The notes under the pieces are model-generated. The model made no database searches, was not told the origin of the DNA, and saw nothing but the letters and a program-made list of their open reading frames with translations. Position numbers and translations under genes: made by a program. DNA of 63,739 nt, counting the filler, from Reticulomyxa filosa (lineage: Eukaryota > Protista > Foraminifera): NCBI GenBank assembly GCA_000512085.1. It is 20 parts of 20 records of this genome, joined end to end, with 100 filler letters (N's around TTAATTAATTAA, not from the genome) between each part and the next. Parts side by side here need not be neighbours in the genome. Positions count along the whole stretch, not along the records: positions 2,959 to 12,504 come from ASPP01008561.1; positions 12,605 to 15,883 come from ASPP01000412.1; positions 15,984 to 19,425 come from ASPP01019151.1; positions 19,526 to 24,279 come from ASPP01022915.1; positions 24,380 to 25,662 come from ASPP01010595.1; positions 25,763 to 28,420 come from ASPP01017357.1; positions 28,521 to 29,923 come from ASPP01026741.1; positions 30,024 to 34,444 come from ASPP01003183.1; 12 more parts are not named here. One strand, written 5' to 3'. This document shows, one piece after another, positions 1-63,739 of the stretch (positions are counted from its first letter, which is position 1; each line of letters opens with the position of its first letter).

Positions 1-37
<37 letters not shown>

Positions 38-93
38 GTCATTACACAGCCATCGCCGACTTTGGAGCGCGTGGCTATACTCGAGCCATTTGC

Positions 94-2823
94 ATGTGTT
101 ACGTAACGAAGACACCGAAAAAGATCGACAAGATTTCAAACCAGCTGAAAGCGAGTTTCCAGCAGATATCGCAATTTCTGAAGCAAAGTGCGCAAAAGGT
201 GTTTTTGAAAGAAGTGCGATCAGTGATCCGTCAATTGTTGCCACTGCAGCGAAAGCAGCAAAGCATGGAGTTGAATGACAGTACAAATCAAGAAAAGAAC
301 AATGATCAACAATCACAGCAAAAAAAGACTTTTAAAAATGTAGAAATGAGCCAAGAAGATGAATTAGACATTGCAACAGATAGTGACGACGACGGGAACG
401 AACCATCAGTCCAAGTGCGAAGTGGGAAAAAAGTACAGTACCAAAACACAGAGGTGGAATATAGCCACGTTTTCCAAGTGGCGTTAACTCCCGAAAACGT
501 GCAAGACATTGTGCACGACATGCGGGACATATTGAATTGCTTCGCCAGCGAGCTGCAAGAGGTGCGATATGAAAACCCTTTGCAATCCAAGTACGTCGGC
601 GGCAATGACATTACGTGCAAAGCCATTCGTCCACGTCCCGACAATGTGAGCACTGAAAAAAGTGGACGCAAGAGCAGACATCGTCCCAATCGATTGGGAC
701 ACGAAGGATATCGTCCTTTCTGCCAAATGATCGGAGGACCCGACAACTTTGCCGAGTTCGAACACAAACTCAAACATATGCGCACACGCTTTTGCAAAAA
801 TGTGTTGGAGCTCTTTGTCGATGGCAATAATCAACAATTGTCCACTGTTTTAAGTCCGCCGAGATTGTTTATTATTGGTTGGTTTATATTATTCAATTTT
901 TCATAATATTATATACATATACATATATATGTACATATATATATATATATGTATCAATTAGGACCCTTGTGCTGCTTGGATATTCAACCTGGCCATATGC
1001 ATAGTCCATCATGGGTGGGGTTGAATCAACGCCAACACGAAATGGCCAAGACCAAGAAATTGCTGATCCACAACAACTTGGTGGATCAAACATGTAACCA
1101 CGCCTCCATCGCGACGGACAATCAAATGACGATGGACCATGCACAGAGCTCACCTTGTTTGACGGAAAAGGGAGTCACGCAATTGAAAGAACAAGAACAA
1201 GAACAGGAACAAGATCATACTCTTTCCAATCAATCCGAGGACAATAATACAATAACGGTCGATGATGAACCCTGCGGCTGGAAAAACGCAGAGTTAGACA
1301 AAGAGAATGTGAATGCAAAGAATCCCACCAAGTCCTTTGCCGTGTCCAAACAAGAGTTTGCTCCGTTGCGAAAAAGTCGGTCCGTGGACGGCGGCATTGG
1401 CTTGGATGTTATTGCCAATGAAAAGAAAGACTCACCTCAATACTTTACTGCGACACAAGGGCTTGTCACATCTCCGTCACCCCCATCCACACTCTCAAGA
1501 GATATCGACCCCAACTTCCCTGCCGCTATGCCTTGCCCGGTAGAGACAACTCAGTTTCTGTTGTCAATTACTTGAAAGGATTGCATGAGAGAGAGAGAGA
1601 GAGAGAGAACATGCAACACACTTTTTATTTATTTATTTAACTTACATTATATATGTACATATACATACATATACATACACATATATATATATATGTATAT
1701 GTACATATATAAAGACATGTCTCGAAGAACGAACAGATGCAGAATTATCCACTCCTGCTTCTGTTGCTAGTTTAAGTGCTAAAGAAGAGAAGAAACAGAT
1801 GACTCTGCTTTTACCATCTTACATGTTTATAACAATACGTCTTTCTTTCAAAAATGTAGTCATCACCATAATATTAATATTAACATTATTATTGCTAAAA
1901 ATAAAAATAAAAATAAAAATAATAATGCAATATTGGAAATATCAATGAAAACCAACAAGTAATAATGCAAATATTGATCATAGGCGAATTGGTAAATCCT
2001 TCAAACAGAATCAACGACTCTGACCCATTGAAAGCTCGACGAGCGCATTCCATCGAAAGTTCTCGCAATTTGGCCAACCGCAAACAGTCGAACATATCGA
2101 ACAATACCGAGGACACCCACGAAAGCGGCTGTTGTTCACACGATTGTCTTTTCGACGAAAAGAGCGAACAGAAACCAAACGTGGCGAAAATGGTCCCAAC
2201 CGATCAACTTCTCAGAGCCCATTCCGATGGCGTCGCCGTCACTTCCAAACTTGTGAAATCACAAATGGAAAATTATTTCTGCAAAGTCCCAACGGACAAT
2301 GTATTTTCCCTTTCTTTTTCTCCTTGCACACATATATAATGTATACATTATATGCGTATATTATATGTATATATACATATATGTATGGACAGACGTCGGA
2401 CAAATATGGGAAGACTTCATGTTGTCTCGAACCAAAATGGCAAATGAGACGCTGAAAAGTATTCGCCGAGACAACCGTGGCATGGCCACACAGAAAAGCG
2501 TTGTAAACAGAGAAGACAAATCGCACAGCGAATTGACTGGAAATGTGAACGACGGAAGCGACGTGGCGTTAACAAAGAGCGAAGCAAAGAGAAGGAATGG
2601 CGAAAAAAATGAAAAGAATAATGTCCCAACTCAGAGTGGTGATCAAACTCAAACCCCTGGATATGTCGAACACTCCCAAGCTATTTCCCCTTTGCGAGTC
2701 AATCCTTCGCCATACGATAAACAAAATTACGATAAGACATTTTTCATTCAATGTTTGGTTTATGTACATACACATATACATATATGTATAGGTGTATATG
2801 TAGAATATGCCATGTTACAATAA
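94..2823 (+). CDS. Hypothetical multi-exon protein, partial, low complexity
   Basis: Successive ORF blocks (94-~850, ~960-1540, ~1983-2299, ~2393-2730) with coding-like composition, separated by (TA)n-rich intron-like segments. No recognisable domain; boundaries approximate. Confidence 0.5.
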
Positions 2824-2858
2824 TAAGAATCACCTTTTTTTTTTTTTTTTTTTTTTTG

Positions 2859-2958
2859 NNNNNNNNNNNNNNNNNNNNNNNNNNNNNNNNNNNNNNNNNN
2901 NNTTAATTAATTAANNNNNNNNNNNNNNNNNNNNNNNNNNNNNNNNNNNNNNNNNNNN
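2859..2958. other. Artificial contig linker N44-TTAATTAATTAA-N44 (first of 19)
   Basis: The same 100-nt unit with stops in all frames also starts at 12505, 15884, 19426, 24280, 25663, 28421, 29924, 34445, 36067, 38032, 41366, 42478, 44332, 48107, 49893, 57716, 59141 and 62409. Confidence 0.98.
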
Positions 2959-2962
2959 TCAA

Positions 2963-3831
2963 TTGTTTAGAGTGTTAAAAGGACATAGCGAAATGGTAAT
3001 TGATGTAAAATTTTCACCAGATGGCCGCAAGGTCGTTTCGTCATCTGCCGATGAAACAGTTCGAATATGGGATGTGATGTCAGGTAAACAAATCAAAATT
3101 TTGAAAGGACATTCTCATTGGGTCAATTGTGTAGAGTTTCACCAGATGGACACACAATTGCTTCCTGCTCAATTGATAGTACAATACGATTATGGGACGT
3201 AATATCAGGAAAAGAAATAATGAAAATTGAAGTAAATTGCAGTACTATGTGGTGTATGACTTTTTCACCTGATGGTAAAACTATTGCATCAGGCTCACGT
3301 TATGACATGATACGAATATGGGATGTAAATTCTGGTAAAGAGATTAAAAAATTGGTAGGTCATTCAAGTGATGTACGGAGTGTACAATTTTCACCAGATG
3401 GTCAAATGCTTGTATCATCATCAGATGACAGAACGATTATTCTATGGAATATGGAAACAGGTGAAATATTAAAACAATTCATAGGACATACTAGTGCTGT
3501 AAGACGTGCAAAATTTTCTCCAAATGGAAAATTCATTGTATCATGTTCATCTGATCACACAATTCGAATATGGGATATTGAGTCAAGAGAACAGCTTATG
3601 GAATTAAATAAACACACCGATGTCGTGAAGGATGCCACATATTTTCCAGATGGCCAAACTATTGTATCTTGTTCTAGAGATTTTAGTATTCGACTATGGG
3701 ATATAAGATCAAAATGCGAAATTCAAAATATTACAGAACTTTCGCATTGGTTACAATGTCTGCATATTTCGCCTGATGGTAATAAAATTGTCTCGGGATC
3801 TTGGGATAATATGATCTATATCTGGGGATGA
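2963..3831 (+). CDS. WD40-repeat protein, 5'-partial, one apparent frameshift
   Basis: Repeated GH...FSPDG...IRIWD units. ORFs 2963-3202 and 3118-3831 join if one T is added in 'gagtttcaccagat' (~3137). Confidence 0.9.
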
Positions 3832-4192
3832 CAAAAGCTCACATAAAATCAGTTTTCTTCAAAATTACAAATGAAAACAAGAGTTTAAGCTGACAACCAT
3901 TATGTTCTGGAGGATTCAATCAGCTCAAGAGTTTTCCTTTTCTTTTCAAATTTATTAGTGTTTTTACAAGCTCTCATTTTAAAGCGTATCCTTCAAAAGT
4001 GGCAAAAAGAAAAATTTTTCTTTTGTTTAACAAAAATTCAATTTATTTCAAATTGTGAGTGTGAAAATTAAGGAAAAAGAATAACATTCAATCTTAGATT
4101 GTCGATTCTTTTTTACAGTAAAGTCTTTTCCACAACGATGGCACAAAAAAAAAAAGGGGGAAACAAAGATTATTTTCCTAATAATCCAAGTA

Positions 4193-5362
4193 ATGACTAC
4201 TGCCATCAATGAAACAGAGAATGTCACACTGCCATCGGTATGACTTTCTCTTCCTTTTTCATTGCATTCGATCAATAAAACAAACGTTTTGTTTTAATGA
4301 ATGGAACAGTTAGAAAAAAGAGTAACTACAGCAATTGAGCATTGGCTTCGATTGTCAAATATAAAATTTGGATGGATCCGTGATTTTGATAAAATTATTA
4401 AACAATATGTTACACTATTTATTGTTTATTATTTAAAAATATAAGTTTCTATTTATCTATAATAATGAATGCTGATTATAGATTCAAATATTTAAATTAT
4501 GGAAAATTTTACAAGAACATAACTGTGAAACGAATAGTATAAAATTTTCACCAGATGGCAAAAAGATTGTTTTGGCACCATTTGATACATTTGTGTATAT
4601 GTGGGATGTTGAGTCAGGAAAATTAATTAAAAAATTCAGAGGGCATTATCATTGGATTTTTGGAGCCGAGTTTTCACCAAATGAGAATATCATTGCGTCA
4701 TGTTCAAAAGATGCAACAGTTCGATTATGGAGTGTGACATTGGGAAATGAATTAGCGTCATGGAATACACATACATCAACAACAGCGGATGTAACATTTT
4801 CTCCCGATGGTAAAAGACTTGTATCATGTTCAAACAGAGTAATGCAAGTTTGGGATGTACACACTAGAACGCAAACCAATTAATACCAGTTGATGCTAAT
4901 GATGTATGGAACATACAATTTTCACCAGATGGACAAATGATTGTATCGGCATCAGATAACAAAACAATTAGTATATGGGATGCATGTTCATGCAAAAGAA
5001 TTAAACAATTAAAAGGACACTCCCATTTTGTACAACGTGCAAGATTTTCTCCAGATGGTCGATTTGTGGTATCCTGTTCACGGGATGCAACTATTCGAAT
5101 ATGGGATATACAATCAGAAAAAGAGTTACAAATATTTCGAGGACATTCAGGTTCTGTGAGAGACGTAAAATATTTTCCAGATGGTCAGGTGATTGTCTCT
5201 TGTTCAAATGATAAAACAATTCGATTGTGGGATGTAAAAACCGGTAATGAAATACAGAGATTAGAAGGACACTCCGATGTGGTGATGAGTGTGGACGTGT
5301 CATCAGATGGTCGTACCATTGTCTCTGGTTCATCTGACAAAACAATTCGAATCTGGAGATGA
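4193..5362 (+). CDS. WD40-repeat protein with N-terminal 33-aa 'GWIxDFDK' module
   Basis: Exons 4193-4237, 4310-4408 and 4482-5362 with GT-AG introns. WD40 repeats follow; one apparent 1-nt deletion near 4877. Confidence 0.85.
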
Positions 5363-5780
5363 ATTTGTAATGAAACTACCTACCATTTATCGGGTGATAT
5401 GTCCAAATTGTATGGTCATTGCAGCATGAACAAACTTTAGAAACATGTGTGCAATCGTACCAAACTACAGTTGTTTTATATAAAAAATAATAATGCTAAA
5501 AAGAAGAACAAGAAAAGCTGCTGCAATTTTAATGTCATTTTTTTAGTTCAATAGATAAATCTGTTGGACAGTAAAATCTAAAGTTCTTTCTGATCAAAAG
5601 CAGAAAGCATTGTTTTCAAAACGAAATAGTGTTTTTGTTATTCTCCACTTTCTTACAAAAAACTATCAAAGTGGACGAACAGTAAGAAAATCACGAATTT
5701 TTTTTTTTTTTTTTGTAATAATAAATACTTTCCTATTCTCCCTTTGGACGAAAGGAAAAAACAAAAAAAGATTATATCAT

Positions 5781-6949
5781 TTATTCTTTGCCTTTTTTTT
5801 GTTTCTTCGATTGTTTTTGGGAAGTGTTGCCTTGTGTTGGTGCGGCTTCATCTTCCTTTGTGTCTGTTTGGCTTTGTGAGGTAGTCGTCTCCGGTTTTGC
5901 TTTGCCTTTGTGCTGAGCTTTTTTACCTTTCTTTCCTCCGCCACCTCCCTGTCATTTTTATTTTTTTTAAAAAAAAGACATTACATGCACACTCCTGCGC
6001 TTATCATTCGGACAAAGAGAAAGATGTTTCATCTGGCTACACATACATACCTCTTCTTCAACACTGGAAAACGTGGAACCATCTCCTTCGATTTCAAGTC
6101 AAAGTCACCCCCGTTTGTGGGTTTTCTGAGCGAGTCACTTAACCGGTCCATTTCTACTCAAAAAAAAAAAAAAAGGGGGAGGGAATGAAATTTTTGGAGA
6201 ACGAACGAGCAAAAAAAAAGGGGGAGACCAACAAAAAAAAAATAACCTGCTTTAGAAAGTTCAAGGACAAAGATACATCCGTCAGGTCTGGATTTCCAAT
6301 CTTGTTCCAGAACGTTTCCGGCAGCATGTATGATATTGTTACACTGCCCAACGTAGCTATGTTTGATAAATAGCCGCACTGTCATCGCAACCTGTCTGGT
6401 GAAGGGCAATTTGGAACTCATTGCTTTTACTGCGTCCTCGGCTTGTTTCTTTGCATCTTTTTTCCCGTCAATCTTTATATGACAGTCTTTCATACATGCT
6501 TCAACGCGTTCTGGGGGATGTGGTAATTTTGTTTTTGGATCCTTTTTTTTTTTTTTTTTAATAAAAATTTTTTTGTTCAAAAAAAAAAAAATAAAGGGGC
6601 ATTAAAAAAAAAAACAAACCATATAATTCTTGAAAATGTGTTGAATCACTTCATGCTTTTTTGCTTCGATTTCGTCCTTTCTTTCTTGTGCACTCACTTG
6701 CAATTCGCCTTGTTCCACTATCTTTTTGCAACATTCTTCTATGTTTGATGTGCCAAAGGCGTCTTCCAAATCCTTTCCGCTTGCCAAGTCGCCACGGGAA
6801 GAATTTGTAAATATTGCATCTGCCATTAATACTTTGTCCCAACCCAATTTTCCCTCTCTGTACTTCAGCACAGTTCCTGGCTTGGTTAGGATCTCAAACT
6901 TTAGCTTTCCTTGTTGAAAACGCACTAGTTGCGCTTTAGCTTGGGCCAT
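5781..6949 (-). CDS. SBDS: Ribosome maturation protein SBDS/Sdo1 family
   Basis: Motifs KFEI..KP, IFTNSSRG, FGT, GELQVSAQER, DPKTKLPHPPERVE and KKQA. Exons 6949-6620, 6541-6247, ~6153-6051 and ~5948-5781. One apparent 1-nt deletion near 6095. Confidence 0.9.
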
Positions 6950-7309
6950 TACTTATATATTTGCACAAATTTTTTTATAGCCTGAATTCTGGGTTTTTTT
7001 AAATTTTGGAAGGGTTCTAGTCTTACAACGTGCACTTGACAGTACATTTGAAGTTGTTTAGTGGATTAAATGTTACAATCACAATATTGAATGTTTACTT
7101 TGTTATTATTTTTTTTTATCCATTTTTATTGATCCAGCGATCTAGAGATTGAGGTAAATGAAAGTAAACATGAAACAAATAGGAAATAAAAGATTGAAGA
7201 CTAATAACCCGCTAAAATTGATGGAAATTAACACCCATTTATTCAAATGTTATCATGCTAAATAAGCAAAATTTTTATCAAATGAAAAGAGTATTTTAGT
7301 ATGATTTCC

Positions 7310-7640
7310 CAGTTGCATTTTCTTATTGGACGCAGAATCTGGAAAAGAGTTAAAAGAATTAAGACAAGAATATGTTGTTATTCGTATTAGTATTTCATAA
7401 AATGAACGCAATGTCTAACCAAGCTTTCAGCGTATAGCTCAATTATGTGATATACAATCAGTGAAAATTGTGAAAGATTTAATTGTCATTCCAATCTGAT
7501 TTGATAATAGTATCATATAATATTTAAATCAAGCAAAAAAGTACGTGTATTGAAAGAACATTTAAAGAATAAATAAAGTTCAATTCTCCAAACAATTGTT
7601 GCTATTTCTTGTTCAGAGACAGGAGCAAAACGAGAATAAA
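7310..7640 (+). pseudogene. Highly degraded WD40 remnant
   Basis: Fragments LLDAESGKELKEL and SPNNCCYFLFRD interrupted by stops and frameshifts. Confidence 0.35.
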
Positions 7641-8066
7641 AAAAAATGGGTTGAGAGTTGGGACAAGCTTCAAAATGAACAGTTTGTGGTTTAAAAATAG
7701 TTAGAAATTTTGAACTACGGAGCTTTACACAAAATGACAAACAAAAATTTCCGAATTCGGTTCTTTTACCCGAAGAAAGGCAGAAATTTGGATGATCGTT
7801 GACTAGTAATTAATGCAAGCACTTTGAAAAGTTGTACACAGTCGATCAAAATTGTATTTGCGATTGGTTAGATCATATCCTCAAAAATGTCAGAAAATTA
7901 CAATCGCCTAATTATAAGTTGATCAAGCCAACAAACAAAAAAAAGTACAAAAATGAAATGACTTTGCAAAAAAAAAAAGATTATATTATTATGAAATTGC
8001 AGAATCGAAGATAAATTTGAAAGTAAAAAAAAAGTAAACTTGTAAAACAACAATGTAAAGAAAAGG

Positions 8067-8615
8067 TCAATTTTTTGCATTAGCTAATTCCCATTCAACA
8101 TCAGAAATATTGTTTGCAGTGTTGGCCTTTTCAGCAAATTGACTAGGTGCACACTTTTCAATAATACCCCATTGATCTACTTTTAAATAAATCCGAAATT
8201 TTGACATTTGCACTTTGACATTTCTTAGTATCAATGTATCGTCATTCCGAACCAAATTTATTTGTTCTAATCTCCCCCCAAAAAAAAAAATTGCATTGTC
8301 AACGTGGCATTAATTTATTATTATTATCGATTTAATATGATAAGATGTATCACAAACTTATTACCGCTATACCTCCCCCCCCCTCCTCTCCTCCCTTCTC
8401 TCTTTTTTATTCTTTCATGGATAGAACAAACCATCTTTCAAATGCAAAGAAACACAGCCCGAGTCATCCCCAACTAAAACACTGGAGACTTTTAAGGTGG
8501 CCCCGTCCAAATACAACCGATTGATTTCCGCTTTTGGGTCTCCACTTACTTTTACCACCAAATTGTATCCTCCACGTGAATTCGGGTTTAGGTCTTGTAC
8601 TTTAACAACTGTCAT
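8067..8615 (-). CDS. Small OB-fold nucleic-acid-binding protein (At4g28440/SSB-like)
   Basis: Two exons (8615-8432, 8266-8067) encoding KVQDLNP..YNLVVKV..VLVGDDSGCV..LILRNVKVQM..LKVDQWG..NNISDVEWEL. Confidence 0.8.
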
Positions 8616-9308
8616 GTTATACACAATACATGCGCAACCCACAACACACTCGTCGTCATTCGTGTTTCACTTCAAACTAAAGTGGACATTTTTTTTTTTT
8701 TTGGAAGTGAAACAAGACTTCACTGTCAAGGACAAATAAAAATACATTTGGGTTTTGCCAGTTGAGGCTTTGACGCATTCTCTCCTTTTTGATTGGAGGA
8801 TATGACGTAGCGAGCCTTTTTCATCATATATTGACTTTTTTATTGAAAGATATTTCAACAAAAAATATTCGGTCAGGCTTAATATCTTTTCAAAGTTCAA
8901 ATAGTTAGACAACGTTCTTAAAAGGGTAACGAAGAATTAACATAAATTTGTAAAAACCTAGTTGGCGACAGCAAGTTATTTGAAAGTTATTAGTGGGTCT
9001 AATATGCATTGAGATAATTTGTTATCCCTTTTCTCAATAAGTTTTTTGTAAAAAAAAGACAAATGTGAAATTTCACCTTATAAAGACAGCTACTTTCTGT
9101 ATAAAGAAAGACGTTTCCTTACATTTTCAATACTTTCGCTCCTCTCCTTTAGTCTTTGTATTATGTTGTCAAACTTCCACTTCAATTTTATTTCTTAATA
9201 ATTGCAAGTAGACACATATAAGGCAAGTGTTACTTTCAATTCTTTAAGCATAAAACTTACTTGTGTGCATTAATCTTTACATAAAAAAGAGTTTCAAACA
9301 GAAGTGCC

Positions 9309-11244
9309 ATGAGTTTAGTAAACGTCACTTTACGAGAAAATCAGTTCAAGACCCCCGACACGTCTTGAATTAGAAAGAGAGCTGAGGTCTGCAACGATGC
9401 TATTATCACAAAGAGGAGGTTATATCACTATATCATCAGCTGAATTGAATCGAATTAAGAACACAGCTGAAGCAGTATCAGTGCCAAATGCAGACAATAC
9501 CGTTAGTTTGGATCCATCTTTTTTTTAGCGACCCTTACTAGTTTTGCTCAATTATCAAAAAAACAAAGGCCAAACAAAAATTACATGAAGTGTCACAACA
9601 AAGAGCCTCGAAATGGACAGACACTGTAAAAGGATTGTACGAGAAGCAGAGTCAGTAAAACAGCAGAAGCAGATTGCAGAAGAGGTAAGAGCCAAGCAAT
9701 GGCATAACAACAACAAGTATAAGCAATATAAATACTTTTTGTAACATCATTAATCACTCCTTTCAGAAAATGTTACGTGAAATGGAAGCCAAAGAAGAAG
9801 CAGAACGAGCAAATAAAAATCAAGAAGTAAGACAGCAGCTGTTACAAACAAAAAAGCTTAATACTGACAGAACGAGGCAGTTCAACTCCAAACTTTTTAT
9901 ATGCGACGTCGTTCATGTAAGTACGTACCCCAGAAAACATTCAATACAAACGAATAACTCTTGAGCCACTTCACTTTTTGCGCATAAATAGGAAAGGGAT
10001 CACCAGCTGCAAATTAAAAATTATAAAAAGCAAGCTGAAAACGAAAGGGATAGAATGTTTGATACGATTGCCGAACAACAAAGACAGGCTTTAGAACAAA
10101 AAGATCAGGAGAAGGTAGGCACTACAACTTTGTCCGAAATTTGCAAAAATGTTCATTACGTGTATCAATCAAATTATACGATAGAGAGAATTGGACAACT
10201 TGAAAATGAAAGATACCTGCAAAATTATTGAGAAACAGCTCGAATATTTGCAAAAACAAGATGATGAAGAAATTGAAGTGAGCCCTTTTTTTTTAAAAAA
10301 AATTTTTGAAATTTAAAAAAACGAATAGATCTTGTTTACTTGCTAAAGGAGAAGAAAAAAGAAGCTGCAGAAATGAGACGTCTTGCCGAACAAGACAAGC
10401 AAAAAGCTTTGACTCTGCGGATGCAGCGGGTTGATCAAATCAAACAAGCAAAAGAAGAACAAATACAATGGTCGATTGAGCAAAAGCTAAAACAAGAAAC
10501 TCAAAAAGCTTTAGATAAAACAGAAAATAACCAAATTTTAAAACATTTGCAAGAAAAACAGCGCATTCAAAATAGTTGTAAGTTAAAAAAAGAACAATGT
10601 GATCTAAATGATGAGAAACTTAGACAGCAACTGGTTGAGAAGGCAATGGCACATCTTCAAACACAAGCAAGTGAAACATCTAGAATTGCAAAAGAAGTTG
10701 AAAAGGTTGAAGAAAGCTATAAAAAAAAAGAAACTGAAGAAATAAGTAAAAAAAAACAATTTTCGCAAGAGTTTTTAGAAGACTATCAAAGGCAAAAATT
10801 ACAAAAAAGAGGAGTAGAGCTAAATGAAAAAGAGAGCAAGAGAGCAGAGTTACAACGGGTCAACAAGAAAGCAGAAGAATATCAAAAGCAGCGAAATATA
10901 AAAAAAACAATTCAAAAGCAAGAAGCATTGGAATTGGCAAGATATCAGAAAAATCAAATGGTAAATTAATTGTAACGACTAGGTCCCTCTTTTTCTTAAA
11001 AGAGAAAACTAGCACAGAACTTGGTTTTGGATCAAGTTTGAAAATAATAATAAACAAAATTGTACAGATAGAGAAAGAAAAGCAAGATTTCCAAAGTAGA
11101 CAAAACGAGCTACAATTTGCGTCTACAACAGTTGAAAAACAAAAGAGTGAGGAAAAAGAGTTCAGTCAATGGGCCAAGGATAAATTACGAGAGTATGAAG
11201 ATAGAGGCGTGAAGGTCTCTCACTTAATTTCCAAGTACAAATAA
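9309..11244 (+). CDS. CFAP210/CCDC173-like coiled-coil (TPH-domain) axonemal protein
   Basis: Multi-exon coiled coil with ISSAELNRIK, KLHEVSQQRASKWTDTVKG and TDRTRQFNSKLFICDVVHERDHQL, which resemble conserved CFAP210 blocks. Apparent 1-nt deletion near 9655. Confidence 0.65.
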
Positions 11245-11519
11245 ATGTTGCAGTAACTAACATTTTAAGATTGTCTCAATTTAAAAAATTCAAAAACCGG
11301 AGAAATGTAAAAAAAAAAAATTGTTTTAAACACTTTTATTGCATGTGACATTTGCAGTCGAGTTCTGATTTTGATTGAATGTCGTCAGTATACATAAGAA
11401 AGACTTTTACTTTCCTCAGTTTGCACAAGATAAGCCACAAATAAATTCAAAGAAAGAAGTTGTTTCCAATATAAGTCAGATTTGTCTGAAAACAGAATAA
11501 AACAATTCAAAGGGGGAGT

Positions 11520-12504
11520 GTGCCATTGACAATGAATAATGAGAAAGTGATCAATCATTTCATATTTTTTTGTTATAACACAGGATTATTAATAAAATAT
11601 GATGAACAAAATAAAATATTTAATTATGAAAAATTACCAATTTGTCATTCTTTGGATGATTTCAATGTGTATTCATTTGTGTATATTTACGATTATATAT
11701 TTTTATTTGGAGGAGCAGATTGTAAATTAGAAAAAACAAATAATGTGTATAAGTATTCAATGAATGACAGAACATGGAACCAATGCAAAATCACATTTCC
11801 AATGGAAATTTCTTCATCATTTGCAATTTTGAGTGATGATACAAATATTCATGTCATTGGTGGATTTAATGCAAAAGGTGAAGAACAAAAAATACATTTA
11901 AGTGTGAATGTAGAACAATTATTTGAAAAATCAGAATTATTGGAAATGCCAGAGATGCATAGAAGAATGATAGAATTAAAAAATGAAATAATGAAAATGA
12001 AATTGGAAAGACCATATATAATTCCAGTTGAAAAGGAAAGAATGAATGAAGATGAAAAAGAGAATAAAGAAGTGATTGATATTCCAGATGAATGGAAAAA
12101 GATGAAAACACTAATTGAAACATTTGAAAAGAAATTGAAAGAATGGAATGAAGAAAAGAAAATGGAACGGAATGAAATGAATTGGGATGATATTTGGAGT
12201 TTTGATGGTGAATTACAACAAATCAAAAAAAGGGTTTTAATTCGAATGGATGACATTCCACCTATTATTAAAACATTACTTTCTGATCAACCATCTATTA
12301 AGGTTTGATTTTATACTGATTTAATTTTGTATTATATAAAATAGAATTTGTTTGAATATGTATAGATTAATATTAAAAATGCATCAAAAGATTTTGAAGA
12401 AATAACTGAAAAACAGAAATTAATACAGCAGGAAATTCATGAAACATCTTTGGAAAAGATAGAATTAAAAAAACAAGTGGATGAAGCAATTTCAAAATAC
12501 ACAA
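11520..12504 (+). CDS. Kelch-like beta-propeller plus coiled-coil protein, fragment
   Basis: YIFLFGG..VYKYS..W and IHVIGG Kelch motifs followed by an E/K-rich helix. No clear 5' end; runs into the contig end. Confidence 0.65.
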
Positions 12505-12604
12505 NNNNNNNNNNNNNNNNNNNNNNNNNNNNNNNNNNNNNNNNNNNNTTAATTAATTAANNNNNNNNNNNNNNNNNNNNNNNNNNNNNNNNNNNNNNNN
12601 NNNN

Positions 12605-12830
12605 AAACTACTTAAAGATTCAAAAAATTTTCAAAAATCATTTGAACGGATGATATTTTTCTCCAACCCAAAAAAAAGTTATTCAAAAATCAATATCATA
12701 TTTAAAAACTACAAGGCTTGTAGATATTTTTTAAAAAAAAATTAGCTTTAAATGTTTGTTTTTCATTAAGAAAATCTATCATCTTCATAAGGTGGCATTT
12801 TAGGTGTTCAGTTTTTTTTGCAACCTAATG
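12605..12830 (-). mobile_element. Tc1/mariner-type TIR end
   Basis: Reverse complement matches the element end at 28348 (gttgcaaaaaaaactgaacac..aaatgccaccttatgaagatgatagattttctt). Followed by TA; sits at a contig edge. Confidence 0.75.
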
Positions 12831-13461
12831 TAACTGGTTCATTACTTTCTTTCAATGTTCGCTTTGACATATCGATAAATATATAAAGTTTATTTGAGGT
12901 AGGCATGTTCAATACGGAGACGAAAGAAACTTTGCAAACGAAAAAAAAGAAATGTTTTTTAAAAATTTGTTGGATATTATTTTAAAGCATGTTACCCTTA
13001 TAGAAACACAATGATGTTTCCATGACTTGAAAACTAAGATTGCACTAAAAAGATTAGAAAATCATGGACTTAAAAGAAAAGTCAAAAATTTGACTACCTT
13101 TACAAATTTTGCTAAGATTCACACAAATTTTTCTTTTGTTCAATGGTTTGTTTCATCAAGGAAACACATAAACACAAAGAAACATTTTTGTTGATATTAG
13201 ATTTCTTTTTTTGTATTAAAAAGTCATTGTGAGATCTTAATGGAATGTTGACATGTTGTAAGTATCAATTTTTTGAAGAATAGAAAAAGTTTTGACAAAA
13301 TTTTTGATTTTAATTTTTTCAGGAACTAAAAAATAGGTATTGAGTGGATTTTGAAAATATTTTTTTGAGCTCAAAGATGTGCTTTTGTATTATTTTCACG
13401 AATGAGAATTTCATATGTATATACATTTCCAGTTTAAAGAAATCAATTGTGATTATGGGTT

Positions 13462-15883
13462 TTATTTACCTTGCAAAAAACCAAAAAAGGTTCGAAATAT
13501 TCCGCCGCGTTGTTTCACAAATAATTTTTGTTCATCTTTCAAGCCTTTTGTATCCTTCCAAATACTGTCTTTCATTAACAAACCACTTTGGATACCAACC
13601 CTCCAAATACATTTCACCAAACTTGTCTCTGTTACATCAATAATTTTACAATTATCACAACTCCATAACCGAATTGTTTTATCCCGTGAATATGACGCCA
13701 ATTTGGAACCATCAGATGACAAGTGAACGCCATCAATATATCCAGTATGTCCTTCCAATACTTGAACTTGTTTTCCTGAAGATGCATTCCATATTCGAAT
13801 AGTTTTGTCTTTTGAATAGGAGATAATTTTAGAACCATCCGATGAAAACTGTGCTCTCGCTACTTCATCGACATGTCCTTCAAACGTATGCACTTGCTTT
13901 TCAGTTAATAAATTCCACAACCGAATTGTTTTATCACCTGGACATGATAAGATTTTAGTACCATCTGGAGAAAATCGTATATTATTTAAATCATTTTTAT
14001 GTCCTTCAAATAATAATCGTTTATTCCCAGATAATACATCCCATAATCGAAGTGTCCTATCACTTGAACATGACACAATTTTAGACCCATCTGATGAAAA
14101 TTGTACTCCTATTACATTATCTGAGTGCCCTTCAAGTACTTGAAGTTGTCCTCCAGATAAAACATCCCATAGTCGAACTGTATAATCACTAGAACAAGAT
14201 ACAACTTTGGATCCATCTGGTGAAAATTGCACATCATTTATATCAGTAGTATGTCCAGTAAATAAGTGGATTTGCTTTCCTGAGGATATATCCCATATTC
14301 GAATGGTTTTGTCATTCGAGCATGATACAAGTTTGGAATTATCAGGTGAAAATTGCACTTTTATCACTCGTTTTGAATGCCCTTCCAATAATTGAAGTTG
14401 TTTTCCTGATAACATATCCCATATTCGAACTGTGCTATCATCTGAATATGATATAATTTTAGAATTTTCTGGTAAAAATAGCACTCCATTTATATGTTTT
14501 AAATGACCTTCAAATATTTGGATCTGCTTTCTTGATTGTACATCCCACAATCGAATTGTATTATCTTTTAAAGATGACATGATTTTAGAACCATCAGGAG
14601 AACATTGCAATCCCGTTATAGCGTCTAGGTATCCTTCCATTAAATGAATCTTTCTTTCTACAGCCACATCCCATATTCGAATAGTCCCGTCCAATGAATA
14701 CGATAAAATTTTAGGTTCCTTTGGCAAAAATTCTACACCATATGCATCTTCTTCTAATAATTGGATTTGCTTTCCTGATGAAGAATCCCATACTCGAATT
14801 GTATTATCAATTGAACTAGATACAATTTTAGAGCCATCAGCTGAAAATCGGGCTTGCTCTATCCAACGTGAATGCCCTTCCAATACGTGAGTTTGTTTTC
14901 CAGAGGAGTGATCCCATAATCGAAGAGTACAATCACTTGAGTATGATAATACCCTCGAGCCATCTGGTGATAATTGAATTCCAAACACCTGACCTTTATG
15001 CCCATCTAATATTTGAATTTGCTGACCCGATAATGCATCCCATATTCGAATAGTTTTATCTTTTGAATACGATATAATCTGTGAGCCATTGGGCATGAAC
15101 AGTACTCCAGTTACTTTATCTGAATGTCCTTCTAATAATAAAAGCTGTTTTCCAGATAGCACATCCCATATTCGTATACTTTTATCTGCCGAACTTGATA
15201 CAATTTTGGAAGAATCTGGCGAAAATTGTGCAGCAAAAATAGTATCAGAATGTCCTTCTAATAATTGCAATTGTCCTCCAGATGATGCATCCAATATTCG
15301 GATAGTCTTTTCACTTGAATATACCACAATTTTAGAACCATCTGGCGAAAATGTTGCTGAAGCAATACCTGATAAATTTCCTCTCAATAGTTTAATTTGT
15401 TGACCTGATAATATATCCCATGTACGAATAGTTTCATCCCATGAACATGATACAATTTTAGAGCCATCATGCGAAAATTGTATTGTTGTTATTCCATCTG
15501 AATGTCCTTTCAATACCTGGAGCTGTTTTCGTAATGATGCATCCCATATTCGAATAGTGTTATCACGTGAATAAGATACTATTTTTGTTCCATCTGGTGA
15601 AAATTTAATTCCATCTACTCTCTTTGAATGTCCTTCCAAATATGCATATTCTCCAAAATAAATATTATTCATTGATGCGTTTGTGAAATTGACATTGCTT
15701 AGGCAAGCTTGACAAAAACGTACATAATCTAAATTGGCATTAGTAAAATTAGTTCCTTCAAGAAATGCACAGTCTAAGATCGCATGAGGAATTTTTATAT
15801 TATTCCAATCTTTGTAATGCATATTTACATTTGCTGAATTGAGTATGGTGATTGCATTTGCTGCTGCAATGTTAACATTGTCA
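13462..15883 (-). CDS. Pentapeptide + 16x WD40 C-terminal region, probably of a NACHT/STAND protein; 5'-partial
   Basis: AAANAITILN, then a pentapeptide segment (AFLEGTNFTNANLD), then 16 similar WD40 repeats. The frame stays open to the contig end; the NTPase domain is not on this contig. Confidence 0.85.
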
Positions 15884-16080
15884 NNNNNNNNNNNNNNNNN
15901 NNNNNNNNNNNNNNNNNNNNNNNNNNNTTAATTAATTAANNNNNNNNNNNNNNNNNNNNNNNNNNNNNNNNNNNNNNNNNNNNAATTTTTTTTTTTTTTT
16001 TTTTTGTAATGTGATTTTTTTTAAAAAAAAAAATTAAAGTTTGACCAAAAAAAAAAACTTTTTTTTTTTTTTTAAGTTAC

Positions 16081-16650
16081 CTAACATCGCATGCCCCGGT
16101 CTTTCACTTGGAATGACTTGTCCATTGATGGTTCTTGACAACCCAACTGCAAAGTCACAGATATCGATTGCTTCTTGAACCTCTCCTTCACCCTCGGTTA
16201 GAATTTTTCCATTTTCTAATGAAACCAGTCTTCCCAATGCCTTTTTTTAAAATAGTTTTTTTTCTCTTTTCGTCCCCCTCCACCCCCCCTTTTCTTAAAA
16301 AAAAAAAAAACTTTTTTTTTTTGTCGCAGGATTTCTCCCATTCGTCGGACGACTTCTCCACGCTTTGGTGCTGGCGTCAACGCCCATTGTCGTTTTACGC
16401 GGGTCATCGCCTCGATACACTTTTCATAATCATTTGCATTTCCAGTTTTCACCTTGGCAATCAATTTGTTGTTTGCTGGGTTCACACTTTCGATCACTGG
16501 GCCATTTGCATTCCACTTGCCGTTGAACACCCCCACGTTATCCGAACTGTCTGACAGTCCTAGTTCAGACAATAACGCCGAATTACTTGTCGAAAAATTA
16601 CGAGGTGAGCGGCGAGCAATGCGCAATATTTTACTAATTTTGGCCAACAT
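16081..16650 (-). CDS. ALDH7A1: Aldehyde dehydrogenase family 7 (antiquitin), 3'-partial, with mitochondrial-type presequence
   Basis: [66 protein letters not shown]. Intron 16241-16311. R/S-rich N-terminus. Confidence 0.92.
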
Positions 16651-17182
16651 TTCCAAGATTTTTTTTGGGGTTGTTTTTTTGTAAAATAACTCTTTTTTCA
16701 AAACACTAATTGTCAATCAAACGTATGTCATCACAAACTTATAAAGTAATACAAGCTTATTCTTTCATTCACATTAAAGATTTCTTTTTGTCACCATTTA
16801 AAAATTTTACGTATCGTAAAAATAGTGACTTCTCTTTTTTAAAAGTTATTTGCATAAACTCAATATGCAAAAAAAAAGGTACTACAGTGATTTTTGCTTA
16901 TTTCCCTTGAGGAGCTGCATTTCTTTTAGATATTTTTAATTGCTTCTTCAGGATCTCGACAAAAGTTGAACCCGAAAGTTGGAAATTCAGGCTTTGTATA
17001 TTTTGCTCCGTCAACAGCACGATCTATTAATTTTAACTTCATTGCAAATGTTGGTTGTATTTGATTTTTTCCTTATAATACCAATGGAGAGAGGAGTGTT
17101 GGAGGCCTCCTCAAAAGTTTTTGACTAGTGTGACAAATCGCACCTAAAAAAAGGGATTAAAAAACACACTGTAAAAAAAAAG

Positions 17183-17529
17183 ATGACAGCGAAAGAAAAA
17201 GATAAGAAAGGATGGGACGAACAAAGCGTAGAAGAATTGTCGCAAAAATTGGAAAAAGAAATAAAAGACGTACTGGAAGAAAGTGACTTTCAAAGCAAAT
17301 TTGTGAACACGTGGGTAGATAAGATGTCGAAAGTGCTCAAAGTTTATTGAAAGAAAAAAAACTTCCAAATTACAAATATATCACTGACTGTATTATATTG
17401 CCAAGAGGCAGTGGCTATAAGAAAAACACTGCATTTTGGTGGCAGCCAAAAACAGATGTGGCTATTACGGTTAAAGTAGATACCGATCACTTGCATTGCC
17501 TTGTTGTGTGCTACTGTGTTCAAGTGTAA
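17183..17529 (+). CDS. Tctex-1 family dynein light chain
   Basis: ...VNTWVDK[I]VESAQSLLKEKKLPNYKYITDCIILPRGSG...FWWQPKTD...LHCLVVCYCV*. Needs one extra T near 17325. Confidence 0.8.
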
Positions 17530-18977
17530 AAAGTTTTTTTGAGAGGAGCTACGTTCCCAAAGAATTTGCAACAAGCTGTACATTGCCTCTTTGCTGAGGC
17601 TTCAAACTTGGCTTGTTTCTTCTTTTGTGATCCATTCTGACATGTTGTATGCTTGTTCTAAGAGACTTAATAGCATACATGTGTTGATTCAACCGATCTA
17701 TCAATATTATACTCTTGCTGCCTTGGGCTCTTAGCACTATAATGTTTTCAGTTCCATTTTGCACAATTTGTTTTTGCTTGTTAACCTTTTCGCGAATTTT
17801 TATTAATTATGTTTGCAATTGATGTATAATTGTTAATATTTTCACTTTATACTGTAAATAGAGGTAAATTAATTTTATTACATCCATCACGTGTTGAATA
17901 TGAGAAATTTATGCAAGTTTCTTGCATAACATTTTGCAAATTCAAAAAGGAACAATTCTAAGTACTACCGCTCCTCAAAAGTAATCATTTTGCAAAAAAA
18001 AAAGTTTGAATTCTCAACTAATATGCAGGGCAAGAAAAAGGTCTGGAAAAAAAATCGCACAGCCATAGACTACCAAAAACACGTAAAAAAGAACAAACAA
18101 ACTGAGAAAAAATTGAACAATGACAAACAAAACAAATGATTTATTATTTCTCTTGCTCGCAAAATCGACGTCTTTTAACAACCTGTTTACAGTACACAAC
18201 ACAAAACAATTTTTTTTTTCTTTTCCACAAATTTTAGAATGTTTATTATTACATTTTTTATCAGAATAACGGACTTACAATTCCCATGTTTCTCAACCTA
18301 ACAAAGTCATCAAACAAAAAAGGTTATTTAAAAGATAAATGAACACTTACAAAATAATAAATCCAATTATTACAAACAAAATCTAATGTTTGGAATAAAA
18401 ACACCCAAAGAACAGAAAATAACAAAAAGACGAAGTCCAAAAATAAAAACACTTATAGCAACCAAGGGTAAACTGATGATTATCAACTAAAAAAACAAAA
18501 CACTTTACACACATTATAGAACGTGTTTTTTGGTTTAATTTAATAATGTTTAATTTTTCGAATTTTTTAAAAATTTTTCATGTCTTAGCAAGGCAAATGT
18601 TAGATCACATCAGGACGAATAGAGTCATATACATAATATCTTAGCACATATTGTGATAATGGCCTTTCACCTTTTGCTCTTATCTATATTGAATTTTTTA
18701 AGTTTTTGTTGGATTAATTATTTATCTTAATCCACTAAATTGTGTTTGCCATGATAAGTGTAAGTCAGTGTGTTTGTAAAAATTCTTGCACATTTCAATG
18801 CAGCCAATACAATGTGACAGTATGTTGCAAGCTTAAACTCCGTTTTGGTCATTAAAAAAGACTATTTGGTCCTCTACAGAACATTGCAATATTCATAGAT
18901 GTTCTCCTCCACAAGACAATTTAGTCATTACTATTGCAATTCTTTGTTGTGCGTCCCAACAAATAAATGGGGGTGAT

Positions 18978-19425
18978 TTGACGAGTGCCTCGCAAACATT
19001 GACGCGTAGTTTTGCGAGTAAAACGATGCACTATCGCCCAAAAGTGATGCATCGTCGAGCGAGAAGAAGGATGCTTGTAAAAAATCTAGCGGAAGGCCGT
19101 CACACACAAGTAATTGCAATGCCATTGGAACCCCACCCATTTCCTCCGCATCCACAGAAACCGCAAGAAATAGTGTGGTGTAACGACCTACGAAGGGCAT
19201 ATCGTACACCAAACCAACAGACAATGAACGAAAACCTGTACACTGATCAAAAAGCAGGTGAAGAATGGTTTTTGAAGAAAATGAATCGACATAATGCAAT
19301 TCGAGAAAATAAAAACAAGTGGAAGGAATTTCTGAAAAATTCGAGTTTAAGCAAAACTACATTGACAATGCTATCAATGAAATTCCTAACAATCAGGCCC
19401 TTTGACCACTTTTTGGTGCAAAAAA
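18978..19425 (+). CDS. Hypothetical basic protein, possibly mitochondrial; partial
   Basis: Open frame to the contig end with an R-rich 'TLTRSFASK' presequence-like segment. Start not resolved. Confidence 0.35.
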
Positions 19426-19525
19426 NNNNNNNNNNNNNNNNNNNNNNNNNNNNNNNNNNNNNNNNNNNNTTAATTAATTAANNNNNNNNNNNNNNNNNNN
19501 NNNNNNNNNNNNNNNNNNNNNNNNN

Positions 19526-19636
19526 TTTTTTTGCCTTATCTTTATTCTTTAGTTTATTAATTTGCTTTTTAAGTTTTTTTTGTTGTTCTGAGACTTTCTT
19601 CAGCCTATCTGCGAGTGATATATTACCCATATACAT
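19526..19636 (-). CDS. N-terminus of a small coiled-coil protein, TraD(Ti)/MobS-like; truncated
   Basis: MYMGNISLADRLKKVSEQQKKLKKQINKLKNKDKAKK runs off the contig edge. Called from composition and context only. Confidence 0.35.
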
Positions 19637-19852
19637 ATATTAAATTGTGTAGTTATATATTACAATAAACACTGATTATTGTAAACAGATATTTTGCAAT
19701 ATTTAATTATATATTAGCTTATTTATCTTTATATTTATTCAAATTAATGCTACTTAAAATGGTTAATATTTATAATAAATATTTTACAGATATTCTTACT
19801 TGGATTTACTTATTATACAATACTATTTATATATTGCTATATAATGGATATA

Positions 19853-20101
19853 TTATTTCGTATAAACTAATTGATATTTCTTACGCATTCTTACTTTATG
19901 AATAATATTAATTATCCTGTTTATTTCCTCTCTAGTATTATAATCACGGATTTTGTAATTTCCCAAGGCAGATATAAGACTACCCCATGTTTGTATTAGA
20001 CTTAAGTCATTAAATAAGTTTCTTTGTACCATTACATGATAAAACTTTGTTTCAGTTTTCCATAAGAAAAAGTTAGGATTGTTATTTAAGTCTATATCCA
20101 T
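19853..20101 (-). CDS. Stand-alone WGR-domain protein
   Basis: 82 aa: KFYHVMVQRNLFNDLSLIQTWGSL...KVRMRKKY fits the WGR pattern Y..Q.DLFG.W.L...WG...R.K.GY. Confidence 0.8.
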   Translation of the reverse strand: MDIDLNNNPNFFLWKTETKFYHVMVQRNLFNDLSLIQTWGSLISALGNYKIRDYNTREEINRIINIIHKVRMRKKYQLVYTK

Positions 20102-20359
20102 ATATCGGTTATAAGTAATGATAATAATTTATAAGGCTTATAATGTATGCTAATTTTATTAAAAATAATATCAATTCTTATTTTAAACACTCCTCGCCTA
20201 ACTCTTATTGTTTTGCTTAAGGGAATGATTATTATGCTTAAGTGAGGCTCAAGGCTGGCTCTTTAAAGTGCGTATTGCAAGTCTTTTAAGCTGTTGTTTT
20301 TATTCAACAACCTCTAAAACTCGCTTTAAATATGTTTTTAAATGCGGTTCTGTTTTTAG

Positions 20360-21240
20360 GCTACACCCCCCAGCCAAACCATTTGACTTTCTTCTAAAAA
20401 GTATTTTAGAATCAATTTAAAGGCATGTCGATCTCTTTAGATACCTTTTTCCTGAGCTAATCTTTTGTTTTTAAGGCATTGCATTTATTTTGCATTTTAA
20501 GAGGGGTTTTACTTTAAGCTACCCCCCTGCGTTAAAATCTCATTTTCTTTTAAAATATACTTTAAAAACTGTTTAACTGTATAGTTGCATTTATTGCGTT
20601 CTTTTAGTGTTTTTAAAAGCTTTTTATCTTTTTGGCTCACCCTAGCCAGCACTTTTGATTTTCTTCTAAAACATAGCCTGGAATTTATCTGAATATAAAA
20701 ACTTCAGACGCCAGTTAGGGCTAAAAGTCTTCTTTGATGAGCTATCTATACAGTTAAAATGTTCTGTATTAAAATATCATGATAAGTCGATTGCGGCAAG
20801 CCGTTAAAAAGTTGTACACCTATAGCAACTAATGTTGCTTTTTAAAAAATCGAGCTCAATAATAGAGACTACCTTTGCTAGCAAAAATGGATTTTCTGTA
20901 TACATTGATTGGGAGCGACTTTTAAAGCATTAATTTAATTATAGGCTTCATTTAGCATATGTATACACGAAATTGGATTTTTGTATACACTTACTGGATG
21001 GGCTTTTAAAACGATTTAATCGTCTATAGCCTGCTTTCTACTTATGTATACATAAAGTCGTGTTTTTGTATACAAAGAGAGATTAAGCTTACTGGATGCC
21101 ATTATACTCCATACTCTACCTATGTATACACGAAATTGAGACATATAAAAACATGCGTTTTTAAAGCTAAATCTTTCCTTAAGCTACCCCCCCTAGCCAA
21201 GCTATTTGACTTTCTTTTAAAACATAGCTTAAAATAAGTT
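20360..21240 (+). repeat. Four dispersed ~55-bp imperfect direct repeats
   Basis: gctAcCCCcc(t)agcca..c.atttgactttctt(c/t)taaaa at 20360, 20518, 20635 and 21183. Confidence 0.75.
20812..21130. repeat. 85-bp-period array with TGTATACA palindromes (iteron/origin-like)
   Basis: TGTATACA at 20897, 20960, 20982, 21045, 21067 and 21123. 20897/20982/21067 and 20960/21045 are exactly 85 bp apart; pairs are 22 bp apart. Confidence 0.8.
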
Positions 21241-21318
21241 GCTTAATCATCTTTTATCTTTGCTTTGACGGATATTCCTTATATCAAGGCTTGTTTTTAA
21301 TACTCTGCATTGGTTACT

Positions 21319-24279
21319 TCACATGCCAAAGTCCATTTCATCTCTCCTGATACTATGCGAAGGAGTTCTTTGCGCTTGCTGAACAGGTGCAGGTTTATGC
21401 AACTCTGCAGTATGAATATCCTTGTCATGTATCTGGCTTTCTTTATTCGCTTTTACAATTTGCTTTTCTTGTGCATTTGTTCCTTTTATTTCATAATCTA
21501 TTTGTATTCCCAGATTATGCGATCCTGCTCTATTGTCTATATACTTATTACTATTGTTCCCAATACTCATCATTGCCTTTAATCTTTCTATTCTTTTTAT
21601 TGGTATATTCACTCCATATTTGCCTTCATATTTTATCACTTCTTTGGCAATCATATTCGCTTTATTATATTCCATACCTTGCTTTTGATATTCCATTGCC
21701 AATTCTTTTAACTTTATCTCCTTATTATTAAACTCCCTCAATACCTTATTTATTTCCTCAGGGATATAAAATACACTATCCTTATTTGCCAGCCTTGAAT
21801 CTATTGCCATTAATCTTTCTAATTTATCTTCTAATACTTCTTTATTCTTTACATCTGCAATACCTGTAATATTTATTTTGCTCTGTAAATGCTTCCTTAA
21901 CTCTTCTTTCCTTAATACTTCATAGCAGACTCTTAATAAATACTCTCTCTTATTTGTATATTGTGCGTCTATTCCCATTCTCTCATAGTAATCCTTTATA
22001 CTCTCTGCTGTCTTTTGACTCACTTCCTTCGTTACTCTATCATCATTTATATTATCTGTTTCTTTAAGTAGTTTATTTATCGTTTTTCCAAAATGCCATT
22101 GTCTAAATTGTCGCTTTTTATATTATCTAACGGAGATAAGTACCTCAGAGAAAACTCCTCTCCTATGGCATTAAGTTGCTTCCCACATAACTGCATTGAT
22201 TGACTTGCTTCTGAATGCTTGTATAACGCATTCAAATCCTTCTCTATTGAATCTAATGCCTTTTCTCTGGCAGACATGCCTATGCCAAGATAATTCAATA
22301 TACTAAATCCTTTTATCTGTCCTAATACTTCCGGATCCTTCTCTACTGTCCTGAGCGCTCCTATCATGCCATCCTTTTGTACAAGCCTGTCCCACTTATG
22401 TTCCGCTGCCTTAGGTGATTCATATGCACTAAAGCATCCATTTATCTTCTCTTGAGATATGGTAGACATATGTAGTTTAATTTCTTTTTGTAGCTTTGTG
22501 GCTTTCTCATTAAAGTTATTTGTATCTGTCTTTAAATCCAATGCTTCTATATATTGATTAATACCTTTAACACCACTTTCCTTTAAGATATCGTTAAAGT
22601 CCTTACCTTGTTCTTTTGGCTTTATTATATCTACTCTTTTAAATCCTTGTTCTCTAAATATTCCTAATGCTTTTTCAATTGCTGACTGAGTCCCAGGATT
22701 ATCTCCATCATTATCCGCAACTATGATTAACTCTTTATCTTTATCTGTAAGTTCGATATTCTTTATATTCGATATACCTAAACTGCATATTACTCTTGCT
22801 GTTGGTTGAGCTTGTGCTATCGATAATGCTGTCTCCAGTCCTTCTGCTATAAATATCCGTGAGGATTTGCTATTGTTTGTTAATTCAACATGAGCTCCTG
22901 TTAATACTCCATAACTTCTCTTTACTATCGATAACTCCTTATTCTTGCCTCCTTCCTTATTAAGATAAATCGTTTGTGTTGCCTTTACCTTACCTGTGTT
23001 ATCTCTTGCCACACTTACTATCCCGGGATAATATTCCCCTGTCTCAGAAGACCTGATATTATCTCGATACCTTATATCCTCAGAAAGCTTTATCTTCTCT
23101 ATATCTATTTGCCTATGCTCTTTTAAATACTTACGCCCCAAGCTCGCCTTGCTATCTCTAATAGCTATAGTCTTATCTGCAAGCCAGCTTACAGCTTTTA
23201 ACTTATCCTGCTCCAATGTCTCCTTAACCTTGACTTCTTCATAACTACCAATACTGATATTGTTCTCTTTATAAGCCTTATATAAGCTTCCTCCTTCTCC
23301 AGATGAAAAATCATGCCATAATCCGCTCTTTAAATTTACTGATATACTTCCTTTATTACCAAATCTCAGTTCCGCATTATTCGATAACTTTTGATTAAGC
23401 TCTCCAAAGACCTTACTTGCTGTTTCTTTTATCAGAGCCACATTCCCCAAAAACTCGTTATAGCGTTCATTTCTGTCAAATACTTTTACTTGCTTTTGAG
23501 GAGTAACAAATTCTTTTCTATTTCCTTCCTTCTCTTTTGTTATAACACCAGCTTTCTGATGCTTGATTGCTGAACTCTTTTCTCCGCTGTGAGTTGCTAA
23601 CCATTTAGAAAGATGACTTATATTATTTGTGATTAACTTCACTCCATGCCTTGCTCTTGATAGCGTTACATAATACGATCTTTGCGTCGAAAGCGATATA
23701 TACTGCTCCCTTGCACGCAAGACCCCTATTACATAATCCGCTGTCTTTCCTTGCGCCGAATACGCCGTGTCACTATAGGCATAATCTATATGCTTTAAAT
23801 CTTTATCTTTTAAATCTGCCTCAACTACCTTGCCGTCACCCATTTCAAGCTTTATCTTATTTTCCAAAATACCTATAACCTTTGCTTCAGATCCATTAAC
23901 TATATAATTCTTTTCTTTATTGTTCCTCGTCCATTTAATCCTTTCTCCTATGCCAAGCTTTATCTTCTCTTCTTCATATATCGATATTCTACCGAAGCTT
24001 TTCTCCGGTATACTCTTTGGATCCCATTCAAAACTTTGTCTATCTCCTTCAAGCTTTAACTTATCGTTACTCACTACTAAAACCTTATAATAATCTCCTC
24101 TTTTTATTCCATTCCTTTCATCATTACTATTAAACCTAATCACATCTCCTTGCTTGTAATTCAAGAGATCTCTCCTCTTTGTATTACTTAACCCCTTTCT
24201 GGCAAGTATACTATGCTCAGTATCTTCTCCCTTTACATAATAGACTTCTTTCGAAACTCATAACTTCAGCTCCCAATTA
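21319..24279 (-). CDS. Conjugative relaxase C-terminal half (TraI/TraA-like): SF1B helicase + Toprim primase + BID-like domain
   Basis: Helicase motifs HIDYAYSDTAYSAQGKT and YVTLSRAR; Toprim motifs FIAEGLETALS, VADND and KDFND. ORFs 22077-24164 and 21319-22023 fuse if one A is added in the A5 run near 22085. 5' end missing. Confidence 0.85.
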
Positions 24280-24477
24280 NNNNNNNNNNNNNNNNNNNNN
24301 NNNNNNNNNNNNNNNNNNNNNNNTTAATTAATTAANNNNNNNNNNNNNNNNNNNNNNNNNNNNNNNNNNNNNNNNNNNNTTTTTTTTTTTAGTTTAATTT
24401 TTTTTGGGTACTTTCGTTTTTTTTTTTTTTTTTTACAATTTCCTCTCATTTTGCTTAAAACTCAAACAGACCAAACT

Positions 24478-25072
24478 CTTTAAGTTTGATATACACTTCC
24501 ACTCCTTCCACTCGGGCCAATTCACCCAAGCAGTCTGCAGCTGCTTCTCGTACTCGATGTTCCGGATGTTCCAAGAATTTTCTGGCCGTTTCCAACAGTT
24601 TGCTCCGGAACTTTGACTCGCTATATTTGACCAAATTCTATGTCCATTGTTTATTTATTTATTTGTTCTTCTTTATTTGCTGCTCTTGTCATGCTTTTTA
24701 TTCAATTTCTTCACACACACACACACACGAAACTTGTGCCAAAATAAATGCGCTTTGATATGCTTGCCAGGTCTCTTGCAGCAATAAAAGATCTACATAT
24801 CCTTCGATTTCTGACAGCTTCGAGAAGTTTCCTGTTTTTTTTGGTTTGTTTGTGATAAAATTCCCCTTTTTTTTTAATAAGAAAGGGATACCATTTTCAA
24901 AAGGTTTCACTAATTGCTCAATAGCTTCCTTTCGAACTACAAAAAATTGGTTAGATAATTGCTCTTGCAGTTCGCTCGGAATCTTTGATGACTCAGAGAT
25001 CTCTGTTTTTTCTTCAGTCTCCTCATCACCAAAATATTTTTTCGCTTTTGCAGTTTGAAATTGTTCAGACAT
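24478..25072 (-). CDS. HEAT/ARM-repeat protein, 3'-partial
   Basis: Three exons; contains FVVRKEAIEQL and FLEHPEHRVREAAADCLGELAR (HEAT signature). Confidence 0.65.
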
Positions 25073-25623
25073 TTATGAGAGATAATGTATTTTTTGTCGA
25101 AAAGGGCTTTGTCATTGTTGCAATTAACAAATCCAATAACTCACCACAAAACCACGCATCTTTTCTAAGTTCTAAAACATAACTTAAACGCGTGCTGCCA
25201 TTAAAAAAATATTGAACGTTAAAGTGCTAATTTATTCTTCATTGATATTGTTATTGTGGCTGAAAATTTGAATGCGAGTGTGAAATAAATTGTATACATA
25301 TTTATAAGTCATAATTCAAATCTTTACAAATTAATATATATTTAAACGTAGTAACATTTGATGTGTATGAATTCTAAATAATTAACAATAACTAGCCAGG
25401 TGAAAAAATTTTGAAAATAGATAGTTATTTATAATTGGACGAATTTGTATTGTAACAGTAGATAGAATATTGTGAATTGGCAGTGTATCATGATTTGCAG
25501 ATGTGATTTATGATAAACTTGTGTAAGGTTTGTATAGACTTATGCAAGATTTTTTTAATGAGAATTTGACAATATATTTATTATGTATTTGTAATATACT
25601 AAACCGGTGCAGTGAATTCACTA

Positions 25624-25662
25624 CAGTAGATTGCAAAAAAAACTGCCATACCTAAATGGCAC
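25624..25662 (+). mobile_element. Tc1/mariner-type TIR end
   Basis: TA|CAGTagattgcaaaaaaaactgccatacctaaatggcac at a contig edge; matches the reverse complement of the 47116 end. Confidence 0.65.
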
Positions 25663-25762
25663 NNNNNNNNNNNNNNNNNNNNNNNNNNNNNNNNNNNNNN
25701 NNNNNNTTAATTAATTAANNNNNNNNNNNNNNNNNNNNNNNNNNNNNNNNNNNNNNNNNNNN

Positions 25763-25801
<39 letters not shown>

Positions 25802-25926
25802 GTTGTAACCAATTTTCTAAATTGTTTGCTTGTTTGGTGTGTGCATGATACGCAATGAACTTTCTAAATAAACCAAATGTGAATAAACGAATGAACCTTT
25901 AATGTGCTTGTTTGTCTGGTGAAAAG

Positions 25927-26752
25927 TGAATGTGCCCGTGGACGAACGTGGAGAATTGGAAGAAAGTTTAAGAAAACAACAGAACAAGGATCGACACGAA
26001 TCTGGCACAGAAGCAAATGAAAATCACAATGGACCCCAAAAAAAATGTGCCGGTAATTTGAACCACAGAGGTGCAAAAAATGCTGACGACAATAATGACA
26101 ATAACAATAACAACAAACGCTATGTATGTATGTATTGCCGTAAGGAATTGTTCAATTCGACCGGACTTAAGCATCACATTTATACGCACACTCATCAATG
26201 GCCTTTTCGTTGTGATTGGGCTGGATGTGCCAAGGGGACTGCTACAAAGCGAGACTTGCTAAAGCATTACAGAACACATACTGGTTTGTTTTTTTTTTTG
26301 TTATTTTTTTTGTTTAAATACAAAAGCAGTATATATCTTGCACTATTTCTTCCTCTTTTGTCTTTTCTTTCATTCTGTGCTCCTTTTGCAGAGACAAGAA
26401 GAGATTGTGTACATCTCTGGGAACATTAGCTTTGCTTTGCTTTTTTTTTTTTTTTTTCCTTCCCTCTCTTGCTCCCTTTGAAAACAATACCAAAGTACAT
26501 TTTACTACTTGCCGCAATAATTAAAAAAACTGTGTTTATGGACGAATAATTCAAAAAGAAAAACAAAAAACGGCGACAAAAGCACTTTGATCTCTTTCCT
26601 CTAAGCTTTTTTTTCTTATGTGTGTATGTGTTGTGTCAATGTGCTACAAACATAAAGGCGAACGACCGTTTGAGTGCGATATTTGTAATAAAAAATTTAC
26701 ACAGTCTGGAGTCATGCATAGGCACAAGAAAGTGTGTTGGAAAAAAAGTTAA
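25927..26752 (+). CDS. C2H2 zinc-finger protein (3 fingers), probably 5'-partial
   Basis: [24 protein letters not shown], a TG|ERPF linker across intron 26284-26657, then [22 protein letters not shown]. Confidence 0.85.
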
Positions 26753-28347
26753 TTTAATTTTTGTTGATATGCTCCCTCCTGACTTTTTTTTTTTTTTTTT
26801 TTTTTGAAACGGTAATGCGGGTGTAGAAAAAAAGCGGCAAAATTACCAAAAAATTCACAGAATGTTCTTTTAATAGTTGTCTTGAAGAGGCGCAAAGTCT
26901 GTGTGCGTGTGTATGGTGTCATGCATTTTTAATACAATAGACTTAAATAACAGCAACTGGACATTTATGAAATATTAAATCCATCAACAACAAATCATCT
27001 TGGTGGAGAGCTCCAAAAATGTTTGTGTTTGTCCTTGTTTTCCTTTTTTTCTTGGTTGTGTTTTCTTTCTTTTATTATTTCTTTTTTTATTTTATTTTTT
27101 TTTTTTGTCAGTTTTTTTTGTCAGTTTTTTTTGTTCGTTTTTGTTTTACTTTCGTGGTGTGTTTTTGTTTTTTTTTTTATATTGTTGGTCCAATGACCTG
27201 TATGGATCCATTCAATCAACCTGGACATTTTTTAATAATGAAATTGTAGTTCTGATTTTGTTCATTTTATTTGACGTTTGAAAGTGTACCAATTGTGTTA
27301 TTTTACGCGAAAAGATTCCTCTATTTTTTTCTGTGGAAAGTGGTTTTCTTTTGTTTCTTTTTCATTAAGCAATGTACTTTAAGCCTCTGCAAAGCAATCA
27401 CAAATGCAGTGGTGTTGTAAATGACAATGATGACGTCACAAATTGGCTGTTGTACCATTTCTTTTTTTTTGTTGTTCTCATTATGACAAAAAATCTCTAC
27501 TGCTTTATTTCAAATTTGTTGACCATGCAAGAATTATTATTTTTACATTAATTTGTACTTTTTATGAAAGTACATATATTTGTGTAAACTGGTCCCATTT
27601 TTAAAATAATTCACTCTTGCACTTTTTTTTCATTTCTTTTCTTTTTTTCAAGTCGCAACATTTTTATACCAAGAAAATTCAGGCAATTAATGTTAGTAAT
27701 CATCATAAATTAAAAGGATTTACCATTGATAGATGACAGTATCTTTTAAAATAACGATTTGGTGTAATACAATATAATCAAAACTATTTTTTAAATTTGG
27801 CGATAATAATATGAAATAACATAAAATGGAATTTATGTTCGTAATAAAAGTAAAGTAAATCGAAGACAATTTAGAAAAATAAAAAAATTTTAGAAATAAA
27901 CTATTTCAAATCTATTATAGTATTGCAATTTGTATGGTACACATGCATTTATAATATTTGTACGTCATTGCATAGTCTGACTTGAAATGTAATTTATTAT
28001 ATTTGCTAGCTTTCGTAAATTATTATATTAAAACATTATTCAATTGGTTCATGTTCACAATTCTGTAATGTGTCCAAATGTCGTTCGTTTATATGTAACA
28101 ATAATAATGTATGTTTGATTTTTTAATTATTGACGCATATTCGCAGTTAAATTTTCATAATTTTAACATATCTTTTTTTCAAGCATGTGTTCTTTTCATT
28201 TTGATGTTGATATCGAAAGTTAGAATAATATTTGAATATATAATTATTATGTATTTGTCTTTTGTTAGAAATGCAGTATGAACATATTTTGTATATTTAT
28301 TGTATTCATTGTCATATTTGTCTAATGTATTAATTTAGTATGTTATA

Positions 28348-28420
28348 CAGTATGTTGCAAAAAAAACTGAACACCGAAAATGCCACCTTATGAAGATGAT
28401 AGATTTTCTTATAAAAACAA
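28348..28420 (+). mobile_element. Tc1/mariner-type TIR end
   Basis: TA|CAGTatgttgcaaaaaaaactgaacaccgaaaatgccaccttatg at a contig edge. Confidence 0.75.
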
Positions 28421-28662
28421 NNNNNNNNNNNNNNNNNNNNNNNNNNNNNNNNNNNNNNNNNNNNTTAATTAATTAANNNNNNNNNNNNNNNNNNNNNNNN
28501 NNNNNNNNNNNNNNNNNNNNACAATTTGATAGCACTATGGACTCAATGAATGATCGGCTTGTGGTATTCTATGCTTTTGTGTATTGTCTGTTATACAAAT
28601 ACATATGGAATAAGTCTTCTTTGAACAATACACACGCACATGCACATGCACGTACACATTAA

Positions 28663-29790
28663 AGGAAAAAACACAGCAAACGATGAAAGAACAATTGGAT
28701 GTGTTTATGAAACAATCGTTCCAAAGCAAAATGACAAATCTGATCCAACAGATGAAACTAACCACTCATGAAATGACTAGCAAAATGGATGCTTTGCAAA
28801 CTAAGATCGACGAACTGGCGAGTCAAAAGGAGACAACTGCAAAAGAAAATCAAGACAATGAAAAGACAATTTCCGAAGTTTTGAAAAAGTTGGAAGAAAC
28901 AAAGGAAGATATCAAAACGTCAATTCGATCCAATTCCAAAGCTTTTTCAGTTTGTTTTTTCTTTTGTTTTATTTTGTTGTTCGTTCACATATACAATACA
29001 CGCATACGATGAAATTCGATAATTAAAAATAGGAGCTCTCGTCGCTGTACTCCAAATTGCTGCAAGAAATTGAAAAAACTTTGGCCGAAAAATCCAAGGA
29101 AATTTCCCAAAGCACTCAACATTTTATCGTTTCGTTTTCCTTACTTTTTCTCTTTTTCTTTCACTTTGTCTAACTCTTTGCAAATATTTGAAACAGCAAA
29201 ATGAAGGATTTCAAGGTCTGGAAAAGACAATCAAAAATTTGTTCAACAACTTGTTCACTACAATTACCAATCGTATCAGTGAGCAGACCACAAACAACGA
29301 TAAGGTGTCGGATGATGTCCACAGTGAATTGCAACAACTGAAAAAGTCCATTCAAGAACAAACCCGACAACTTCAGCTCGTGTTGCAACAAGAACAGAAA
29401 GAAACTTCACATCAAGCCTTGGAATCTTTTCATACTCGTCTTCAAGCTACTTTAGATCAGTTGTCCGGGGTGTGCGCCAATTTGGAGACAAGTGTCAAGC
29501 AGTTGCCTGAATTCCGGCAATTCACGGAGCATAGACAAAATGTACTTGACAATTAGATATATGTTTTCTTTCCTATAATCTAATTCATTATATTTAGCAC
29601 ATTTGTAAATACAATACACAAATCAAAAGGAAATTTAGTCAATTCTGTCTCACTGGACAAAATACTCAAATTACTGGAAGATCGATTTGGTGAATCGAAG
29701 CGGCGATTTTTTGTTGGATGCGTGTTCTTTCTCGTGCTGTTTTTATTGTTCAAAAAGAAAAATAGAGTATAATTATCACAGCTTGAGTGA
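28663..29790 (+). CDS. Hypothetical coiled-coil protein, multi-exon, partial
   Basis: Q/E/K-rich heptad ORFs 28683-~28950 and ~29190-~29540 with intervening intron-like segments. Confidence 0.5.
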
Positions 29791-30023
29791 CGTCGTCAAA
29801 TCGTCGCTCGCTATGTAAGATGAACAGCAAATACACTTTTATGTGAAATAATCTGTTCTTTTTCACACAAAAAGAGAATGTGAGTAGTTTCAAAAATCCT
29901 TTTTTTTTTCTTATTTTTTTTTTNNNNNNNNNNNNNNNNNNNNNNNNNNNNNNNNNNNNNNNNNNNNTTAATTAATTAANNNNNNNNNNNNNNNNNNNNN
30001 NNNNNNNNNNNNNNNNNNNNNNN

Positions 30024-30562
30024 TTCAATTTCAGAAACTACCTGTTTGTCATGATATTGCACCATTCCATTCATATGCATATGTGTGTATCAATGATATC
30101 ATCTTATTCTTTGGTGGATGGAGTAGTCAATCATCGAGAATTACTGTCTCAAAATCAGTGTACAAGTATTCAATTCGAGAAAACAAATGGATAACATTTA
30201 AAAACACTTTACCCAGTCCATTATGTCATTGTGTTGCAATATTGAGTGAAGAAGACAATTGTATACATATCATTGGAGGAGTCAAGGAAAAAAATATAGA
30301 ATTATCAACTCATATGAAGACAAAAGTGCGTGCATGGGATCCTTCACAGTTGGTAATGATTTGTTTATGTATTATTTATTTGATGAACACAAATAAATTA
30401 TGTTATATAAAACTAATTAACAAATAAATAAATAATAAATAGTCAAAAAAGGAAATTAAATTTATTATTCAATATTGGATTCAAACTTCAAAAATAAAAT
30501 TAGGATGGATTGATGATTTTGATAAAATTATTATGAAATACAGTGGAATGAATTATTCATAA
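30024..30562 (+). CDS. Kelch-repeat protein C-terminus ending in the 33-aa 'LGWIDDFDK' module
   Basis: ILFFGG..VYKYSIRENKW and IHIIGG Kelch motifs; phase-0 intron 30353-30442; last exon SKKEIKFIIQYWIQTSKIKLGWIDDFDKIIMKYSGMNYS*. Confidence 0.85.
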
Positions 30563-30949
30563 AGTTTAATATATAGATATAATTGATTTTTGATGAAGAA
30601 ATATCTATAAATTAATTCATCTTTAAATATGTTTTTGTAAATTTTTTTAAAAATTAACTAATTTGAGTATGTTCAAAAAAATATTTATTAAAAAGACAAA
30701 AACTGTTATAAATATCTTTTCTTCGCACAAATTGCTTGATTTTAATGAAATAAGTTATATTTGTAATAAGACTCGACATTATATTATTGTTGTTGTGATA
30801 ACACTTTTTCTTTCATTCCCTTAAATTTACTATCATAATTCCAAATGCCACCAACTATTTGGTTTAGGGGGCCGAGGCGGTCAGTTTGGGTTGAGTTAGA
30901 TTGGGAGGGTTGTATTGGAAATAAAAAAGAAAAAATAGATTGAAAAAAA

Positions 30950-32150
30950 GATTGGTTTGGTTGTTGGCAATGACGAAGCGTGCAGCGCCATAGCAAGAGT
31001 CGACCTTAGTATGTACAAAGTGAGCGTCGTCCATGGTTTCGGTGTGATAGTATTTTTGTTTGAATCGCATTTCCAACAGTTTGTCAAATACCACCAAACT
31101 GTCCACCGGACTTTTGAACAAAAACATTTGCTCTTTTTCGATGAAGTTGTCCTAGTCATCATCGGGAGGACCTATCAATAATGCATACATTCATCATATT
31201 CCTTTTTCTTGATGACACATGAGAGGTGAGCCCGGTCGATCATCCAGTCAATGAATCTTCAAACATATCCAACATGAACTTTTCGAATGTGTTGATCTCC
31301 TTCGTCGTGATTTTCTTGACTCATTAATGCAAATGCTATTCTTGTCGAAGATCACATTTTTAATCGGGGTGTCATCTCCCAAGTATTCTTGCACATTGTA
31401 AATGAGCTTTTTCGTCAAGATGCTCTTTGCGATATCTCTAACAATAATGTCGTCATACTCGATATCGGAAATATAATACTACTTCAACTTGTTAAAGTCA
31501 ATATCCACGTAGTCAGACTCGCTAATGCCCACAAATTCTTTGTCCGTGGCCACAATGTGTTCCATCCATTGATTCAGATCGTCTCAATTCAAACGCTCAT
31601 CTCCGTTCTTATCCCAATTATCAAATAGCATTTTCCATACCTTTGCACGTTCGTCCAATGCCACCTGCCAAATATCGACAATACTCCTTCGCATTGTGAA
31701 AATGGCATGTTTGGGAAATATGACCAGGTCGTTACTGGACAACAAGATGTCGGTTATTCCATCTGCAAAGGCATCTTTCTTTTTCTTCTTACTATCGGAG
31801 GAGGAGAATCTGTCTTATTGTCGTTTATAATCATCCCCTCCAAGATTCGCTTGATCCTTGCTCAGGGCAATCTGTCCCCCCCCCCCCCAACTCCTTCTGT
31901 GCACCTTTCATGTTCAGCATATCCGACAGAGACAATTGATTTGACGATGAAAAAGATCATCGATCTGCTCAAAGAAGCGTCGCTACTGATATTGATAAGT
32001 TTGGATGCTCGTCTTTGCTTTTCTTCCGATTCGCCGACAAGTGATACCCATTTTCAAAATAGTCTTGCTGATCCTTGCATACGCTTTGTTCATTTCTTCA
32101 ATTTTCTGTGTGTGTGTATTCCATTTGAATGCGACGCTACTTCAGTCATA
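30950..32150 (-). pseudogene. Intronless degraded gene with an EF-hand-like motif
   Basis: Long coding-like frame (...KMLFDNWDKNGDERLN*DDLNQWM...) with several TGA/TAG stops and frameshifts. Confidence 0.55.
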
Positions 32151-32299
32151 TATACGTTCTCTAAAAACCTTTTTCTTCCTTTCACTTCACATTTCACCAA
32201 AATCATTTATCATTATTAATAATCACTGAATTCATTATCATTCTCACTTCTTCTTGCCACTTGATAAACATTATGAAGGAAATCTATTAATCAAACATT

Positions 32300-33320
32300 G
32301 AAAAGCATTATCCAACTATTTTCCCCAATTATAATAAAATCATTGCAAATTTCCATATTTTCACTATCAAAGGTTTTCATCAAAAATTCAAACATTTTTT
32401 TCAATTGAAAATCGATAATCTCTATCAGTAAGAAATTTTAAAACATTAATTAATTGTTATTTTACAAAGTATATTTATGTTTGATAATATTGAACACATT
32501 TTGTTGAATTTCACAAGAAATAACAGCTTGTCTAGATTTTAATCCTTTTCATGCAACTTCATCCAATTCAATTTCATATAACTTTTTAACAATATTTCAT
32601 ACAATCTTTGAAAATATCATATTATCCAATCTATCGTTATCCAATGTTGATGATTTTTTTTTTTGCTAAATAACAAAATAATCGCAAGTATAAAGGTGTA
32701 TGATTCAATAATTTTAAACTTGGATTGTTTTTTTCATCAACTTGAATATTTTGAAAATAAATACGGATATAATTTTGAATATCTAATAACAATCAACATT
32801 CGTGAATTGTTTAAATATGAACAGATCGATTTGTTATTATTATGAAATGATGTTCATTGAAGGTACAATGTTGTAGCCATTGTTTTAAATTATTATTTTT
32901 TTCAATTTCATCAAATCCATTGATAATGATTGTGTAATAAGTATTGAAATTGATCATTCAATAAATATGCAATTCTTTGATACAATACTAATATGACGTA
33001 TCTCTCCAAATATCTTGTATTTCTATTGTTTCAGTTTAATTTCCATATATTAATGAATAATCTAATGTATTTGGCCATTTTCCATTTTCTTTTTCTTCAT
33101 TGTTTGTCATTTTTTCTTTTTATTTTCGAAATCGTTGTTGCGAATGTAGCAAGTATCAATGGATTGTCCAGGATCATCAAATAATGGAGCTAATTTGTCT
33201 TGTGATTGATAATATCGCTTTAATTTTTCTTTTGTTGCATTTAGTTTCTTATTTTTTTCTTCTTCCTCAGAGTATTTCTCTTCTATTTCTTTTTGACTTT
33301 GATATTTTTTTCACTACGGA
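32300..33320 (-). pseudogene. Degraded NACHT/STAND-family remnant
   Basis: LKRYYQSQDKLAPLFDDPGQSIDTCYIR, WPNTLDYSLIYGN*TETIEIQDIW and RIAYL/QFQYLLH fragments. The expected P-loop appears deleted; many stops. Confidence 0.55.
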
Positions 33321-33590
33321 ATGTGGGTACCAACAAACAAATTTAATGATATTAAAGATAATCAACAATTGAAAAAATTCAATGATTGAAATATTCGTTT
33401 ATGGAATGTTGGAACATTGAAATTGTTGCAAATTGGTGTGATTTATACCCAAAAATTCGTATATGGGAGGGGATATTGAAACAATCAAACAATGAGTTTT
33501 GTTATCAAGTATTAAAAAAGTTCAAAGTTTTTTTGTAACTTTCATCTGTGCTTGACAAACTCTTCTCAAAAAAAAGTATTTAGTATGGGT

Positions 33591-34444
33591 ATGTTTCAAA
33601 CACCAACCACTTTTCCTCCATTACACTCGGTAAGTTCTCAAACACATTTGTGGAAATTACGTTAACTTCCTTAACTAAATGTACTAATATTAAAAAAAAT
33701 AGTTTGAAAAAGAAATAAAATTAATAATTAATAATTGGATTAGAATTTCAGATGTTAAATTAGGATGGATTGATGAATTTGACAAATTTGTTGTCAATTA
33801 TGTTATGTTTATTTTTTATTAAATAAATAATGAGTATATACATATATATATGTATGTACATATATGTATATTCATAATATAGGCAAATACAATCTTTATA
33901 TTTGATACATTTTATTCATCATCTAAATTATTAAATACTTTTAATGGACATATTTCAACTATTTATAGTATTGATTATTCAATATTTAATAATCATCAAT
34001 ATATTTGTTCTGGATCAAGTGATAAAACAATTAGAATATGGTGTATAGATATAAATAAACAAATAAAATTATTAAATAAACATTTACATGAAATATATTG
34101 TATAAAATTTTCAAAATATTATAATAATATTTATGATCGTAATGTTATTTGTTCTTCATCATTTGATAAAACAATTCGTTTTTGGGATATTAAAAAAAAG
34201 AAACAATTTAAAATATTTAATAAATATAATAATGGTGTTTGTGGTATAGAATTTTCATCATTTAATAGTGGTAGATATTTATGTTCTGGATCATATGATA
34301 ATAATATTCATTTATGGGATATAGAAACATCTAAATTATTAAATATATATAATGGACATAAAAATACTGTTTGGTGTATAGATATATCACCATTAAAGAA
34401 TGAAAATAATAATAATAATAATAATATTGGAATTATTGGTGGTA
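33591..34444 (+). CDS. WD40-repeat protein with N-terminal 33-aa module, 3'-partial (absent from the ORF track)
   Basis: Exons 33591-33629, 33703-33801 and 33883-end; FNGH..ICSGSSDKTIRIW, SFDKTIRFWD and SYDNNIHLWD. Confidence 0.85.
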
Positions 34445-35919
34445 NNNNNNNNNNNNNNNNNNNNNNNNNNNNNNNNNNNNNNNNNNNNTTAATTAATTAA
34501 NNNNNNNNNNNNNNNNNNNNNNNNNNNNNNNNNNNNNNNNNNNNGGACATTATTATCGATTTCTACTTTGGATACAAATAATCAATGTTGTAATTATGCT
34601 TAACTTTTTTCAATTAGTGCACCATATTCAGTAATCATATCTTTGAAAATTTCGAATTTTCGTCGCTCTAGTTTTTTTTTTTTGACGGTGACAGAAGGAG
34701 GAGAAAAAAAAAGACCATTTAAACCTGGTTCTAACAAATACCACAGGGACAAACAACTCTTGAGCGTGTTTTTTTTTTTAAAGTTTGTGACGAAAAACTA
34801 TTTCTCAAAGAGTTTCGGAAAGTTTGAAAAAGGGGAGGAGTGTACTGTTTTTTTTTATTTTCGCAACAAAAAATGTATACGTGTTCTAAATTGTAATTAT
34901 CCAAAACAAAATCACTCAAATTTTTCCAATAGTCAATCAAATACTTCGAAACAATGGTATTCAAACTTTTACAGAAGTTATCATGAACGAAACATTACCA
35001 TGATACTGCAAAAAGAGATTGAGTGTTTTGGAATGCAAAACGACAAATATAAATATTAATGCAAATGAAAAAATCGTAGCAAACAACAAATGTAAAAAAC
35101 ATTGCAAATATTTTTGAGAATAAAAGTACTCTAAAGTGTGTAAACGATATTAAAAAAGAATGTAGAAAAAAGTTATTTTTAATGTTTGATCTTGTTGTTG
35201 AATCTCTTTTAATATTGTTTTGACTATCTTTAATACATCCTTCCTTTCAATTCGGTAGTCCACTAAAACATTCCATTTCACCAATCTGTGGTAAAGTACA
35301 GACACGCAATAACCAAACTGTGAATCTCCAAATATTAAAAAAAAATTAATAAACTTTTTTAAAAATTTTGCTGATTATGCAAAAAAAAAGAGATTAAAGA
35401 TAGTGAGAAAAAAAAAGTAAGCAACTTTATTTTCATTCAACAGGTGTTTACTGGTACTATGAACCCTTGTTGTATGGTGCTAATACATGCAAAATTGGCG
35501 CCAACAGCGCAACATAAGTTTGCCAAAGTGGTAAGTAAACTTTGTTTGTTGTCCAACGACACTGTCTGCTGTGCACAGCAAAGTGGCATGTTATTGTAAC
35601 AATCTTTGTCCAGGTTTGTTACATTTATGTTATTTCCTTTGTTTGTTGTTTTGAAAAGGATTTTGCACAAAAAAGAACTTTTAAGGTAAATACTACTTCC
35701 GTTATACTTTGTTACGAACATGACGATTTTTTTTTCTCAAGACAACGCCCCTCCTCGACCACTGGCCGCACACTTTTTTAAAAAGTTGAAATCACTATTT
35801 TTGTTCACCGCCAGTCAAGAGAAATAAATACCAAATACGAGTGGACGTGAACTTTCCGATATTATTAAATTGTCCAAAAAAAAAAATGATAACTGGACCG
35901 ATGTAATTGTTTAAAGATA

Positions 35920-36066
35920 CAGTAAGATAAAAGAAAGTTGACACCTAAAATGCCACCTTATATAGATGATTGTGTTCTCAATGAAAAAACAACATTTAAT
36001 CAAAAATTTTTTAAAAAATATTTACAAATCGTGTAGTTTTTAAATATCATTTTGGTTTTTTATTAA
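35920..36066 (+). mobile_element. Tc1/mariner-type TIR end
   Basis: TA|CAGT start; nearly identical over ~145 bp to the copy at 50236; contig edge. Confidence 0.75.
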
Positions 36067-36166
36067 NNNNNNNNNNNNNNNNNNNNNNNNNNNNNNNNNN
36101 NNNNNNNNNNTTAATTAATTAANNNNNNNNNNNNNNNNNNNNNNNNNNNNNNNNNNNNNNNNNNNN

Positions 36167-38008
36167 TATTGCTATTGTCACTCTTATTGCCTGTCAACTC
36201 ACCCAAGAAGCCATTGTGAATGACTTCGTGAAACAATGCCTTCAACATATTGCCATCCTCATCGTTGCGTTTCGCTTGTAGTTCCTCTTCTCGACTTAGA
36301 ATAGCCCATTTATCATTGATTTTATTATTATTATTATTATTATTATTATCATTGCTGTCGTTCTTTTCATTAGCTTTGCTTTCATCAATCTTGACGTCAT
36401 CCCCTTTATTGTCGTCTTGCAAAATATTGACCAACTGACTTTGAGCTAAAAGAGGATTCCATTGGCATTGTGCAAAGACACGCGTCTCTTGTTTCTCGTC
36501 GTCGTCGTCGTCGTCGTCGTCCTCTTTTGTGTCAATAGCACTAGTCGTCGTGGACTGACTAAAAATGTTCTGTCTGAGCGCGTGCGGGGTCGGGGTCGGG
36601 GCGTCACTTTTGGCCGGCACGTGGACGGTGCGCTCATAGGGCACGACAACGCGACTGTCGATGATCCACGTGACCATTAGCCGCGGATAGTTGTCTTCGT
36701 TTTTGTACGTTTCATGCAGCGCCAAGCGATAGTCGATGTCATTGTTAAGCGAAGGATGGCACTTCGATCCGACGAGTTGGAACGACATCACGTCGTCGGT
36801 ACCGCACTGGAAGCGCTTGTCCATTTTCAGCTTCTCTTTCACTTTGTTCAGCGCGTCATTCCATTTCGTCAGTCTTGGATTGAACGCATCGTAGCCAGTC
36901 AGATTTCCAATTACCCATTTTACACGAAATTCATTGAATATCTTTTGATTATTATTATTTTTTTAAATATATCAAACAATGTGTAAAAAAAAAAAATTAA
37001 ACGTTAATTAAATAAATAAGTAAGTAATTTACATATGTATATGTACACATATATAACATATACACATACATATAACATATACACATATATATATATAATT
37101 ACTTATTTATTTAATTAATAAATACAACACACACACACACAAACGTGACAAAAAAAAAAAAAAAAATAACCGAAAAGTATTTGGACAGTATAAATCGATC
37201 GAAAGAAGAAAGTGTTCGAAACTCCCATTTTTCATTTAAAACGATGTGACGCCATTTGGTTGCATTAGTCTCCATTTCCGACACGTCATTCTTCCAATCG
37301 ATACTCACATTCAATTCGCTGGCCATGGGATTGGCATTGCCCACTTGTAAGCACTCCACTGTCGGCTTTTCTTTCGCGCTCTCCAGCAGGACAATCCTTC
37401 GATGCATCGTGTCCAACTGCACTTCATATTCCCCCCATTTGTTGTCTTTCAATAGTTCCACTATTTTAGGCGCATGTCTATTCTCATGTTTTTATTTTTT
37501 TATTATTTTAAATATAATATAATATTATTATATTATCTGCATACTATTTTTGCTATAAACAATTTTTAAAAAAAAAAAAAAAAAGGTCGAAACAGAATAA
37601 AAGTAGAGTCACTCCGAAAAGGAGGGAAAACGAACAAACAGAAAAATACGTGGTTAATGGGCGCAACACGGCAGCAAAAAAATTCCAAAAAGAGAGAATG
37701 TCAACGGCTTGATTATACTGCCAAATGTCCTTATCACTTTTTTCAAAGCCAAAAGAAAGCAGCAACTTTGGGAAGACTTTTAATACTCGCTCGCTGTCCA
37801 CTCCTTGATCGTTGCATTTCGTCTTCAAACTATTCTCCAGCGCGCTGTTTTGAATCCGTCGATACTTGCTTTCGTTTGCATGAAGCAGCATATTTGCAAT
37901 TATCAATGACCAACTTTCTCTTACAATCTGTGATTGCCGTTCTTTACATCTTTTTTTTTGCACACGCACACATATACAAAAGTGCGCAAAGCGCAATTGA
38001 AGATTCAT
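36167..38008 (-). CDS. Multi-exon protein with N-terminal PUB-like domain, partial
   Basis: IIANMLLHANESKYRRIQ...LLLSFGF resembles the PUB signature; further exons near 37461-37170 and 36900-36167. Confidence 0.5.
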
Positions 38009-38139
38009 CCCTCTCCTCCTCCCCCCCCCCCNNNNNNNNNNNNNNNNNNNNNNNNNNNNNNNNNNNNNNNNNNNNTTAATTAATTAANNNNNNNNNNNNN
38101 NNNNNNNNNNNNNNNNNNNNNNNNNNNNNNNTTATCATC

Positions 38140-38182
38140 ATAAGATATGTTTTAGGCGTTCAGTTTTCTTTGCAACATACTG
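38140..38182 (-). mobile_element. Tc1/mariner-type TIR end
   Basis: taggcgttcagttttctttgcaacatACTG|TA, the reverse complement of the 28348 end; near a contig edge. Confidence 0.65.
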
Positions 38183-39011
38183 TATTATCCTGTTCAATAT
38201 TCGCTATTCGTTTGATCCAATCAGTGCAGTTTAAATAATTGTCAATTATTGAGATCCACTGTATAATGTGCGTTGGCAATGATAGCAAGAGTCGTTGATG
38301 TATGGCGATAATGATGATTTTTTATTTTTGAAATAGTCTGAATTATTAAAACAAGTAAATTCTGTTTAAATATCTAATCGAATTATTTTCTATCTTTTTT
38401 TTGTGTAAATAGTCCAATTTTGTTGTCTTTCGCATTTTGGAATCTAGTCTTTACAGTTTTGTTCGCGATCAGTCCTTTTTGATTTAATCTCCATTTGCAT
38501 CTTTTTGTTTGTCTTGGTTGAGAGTGCTTTCAATGATATTTATGTTATTTTAGTTCATGTCAATTTTAACCTTTTTTTTTTTGTAAAAAATCAAAAGAGC
38601 CCAATCGAGTTCGTGGATGTATTGTAATGGTGTACTCAAGACACATTCTTTGTAATAACGACTTGTCACGTTCGTTCACTGATTTACTTGCTCCTTTTTC
38701 CCCCCCCCCTTTTTTTCGTGTTTCTCTTTGTTGTGACAATAAAAAACCCATCATTTTTGATATAAAAATATTGTCCCAAAATAACTTTGAATATGATATA
38801 TTTATTATCTTTCTTGAGCCATATGAAATCAGGCAAACATTTGGAAAACCAAAAACATGACGGATTGATAAAATAGAATTGAGAAAAAATAAAAATCGGA
38901 CAAAATCAAGCAATCCATCAAAACACATTTTAAAATTTCGGAGGTGATAATCCTTTTTTTTTTGAGAAAAAGTAAATAGAGTAAATCAAAATCTATGTAA
39001 ATCCAAACATT

Positions 39012-41329
39012 TCATTGCAAATGTTTGGATATTTGAGTAATTTGAATATTTTGTGCAGCAACAATGTACTTTATGACATCGAACCATTTTGGAGTAGCAT
39101 TTTCATCTTTTTCTGGGTGGACATTATTAAATTTTTGAGATACAACCAAGCTTTGAAGACAACGTCTATATGTATCCAGCAATCTGGATGTTTCCATGGT
39201 GGATTTATTTTCTGCACGTTCATGAATAGCCACAATGACCCGAGGTTGCTTGAAAGCAATTCGTTTGAGAATCTATAAAAATGTTGTACATCTGTGATAA
39301 AAAAAAAAAAAAAAAATAAATATTATTTAAAGTTAACTCTAAAGAAAAAGTGTTTTGCATCGTCTTCTCCACAAATACGCTCCAAGCATTGTTTTAGCTC
39401 CACTAATATATTTTCGTGTAATGATTCCATAACTGTTGAATTCTCAAACGTTGATGTATCACCTCCAATTAATGACAACAACATATCGGGATCAAAGTCG
39501 ACGAAGATGACACCAAACACATCCTTTGAGATGGATGCATATTCATTTGACAACAGATCATCCGCCACCTCCCCAAATAGCAGAGCAGACTTATGAAGGA
39601 CAAGATTATCATTGCCAAAGTTTTTTCTCTCTCTAACTTTCTTGCTTTTTTTTTTGAGCCACTCAATTACTTTGGTTGGTTTTTTGCCCGGTTGAGCCAC
39701 GATCAAGCTTTGTTGGGATTCTTGGCTTCGGAATTGAGCGGCTGAGGAGTCTTGGAACAATGAGTCATTCGCATCAATATCTGTATGGGACAGCCCTCCA
39801 AACTGTCTTTGAGCAGAGCGGTGGGCAGAAGAGATGGTTTCCAGAGCCATCATATGAGGATCCGATTTTACTTGGTGTTGTTGGAGCGGAACATAATATC
39901 ATAAAAAGAATGATACGCTGAGCAGATGTCCACAACACACATTTAACACTACAAACAAACTACAACGAAGAAAAAAAACAAAACCTAATTTTTCCAATAG
40001 TTTGGTCCAAGTCCACAGCCTTGACGCATAATCAAAAGGACGGATACTGATTTGCTTCTTTTTAAAATCTCGGAGCCAGCCAGTAAAAGTGACGTCAAAC
40101 TCCAGACCTCCAATTCTCACCCGATGGAAATATCTCTTGCCAACTAAGTCATCGAGCTGAACATCCCCTCCAGCTGCAATATCATCAATTTCTTTGGCTT
40201 TTTCTTTTTCGGCGCTGTCTTTTCTTTGCTGCTTTTTTTTGGAAAAAGTTCCGAGCAACTCTGACTTTTTGTTGAGTGGCTTGTTATTTTTTTTGGAATA
40301 AAATTCTTCAGACGAGCTCAAAAAGTACTTTTTCAATTTCTTTGTGGTGTCCAACGTCAAATCGATTTGTAAAGGGAATACATTGATTTCCAAATGGCGA
40401 TAGCAAGGAATGAGTGGATGAGAATTTTTAAGGAAAGGCGCACTCTTATCTGCCCGAATGGTCAATATGGCTCTCCGCGATCGAATTAATACCTCCGTCC
40501 CCGCCTGCTGCCATTTATCGACCTGCGGTTGAATGATCTTCTTCGAAAGAGTTTTCGTCTTGGAGGCTTTGACCTGCAGGAAGTCCTCCACACTAAGTTG
40601 TGACTTCTTGCTGTCCTTCGAAGGGGATTGCCAATTGTCTGCCGCTTCTTCGGTCATATGTGATCCCAATGCTTCATCACTGTTATTTTCATTGAGAGGA
40701 TAAATGAGGAAGAGGGATCTTTCAAACACCTTTTTTTTTTATATTAATTAAAAAAAAAAAAACAAACAAACCTGGTTTGTGGTGTGGTGGCTCCTTCTTT
40801 CTCACTATGCTTGTGAAAAACCAACACACTATCAACGGCAATTTTTTTGATGGTCTCTTGTGTCTCTTCGCTTATGTCGTCTGTCTTTTCGTTTGGGAGT
40901 GTTGTGACTTGCGACGGACTTGCTTCGTCGATAATATGCTCTTTGATGAGTGGGATTTCGGACACCGTTTTCAACTCCGACGCTTGCTTCCACGAGTCCT
41001 CTTCCGATGGCTCCGAAATTTGGAAATGCTCGACTCGGAGATCGGCATACCTCGACATGTCCGTATGCAGCACGTGCGTTCCATACAAATTGGTCAGCTC
41101 CGCGTTGACAAAGGTATGAGCACTCACGTCCGCCAAATTCCAAATAACGTGATTGGCCTGGTACTCCACAATCTTCATCGGCATGTTTTTCTGATGGATC
41201 ATAGCATTCCAATTGGTGCGCGATTCTTGCAAGTCTGGAGATGCCACGGGATGATCTGCATGTATAGGATCAGAGCCACCACCATTTGTACTGTGTTCAC
41301 TAATGGGAGGGGGATGAGTACTATGGTTA

Positions 41330-41330
<1 letters not shown>
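39012..41330 (-). CDS. Bridge-like lipid transfer protein 2 (Hobbit/KIAA0100/FMP27) C-terminal region, partial
   Basis: Apt1-like motifs HLEINVFPLQIDLT...KKYF, YFHRVRIGGLEFDVTFTG, FDYASRLWTWTKLLEK and KSALLFG. Confidence 0.75.
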
Positions 41331-41365
<35 letters not shown>

Positions 41366-41841
41366 NNNNNNNNNNNNNNNNNNNNNNNNNNNNNNNNNNN
41401 NNNNNNNNNTTAATTAATTAANNNNNNNNNNNNNNNNNNNNNNNNNNNNNNNNNNNNNNNNNNNNAAAAAAAAAAAATTGCATCAAATTGTAAAAACTAC
41501 AACAGTTGGTGTAAAAGTAAAGTTGCAATTGAAATTGACTGAGTTTGGTATAAGAAGAAAGAGCAGCCAATTCAAGTCATTCCATCCAAGAATTTTCTCA
41601 AGCAAAGTGGTGGGATACATTGGATGATAAGTTTCCATGAAATGGCATCTCTATGACGAAGGAAGAGTAGAGTATAGATTAGTATACTTTTCCTCCTTCT
41701 GTGTAGATTGACAATTTTTTTTCCTTCCAATGACACGATCAATGAGCAAAAAAAAAAAAAAAAATATTGTGTTGGCAATGAATAACAACAACAACAACAA
41801 CAACAACAATAACAATAACGATAACAAAAAAAAAAAAAAAG

Positions 41842-42436
41842 TTAAGAATATCTTCTTTTTGGGGAAGGGGCCTTCAAAGCGTCAGGCGCAAAAGCTCCCC
41901 CTTTGAACTCAGTTCTTTTGTTGAACTTCGAAGCAGTGACAGCAACACTTGAGGTTTGTGGAGTCTGACGTCGATGAAGATTGGAGAGATGTCCAGTGGA
42001 CATGGCAGAGACGGAGGAGGATGGAGCATGATCTCCATTGGCAGCATTGCCACTACCACCATTATTACCATTATTACCATTATTACCACTATTACCACTA
42101 CTACTACCACTACTACTATTGTTACCACCAGTAGTATTACTACTACTACCACTGGGACCATATAATCTCCGATGTTTCCTTTCGTGGTCATGTTTCATTT
42201 TCAAATGTTTCTCAAAGTTTTTCCTTTTCGATTCCATTATCTTCATTTTTTGGTACGAATGACTGCTGTAATCCTGATTGTAGTTCCGAGGAATCTCAAA
42301 GATTTTTTCGGGCTTTGGTACCGGGATCAGTAGTTCTTGTTTGGCCTTTTCAGTTTCTTCAATGTTACGTAATTTGTATTCCATTGGAAGTTCGACTTCG
42401 ACCATTCCTCCGAGCCAACGTTCACCTATTTCAAAC

Positions 42437-42438
<2 letters not shown>
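41842..42438 (-). CDS. C9orf78/Tls1/HCA59-like splicing factor, last exon
   Basis: WLGGMVEVELPMEYKLRNIEETEKAKQELL matches the conserved family block; G/N/S low-complexity tail. Confidence 0.75.
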
Positions 42439-42477
<39 letters not shown>

Positions 42478-44629
42478 NNNNNNNNNNNNNNNNNNNNNNN
42501 NNNNNNNNNNNNNNNNNNNNNTTAATTAATTAANNNNNNNNNNNNNNNNNNNNNNNNNNNNNNNNNNNNNNNNNNNNTGCCAACGGCATCTTAAACAGAG
42601 GCACAATTAAGCTTCTTTCGTTGTAATAAGTTAACAGGTAATTCTGATTCTCTTTCTTGTGTCATCATCTGATACTACATTTGCATTTGCTTGGAAGAAA
42701 GCATCTCATTTCTGCTTATATTAGCAATTTTGTGTAGTAGAACATAATAGCATTAAGAAATAAATAAATCTTATTTTTTTTCCATTGATCAAATGTGAGA
42801 TCTTCTTACATTGATATACCAAAGAGAGAAAGAGAAATAAAATGTATTAATATAAATTACTTAACATCAGTAAAAATTAAAATGAGAATTTAAGTTGCAT
42901 GTTTGTACCAAGCGTGTTGTTTGTCCATGACTTTTCGTTGCAATAGTTCTGCCCTAGCAATCTTCAGTTTTGTTGAAATCCATTTCTGTTTTAGCATCTG
43001 TAGAAACTTTTAATATTCAAGTCAGTTTTCATCAGGATCTTAGTTTAATATTGAAGACATTTTTTAAATTATTATTAACAAAACTATTTCATTAGGTTTA
43101 TATGCTGCTGCCAGTGCATAAAGAAATTGTGCTTGTGAAGCTTTACAATTAGAAAAAGACTCAATTTTGTATTTGTAACTCTGTTATGAAATTAATATTT
43201 TTTGTTTACTTTTCGTTATCTTTCTTTTATTCCTTGCTGTTTGATATTTTCAAAATACACTTTTTATTGATTGTTTCACAAACCAGTGATCAATGAAACA
43301 CAAGTTTTTGTTTGAAATGTTATGAGATAGAAGGAATACATTTTAAAAATTTATTTTAAGCATTCAAAATAGATTTAGATTAACAACTGAATTAAAAGCA
43401 AATAAAAAATACGAATTTGATAACAGAAGTGCAAATACAAAATTGCCCTTGTGAAGCTTTGCAATATGGAAAATATCAATCCAAAAGAAATAGAGGATTT
43501 CTTTATCTGACGAAAGGCAAATGTAATGAATACATAGAAAAGATTTCTCCAAAATTTATTATTTAAGTATATTTAAACAATATCGAATACCATATGGAGG
43601 AATATAAAAATCATACACTCAAAACACAACATCGAAGACCGAAGAAATATTGATTGTTATTTCTTCGTTCCATATTATTACCATTATTGTGATAGATAGA
43701 TTAGTCTTCAATCCTTCTTTGCATTTTGTTTATGCTATACGAATGTGCTTTTAACATTGTTCCGACCAATCAATTTCAATCTTTGCTGGTTTGATATGCT
43801 GTACTTCCTCATTACACTTTCAATATTATTCTTCTTTTTCGTGTGAGTACCACTTAGACTACTATTCACAACAACAAATGTTATAATACTCAAAATATTG
43901 TTTATTATGCCATCATTATCAAAAATAACTTCTTGTTGTGACTCTTCGTCAAAATGCGCAGAACAAAACACTTACAACATATTCAAAACTTGCAATCCCA
44001 ACAAATCCTGTTTGCGAAACAATTTCTGCCCAAGCCTTCAATCAACTCAACCTTTTTGCGTATCATACAGCTCTCGATCGACCAGTAATTCTTTTTGTAC
44101 CTCCGTCCGTCAAAAACCTTTGGAGAATTGTCTTTAATAATGTGATATCCCAAATGGTTAGTGATATTAATAATGATGATGATAATGGTAATATTGGAGG
44201 GCCAAGAACACAACTGGAAGTTGGTATTGAGTACTGTCAACGCGAAGAAAGGTCGATGGATAATTGGGGTGGCAATCCATATCGTGAATAATATCTTTGA
44301 TGACATGGCAAAAGCCTACAGTATGATGGATNNNNNNNNNNNNNNNNNNNNNNNNNNNNNNNNNNNNNNNNNNNNTTAATTAATTAANNNNNNNNNNNNN
44401 NNNNNNNNNNNNNNNNNNNNNNNNNNNNNNNATGTCTGATCTGAAATGAGTCACATACTGATAATTTGACATTTGGTGCTAATTTCACTTGTTGGATGTC
44501 ATTTGTCAATTCAACTATTTTTCACGGATTCATGTTGTAAAGCGTCAATTTTTTTTTCCATTTTATTTCAACAATTCAAGCATTAATAAATTGAAATCAA
44601 ATAAATATTTAAATAAAACTGTGTACGTC

Positions 44630-45201
44630 TGTAGATGCATTGATTAGGGCAAAGCAAGCGATGGATTGATTGCATTATCTACAGGATGTTGTTGCTGTTG
44701 AGACTCAGGTACTTCATTTGGACTTTTCATTTGAGCTTGAGCTTGGACTTGAGATTTTTCTTATACCAATTTTATGGCTTGTTGTATTTTGTCATATGTA
44801 TTTGCCCCTGCATCAGTATCATCATCGGTATTATCATCGGCTTCTGCTTCTGCCTCAACATTTAGTTCTGATCTTGGTTCGTGTGGCACAGCTTTAGACG
44901 TTGCATTGGACGATGCATTGATGTCAGCACTTTGTGCAACCAAGGACATTTGAATAGTGTCTTTGAGTTGGTCCTCTTCGCTCAGGTTTTGGGAGCCCAT
45001 TTGATTACGTTGGAAAAACTGTAGATTTCAACTTGGAATATCCACATACTTTGCACGTGGCCGCCTCTAGGACATTGACTGTTTCGCAAATGGCACACGC
45101 CCATTGGTTATCATTGTTGTCGGCCGCAAACTGTCCGTCTCCTTGCACTCATTCATTGCTTCAGCGTCGTTTTCAAACAAATCCTTCTTGGCCGTCATCC
45201 T
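44630..45201 (-). CDS. RanBP2-type zinc finger + UIM-like protein (frameshifted; gene or pseudogene)
   Basis: WACAICETVNVLEAATCKVCG (W-x-C-xx-C-xxx-N-x6-C-xx-C) and SEEDQLKDTIQMSL lie in different frames. Confidence 0.6.
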
Positions 45202-45521
45202 GCATTCTTTCTGGTACTACTTCTCCAAATAAATATAAGCATTCCATATGTTCCATTTTGTCTGGCATTGATAACTTTGTTTCCAATGTTTTGTTGTGTT
45301 CTTTTTTTTGGACGGGTGCGAGAAAAAAAAAGGAAATTTCCGTCTTCTTTTTTTTTGACTGTGACGTAATGAGTGACTCTATTGAAGTGGCTAACAAACA
45401 AGGTATCGAATAAACTTGATATCAAAATAGATAAGATATCATGTACATTCTTTATTTAAAAATAAAGTGCAGTGCGTCAGATTTTATATGACCCAGCCAA
45501 ACTAGACAATATTGACTTTTA

Positions 45522-46429
45522 CAGTAGTTTGCAAAAAAAACAGTACAACAAAAAAAAAGGCTTTTTAATATTTGACATATCTTTATTGAAAAGAGCTAAA
45601 GTAAAAATAATTTTGTAGATACATAGAACGAATCACAGACAATCTTTTCTCTATGTTGTACTATTATCTCTTGCATTTATTTGAAAGGTTATACATTTAA
45701 TTTTTTTTAGCTGGCTTTTACAGTATTTTTTTTTTTGTAACAAATTTTTTATTACATTTCTGTCAAGCTGTAAAGAAAAAATAATCCATTTAACAAACGT
45801 TTACACTTGCATTTAAAAGAAGTTTTTATGCATGGTGCAATGATATGTTGTCAGTTTTTTCCAGTTCTCTTTGTGTGTCACTTGCAGTTTCACAATTCTC
45901 AGTTACAAATCACCTGACCACCCGCCTGCGCATTTTATCACCCAAAATATATTTTCTTAATGGATCATGCTTTCTGTTGACATTCACGTTTGTTTGAAAC
46001 TCTTTTTCCAATTTTGGACAGTCATCACGCAACCTTGAAGTGTTTTGTCACTTTTTGCATAGACTTTCCATCCAAAAGCATTTGCAAAGCTATTCCCTTT
46101 GTAAACTCATCACAGTGCTTTCCCATAACGATTTTTACTTTCTTTTGTGTTTATTTGCATTAAATACTTTAATAATAGTCAGTGTAATTAATTTTAAACT
46201 TTTTGTTTGTAAAGATAATTTTTTTTAACATTGAATTTTTCAAACCTCTGAGGAAAAAGAAGGATGAAGAACTTTTCAAATAAATGCAAGATGTAAGATA
46301 GTACAACGTAGAGGAAAGATCGTCTGTGATTTGTTCTATGTATCTACAAATTATTTTTACTTTATCTCTTTTCAATAAAGATATACAAGTCAAATATTAA
46401 AAAATAGCTGTTTTTTTTGCAAAATACTG
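45522..46429 (-). mobile_element. Internally deleted Tc1/mariner DNA transposon (908 bp)
   Basis: TA|CAGT...ACTG|TA termini; ~160-bp imperfect TIRs (45522-~45688, ~46272-46429); transposase HTH remnant from 46126 (MGKHCDEFTKGIALQMLLDGKSMQKV..TVQNWKK..MRRRVVR..ETASDTQREL). Confidence 0.85.
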
Positions 46430-47004
46430 TATATTACCTTAACATACTTAATATGAATATTGTAGTAGCAGTTACATTGCTAGATCTTATTATAGATTGC
46501 CATTAATACCGGCACCAATGGGAGGGTGGTTGCACAGACCGGATTCTGCACTATGTGATGCCAAGTGACTAATTTTTTTTTGTCTTTAAATTCAATTAAT
46601 TTTTTCATTTCTATTTGACAGTAACTGATTGAGGCAAATATGTTTGAAAAAGATTAGTATATAATGCCAAGAGTAAAGGCATTTGATCAAAATTTGTTAT
46701 CATGATGCAAGTATTGTAAAATTAAGAGATTTATAAAGAAATATCAGAAGTTTATGTGTTGATAGTGTTATATTGGTTAGTTATAAAAACGACAATTGAT
46801 TCCATCTGTAAATACTGTCACAAAACTCAATACATAAATTCAAAAAAACGTTACACCAAATAAATTTCAAAGTTAAAATTTAAATTTCACAAAAAAAATT
46901 TCAAAAAAGTGAATTTTAATGTTGACCTGAAGATTCCCAAAAAAGAAAAAGATTTAAAAATTACATCTTAGCAACACATGTTTGGTTTATATGCATTCCT
47001 GCGA

Positions 47005-47116
47005 AATTTTCAAAAATCATATAAAAAAAAATTAGAGTTAAATGTTTATCTTTCGTGAAGAAAACCGATTCTCTTAAGAGTGCCTTTAGGTATGCTAGTT
47101 TTTTTGCAATATACTG
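47005..47116 (-). mobile_element. Tc1/mariner-type TIR end
   Basis: gtgcctttaggtatgctagtttttttgcaatatACTG|TA; upstream sequence resembles 12730-12830. Confidence 0.65.
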
Positions 47117-47306
47117 TACAATATAAAAAAAAATGGCCTTTTTTCAAAAAGCATTTTTGTCAGATTCTCAATCCACGACAATTTTTTTGATTGTTGATCT
47201 TATATCTTCCATTCTTGACATGCATATTGATATGCACATTCATAGGCAGCAGCACAATACTCCCATTTCAAAAATTGACGTGGAAAATATTTTAAATCAC
47301 AATGTT

Positions 47307-48106
47307 TCAGCATATGAGTAAAATTTCAGCTTTTGCGTTTCGTTCTATCTGCCCTTGTTTATAGGCAATTTCACGCCAAGCCTTTAATATCCCCTTCATA
47401 GTACCCATCGAAGTTCTTTTAACAAATTCTTTGATTTGTGTTCGTGCTTCATCGGTTAAAGGTTGTCGATAAATCCCAAGAACAAATGGAGCAATTGAAC
47501 TTTCATCCAAACTTTCAGATTGAACTATATTATGCAATTGGCGCCATAACACTCCAACATGTTTGCCACAGAGCTGATCCCTTCTATCATCGGAACAGCC
47601 TCGTTGAGAAAACAAAACCCAATCTTTTTTCTCAAATTGCAATTTTTCAAGTAATTTAGTTAATATCATATTTACTCGAAAATTTTTAGGATTTTGATAC
47701 AAATAAACAATTACATCATTTAACATTCCCAGTGCTTTTTGTTTTTCCAGAGGTGAAGCAGCTGACAAGTTCAATTTGTCCCAAAATGACTGGAATTGTG
47801 CATTTTTGCATTTTTTATGACGTGTTTCAATAGTTGTAATGCAACTGTGAATATCAAAGCCACTACGATATTCAAACAAAGGAATAATAAATGTAAGTGG
47901 TCGTCGACCATGAACAAAGGTGTGACGAATATCATTTTCAATAGATTCCAAGTCGAAGCATTTGGATTTGTCACTTTGACCATATTGTAATACTGGAATA
48001 CTTCGTCTTTGAATGATATCATTTAAATGATTTTCATCGAAACATAAAATATCATTTTCAGTGATATCAAAAAGGTATTTCGGCGTGGGTTGTTGCAAGT
48101 TGTCTT
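47307..48106 (-). CDS. RNF213/mysterin-like C-terminal fragment
   Basis: DITENDILCFD...SIPVLQYGQS...FDLESIENDIRHTFVHGRRPL resembles the RNF213 C-terminal block; 5'-partial. Confidence 0.55.
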
Positions 48107-50235
48107 NNNNNNNNNNNNNNNNNNNNNNNNNNNNNNNNNNNNNNNNNNNNTTAATTAATTAANNNNNNNNNNNNNNNNNNNNNNNNNNNNNNNNNNNNNN
48201 NNNNNNTTTTAATAAAAAGTATACGTTTGTTTGTTAATAGGCATGCCCCCATCAAAAAAAATAAATGTGTGTACTCCCTCTCCCCATCCCCGTGCAAAAG
48301 AAAAAAAAAAGAATAGGATTGGAATTGGAGCTTTTAGCTCCGAAGTCAAGTTTTGTTTGTATGTTGTTTTTTTTTAAATGAAAAATTCTTTATTTTGTCG
48401 ATATGTTAATAGGAGTCAAGATCGAGCAATTGGAAGTTTTTTTGTTTTTATTTTATATTTTTTATTTTTTATTTGAGTGAGAGGGTAGTGAAAATTGGGT
48501 GATAAAAAATGTGAAAAAATGTAGGGAAAAATGTGGGGAAAAAATGAAGATAAATGTTGGGAAAAAATGAAGATAAAAAGGGTTGGGGAAAAAATGAAGG
48601 GAAAAAAAGGGTGGGAAAAATTTGGAAAAAAATTTTATTTAAGAAAAGAGAAAATTTAAAAAGAATTAGAAAATTAAAAATGAAAAAAATGTTAGAAATA
48701 AAAATAAAAAATTAAAAAAATAACAATGTGGAAAAAAGAAAAAAAATTAAAATGAGAAAAAAGATAAAAGAAAGATAAAAGAAAGATAAAAAGAAAAAAA
48801 GAAGAAAAAAAAAGAAAAAAAAGGAAAATGAAAAAGTGAGAAGAATAAGAAGAGCAAAGCAACAGCAGCAAAAATATGTATCGGCGCCGGCAGATATAAT
48901 TGAAGCCGACAGTTGTGGAAATTCGCATCAATTTTATTTAAGTGAAAGAAGCGAGTATCAGAGACTGGTCGCTAATATCGTGTACGTTGCGTTAGTTAAC
49001 ATTGATTTTAGTCTGTGTGTATTTACAGGAATAATCTTGTGTCTTGAGTTTATTGGAATCGTCAATAAAAGTGGTCCAATTTTGTGGAGTTGTGCGAAAC
49101 TCCGTAAAGATGTCGACAACCAAGAAGAGTAAGATAATGATGAAGATAATTCAGAATAATATCGCGTTGTTTTTTTAAAAACATGAGTTAGTCTTGCTGA
49201 CTTTGATCATAGAATAGTTAATCTCTGGAAACATTCAAAGTCTTCACTCACGTGCATGTACTACCTTCCAATTGCGCTCCAATGAAAGTGTGGAACGCGT
49301 GTGTCAAACCCAAAACATTTGAAAAATTTGCTCCCCATCAACGTCGGCGCATACAAGTATATGCAAACAATTATTGGTGTGACAAATCATCAAAAACGTC
49401 AAGACCCGATCTAACGAGCCAAAGAACAAGTAAAAATTTGTCGTTATAACAATAGCGCTAAGTTGATCAACGCAGTGAAACAATAGAAAATGGTTTTGTG
49501 TTCCACATATTTGTAACTTTGATTGTGCATATGCTGATGGAAGGTGTCGTTGGTGCCGCCGAGTCGACGTGAGTTTTAAATCTTGAATCGCATATTAATC
49601 AAAAATCGTTGAACCATGGCAATCAATAACGTCAAGGAATGAATACGTCCAATAATTGATAAGAATACGAATTGTACCTTCCCTCCATCATTGAATGAGA
49701 TTCCACCGATCCAGCTCGAACTCCAGTGTCAATGGTATTACGTATTTTGATCGTATGTAGTGACGTGGATATTTCACTTGCATATCCGACTTCGTCGAAA
49801 ACTTGGGCCTGCACTGCAATTATAAACTCTCAAAACGACTCGCTTCATTTGGAAGTCGTAGATACAATTCGGTTTTCACGTCGCAAAATTGGNNNNNNNN
49901 NNNNNNNNNNNNNNNNNNNNNNNNNNNNNNNNNNNNTTAATTAATTAANNNNNNNNNNNNNNNNNNNNNNNNNNNNNNNNNNNNNNNNNNNNTTTTTTTT
50001 TTTTTGTAAGTGCTAGTGTTCATTTTGGACGATGTACTTTTGATTGAACTTGGAGACACTTCGTTAAAAAAAAATGTTAATTTCTTTGTTAAAAAATTTG
50101 AAGAATTATAAAGTAGCATTTTAAAATACATTAAATATAAATTGTGCAATAATTCTTATCGATTCAGATTCACTTGTTGTCTACCATTTTAATTTTTCAT
50201 AGTGGCATCCAATATTATTTTTGAATCTTCATATA

Positions 50236-50400
50236 CAGTACGATAAAAAAGAAAATTGACACCTAAAATGCCACCTTATAGAGATGATTGTGTTTCTCCA
50301 TGAAAAAACAACATTTAATCAAAATTTTTTAAAAAAAAAATCTACAAATCGTGTAGTTTTTAAATATCATTTTGGTTTTTTATTAAGTCTACAAATTTCT
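50236..50400 (+). mobile_element. Tc1/mariner-type TIR end
   Basis: TA|CAGT start; near-identical to 35920-36066. Confidence 0.75.
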
Positions 50401-52559
50401 TCAGTTGTATTAAATGGTCCTTTTTTATGAATCCTTGCTTTACTATCCAACAAAAATTTTCAATTGGATTTAACTAAGGTGAATTTGCAGTAATTCATTG
50501 TTTTCATTTTTTTTTTGTTTTAACTATTTCATAATTTTTTCCGATTTATGGCATGTTGCATTATCTTGCTGAAAATCCAAATCTCTTTATTTTATAAGCA
50601 GTAATTGACGCTCTTTAGATTTTGTCAGATAAAACTTCGTTATATGTATAAGTATTTACTCCACCTTCCACCTTGCAAGCGTAGTTTATTCATAATGCTC
50701 CAAAACATGTCCAGACTAAAATGCTTCCACTGCCAAATTTTGTTCTTTTTGTTATTGAATTTTCATCTAATTGTTGTCAATCAATATTTCGGCAACAAAA
50801 TAATCAAAATGACAAAAATCAATAAAAAAAAAAGGTAAATCTTAAAAATTGTATAAAAAAAGATTGTCAAATTTCATGTCTACGAGAAAAATACGATTGT
50901 CAACTTTTTTAAGAAATTTTAATAATTGCTATCAGCGAATACGTTAACAATAAATGGATCCGTTTAAGCAAGAAGTAAATTTATGATATGTGTATGTATG
51001 CTACTGAACGGAAAATAAAAAGATTATTTGATTGTGTTTGATTATGTAAATTGAAAATCCAAATAATATAAATGTAAATGGATTTACTAAAACATGTTCG
51101 AATTCAAGATATTTAGTCATTAATTGACCTTATTGAAAATTATTCAAATGTGCTTGATGTATCTATTGAATTTTACAAATCAAGAAACGCAGTTAAATAT
51201 TTAAAATTTAATTATATAGTATTTTGTAGTTGACACAAAGTTCTTCATATTGTGGGACGTCAGCTGGAAGATGTATACTAAATGTAATACGAAAAGGGTT
51301 TTACTCAGGAAACCAGTGTTCGGTAAAACAAAAGTGAATTAAATAAAAGAAAAATGAATGACGCAACAAAAGAAGAAAACAAAACAAAAGATTAAGTGAA
51401 GTTGGTTGATGAGTTTTAGCCCACTGGGGACTCCCAGGTTCCTTCAACGTTCAGATATTTATAGGGCCTTGCCCTACAATATTTTAGGTGTTTGTAAGAA
51501 ACGAATTCATTTTAAGGGGGAGACAATCCTCATGTCCCTAAGGCTGAGATGAACAACAACGAATTGAAACTCGATAGAAGATAACAACAAGCCGTCGTTG
51601 TTTGAGTTAGAAGGTTTTGGCACACTCACAATGTTAGTGATTGTATCCTTCTTTGTGTTTGATCCTTTGTGAGGGAACAATGATTAAAAAAACTGCTTTA
51701 AGACAGTGTATAATTTTCTTGCAAAATTTTGGTATCTGCATGGCCCCTTTTTTTCTACCTTCTTTGACTGTTTATCCAAAAAAAAAGCAAGTAAATGGGA
51801 GTAATGGTGAAAACAGCAGAATTACAACATTAACATTTATTTGATTATATTGCATATTTTTATCAATTTTCCTAATTCTATCATTTAAAACTCCTAATTC
51901 GAGTTATTAAGATTTTTTAGAAAAACCTACAAACTTTAAGAATTTTTTTTATAATTGTTTTTGCAATTGCTTAACAGTTCTGGACTCAAGACGAAGCACC
52001 AAATAGTTTTTAGATGCTTTGCATAGAAACACTATTGCTTGAGTGCACACTTTTTTTGAAAAGGGGACTAAAGAGCCAATTTGAGTTCCAGTAAGAAATT
52101 TTTTTGGGAATTGCTTCTGTTGTCCAAGTACATTAATTGAAAAAATAAAAGGGAATACAGTTTTATACACAATATGATATTAAATTTAAATCAGAGACAA
52201 TGGAATAAAAATGGTCAATTTTAATGAATTCCCTTGATAGCGGGAAAATTATAACATGTGTAGTTTTTCACTCACTTTTCTTTGCATAATCTTTATTATA
52301 TTACTTTTTCAGCATTTCCCATTTTTATATCTCAGCGTTTATCACAACATAATGTATGATATGTATTTGCGAATGCAAACAAGGAAAAGAAGTCTATACA
52401 ACGTTTTATCAAATTAATTTGCGTGTTTTCAGACAAAATCCTATAAGGTAATTAGTTTTTTTTTGTGGCGAAATTCTTCATTTTGTACAATCGTGAAGAG
52501 ATAAAGCATATAAAGATGGTATGTTTTTTTTTTCACGTGACCTGATATATTGAAACAAA

Positions 52560-55500
52560 ATGAGTCTTCTTTTTAAACCAAAAAAAAAAAAGGACAAACA
52601 CTTTGTGATTGAGCCCTGTGGAAGCGACGAAAAGATAGTTTTCAGACCGAACAGCCTAAGCAATGATGGGCGAATGTCAGATCATTTGAAAGAGGCAAAC
52701 TGGCAACAATTGCTGCAAACGACGAAAGACCAGCTGAAATTGACAAAAACATCAACATTTCTTTTTGTGAAGAAAGACAACATGGACGACCAAATCGACA
52801 ACGATGAAGACTTGATGGATGTTTGGAACGAGCTCAACAGAAATAAGAGAGCAGTGTTTTACACTCTAAAAATGGTTGGTATTCATTGAGGGGGAGGGGG
52901 GGGGGAGAGCAAGCATATTTAAAAAAAGTACGTATTCAAAAATATGTGCTTTTTTTTTTTTTGGAAAAAAAAAATGAAAAAATAGCGATGTTTAGCAATA
53001 ACAAAAGAAGACAAACGAATAACATGGTGTCCGAAAAACAGCAATGATCCGAATTTCTGTCATGAATTGGACAAACAGGATTGGAGCAAATTGTGGGAAG
53101 ATTTGAAACGAGAGGCTGGAGTGTCGGACGACTCCGAATTTTTAAAAGAGAGTGAGCATGAACAAACAAAAATACGAAGTGGCGAGGATTTGAAGGCGAT
53201 TTGGACACGTCGATACAGCGACAATGAGACAAGCTGGTTGCAATTGGAGGTGGCTACTTTGAGCACGAACGAAAAGGGGGAGCATTGCAAGCGTGTATGT
53301 GGAACGAACGTGCAAACCAAGGGAGAGCGCTGTTGGAGTCAGGAGCAATACGACGACAAGACAGTAGACAATATCACGTGTGGCGAAGATGAAGAAGAGG
53401 ACAACTCTGCACCTCCCCCTGGGAATGAAGTCAAGCAGCGCAAAGAACAAGATCAAAATTATGATAATGATAATGATGACAATGCTAATGGTAATGATAA
53501 TGGTGCCAATGATGATGATGATGATAATGATGATGATGATGATGAAAAAGAAAGAAATAAAAAATTTACAAAAAAAAGATCAGTGATAACAATAGTAGCA
53601 AAACAGACAGACTCCAAAGTTATGCAAGAAAAGGTGCACTTCAATATCAAGCTAATGTTGGAGTTGGTGCAAAAAGCGGAGGAAGAAGCGAGCCAAATCA
53701 AAGAAAAGAAGGTGATATTGTTCCTCGGGAGCACAGGGACGGGCAAGTCTACATTGATCCATTTCCTGGCGGGATCGACGTTGGAACAGCAAATGGTGGA
53801 TGGCAAGCCTCACATTGCACCGGTGAAGATAAAGAATAAAGCGTTGCTGAATGTGCGAAGCAGCGCCAGCGCAAGATCGGAGACGCGGTATATCACAGCC
53901 GTCCCGGTGGACTTGAAGGAGATGGGCGTATTTGGAGAAAAGGGTGTGATGGTGCTTTGTGACACTCCAGGATTTGAAGACACGAATGGTCCGGAGGTCG
54001 ATGTAGCTAACGGTATCGGAGTCGTGAAGGCACTCCAAACTTGCAAGAGTGTGAAGCCAGTGGTACTGATCAGTTACACAGCATTGGGAAATCGAATGAG
54101 CTGCGTCAAAGACTTGGCACGAACATTAGTCGGAATCATCCCATCCATTCACGATTACCTTTATGCATTCTCCTACATATTCACCAAATTCCCAAACGAG
54201 CACAAGCAGTCCATCCATGGTCTGGCCAAAGATACGTATAATGAAATGGACGACAATGAGGAAGACCAAGGATATAGAGCCATTCTTGCCGACCTCGCCA
54301 AAAAGACCAGAAAAGGAGCCATTGCACCAGATCTGCTAAAAGACTCACCGAGCGAGTTGCTGGAGGATTTTGTAGACTCCAAAACTTTCATCAACGATCC
54401 CAGTGGAGTATTTAAGCCCTTTCTCACGGAAAAGTCCACCGCCGCTGTTCGCTTGCAGGTCGAAAAGCACAAAGCCAATGCTCTGCTCGCATTCAAACAC
54501 CATCATCATCAGGTCGTGAACACAAAGTTGGATGAACTCGTTGGTTTAAATGCCGTGCTGAAGAATGACTACATTGAACGCGAGTACAATGACTGCGTCA
54601 AAAAACTGACGCAGGACTGGAATCAACAAATTGATGGAGCCAGATGCTCCCTTCACAAGTGCATTGTGGCTCCACATGCCATCAGCAAGGAGGATATCTT
54701 GGCATACAAATATGTCGCTGACGAATTCACTGCGGCCGATCCTCTGCGAACGCATTTGAAAGATGCCATCAGCGCCGACTCTTTGGTGCAGCATTTGAAT
54801 GATCAGACCCGTCACTTGGTTGATGCCATTGAAAGCAATATGCAAAATGAAAGTGCTTTAAAGGTGCTTTTGGACAAGTTGGCACTTGTGAGAAATGTCT
54901 TTCCCAACTTTGCTTCTGCTTACAAACATGCTTGTCAAACCTTGGCAAATCGTTTGACCACGTTTGCAAACAATGCAAAAGAATGCATTGAAAAGAATAG
55001 GTTTGACGAAGTGCGCAAAAATTTGGAGGCTGTTGTAAAAGTACTGCCTCTCCAGCCCAATTTGGTGTCCTTATTTGATGTCAAAAAAGAGCTCAAAAGT
55101 TTGGAGGCATTGTTAATGACCCATTTGCATAGTCTGACGAGTAAAGGACTTGCTGTGATCAAAAGAGTAGTAAAGGACGAATATGGCTCCAAAAAAGAAG
55201 AAAAAGAGGCCAACCCTTCTTCTTCTTCTTCTTCTTCTTCTTCTTGTGTTCGAATTGATAAGCTAAGCAAACCTGACATTGAATTGTTGGAAACAAACAT
55301 AATATTGTTAGAAACAGCAACGAATGTGTTTGAATCACCTTGTGAACATTTTAATCTTAACAAAGCAACAAAAGAATTATTCCACTCTTTTTTAAATGAA
55401 ATCATTGTTTATTTCGACAAAATCAGTCAAAAGATAATATCTCTGTTCGAAAAGCACAGATATCACGCATTTGACGAAATGAAAGGGTTTGTGAATGTGA

Positions 55501-57715
55501 TGGACGATCTTCGAAAGATCAAAGTGGTCGAGCAAAGGACACAAAGATCTTATTTCCAAATCATCGAAAGGATATTTGGATTTGTACGTGACGTCCAAAA
55601 AGACGTCGACCTGATGCTCCCTTTGCTAATCAAGCAAGACCCGTCATTTGATTACAGTCGACTGTTTGACTGCATCGTTTGCGTGAATCGATCAAAATGG
55701 ATCGAGGAAAGAGTAGAGGGCGGAAATGGCAATCTGATGGACGCCATTAAGGACAAGTTGATGTTTCACTTGAGTGAATTGCAACAATCGAGTCTGCATT
55801 TGGAATTGGACATTGACCATCCGGAGCACTTGGAGCAAGGAAGCAAGATTGTCAGTCATCTCGAAAAGCTGCATAGTTTGGAGTCGGTCATTCCGGAGAT
55901 TGCAAACTACCGCAAAGGAGTCGCCGTTCAGATTGAGTACGCCGTTCGAGCGACATTGTCCACAATCGAGCACGAGTACTTACTCGAAAAGAAAGATTTG
56001 AGTTATCAAAGAGAAATTAAGGAGCAGTTGTTGAAATTGAAAGTGTATGCCGAAAGCCTTAACCATGCCAATGTATATTTACAACAACAACAACAACAAC
56101 AAAAGGGATTGAGTAGTATGAACAATTACAATGATAACAATGACGATAATGACGATAATGACTACTCCGAAAAGAGCGAAAGGACAGTCGAAGGCAAGAT
56201 ATCAAAGACAAGATATCAAAACAGACAACAAATGGATAAGCTTAAGAAGCAGTCAGAGCAGGTGCAAGAGCAAGAGCAAGAGCAAGAGAAAGTGCAAGGA
56301 CAAGATCATGTGCATGTGCATGTGCAAGACAGAGAAAAAGTGTCGACGGACACAGCCTCGAAAGTATTGAAAAGCCAAGGACTTTTGGAAGGCGAGATGC
56401 TGCGCTTAACAAGCAACGAAAGCGAGCTCAACGAGACTATCAAGAGATACGAACAAGAGATGGACAAGACAAAGAGCAGCTGCGGATACAATAGCTTTGG
56501 CGTGTTGAACGCAGTGAGGACGGAAAAGGTGTTGTTGTACTTGAGGGCATGCAAGGCAGCTGCATTTCCCTCTACGGACACAGCATTGGCAAACATTCGA
56601 GGAGGAGGAGGAGGAGGAGGAGGAAGTGACGAAGATCAAAAGCAGATCGAAGCAACAGCAACAGCAACAGCAACAACAACAACAGCAATAACAACAACAA
56701 CAACAACAACATTAATAACAGCAACAACAGCAGTAATGACATTGAGACAAGCATTTGCAACGACACAACACTTGGTGGAGAAGTACTTGCAAAGCTACGG
56801 TGCACATGTGCAAGGTCAGCTGCGATCATTGGACTACACGGAGACGGCGACGATGTCGAAGACAGACACAGGAGAGCTGATGGAGAGAGTGGACGTGGTA
56901 ATGAGCAGACTGAGCGAGTTATCCAAGCTGGAACAGAGCCATCGAATGATCTTTGAGTACTTACCGCAAGACATGGTGAAGCAGTTGATTTGCAAGCTGG
57001 AAAAGAGTTGGCTGAATTTATCCGACGAAATGATGAAATTAGCGAAGCAAACAAATCTGCAAGCTTTGAAAAGCAAGATCGTAGTGACCAAAGCGTTGAG
57101 CGTGCTCGACGACTATACCAAGCCCAATTGCAAGTTCCGAGATCTATTTTCAAAGTATCAGGAGATTCTGTTCAATGACGTGATCGACACCACCAAAGTG
57201 CTGAAAGCGATCGAAGGTCATCAGTTCACCGAAGTCGCCGCGGAGATATCCAAACTGAACCAGCGCAAGGATGGAGACGGACAGGTGGAGAAGGTGTTGG
57301 AGGAAGTGAAAGACTCGCTATCGCGATCACTTAAGGCCCTGGCCAAAAGCACCATGATGAAAGTGGTCATGCTGGGAGATAACGAAGTGGACTTGAAGAG
57401 CGCCATTAAACTGGAGGAGCAACTGCAATGGATCGAAGATGCAAAGAGCTTTGTGTTCGAACACGTGGACAAAAAGACACAACGCGACATTGAAAAGATT
57501 GAACACGAGACCAATGCACTTATCGAAAAGTGGATGTTCAAAGTGCTCAGCACCGTCAAAGCAGCCATCAACTCGTGCAATTTTTGGGAAGCGGAAGAGA
57601 AGATCAAGCTTGTCCGAAAGTTTATTCGTATTTTTGGAAACCGCTTTGGTCAGCTTTCCTTTGACGATAACGATAATAATAATAACAATAATAATAATAA
57701 TAATAATAATAATAA
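52560..57715 (+). CDS. Giant TRAFAC-class (AIG1/GIMAP-like) P-loop GTPase with long helical C-terminus, 3'-partial
   Basis: G1 GSTGTGKST (53727), G2-like SETRY, G3 DTPG (53961), G4-like FTKF (~54180). More than 1,150 aa of helical sequence follows. A probable first exon starts at 52560. Confidence 0.8.
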
Positions 57716-59240
57716 NNNNNNNNNNNNNNNNNNNNNNNNNNNNNNNNNNNNNNNNNNNNTTAATTAATTAANNNNNNNNNNNNNNNNNNNNNNNNNNNNN
57801 NNNNNNNNNNNNNNNGGATTTCTTATCATCACATTCTTAGCTTTATTTTTTTGGAAAAAATATATTTATTTTATTTAGTGAAATTGTTCTCATTATACTC
57901 TTGTAAATGATATAAAAGGTAATGTTAGCGCTCTTTTACTTCTGCAAGTCAACGTTTCTTTTAACGCAATTTGGATTATTCTTTCAATTTGTTCTAAAAA
58001 TTACCTTATCTTTTAACTTGTCTAAGTTGGTGCAAAGGCAGGATTTTACTCCTTTAACTTAAGACATGAAACATAAAAAAAACTAAATGGAGCTACCCCT
58101 TTTTAGAACACTTTGTTGATTTCAAATAAATCAAATAAAATCATTTTATAATAACTTCAAATCTTTTTTAACGTTATTTTTGCATATAATTCTTTTAGAA
58201 TTAGTTTACTTAAAAAATATGTCCAACTCTTTAAAAATGTGTCTTGAATGTGCTTATTTCTGAACATATGATTATTTATTTAAAATATTTATCTAAAGAA
58301 ATTTACTGATGAGTGGATATTATATTCATTTGTGATATGAAAAAAAGAAATGTGAATTAAAACAAAAAATTTGCTGGAATGATATGTTAATGAAACGACT
58401 TGTCTTCTTTATTATTTGCATGAATAATGTTCAAATTTAGTGATAAGCATTAAACCTTTGTTGCAAAAAACAATTTTGTTCAAAAAAAGTTGTTGAAAAA
58501 ATTTTTAAAAAGTGTTGTTCATGTACTTATTTTTGAACAAAGCACACTTACACATAAATGGTAATTTTTATATAATTTAAATAAGTGCGAACTTTTACTT
58601 TCACTGGAATAATAGAAAAAACTTATGTCATGAAAGAGAATATGTTAAATGAAAATTTATTGATATCACACAAATTCAAAAAGATCATTGCGTGGTTTCA
58701 AATGATTTCTTACTTTATGTCATTTCATATCACAAATTAGATCAACATAATTAATAACGCATTTGATAAATTTGATTTTATCATCAATATTTACAATATG
58801 ATAAGAAAAAAAGAAACAGTTTTGAAATTGCCAATAATACAGTGATTTACAAGTACAATCATTACCAAACAAACAGTTATGCTTCTTTTTGAGATAATGA
58901 TGTCCAATTATACATTAGAATGAATACAAATGGATTGTAAAAGTAAAATCATCTGTAGAAAAAAGGATATTCGCTATTCTTCCAAACAAAAGAAGTATGT
59001 TGTCTACTTTGTCCAATATACAGAATATTTGCTGACGTCAAATACTTTTATTTCAATAAAATAATAAAGACGCAATTAAATGACGTTTTTGCAAATATAG
59101 AAAAAAATCCTTTATGACGTATATTCTTTTGCATTGTCAGNNNNNNNNNNNNNNNNNNNNNNNNNNNNNNNNNNNNNNNNNNNNTTAATTAATTAANNNN
59201 NNNNNNNNNNNNNNNNNNNNNNNNNNNNNNNNNNNNNNNN

Positions 59241-59505
59241 TGTTGAATATTCACCGTTTATAATAAAGAATAGTATTGGCAATTCGAATGTGATATGTTC
59301 TGGATCATTGGATAATACAATTCGTTTTTGGGATATTCGATCAAATAAGAATGAATTGTATTTGATCAAAGGAGAGAAAGAAGATGATGGAATATTTTGT
59401 CTTAAATTTATTGTATTGAAAAAGAAAAAGGAGACAAAAAATGTCACATATGGTTTGAATTTGTGTTATGGTTCATACAATGGTCCCATTCGTATTTGGG
59501 GATAA
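59241..59505 (+). CDS. WD40-repeat protein C-terminus
   Basis: ICSGSLDNTIRFWDIRSNKNELY...LCYGSYNGPIRIWG*; close paralog of 62117-62408. Confidence 0.85.
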
Positions 59506-60879
59506 TTTACTTTTTTGTTGAATAAGAAATGAAAATGTTTTTTGTTTGAAGGGTTTAATCAAAAGAAAAGTAATGTGATATTAAACTTTGTTTGATTTGT
59601 TGAATGCAAGTATTGAAAGATGTGTTTTATCTTACTTTGCTTAAAAAATTAAAAAATTTGTATTCAATGTTTTTTGAAGAATTTAAAAGCATAATAAATA
59701 AAAATTGTATCCAAATATGAAATAATTGCAAAATATTTTAAGTATGTTTTCTTATAGCATTGAACAAGATTATTTTTGTAATAATTGATGTCATAAATCC
59801 TATTTCGAATCGGAATATCATTTAAAAACTTAAAATATTGTTGTTGTCGTTGAATTTTTTCAAAGAATACAACAAATATAAAAAAGAGAAAAGATGTTTT
59901 ACATTTGAAAGGCAAGAAGCAAAGTAAGAACAGTTATTTTGATCAATAAATGCAATTTGAAATGAATTAGATTAGTTTTATGAAAATCTTGCTCCAACCG
60001 ATTAAAAAAGAAATTTTTGTAGAGCCTATTAAATGATTTTGACTCATATTTTTGTTGCTAGTTGACATCTCCAAGTATGTTTGCATTTCTAAAAGTGCTG
60101 CCTTTTTTTGTTAAGCTATTATCCACTTTCTTTGTAAGCAGTTTCTTTTTTCTCAGTTGTTTCATTATTATTTGTTTGGCGCCAAGCAATTTCTGAACAG
60201 CGACAATTTAAGATTTTTAAATATACAATGCTGTCTTTTCTGTTTTTGTTTTAATTATAATATCAATTTCAGCTTTTATCATCAATTCAACAATCTCATC
60301 ACAATTATTCAAAAAAAAACAATAATACTATTTATATCATGTAAAGAACACATATAATGTAATGCAATGCGTCCATTGATATTGCATTGATTAATTTGTT
60401 TTAAACTTGGATGCATTTTATAGATTTAAATATCGTTTTTACAATAAAAGTTGTTTCATTTCTGAAGCAGTTAAATTTTTTTAACTTGTCAAACCCCTTT
60501 TTTTTTTTAAGTTTAAAAAAAGGGAATCAACTCTAAAAAACTTTGGTCAATTACTAATTTTGAAAAAAAATCATATTTTTTTCAATTACTTGTTTTAGAC
60601 AACGACCATAAAACAACAGAGACTTGCATGAAGCAAGATAAAAAAAAACAAACACGAATGAACAAGGCAAAAATTTAACTAAAAAACTGAGTGTGTAAAA
60701 AAACAAACACGCGATTATAATTCTGTTAATGGAATGAAGGATGTACATTTGTATGTATGATAATAATGATAAAATTCTTATTTCAGGAAAGCGATATCAC
60801 CTTGTATGCATATACATTATAATTAAATGACTTGGAAAAAGTCAGTGTCATTAAAAAAAAATAGTAATTGTTTATTCAT

Positions 60880-61422
60880 ACAAATGTATAGAAGTCATCA
60901 AGTGCAATATATAGCTGTGGATGTAACATGGATATTTCCATTCAAATATGAACGTGAAATTTTGTTTGCAAGATCAAAAATGTTTCCTACTGAAGATGAA
61001 AAAGCACATAAACAACAAATTGCATGGATAGTGAAGATAAATAAAACAATTAATTTATGGAATGTAGAATCTGATAAAATGTTAAAACAATTCAAAAGAC
61101 ATTCTGATCGTGTGATGGTAAATTTATTATTTCTTGTTCATTGGATGATACAATTCGAATATGGAATATTGAAACAGGAACAGAATGGAATATATTGAAA
61201 GAACATTCACACCATGTGAATGATATAAAATATTTTCCAGATGACTAAACAATTGTATCGTGCTTAAGTGATAATGCAATTCGATTATGGAACATAGAAT
61301 CAGTGAAGAGAATACAAATATTGGAAGGACATTCACAAGCTGTGAGATATGTGGATGTATCTCAAAATGGAAATACAATTGCATCAGGCTCTACCGATTG
61401 CAATATTCGAATTTGGGAATGA
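60880..61422 (+). pseudogene. Chimeric remnant: ART-like ExE segment joined to WD40 fragments
   Basis: DVTWIFPFKYEREILFARSK, then KTINLWNVES..., DTIRIWNIETG, KYFPDD*TIVSC and ASGSTDCNIRIWE*, with stops and frameshifts. Confidence 0.55.
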
Positions 61423-61689
61423 TTAACATTCACACAAATACAATTTTTCTTTTAATTTGTGTTCCTTTTGAATAAAATTTTTATTATTCTTGAACTTTGA
61501 CGTCTAAACACTTGAACATTTTCTTCAAGTTCACTTTTCGCTTTCTAAGTACTGAAATTCAAATATTTTTCTATAGTCACTATTTGACACAGACTATTCA
61601 TATTTTCATGTTTGATCTCTTTCGTTCGTCGTCTAAATTACTTAAAGCTTCACTGAAGATGCAAGTATTGTAATTAATACAGTTCATGT

Positions 61690-61845
61690 ATGGGATATTG
61701 ATAACAGCAAACAAGTTCGATCATTTAATGGACATTCACACTTTGTGAATTGCGTGAAATTTACACCATATCATTACTATAATCATCGTCAAAATATTAC
61801 TTGCTCTTCATCACAGGATAAAACCATTCGTTTTTGAGTGCTTGA
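61690..61845 (+). pseudogene. WD40 fragment
   Basis: VWDIDNSKQVRSFNGHSHFVNCVKF...SSQDKTIRF* (TGA where W is expected). Confidence 0.6.
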
Positions 61846-62116
61846 TACTATACAAAAACAATCTAAAAAATTAGTACTTAAAATATCTTGCAATTTATTT
61901 TGATATTTGATACAATTTTCATTAATTATGCTTTTCAATTTTTTAAAAGACATTGAACGAAGCTTTTCAAATTTTTTAAACAACAAAGTAAAATGGAAAA
62001 CATCTTTCAATTCTTGTATTTGATTAAACCAAACAAGTTTAATATCACATTACTTCTCTTTAATCAAAACGTTTCAAAAAAAAAAACTTTCATTTCTTAT
62101 TTGACAAAAAAGTAAA

Positions 62117-62408
62117 TTATCCCCAAATACGAATGGGACCATTATATGAACCATAACACAAATTCAAATCATATGTAAAATCATTTGCTTTATCTTTCTT
62201 TTTGAATTTTATAAATTTAAGACATCTTATTCCACTATCTCCATCATATCCTTTGATCATATACAATTCATTCTTATTTGATCGAATATCCCAAAATTGA
62301 ATTGTATTATCACTTGATCCAGAACATATCACATTCGAATTACCAATATTATTTATTACAAATGGTGAATATTCAACAGACCATACTTGATCTGTGTGTC
62401 CATTGAAC
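62117..62408 (-). CDS. WD40-repeat protein C-terminus
   Basis: FNGHTDQVWSVEYSPF..ICSGSSDNTIQFWD..GPIRIWG*; convergent with its paralog at 59241. Confidence 0.85.
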
Positions 62409-62720
62409 NNNNNNNNNNNNNNNNNNNNNNNNNNNNNNNNNNNNNNNNNNNNTTAATTAATTAANNNNNNNNNNNNNNNNNNNNNNNNNNNNNNNNNNNN
62501 NNNNNNNNTTCTTTGTTGACATTTGTAATGTCACTGTCTATTCAATTTCTGCAATACTTTTTATTTTGTGGAAAAAAAGTGTGGAAGCTTACAGGTTTGT
62601 AATGAACAAGCTGCCACACTCGCATATATTTTTCTGTTTATATTTACATATTCGGCACCTCGATATCGAGGTCCTTGTGGCTTCTTTTTTTTTTTTATAT
62701 ATAAAATGTAAAGGTTATAA

Positions 62721-63308
62721 TTGGAAGATTGGTTATTTATGGTCCGGCTCAACGATATTCAAAAATTAGAAGAATTGAAGAAAGAATTACACACATTGAG
62801 TGTGCAACAATCAAGTGATTGTACCAATGAAAAAATTTCACAAATTCGAACATTGAGTAAAAACATTGTTCGAATTTTGACAATTTTAACCCAAGTGACA
62901 AGAGTTTTGTGACGTGTGTATAATGTGTGAATTTTTTTGTTTGCATTCAAGGATGGTAAAACCATAAAACTGCCACACAATCCGCAACAAAGACAAACGT
63001 TGATGGCAAAAAAAAAAAAAAAGAGGGAGGAAGGATTTTTGAATAAATGAATCTTTTTTTTTTATAAAAAAAAAATGTATGTCCTTTGTGAATAGCAAAA
63101 GGCCAGATAGCAGTATGCAAAAGGTGACAAGAAATTACTACCTTTGGATTTGAGACCAAAATTAACCCATCGAGATAGATTACGATTGCCACAGCAACTA
63201 CGTTTTAAGAAAACTCAACAGCAAAAGCGGATTGATCAAGAAATTCATTCAAAGAAAATTTGCGGTGCTGTCATTGTAGAGAACCCGGAGCGGAGAAACA
63301 CGTTTTAA
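62721..63308 (+). CDS. Divergent 60S ribosomal protein uL29/L35-like gene or pseudogene
   Basis: KLEELKKELHTLSVQQ..KISQIRTLSKNIVRILTILTQ and a downstream exon KKLLPLDLRPKLTHRDRLRL. Possible in-frame TAG at 63108; start unresolved. Confidence 0.65.
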
Positions 63309-63739
63309 GACAGTAAGAAGGCGTTTTTGGAAATTAAATTAAAAAACGAAAACAACTTTGTATATTTGGAGTCATACTGACTCCATTGTGACGTAAGTAG
63401 TCTCGCTACATCATCCACTGTATCATTGTCAGCGGAAATTCAAAGTATTAATTTGAAATCGGTATTGACCGGCAAAAATCCAGGTAGCAAATAACGAAAA
63501 CTCGAGTAGAAGAGAGAAAAGAAAAGAAACAAAAGCAAGCACATGGAAAAAGCCTGCTGAAGCCGCCGCACCTCAAACACAGTGAAATTATTTGTGCTTT
63601 GTTTCCTCCTTTTTTTTTACGTTTTTTTGATGTGAAGGGGGTGGAGGATTTGTGAATTTTTTTTTAATCTGGATAGGATTGCACAAATTTGTGAAAATTT
63701 CTTTTTTTCCCCTTGTCCAAAAGAAAAATCAAAATCAAT

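What the first reader, a model, noticed from the sequence alone, without database searches (positions are those of the whole stretch)
4310..33801. A 33-codon phase-0 exon module shuffled between WD40 N-termini and a Kelch C-terminus: candidate new E3-adaptor box
Seen: three genes on three contigs carry the same module, each starting exactly at a phase-0 splice acceptor. 4310-4408 encodes LEKRVTTAIEHWLRLSNIKFGWIRDFDKIIKQY and 33703-33801 encodes FEKEIKLIINNWIRISDVKLGWIDEFDKFVVNY; both are exact 99-nt phase 0-0 exons before WD40 propellers. 30443-30541 encodes SKKEIKFIIQYWIQTSKIKLGWIDDFDKIIMKY as the last exon after a Kelch propeller. Established: F-box, SOCS-box and VHL-box motifs are short helical modules that link WD40/Kelch substrate receptors to cullin ligases, and symmetric exons shuffle easily. 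Inference: this is a lineage-specific adaptor box defining an expanded substrate-receptor family, possibly for defence. I do not recognise it as a named domain.
Basis: partly seen in the sequence, partly recalled or inferred. Interest (0 to 1): 0.78.

Follow-up and report, generated by a model that had tools for sequence, protein, structure and literature searches.

The report
Shared helical box on foraminiferan propellers
In the freshwater foraminiferan Reticulomyxa filosa, at least 239 proteins share one 33-residue segment with no Pfam match, attached to propeller domains whose predicted binding faces vary strongly; it likely docks them on a common partner such as a ubiquitin ligase, which would make them a large, untested target-recognition family.

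Summary
The module is real. The three copies sit at the stated coordinates but on two contigs, not three. Two are 99-nt phase 0-0 exons by sequence; the Kelch copy opens a 120-nt last exon. The genome is Reticulomyxa filosa. No Pfam or PDB sequence match was found, and every named hit is R. filosa. AlphaFold2 places the module as a low-confidence helix-loop-helix outside a complete 7-bladed WD40. The propellers vary most at their predicted binding-face positions, as in expanded substrate-receptor families. The module fails the canonical BC-box (0 of 240), Cul2-box proline (1 of 240) and F-box tests. A DCAF-type DDB1-binding helix-loop-helix is the best ligase lead, from one weak overlay on DCAF5. 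A LisH-like dimerisation motif is a serious rival. Repeated exon shuffling is not supported: the module tracks its host family, and the fusions offer a simpler route. No binding partner is shown.

The parts
4193..4237 (+). Predicted first exon (15 codons) of module-WD40 type II gene
   Evidence: ATG to GT donor, phase 0, 72-nt intron; prediction from sequence
4310..4408 (+). Module copy 1, 99-nt phase 0-0 exon
4482..5362 (+). WD40 type II propeller exon, with a frameshift near 4865-4880
30026..30352 (+). C-terminal part of Kelch propeller (cut by contig start); RFI_03386
30443..30562 (+). Module copy 2 (30443-30541) plus 6-codon tail and stop; last exon, no donor after codon 33
33585..33629 (+). 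Predicted first exon (15 codons) of module-WD40 type I gene; the NCBI model uses another upstream exon
   Evidence: against P0002
33703..33801 (+). Module copy 3, 99-nt phase 0-0 exon; RFI_03388
33883..34444 (+). WD40 type I propeller exon (cut by contig end)

Best explanation
A 33-residue module with no Pfam match sits on at least 239 Reticulomyxa filosa Kelch and WD40 propeller proteins and is predicted to be a helix-loop-helix that likely docks these variable propellers on one shared partner, most likely a cullin-RING ligase adaptor, with DDB1 (DCAF-type binding) the best current guess. Shown: the family, its layouts and the variation at predicted binding-face positions. Predicted: two helices outside the propellers. 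Inferred: each propeller binds its own target on the top face, and the module folds on the partner and hands the target to ubiquitination. The family grew by duplication of whole module-plus-propeller genes. Kelch-module genes likely relate to module-WD40 genes through Kelch-module-WD40 fusions, either by loss of the splice donor and WD40 or by recombination within the module.
For: Family size: 238 proteins at E <= 0.01 among 5071 candidates; 212 clusters at 50% identity; 240 modules in 239 of 246 proteins held. Partners are almost only Kelch and WD40 propellers. WD40 top-face positions R1-2, R1 and D-1 (PMC3419727, passages) have mean entropy 2.64 bits against 1.27 for other polar columns in type I (24 sequences) and 2.71 against 1.52 in type II (15); 0 of 10000 random polar sets reach these values. 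Kelch columns after GG: 2.35 against 1.06 (51 sequences). AlphaFold2 gives helices 331-345 and 353-363 at pLDDT about 40, outside both propellers; the WD40 is complete without them. In one search the DCAF5 chain of DDB1deltaB-DDA1-DCAF5 (8tl6_B; Z 36.8, rmsd 3.1) aligns from model residue 334 (module position 5) to chain residue 11, with 317 residues aligned, against at most 304 for the other 47 single-propeller rows. CRL4 receptors bind DDB1 by a helix-loop-helix of very low sequence similarity (PMC13061254, passages). 21 of 24 full-length type I propellers carry two WDxR motifs.
Against: No sequence link to any known box: 0 Pfam families for the module, 0 PDB hits at E <= 10, and none of the 60 of 82 listed hits of a module-plus-first-strand profile reaches into positions 1-26. 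The DCAF5 overlay is one row, rank 50 of 50, on a stretch with pLDDT under 50. WDxR is absent from 14 of 15 type II propellers, and the same paper says it is not universal and does not contact DDB1. The module is only modestly more conserved than the propellers (0.71 against 0.64, 0.68 against 0.58, 0.49 against 0.46). Top-face variation is amino-acid diversity, not measured selection, and suits any binding role. Helix 1 fits the LisH pattern well. The presence of DDB1, Cul4, Skp1 or Elongin C in R. filosa was not checked.
Confidence: 0.42

Rival explanations
1. The module is a divergent LisH-like motif that dimerises or oligomerises the propellers. Kelch-module and module-WD40 proteins would pair combinatorially into two-headed binders, with no direct link to a ligase.
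For: LisH is a 33-residue motif whose inward-facing helix-1 residues are L8, N9, L11, I12, Y15, L16 (PMC9564828, passages). The module has hydrophobic residues at the same spacing (positions 5, 8, 9, aromatic 12, 13) in 178 of 240 copies, against 524 of 12000 shuffles; with a following Gly-aromatic pair, 174 of 240 against 13 of 12000. LisH is a two-helix bundle that homodimerises (PMC8591539, passages). Kelch-module-WD40 fusions bring the two propeller types together.
Against: The pattern was chosen after looking at the module and the copies are kin, so these counts are not probabilities. The conserved Asn is K or Q here (88%). The loop is about four residues longer than in LisH as I recall it. 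No Pfam LisH model matches.
Confidence: 0.25
2. The module is a degenerate BC-box plus cullin-box (Elongin C type, as in KLHDC or WSB proteins) or a truncated F-box-like helix pair that binds Skp1.
For: Hydrophobic residues at 22, 26 and 30 give the Cul2-box spacing (phi-P-x-x-phi-x-x-x-phi; PMC13061254) in 239 of 240 copies (position 22 was fixed by the parse). A C-terminal box after a Kelch propeller is the KLHDC layout (recalled).
Against: The BC-box pattern (recalled consensus) is met in 0 of 240; C/A/S at the key position in 0 of 240; Leu at position 5 in 4 of 240; phi-Pro in 1 of 240; any Pro in 11 of 240. 65 of 79 regex-classed Kelch-module proteins end within 10 residues, leaving no room for a three-helix F-box.
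Confidence: 0.13
3. The module is a structural cap, localisation or stability element of the propeller proteins, carried along by tandem duplication with no shared external partner.
For: Conservation is only slightly above that of the propellers. The module always abuts a propeller edge: it ends about 12 residues before the first GH in type II. Family genes lie in tandem (window 2959-3830 with 4193-5362; 30024-34444).
Against: The same module flanks two unrelated folds on opposite sides. AlphaFold2 found no confident packing on either propeller. The WD40 closes without it.
Confidence: 0.15

Closest known systems
DCAF substrate receptors of CRL4 (helix-loop-helix plus WD40; DCAF5, PDB 8tl6)
   Same: Predicted helix-loop-helix directly before a 7-bladed WD40; one structural overlay covers it; two WDxR motifs in type I.
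   Different: No sequence match; also occurs C-terminal to Kelch; type II lacks WDxR; DDB1 binding untested.
LisH motif (LIS1, TBL1, TOPLESS, DCAF1, muskelin)
   Same: 33 residues, two helices, same hydrophobic and aromatic spacing in helix 1, next to WD40 or Kelch.
   Different: Conserved Asn missing, longer loop (recalled comparison), no Pfam match; no CTLH or similar family found in the 21 proteins scanned.
BC-box/Cul2-box Kelch receptors (KLHDC) and SOCS-box WD40 proteins (WSB)
   Same: Short helical box at the end of a propeller; Cul2-box hydrophobic spacing kept.
   Different: BC-box pattern met in 0 of 240 and phi-Pro in 1 of 240.
Expanded F-box/Kelch and F-box/WD40 families of plants and animals (seen in search listings; details recalled)
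   Same: Constant small box plus hundreds of propellers with variable faces.
   Different: No F-box; the box is found at either end or between two propellers.

Membership tests
F-box | Match to Pfam F-box models | tested here: not met
   0 families for 3 window copies and 16 alignment members; HMMER filters drop most matches above E 0.1
F-box | Leu-Pro start and three helices (recalled) | tested here: not met
   Pro anywhere in 11 of 240; tail of 10 residues or fewer in 65 of 79 Kelch-module proteins; two helices in the model
F-box | Skp1 binding | not tested
   No Skp1 sequence was obtained
BC-box + Cul2/Cul5 box (SOCS, VHL, KLHDC) | BC-box [STPA]-L-x3-[CAS]-x3-[ILVA] (recalled consensus) | tested here: not met
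   0 of 240
BC-box + Cul2/Cul5 box (SOCS, VHL, KLHDC) | Cul2-box phi-P-x-x-phi-x-x-x-phi (PMC13061254) | tested here: not met
   Full motif in 1 of 240; hydrophobic spacing without Pro in 239 of 240
BC-box + Cul2/Cul5 box (SOCS, VHL, KLHDC) | Elongin C binding | not tested
DCAF (CRL4 receptor) | Helix-loop-helix beside a WD40 propeller | tested here: inconclusive
   Two helices at pLDDT about 40 in context; one long helix when folded alone; DCAF5 overlay in one row
DCAF (CRL4 receptor) | WDxR motifs (weak marker, PMC13061254) | tested here: inconclusive
   Two motifs in 21 of 24 type I; none in 14 of 15 type II
DCAF (CRL4 receptor) | Binding in the DDB1 BPA-BPC cleft | not testable with these tools
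   No R. filosa DDB1 sequence at hand; full-length DDB1 (about 1140 aa, recalled) exceeds the 1000-residue limit
LisH | Helix-1 residues L8, L11, I12, Y15, L16 spacing (PMC9564828) | tested here: met
   178 of 240 against 524 of 12000 shuffles; pattern chosen after seeing the module
LisH | Conserved Asn (N9) and match to Pfam LisH models | tested here: not met
   K 48%, Q 40% at the matching position; 0 families
LisH | Four-helix homodimer | not testable with these tools
   Needs SEC-MALS, cross-linking or a structure
Integral propeller blade | Supplies a beta-strand needed to close the propeller | tested here: not met
   The module is helical in the model; WD40 364-655 matches a 7-bladed protein with TM 0.96, rmsd 1.3. 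Kelch blade 6 of this gene model is low-confidence.

The most novel reading that the evidence does not exclude
A lineage-specific cullin-ligase adaptor box, matching none of the catalogued F-box, BC-box or SOCS motifs and working at the N-terminus, C-terminus or middle, arms hundreds of hypervariable Kelch and WD40 receptors as a ubiquitin-based surveillance or defence repertoire in a giant syncytial foraminiferan.
Probability: 0.3. Interest if true: 0.75.

Novelty: new variant of a known kind. Interest (0 to 1): 0.52.

Why it matters
Foraminifera have almost no molecular functional data. One 33-residue tag marks at least 239 proteins now labelled 'hypothetical', 'Kelch motif' or 'WD-40', and a single pull-down could assign them all. 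If it is a ligase box, it adds a portable adaptor motif used by both Kelch and WD40 folds and a large receptor expansion in Rhizaria. If it is LisH-like, it suggests combinatorial two-headed binders. The strategy (constant box, variable propeller) is already known from other lineages, and the family was seen in one species only, which limits the surprise.

Tried and rejected
Complex prediction of two module copies: no answer (score 0.00 in two runs, alignment not used, no controls folded); not evidence either way. Sequencing runs: no RNA holder listed; not evidence on expression. Module folded alone: one 37-residue helix, so it was not fold-searched. ESM Atlas: no usable feature hit in two searches; structure rows were two Foraminifera WD40 clusters and eight unrelated helical matches under the bar. 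Metagenome scan: 3 loci of 178 stretches, which on translation are a 23-residue match inside an unrelated ORF that looks like a phage capsid protein by my recall; judged chance. Viral scan: 0 of 131. Prokaryote genomes: 1 of 27, a 12-residue match, judged chance and not examined further. Kelch-domain tree (58 rows, quick method only, 0 of 55 branches starred; P0096 mislabelled, several fusions left out by the length or motif filter): cannot give the direction of change. Search for a host Elongin C through a giant-virus homologue: 701 hits, and none of the 120 listed is named as rhizarian. A second VIA-align look was not run because the machine was busy. Literature: seven searches listed no description of the module; I saw listings and abstract starts only. 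The R. filosa genome paper and the H-box paper (ids recalled) are not held, so they and their supplements could mention the family. Earlier findings: four look-ups, none relevant. No whole genome is held, so intron phases outside the window and dN/dS were not measured.
Full report
Verdict. The module is real and defines a large family in Reticulomyxa filosa.

Observation. The window is a chain of 20 short contigs joined by N-linkers. The three translations are exact and share 14-19 of 33 residues. An HMM from any two copies finds the third at E 1.7e-11 to 1.1e-14, with the next hit at E 0.1 or worse. All three follow an AG. Copies 4310-4408 and 33703-33801 are 99-nt exons between phase-0 GT-AG introns of 72-81 nt. 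Copy 30443 follows a 90-nt phase-0 intron and runs six codons further to a stop. Copies 30443 and 33703 are on one contig (30024-34444), so there are two contigs, not three. The 4310 gene has a frameshift near 4865-4880, either a sequencing error or decay. Splicing is inferred from sequence and from two NCBI gene models.

Source and family. A profile search returned 25 proteins of 251 candidates, all named R. filosa, including RFI_03386 and RFI_03388 on a 4421-base contig equal in length to the window's. A wider profile gave 238 proteins among 5071 candidates; the 120 listed are all R. filosa. A full HMMER scan of 1.84 billion representatives gave 212 clusters; 150 were listed, 124 of them new and unnamed. 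I looked up 20 of those 124, chosen among the weakest-scoring and the longest, and all 20 are R. filosa. The other 104 unnamed, and the 118 and 62 unlisted hits, were not checked. Foraminifera are thinly sampled, so 'lineage-restricted' means 'not found elsewhere here'.

Layouts. I parsed 240 modules in 239 of the 246 proteins held. Classes by regular expression: module-WD40 type I 82, Kelch-module 79, module-WD40 type II 29, Kelch-module-WD40 12, unclassed 38. By hand, P0229 and P0059 are not fusions and P0222 is, which gives 11 fusions. They look real: each has one module between the propellers (P0123 has a second, from an upstream gene merged into the model), one WD40 start motif occurs only in them (6 of 6), and P0065 encodes Kelch end, module and WD40 start in 205 residues on a 773-base contig. 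One unclassed protein has a weak NACHT match (E 0.005) and may be a gene-model artefact. W12, G21, I23, F26 and Y33 are 94-98% conserved and R14 89%; W22 is 100% by construction of the parse.

How it spread. On a 33-column tree of 201 modules the four classes need 19 label changes against 91.5 when shuffled (0 of 200 as low). The tree is poorly resolved, at least two rows carry the wrong label, and near-copies cluster anyway. Fusion modules are nearest to Kelch-type modules (0.57 identity, against 0.46 and 0.50). After Y33, Val followed by intron-like text is seen in 26 of 82 type I and 5 of 29 type II models but 1 of 79 Kelch-module models, and read-through of the upstream intron in 11 of 79 Kelch-module models. 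This suggests both phase-0 introns are family-wide and that Kelch-module genes lack the 3' donor. The simplest reading is whole-gene duplication plus a few rearrangements through the fusion form. The direction is unresolved. Phase 0 is the commonest intron phase in eukaryotes (recalled), so symmetry alone is weak evidence for shuffling.

Structure. AlphaFold2 on fusion P0081 (54 sequences; mean pLDDT 81, pTM 0.55) gives helices at 331-345 and 353-363 within a stretch under pLDDT 50. The WD40 part matches a 7-bladed protein with TM 0.96 and rmsd 1.3 and spans 364-655 in most VIA-align rows, so the module is not needed to close it. Folded alone the module gives one long helix, so the two-helix form is not secure. 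In one search, DCAF5 bound to DDB1 (8tl6_B; rank 50, Z 36.8, rmsd 3.1) aligns from model residue 334 to chain residue 11 with 317 residues. Four other rows start earlier (296-303) but align only 299-304 residues. This is a hint on a low-confidence stretch, not a test. A sequence profile of module plus first strand reached no DCAF among the 60 of 82 hits shown.

Propeller variation. At the WD40 top-face positions R1-2, R1 and D-1 (PMC3419727, passages) entropy is 2.64 bits against 1.27 at other polar columns in type I (24 sequences) and 2.71 against 1.52 in type II (15). No random polar set of 10000 reached these values, and 10 and 11 of the 20 most variable columns are top-face. Two of the 20 type I columns came from a false pattern match, which lowers the contrast. 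Kelch columns after GG average 2.35 against 1.06; that these face the ligand is recalled. The module is only modestly more conserved than the propellers. This is the pattern of a receptor family with many specificities; selection was not measured.

What the box is. No Pfam family (one search gave only weak WD40 and stray hits) and no PDB sequence matches. The canonical BC-box (recalled) is met in 0 of 240 and the Cul2-box of PMC13061254 (passages) in 1 of 240, although its hydrophobic spacing is kept. An F-box is excluded by the lack of Pro and of room for a third helix. CRL4 receptors bind DDB1 by a helix-loop-helix of very low sequence similarity (PMC13061254, passages), which fits the layout and the overlay; two WDxR motifs occur in 21 of 24 type I propellers but none in 14 of 15 type II, and the paper calls WDxR a poor marker. 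Helix 1 also has the LisH spacing of PMC9564828 (passages) in 178 of 240 copies against 524 of 12000 shuffles, but lacks the conserved Asn; the pattern was chosen after the fact. My odds: docking on a shared partner, most likely a ligase adaptor of DDB1 type, 0.42; LisH-like oligomeriser 0.25; cap or localisation element 0.15; degenerate Elongin C or Skp1 box 0.13.

Novelty. Seven paper searches (listings and abstract starts only) showed no description. The genome paper is not held and InterPro, SMART and PANTHER were not searched. Other papers seen as passages: PMC12648486, PMC8955593, PMC8591539 and 10.1101/2025.11.14.688510. I rate it a new variant of a known kind, interest 0.52: an unnamed domain on a large, diversified family with a clear test, but no partner shown and one species.

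Noticed in passing
window 21322-24257 (-), contig 19526-24279: Two long intronless ORFs; the larger has Toprim_3 and DUF7146 matches and looks like a conjugative relaxase/primase. Probably a bacterial endosymbiont or contaminant contig.
   Followed up: partly
window 13465-15927 (-): Intronless frame of over 800 codons with pentapeptide-like repeats and about 15 WD40 repeats, like the tail of a NACHT-pentapeptide-WD40 NLR-like gene (read; not scanned).
   Followed up: no
window 2959-3830 (+): Another type II WD40 gene directly upstream of the 4310 gene, cut by the contig start, with a frameshift near 3135: tandem arrangement.
   Followed up: partly
window 59241-59502 (+): C-terminal end of a type I WD40 family member whose start is cut off by the contig edge.
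   Followed up: no
window 6605-6952 (-): SBDS N-terminal domain; ordinary housekeeping gene.
   Followed up: partly
L004 136-636 (+): A giant-virus metagenome contig encodes an Elongin C homologue of 166 aa, about 70% identical to animal Elongin C over the core.
   Followed up: partly
P0123, P0222, P0228, P0230: Divergent Kelch-module-WD40 fusions carry a charged, coiled-coil-like linker between Kelch and module.
   Followed up: no

Follow-up and report, generated by a model that had tools for sequence, protein, structure and literature searches.

To which organism does a contig with conjugation-type genes in the assembly of the foraminiferan Reticulomyxa filosa belong, and what could it do there? 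The window, meaning the whole stretch of 63,739 nucleotides analysed here, consists of 20 joined contigs according to its linker positions, and 19526-24279 is one of them (Table 1). This contig is bacterial DNA, as the first-pass annotation had suspected. By Markov composition it was the sole bacterial-like contig among the 20, and its composition grouped with 14 related loci, opposed to 19 of 19 other window contigs. Nine of nine 500-nt bins over 19526-24025 were bacterial-like. GC content is 32.4%, and neither a housekeeping gene nor rRNA was found on the contig. The absence of microsatellites, noticed earlier, is true of the contig (zero) but says little by itself, since 4 of the 20 window contigs carry none. 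The other window contigs gave zero tblastx matches to the fetched related loci, and all 41 matches of a protein from a neighbouring contig carried the label Reticulomyxa filosa.

About 60% of a gene for a helicase-primase TraI, its 3′ part, is on the contig, and the product matches positions 1438-1910 of the TraI model TIGR02760 (NCBIfam). A fused SF1 helicase is indicated by C-terminal helicase motifs and by matches to F TraI models and to the structures 5n8o and 9f0x. Of the relaxase-helicase-Toprim gene read at first, the helicase C-terminus, DUF7146 and Toprim are thus on the contig, but the relaxase domain is not; the contig edge cuts the gene ~670-750 residues into full-length relatives. 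Open reading frames of 695 and 234 aa belong to one traI, broken by a frame switch at a run of five A, and the alignment is continuous across this break in all ten relatives. By tblastn the 234-aa tail matched only 7 of 160 loci, each time within a close-clade TraI, and it had zero matches among 72,556 plasmids; alignment and tblastn therefore make this frame, listed as a separate ORF, the tail of TraI. Over 2.9 kb, traI shows a single frame break and zero internal stops, and we lean towards a homopolymer sequencing error, rather than a real frameshift, at 22083-22087. A public gene model, P0177, which lies on a 4,754-bp contig, assigns traI to the host as a 'MobA/MobL family protein' with two introns. 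The first takes out 26 in-frame codons that every relative conserves and the second does no more than span the frame switch, so that both look like gene-finder artefacts.

Table 1. Features of the bacterial contig, in window coordinates.
Feature	Position	Strand	Basis or remark
Bacterial contig	19526-24279		4,754 bp; single contig bounded by linkers
37-aa N-terminal stub	19526..19636	-	runs off contig edge
Stand-alone WGR-domain gene, 82 aa	19853..20101	-	motif reads WGS; PF05406
Degenerate ~54-bp repeat family, four copies	20368..21244	.	starts 20368, 20524, 20640, 21191; repeat search
Second short inverted repeat CGGC-TT-GCCG	20794..20803	-	3′ of predicted nick
oriT/nic-like core (predicted)	20813..20840	-	R388 nic register; conserved in 12 related sites; 0/100 shuffles
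Predicted nick	between 20816 and 20815	-	after GTGT, by R388 register
Inverted repeat GCAAC-ATTA-GTTGC	20838-20825	-	part of nic-like core; TATAG-GTGT follows
Six GTATAC-core palindromic boxes	20896..21131	.	~85-bp period, 5′ of nic-like site
TraI C-terminal tail (234-aa ORF in listing)	21319..22086	-	tblastn and alignment with relatives
3′ part of TraI-type relaxase/helicase/primase gene	22077..24245	-	Pfam, NCBIfam, alignment; 5′ truncated by contig edge
traI frame-switch point, run of five A	22083..22087	-	alignment of relatives is in frame -2 as far as this run, in frame -1 from 22086
Toprim (Toprim_3)	22572-22856	-	within traI; 60.6 bits vs cut-off 27.2 (Pfam)
DUF7146	22884-23150	-	within traI; 42 bits vs cut-off 27 (Pfam)
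Helicase C-terminus	about 23634-23783	-	within traI
Last 34 nt of contig	24246..24279	-	relatives' tblastn alignments start at 24230-24245

Ten relatives of 1,294-1,820 aa were 34-41% identical to the contig's TraI, and the nearest relatives were only 40-44% identical. In a tree the protein fell into a 13-row clade with 100/100 support, in which the four rows with taxon names are all Midichloriaceae and a fifth row, G178, belongs to the family set; among the named matches, the best were not to free-living bacteria. Among the ten best long relatives, nine carry TrwC and none MobA/MobL (PF03389). The N-terminal TrwC domain, which in MOBF relaxases has a catalytic Tyr and three His, was also scored in L001, and the N-terminus of the contig's own copy lies off the contig. 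The genome scan returned no match with the single contig protein as query, and returned relatives with an alignment as query. TrwC occurred in 32 of 401 Rickettsiales genomes and 11 of 47 Midichloriaceae genomes, and the view that MOBF is unique to this family was therefore rejected; in the sequences compared, only this TraI clade and the nic-like motif described below are bound to it. The relatives are arranged as traF-traH-traG-traD(coupling protein)-NikA-like gene-traI-motif, with the F-type order present in L001 and L084, and G003 carries TraU/TrbC/TraN/TraF. DnaA-like and ParB genes occur in L083, as they do on Rickettsia plasmids (PMC1800911), and the contig itself carries neither replication nor partition genes. 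Three relatives (P0002, P0180 and P0181) sit on contigs of 1.3-1.46 Mb, so plasmid status is not assured.

Downstream of traI, in a 1.2-kb non-coding gap, lies a nic-like motif which, like the non-coding repeats around it, was overlooked in the earlier reading. Its register is that of the R388 nic oligo (PMC4176350), and its invariant columns are the proximal arm, GTGT and the two bases after GTGT. The proximal arm, GTGT and the next bases are the parts that TrwC needs, and GTGT at positions 22-25 is typical of MOBF nic sites (PMC4176350). Most MOBF nic sites conserve G17 and T18 (PMC4176350); the contig has T and A at these positions, and both bases are kept in L001 and L189. The stem is invariant and therefore gives no covariation signal, while at the position of the second short repeat 10 of 13 sites have a perfect 4-5-bp repeat, some with paired changes; DNA folds computed for six motif regions were no better than those of shuffles (z -1.25 to 0.41). 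Of the 160 loci, five have the motif, each time downstream of a close-clade traI and on the same strand, and through these loci alone the screening extended outside Rickettsiales. With at most one mismatch it was found in 4 of 401 sampled Rickettsiales genomes, all four Midichloriaceae, and it was present in 5 of 47 Midichloriaceae genomes, with a reversed control of 0. L006 showed no motif within roughly 1.9 kb downstream of traI, and viral contigs gave zero exact matches. Orphan copies not adjoining traI were also seen, two in G002 and one at G001:C155, and several copies away from traI lie near toxin-antitoxin genes.

The surroundings of the motif are repetitive. Six of the contig's eight GTATAC sequences fall in the array listed in Table 1, 4 of the 12 sites in relatives have similar arrays while the other 8 have two copies at most, and an accessory protein of the relaxosome likely binds the boxes. 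Copies of the ~54-bp repeat flank the nic-like site on both sides. Neither this repeat nor the non-coding region had more than chance-level matches to plasmids, the non-coding region had no Rfam or tRNA-like match, and counts of promoters (13 vs 10.1) and terminators (1 vs 1.0) were at the level of shuffles.

Beyond the gap, the WGR match (PF05406) had 17.4 bits and an E value of 0.0048, under the cut-off of 22. The gene is nevertheless real by comparison, as it was claimed to be, since WGR is found in 5 of 5 aligned positional relatives and the protein had 8 matches among plasmids, all of them Rickettsia plasmids. WGR also lies downstream of the traI region in L083, L084 and L200. What had been called a traD-like gene is a 37-aa stub with no Pfam TraD match and no signal against Rickettsia TraD(Ti), where 841-1395 of 2000 shuffles reached the score over the only 37 aa there are to compare. 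Against an 83-aa ORF of L084 the stub scored above 2000 of 2000 shuffles, and against L083 174 shuffles reached its score; the Atlas lead for the L084 protein is 'mobilization protein' (0.90), and the stub may represent a MobC/MobS-like mobilization protein. At the other edge, 24246..24279 has a weak in-register TraI score and may be a noisy end of TraI or a junction. A junction with a Tlc translocase was not accepted; the match to the Tlc motif is post hoc, about one such match is expected by chance, and of 30 Tlc loci the pattern recovered the motif in just 4, which makes the junction score circular. No support was found for an IS end in the last 35 nt.

The conserved motif is likely the transfer origin (oriT) of a plasmid or integrated element. 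It could instead be another cis element, for recombination, partition or regulation, with the true oriT upstream of the tra genes, and we give this reading, which concerns the motif alone, a minor share of the probability. In its favour are the usual place of oriT, which mostly precedes the relaxase gene (bioRxiv 10.1101/2024.01.30.577996; PMC3737333), and the copies near toxin-antitoxin genes. Against it stand the invariant columns, which are exactly the parts required by TrwC and have the spacing of R388, and the polarity, by which traI comes to lie in the lagging region, where it would be expected. The lack of tRNA-like or Rfam matches also counts against this reading. A dif-type site was rejected, as bases vary freely where its XerD arm would be needed. 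The MOBF relaxase gene is transcribed away from oriT in the vast majority (PMC3737333), whereas traI reads towards the motif on the contig and in L001, L081-L084, L184, L189 and L200.

As to the owner, three markers support an element of a Rickettsiales symbiont, namely the TraI tree, the plasmid matches of WGR and the distribution of the nic-like motif, and both tree and motif group the genes with Midichloriaceae. Against this, mobile elements change hosts. The proposal that the element, plasmid or ICE, belongs to an intracellular symbiont of the Rickettsiales is supported by these markers, but its type shifts to Midichloriaceae with TrwC/MOBF relatives, away from RAGE, TraA(Ti) and TraD(Ti). 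It is unlikely that some other bacterium in the culture, be it food, a contaminant or a second symbiont, owns the contig after acquiring the element family or sharing in it: conjugative elements do cross taxa, 7 of the 13 clade rows carry no taxon and more distant relatives exist in Piscirickettsia, Legionella and Berkiella-like bacteria, but these are 28-34% identical and those tested do not fall into the clade, all named members of which are Midichloriaceae; among the 401 sampled Rickettsiales genomes only this family has the motif, and WGR independently indicates Rickettsiales. We consider it very improbable that the DNA was inserted into the foraminiferan nuclear genome, with the frame switch as decay or intron. 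The contig's place in the host assembly, model P0177 and the unexplained last 34 nt would fit such a transfer; the uniformly bacterial-like bins, one frame break without an internal stop, a perfect non-coding motif and the artefactual look of the P0177 introns do not. Integration had earlier been held not judgeable with both ends at contig edges, and indeed no direct call is possible, yet neither a host-like flank (bins 19526-24025) nor a real intron (those of P0177) was found. Least probable of all is the reading suggested by the first-pass annotation and the public label, in which MobA/MobL (MOBQ) TraA(Ti) and TraD(Ti) would belong to a RAGE-type element or a plasmid of the Rickettsia type. 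Rickettsia TraA(Ti) shares the helicase and Toprim C-terminus (PMC4564193), Rickettsia plasmids have WGR close to their relaxase gene, and the missing N-terminus would allow a domain swap; however, MobA/MobL proteins form a separate clade (100/98) and align over only ~40% of the query, the TraI tail and motif were seen with the TrwC clade alone, the motif is absent from both Rickettsia plasmid regions compared, and TraD(Ti) gave no match to the stub.

We read the contig as the likely DNA-processing end of an F-type conjugative element, either plasmid or integrated, whose owner would be a Midichloriaceae symbiont that was assembled together with its foraminiferan host. A plasmid has slightly better than an even chance, and a chromosome-integrated element slightly less than one. 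PMC10847448 already reports a Midichloriaceae symbiont of R. filosa (1.31 Mb, 242 contigs, plasmid status '?'), so the symbiont itself is not news. The passages and supplement examined describe no conjugative element ('conjugat' has 0 matches in the main text), and the published orthogroup file yielded no COG terms. This genome lies outside the collections searched; the owner of the contig is likely a symbiont of this kind and may be this one. Passages of PMC4853378, PMC3264647 and PMC3158045 contributed no sequence evidence.

From the domains on the contig, the clade, the conserved motif and the gene order of relatives, all read from sequence, we would propose the following course of transfer. 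A NikA-like ribbon-helix-helix protein would bind the GTATAC boxes, and the TrwC domain of TraI (off the contig) would bind the GCAAC/GTTGC repeat and nick after GTGT at 20816/20815. The TraI helicase would then unwind the minus strand, which the coupling protein and an F-type T4SS would export 5′ end first, so that WGR and the small mobilization gene would enter first and traI last, and the Toprim module would prime the complementary strand.

On balance, we favour the view that Midichloriaceae own an F-type conjugative element family apart from RAGE, in which a TrwC-helicase-primase TraI reads into an R388-like origin followed by WGR, that the 24-bp motif is a sequence-defined oriT family of protist-dwelling Rickettsiales, and that orphan copies mobilize islands in trans. 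Our literature searches found no report of this predicted oriT family or its reversed placement, nor of a conjugation origin defined by sequence for this family. If the view is true, searches looking only upstream of relaxases have missed the family, as an origin downstream of the relaxase escapes upstream-scanning pipelines, and orphan copies would let toxin-antitoxin or effector-like islands move in trans between symbionts of one protist cell. For conjugation among obligate intracellular symbionts of protists, whose gene exchange has so far been read from their gene content (PMC5751055), the motif offers a concrete, testable candidate nic site. P0177, a bacterial gene filed publicly under the host with invented introns, is a trap for horizontal-transfer surveys. 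WGR genes adjoin the origin in MOBQ Rickettsia plasmids and in these MOBF elements, which gives a lead to the role of stand-alone WGR proteins.

Among known systems, the closest are Ca. Anadelfobacter sociabilis (L001, L003) and the Midichloriaceae 'Vederia' (L002), with TraI 39-41% identical to that of the contig, and lake metagenome contigs (L081-L084) with 35-37%. These share the helicase-DUF7146-Toprim-tail layout and the nic-like motif downstream of traI, whereas the contig copy is cut by the contig edge and has the frame switch. The distance from traI to the motif is 481 nt here, 165-330 in most relatives and 1,895 in L081. The published symbiont of R. filosa agrees in family and host species with the owner indicated here (PMC10847448).

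The relaxosome of RAGE and Rickettsia plasmids is alike in its F-type tra genes (in relatives here), Toprim module, adjacent WGR and intracellular Rickettsiales host (PMC10732058, PMC4564193, PMC1800911), and the C-terminal Toprim primase module of TraA(Ti) is also on the contig's TraI (Toprim_3 and DUF7146 over cut-off). It differs in having MobA/MobL (MOBQ) where the relatives of the contig, in a separate clade, have a TrwC (MOBF) nickase; the RAGE relaxase gene lies divergent from traD(Ti), while traI in the relatives here follows traD(F) in operon direction, and the stub has no TraD(Ti) match. With R388 TrwC, pCU1/pKM101 TraI and F TraI (PMC4176350, PMC2943615) the element has in common a relaxase-helicase fusion (the relaxase domain in relatives), an inverted repeat at positions 3-16 with GTGT at 22-25, and, by the relatives' order, genes for an RHH accessory protein and a coupling protein that precede the relaxase gene. 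In contrast to these systems, its TraI has a primase module and a long tail, G17/T18 are not kept on the contig, and the predicted origin is 3′ of traI, which reads towards it.

The contig at 19526-24279 (4,754 bp, 32.4% GC), one of 20 joined by a fixed linker, is a real bacterial fragment in foraminiferan surroundings. A domain scan of 27 ORFs found eukaryotic WD40, Kelch, C2H2, SBDS and Hobbit domains encoded on other window contigs, and the background was considered foraminiferan because all 41 matches of a Kelch-like ORF (11490-12305) were labelled Reticulomyxa filosa. With 14 related bacterial loci and the other window contigs as its two training sets, a Markov classifier called this contig bacterial and the remaining 19 of 19 host-like at each of three orders. 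Divided into nine 500-nt bins, 19526-24025 was bacterial-like throughout, also in non-coding bins, with the scores of coding bins inflated by traI homologues among the training loci. The contig indeed has no microsatellites, as the first-pass annotation had argued, although this is a weak sign taken alone, since 4 of the 20 contigs have none. On host-like contigs we also observed a frame that runs for 1,576 codons without a stop and has no Pfam match (52986-57713, plus strand) and long WD40-repeat ORFs on three contigs (13465-15882, minus; 3088-5359 and 33883-34443, plus), one of them 806 aa and uninterrupted, which form an expanded host family.

Coordinates of the traI fragment and the origin-like motif in the window
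Feature	Position	Strand	Remark
Motif CAACnnTAGTTGCnnnAGGTGTAC	20814-20837	-	First noticed via a stray tblastx match in a non-coding gap
234-aa ORF, TraI continuation	21319-22023	-	10/10 closest relatives run through it
Reading-frame switch at A5 run	22083-22087	-	From the relatives' alignment
traI main frame	22080-24257	-	Toprim_3 and DUF7146 above cut-off; helicase C-terminal match weak

No relaxase domain was found on the contig, contrary to the first-pass annotation: its main frame, which matches the final quarter of TraI model TIGR02760, has Toprim_3, DUF7146 and a weak helicase C-terminus. Among the best 120 of 129 longer relatives, ten formed a distinct group, with E-values from 1e-106 to 1e-138 and 34-41% identity across 89-99% of the query; identity dropped to 28% in the next one (E 7.5e-61). 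TrwC, the MOBF relaxase domain, was present in nine of these ten, the tenth being N-terminally short, and MobA/MobL, the MOBQ domain, in none. Since the alignment of all ten extends into the 234-aa ORF, with the frame switch at the A5 run, both frames belong to one traI, of which the 3′ ~60% lies on the contig. Apart from this single break, the 2.9-kb fragment contains no internal stop, and we prefer to read the switch as a homopolymer error, which is somewhat probable; decay is possible, because traI is broken too in the Midichloriaceae 'Vederia' locus (L002) and in the related locus L006. The last 34 nt (24246-24279) did not align to relatives. The last codons there read LGAEVMSF, which resembles, possibly by chance, a Tlc ATP/ADP translocase motif in three family genomes (L223-L225) and is also in register with TraI. 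A public record of the gene (P0177, from a contig of 4,754 bp) labels it a host 'MobA/MobL family protein' with two introns. The introns cut out conserved codons and span the frame switch, so that label and gene model are both likely wrong; a bacterial traI fragment annotated as a host gene with two spurious introns can seed false gene-transfer claims.

Relatives of this TraI point to Midichloriaceae. Considering the best 80 of 127 relatives in a GTDB alignment scan, the top four were Ca. Anadelfobacter sociabilis (twice), Midichloriaceae 'Vederia' and a Midichloriaceae MAG. Matches at E 1e-30 occurred in 15 of 400 scored Rickettsiales genomes, the four best being family members, and the best plasmid matches in a search limited to 5,000 records came from Piscirickettsia and Legionella (28-34% identity). 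A near-length search gave 17 matches, namely P0177, four at 40-43%, then ≤38% across shorter spans. The primase module (ORF residues 275-575) was first placed in a tree of 71 rows, comprising non-duplicate loci with ≥200 aligned residues, 4 of the 80 metagenome loci and 21 of the 120 proteins; group labels were assigned after this tree, and 38 of its rows entered a careful one. In the latter, the window TraI fell in a 100/100 clade of 13 rows (four named Midichloriaceae, genome G178 from the family set, seven without taxon, and the window), and a separate 100/98 clade comprised five MobA/MobL proteins, of which four are labelled Rickettsiaceae or Megaira. This upholds the symbiont order proposed earlier and speaks against a RAGE-type relaxase; neither the tree nor the closest relatives bear out a MobA/MobL type, and the domain content of these relatives suggests a MOBF assignment. 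TrwC was ruled out as a family-specific trait, being present in 32/401 genomes of the order and 11/47 of the family. The RAGE relaxosome is defined as MobA-type TraA(Ti) plus TraD(Ti), with several relaxosome types suggested as possible (PMC10732058). The source is likely a symbiont of an already known kind: a Midichloriaceae symbiont of R. filosa is listed with 1,305,893 bp in 242 contigs and plasmid status '?', plasmids being reported in one other Midichloriaceae (PMC10847448).

The WGR gene was confirmed: the window ORF scored below the Pfam cut-off, but 5/5 aligned positional relatives match WGR, and its eight matches among 72,556 plasmids are all from Rickettsia, where the WGR gene is found beside a MOBQ relaxase, some hundreds of bases beyond traD(Ti). 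The supposed traD-like gene is a 37-aa stub without resemblance to Rickettsia TraD(Ti). It matches an 83-aa ORF of the lake metagenome contig L084 and, weakly, an ORF of L083; Atlas placed the L084 protein as mobilization/MobC-like (0.90), while a cluster in which 23% of members bear TraD came at rank 30. This is a lead that the stub may be mobilization/MobC-like. The matching ORF precedes WGR in both lake contigs, whereas the window stub follows it.

An A. sociabilis locus (L001) has the order traF, traH, traG, coupling protein traD, NikA-like gene and traI, which L084 shares from traH onward; genome G003 additionally has traU, trbC and traN. Downstream of traI, L084 has the 83-aa ORF, WGR, HU, ProQ/FinO and an integrase, and L083 has DnaA-like and ParB genes, which mark replication on Rickettsia plasmids (PMC1800911). 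Related proteins P0002, P0180 and P0181 sit on 1.3-1.46-Mb contigs, and given both observations plasmid and integrated forms are each plausible. The predicted leading region of L084 (17056-21260), with HU, ProQ/FinO and integrase, also bears Tn3 and group II intron maturase fragments. The primase part may be dispensable, because a TraI lacking the Toprim module (L200:57-1991, genome G405) also has the origin-like motif and WGR downstream.

Allowing two mismatches, the motif was found in 5 of 160 loci (1.87 Mb), in each case following, on the same strand, a traI of the close clade; the pattern from these five matches the window site with one mismatch, as did none of 100 shuffles. Six of 401 Rickettsiales genomes match at ≤2 mismatches: four, all family members, at 0-1 mismatch (nine sites), and two at two mismatches, equal to the reversed control (two). 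Within the family, 5/47 genomes carry ten sites (reversed control 0), and matches in G002, G178, G139 and G405 are independent of pattern building. The motif also follows traI in L184, L189 and L200; L006 has none after traI, and L002 and L003 end too early to reach its position. Two copies in G002 and one in G001 are located away from traI. On small G002 contigs (L195-L199), interspersed with toxin-antitoxin pairs and fragments of ParA, a paired gene of ~150 aa recurs many times with a variable, protease-like neighbour that gave one Ulp1/RickCE-like match; two of the contigs have the motif but lack traI. In G001 (contig C155), L201:4348-9705 encodes a haemagglutinin-repeat protein of 1,786 aa whose C-terminus is a CdiA-type RNase, ~1.5 kb upstream of a copy of the motif and a WGR gene.

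Starting from the observed domains, order and conservation, we infer the remaining steps of transfer from R388 and F. An accessory protein would bind GTATAC boxes, six of which lie 66-292 nt 5′ of the motif (arrays in 4 of 12 related sites); DNA would be nicked at 20816/20815, unwound by the helicase and exported 5′ end first via the coupling protein and an F-type T4SS. WGR domains of PARPs bind DNA breaks, and it is a guess that WGR might act at the nick. The Toprim module would do the priming, a role likewise just proposed for R. bellii TraA(Ti) (PMC4564193).

No description of the element or motif was found in searches of the openly accessible literature on Midichloriaceae and Rickettsiales conjugation, MOBF and oriT. 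With the source likely a symbiont of a known kind, what the contig adds, we believe, is a reversed and family-bound oriT candidate that can be tested, along with the putative MOBF assignment. The R388 nic oligo is GCGCACCGAAAGGTGCGTATTGTCT/ATAG, and most MOBF plasmids have GTGT at positions 22-25 (PMC4176350). The window site, AAGCAACATTAGTTGCTATAGGTGT/ACA, shares with R388 the stem at 3-7 and 12-16, the four-base loop and GTGT at 22-25, whereas G17/T18 of MOBF sites are not kept, which counts against a nic reading. The proximal arm and GTGT are among the invariant columns of 13 sites; covariation is uninformative because the stem never varies, and folding of motif regions was not above shuffles. 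A second short repeat lies 3′ of the motif in 10/13 sites; the pCU1 origin comprises hairpin, TAG and pentanucleotide parts (PMC2943615). Relaxase genes are usually transferred last, and traI would enter the recipient last at this polarity, yet it reads towards the origin. An amoeba symbiont has plasmids on which oriT regions adjoin mobA (PMC5751055); oriT is upstream in most cases, and new oriT were sought in upstream regions only (bioRxiv 10.1101/2024.01.30.577996). In the vast majority of MOBF systems the relaxase gene is oriented away from oriT (PMC3737333), whereas the window traI reads towards its candidate origin.
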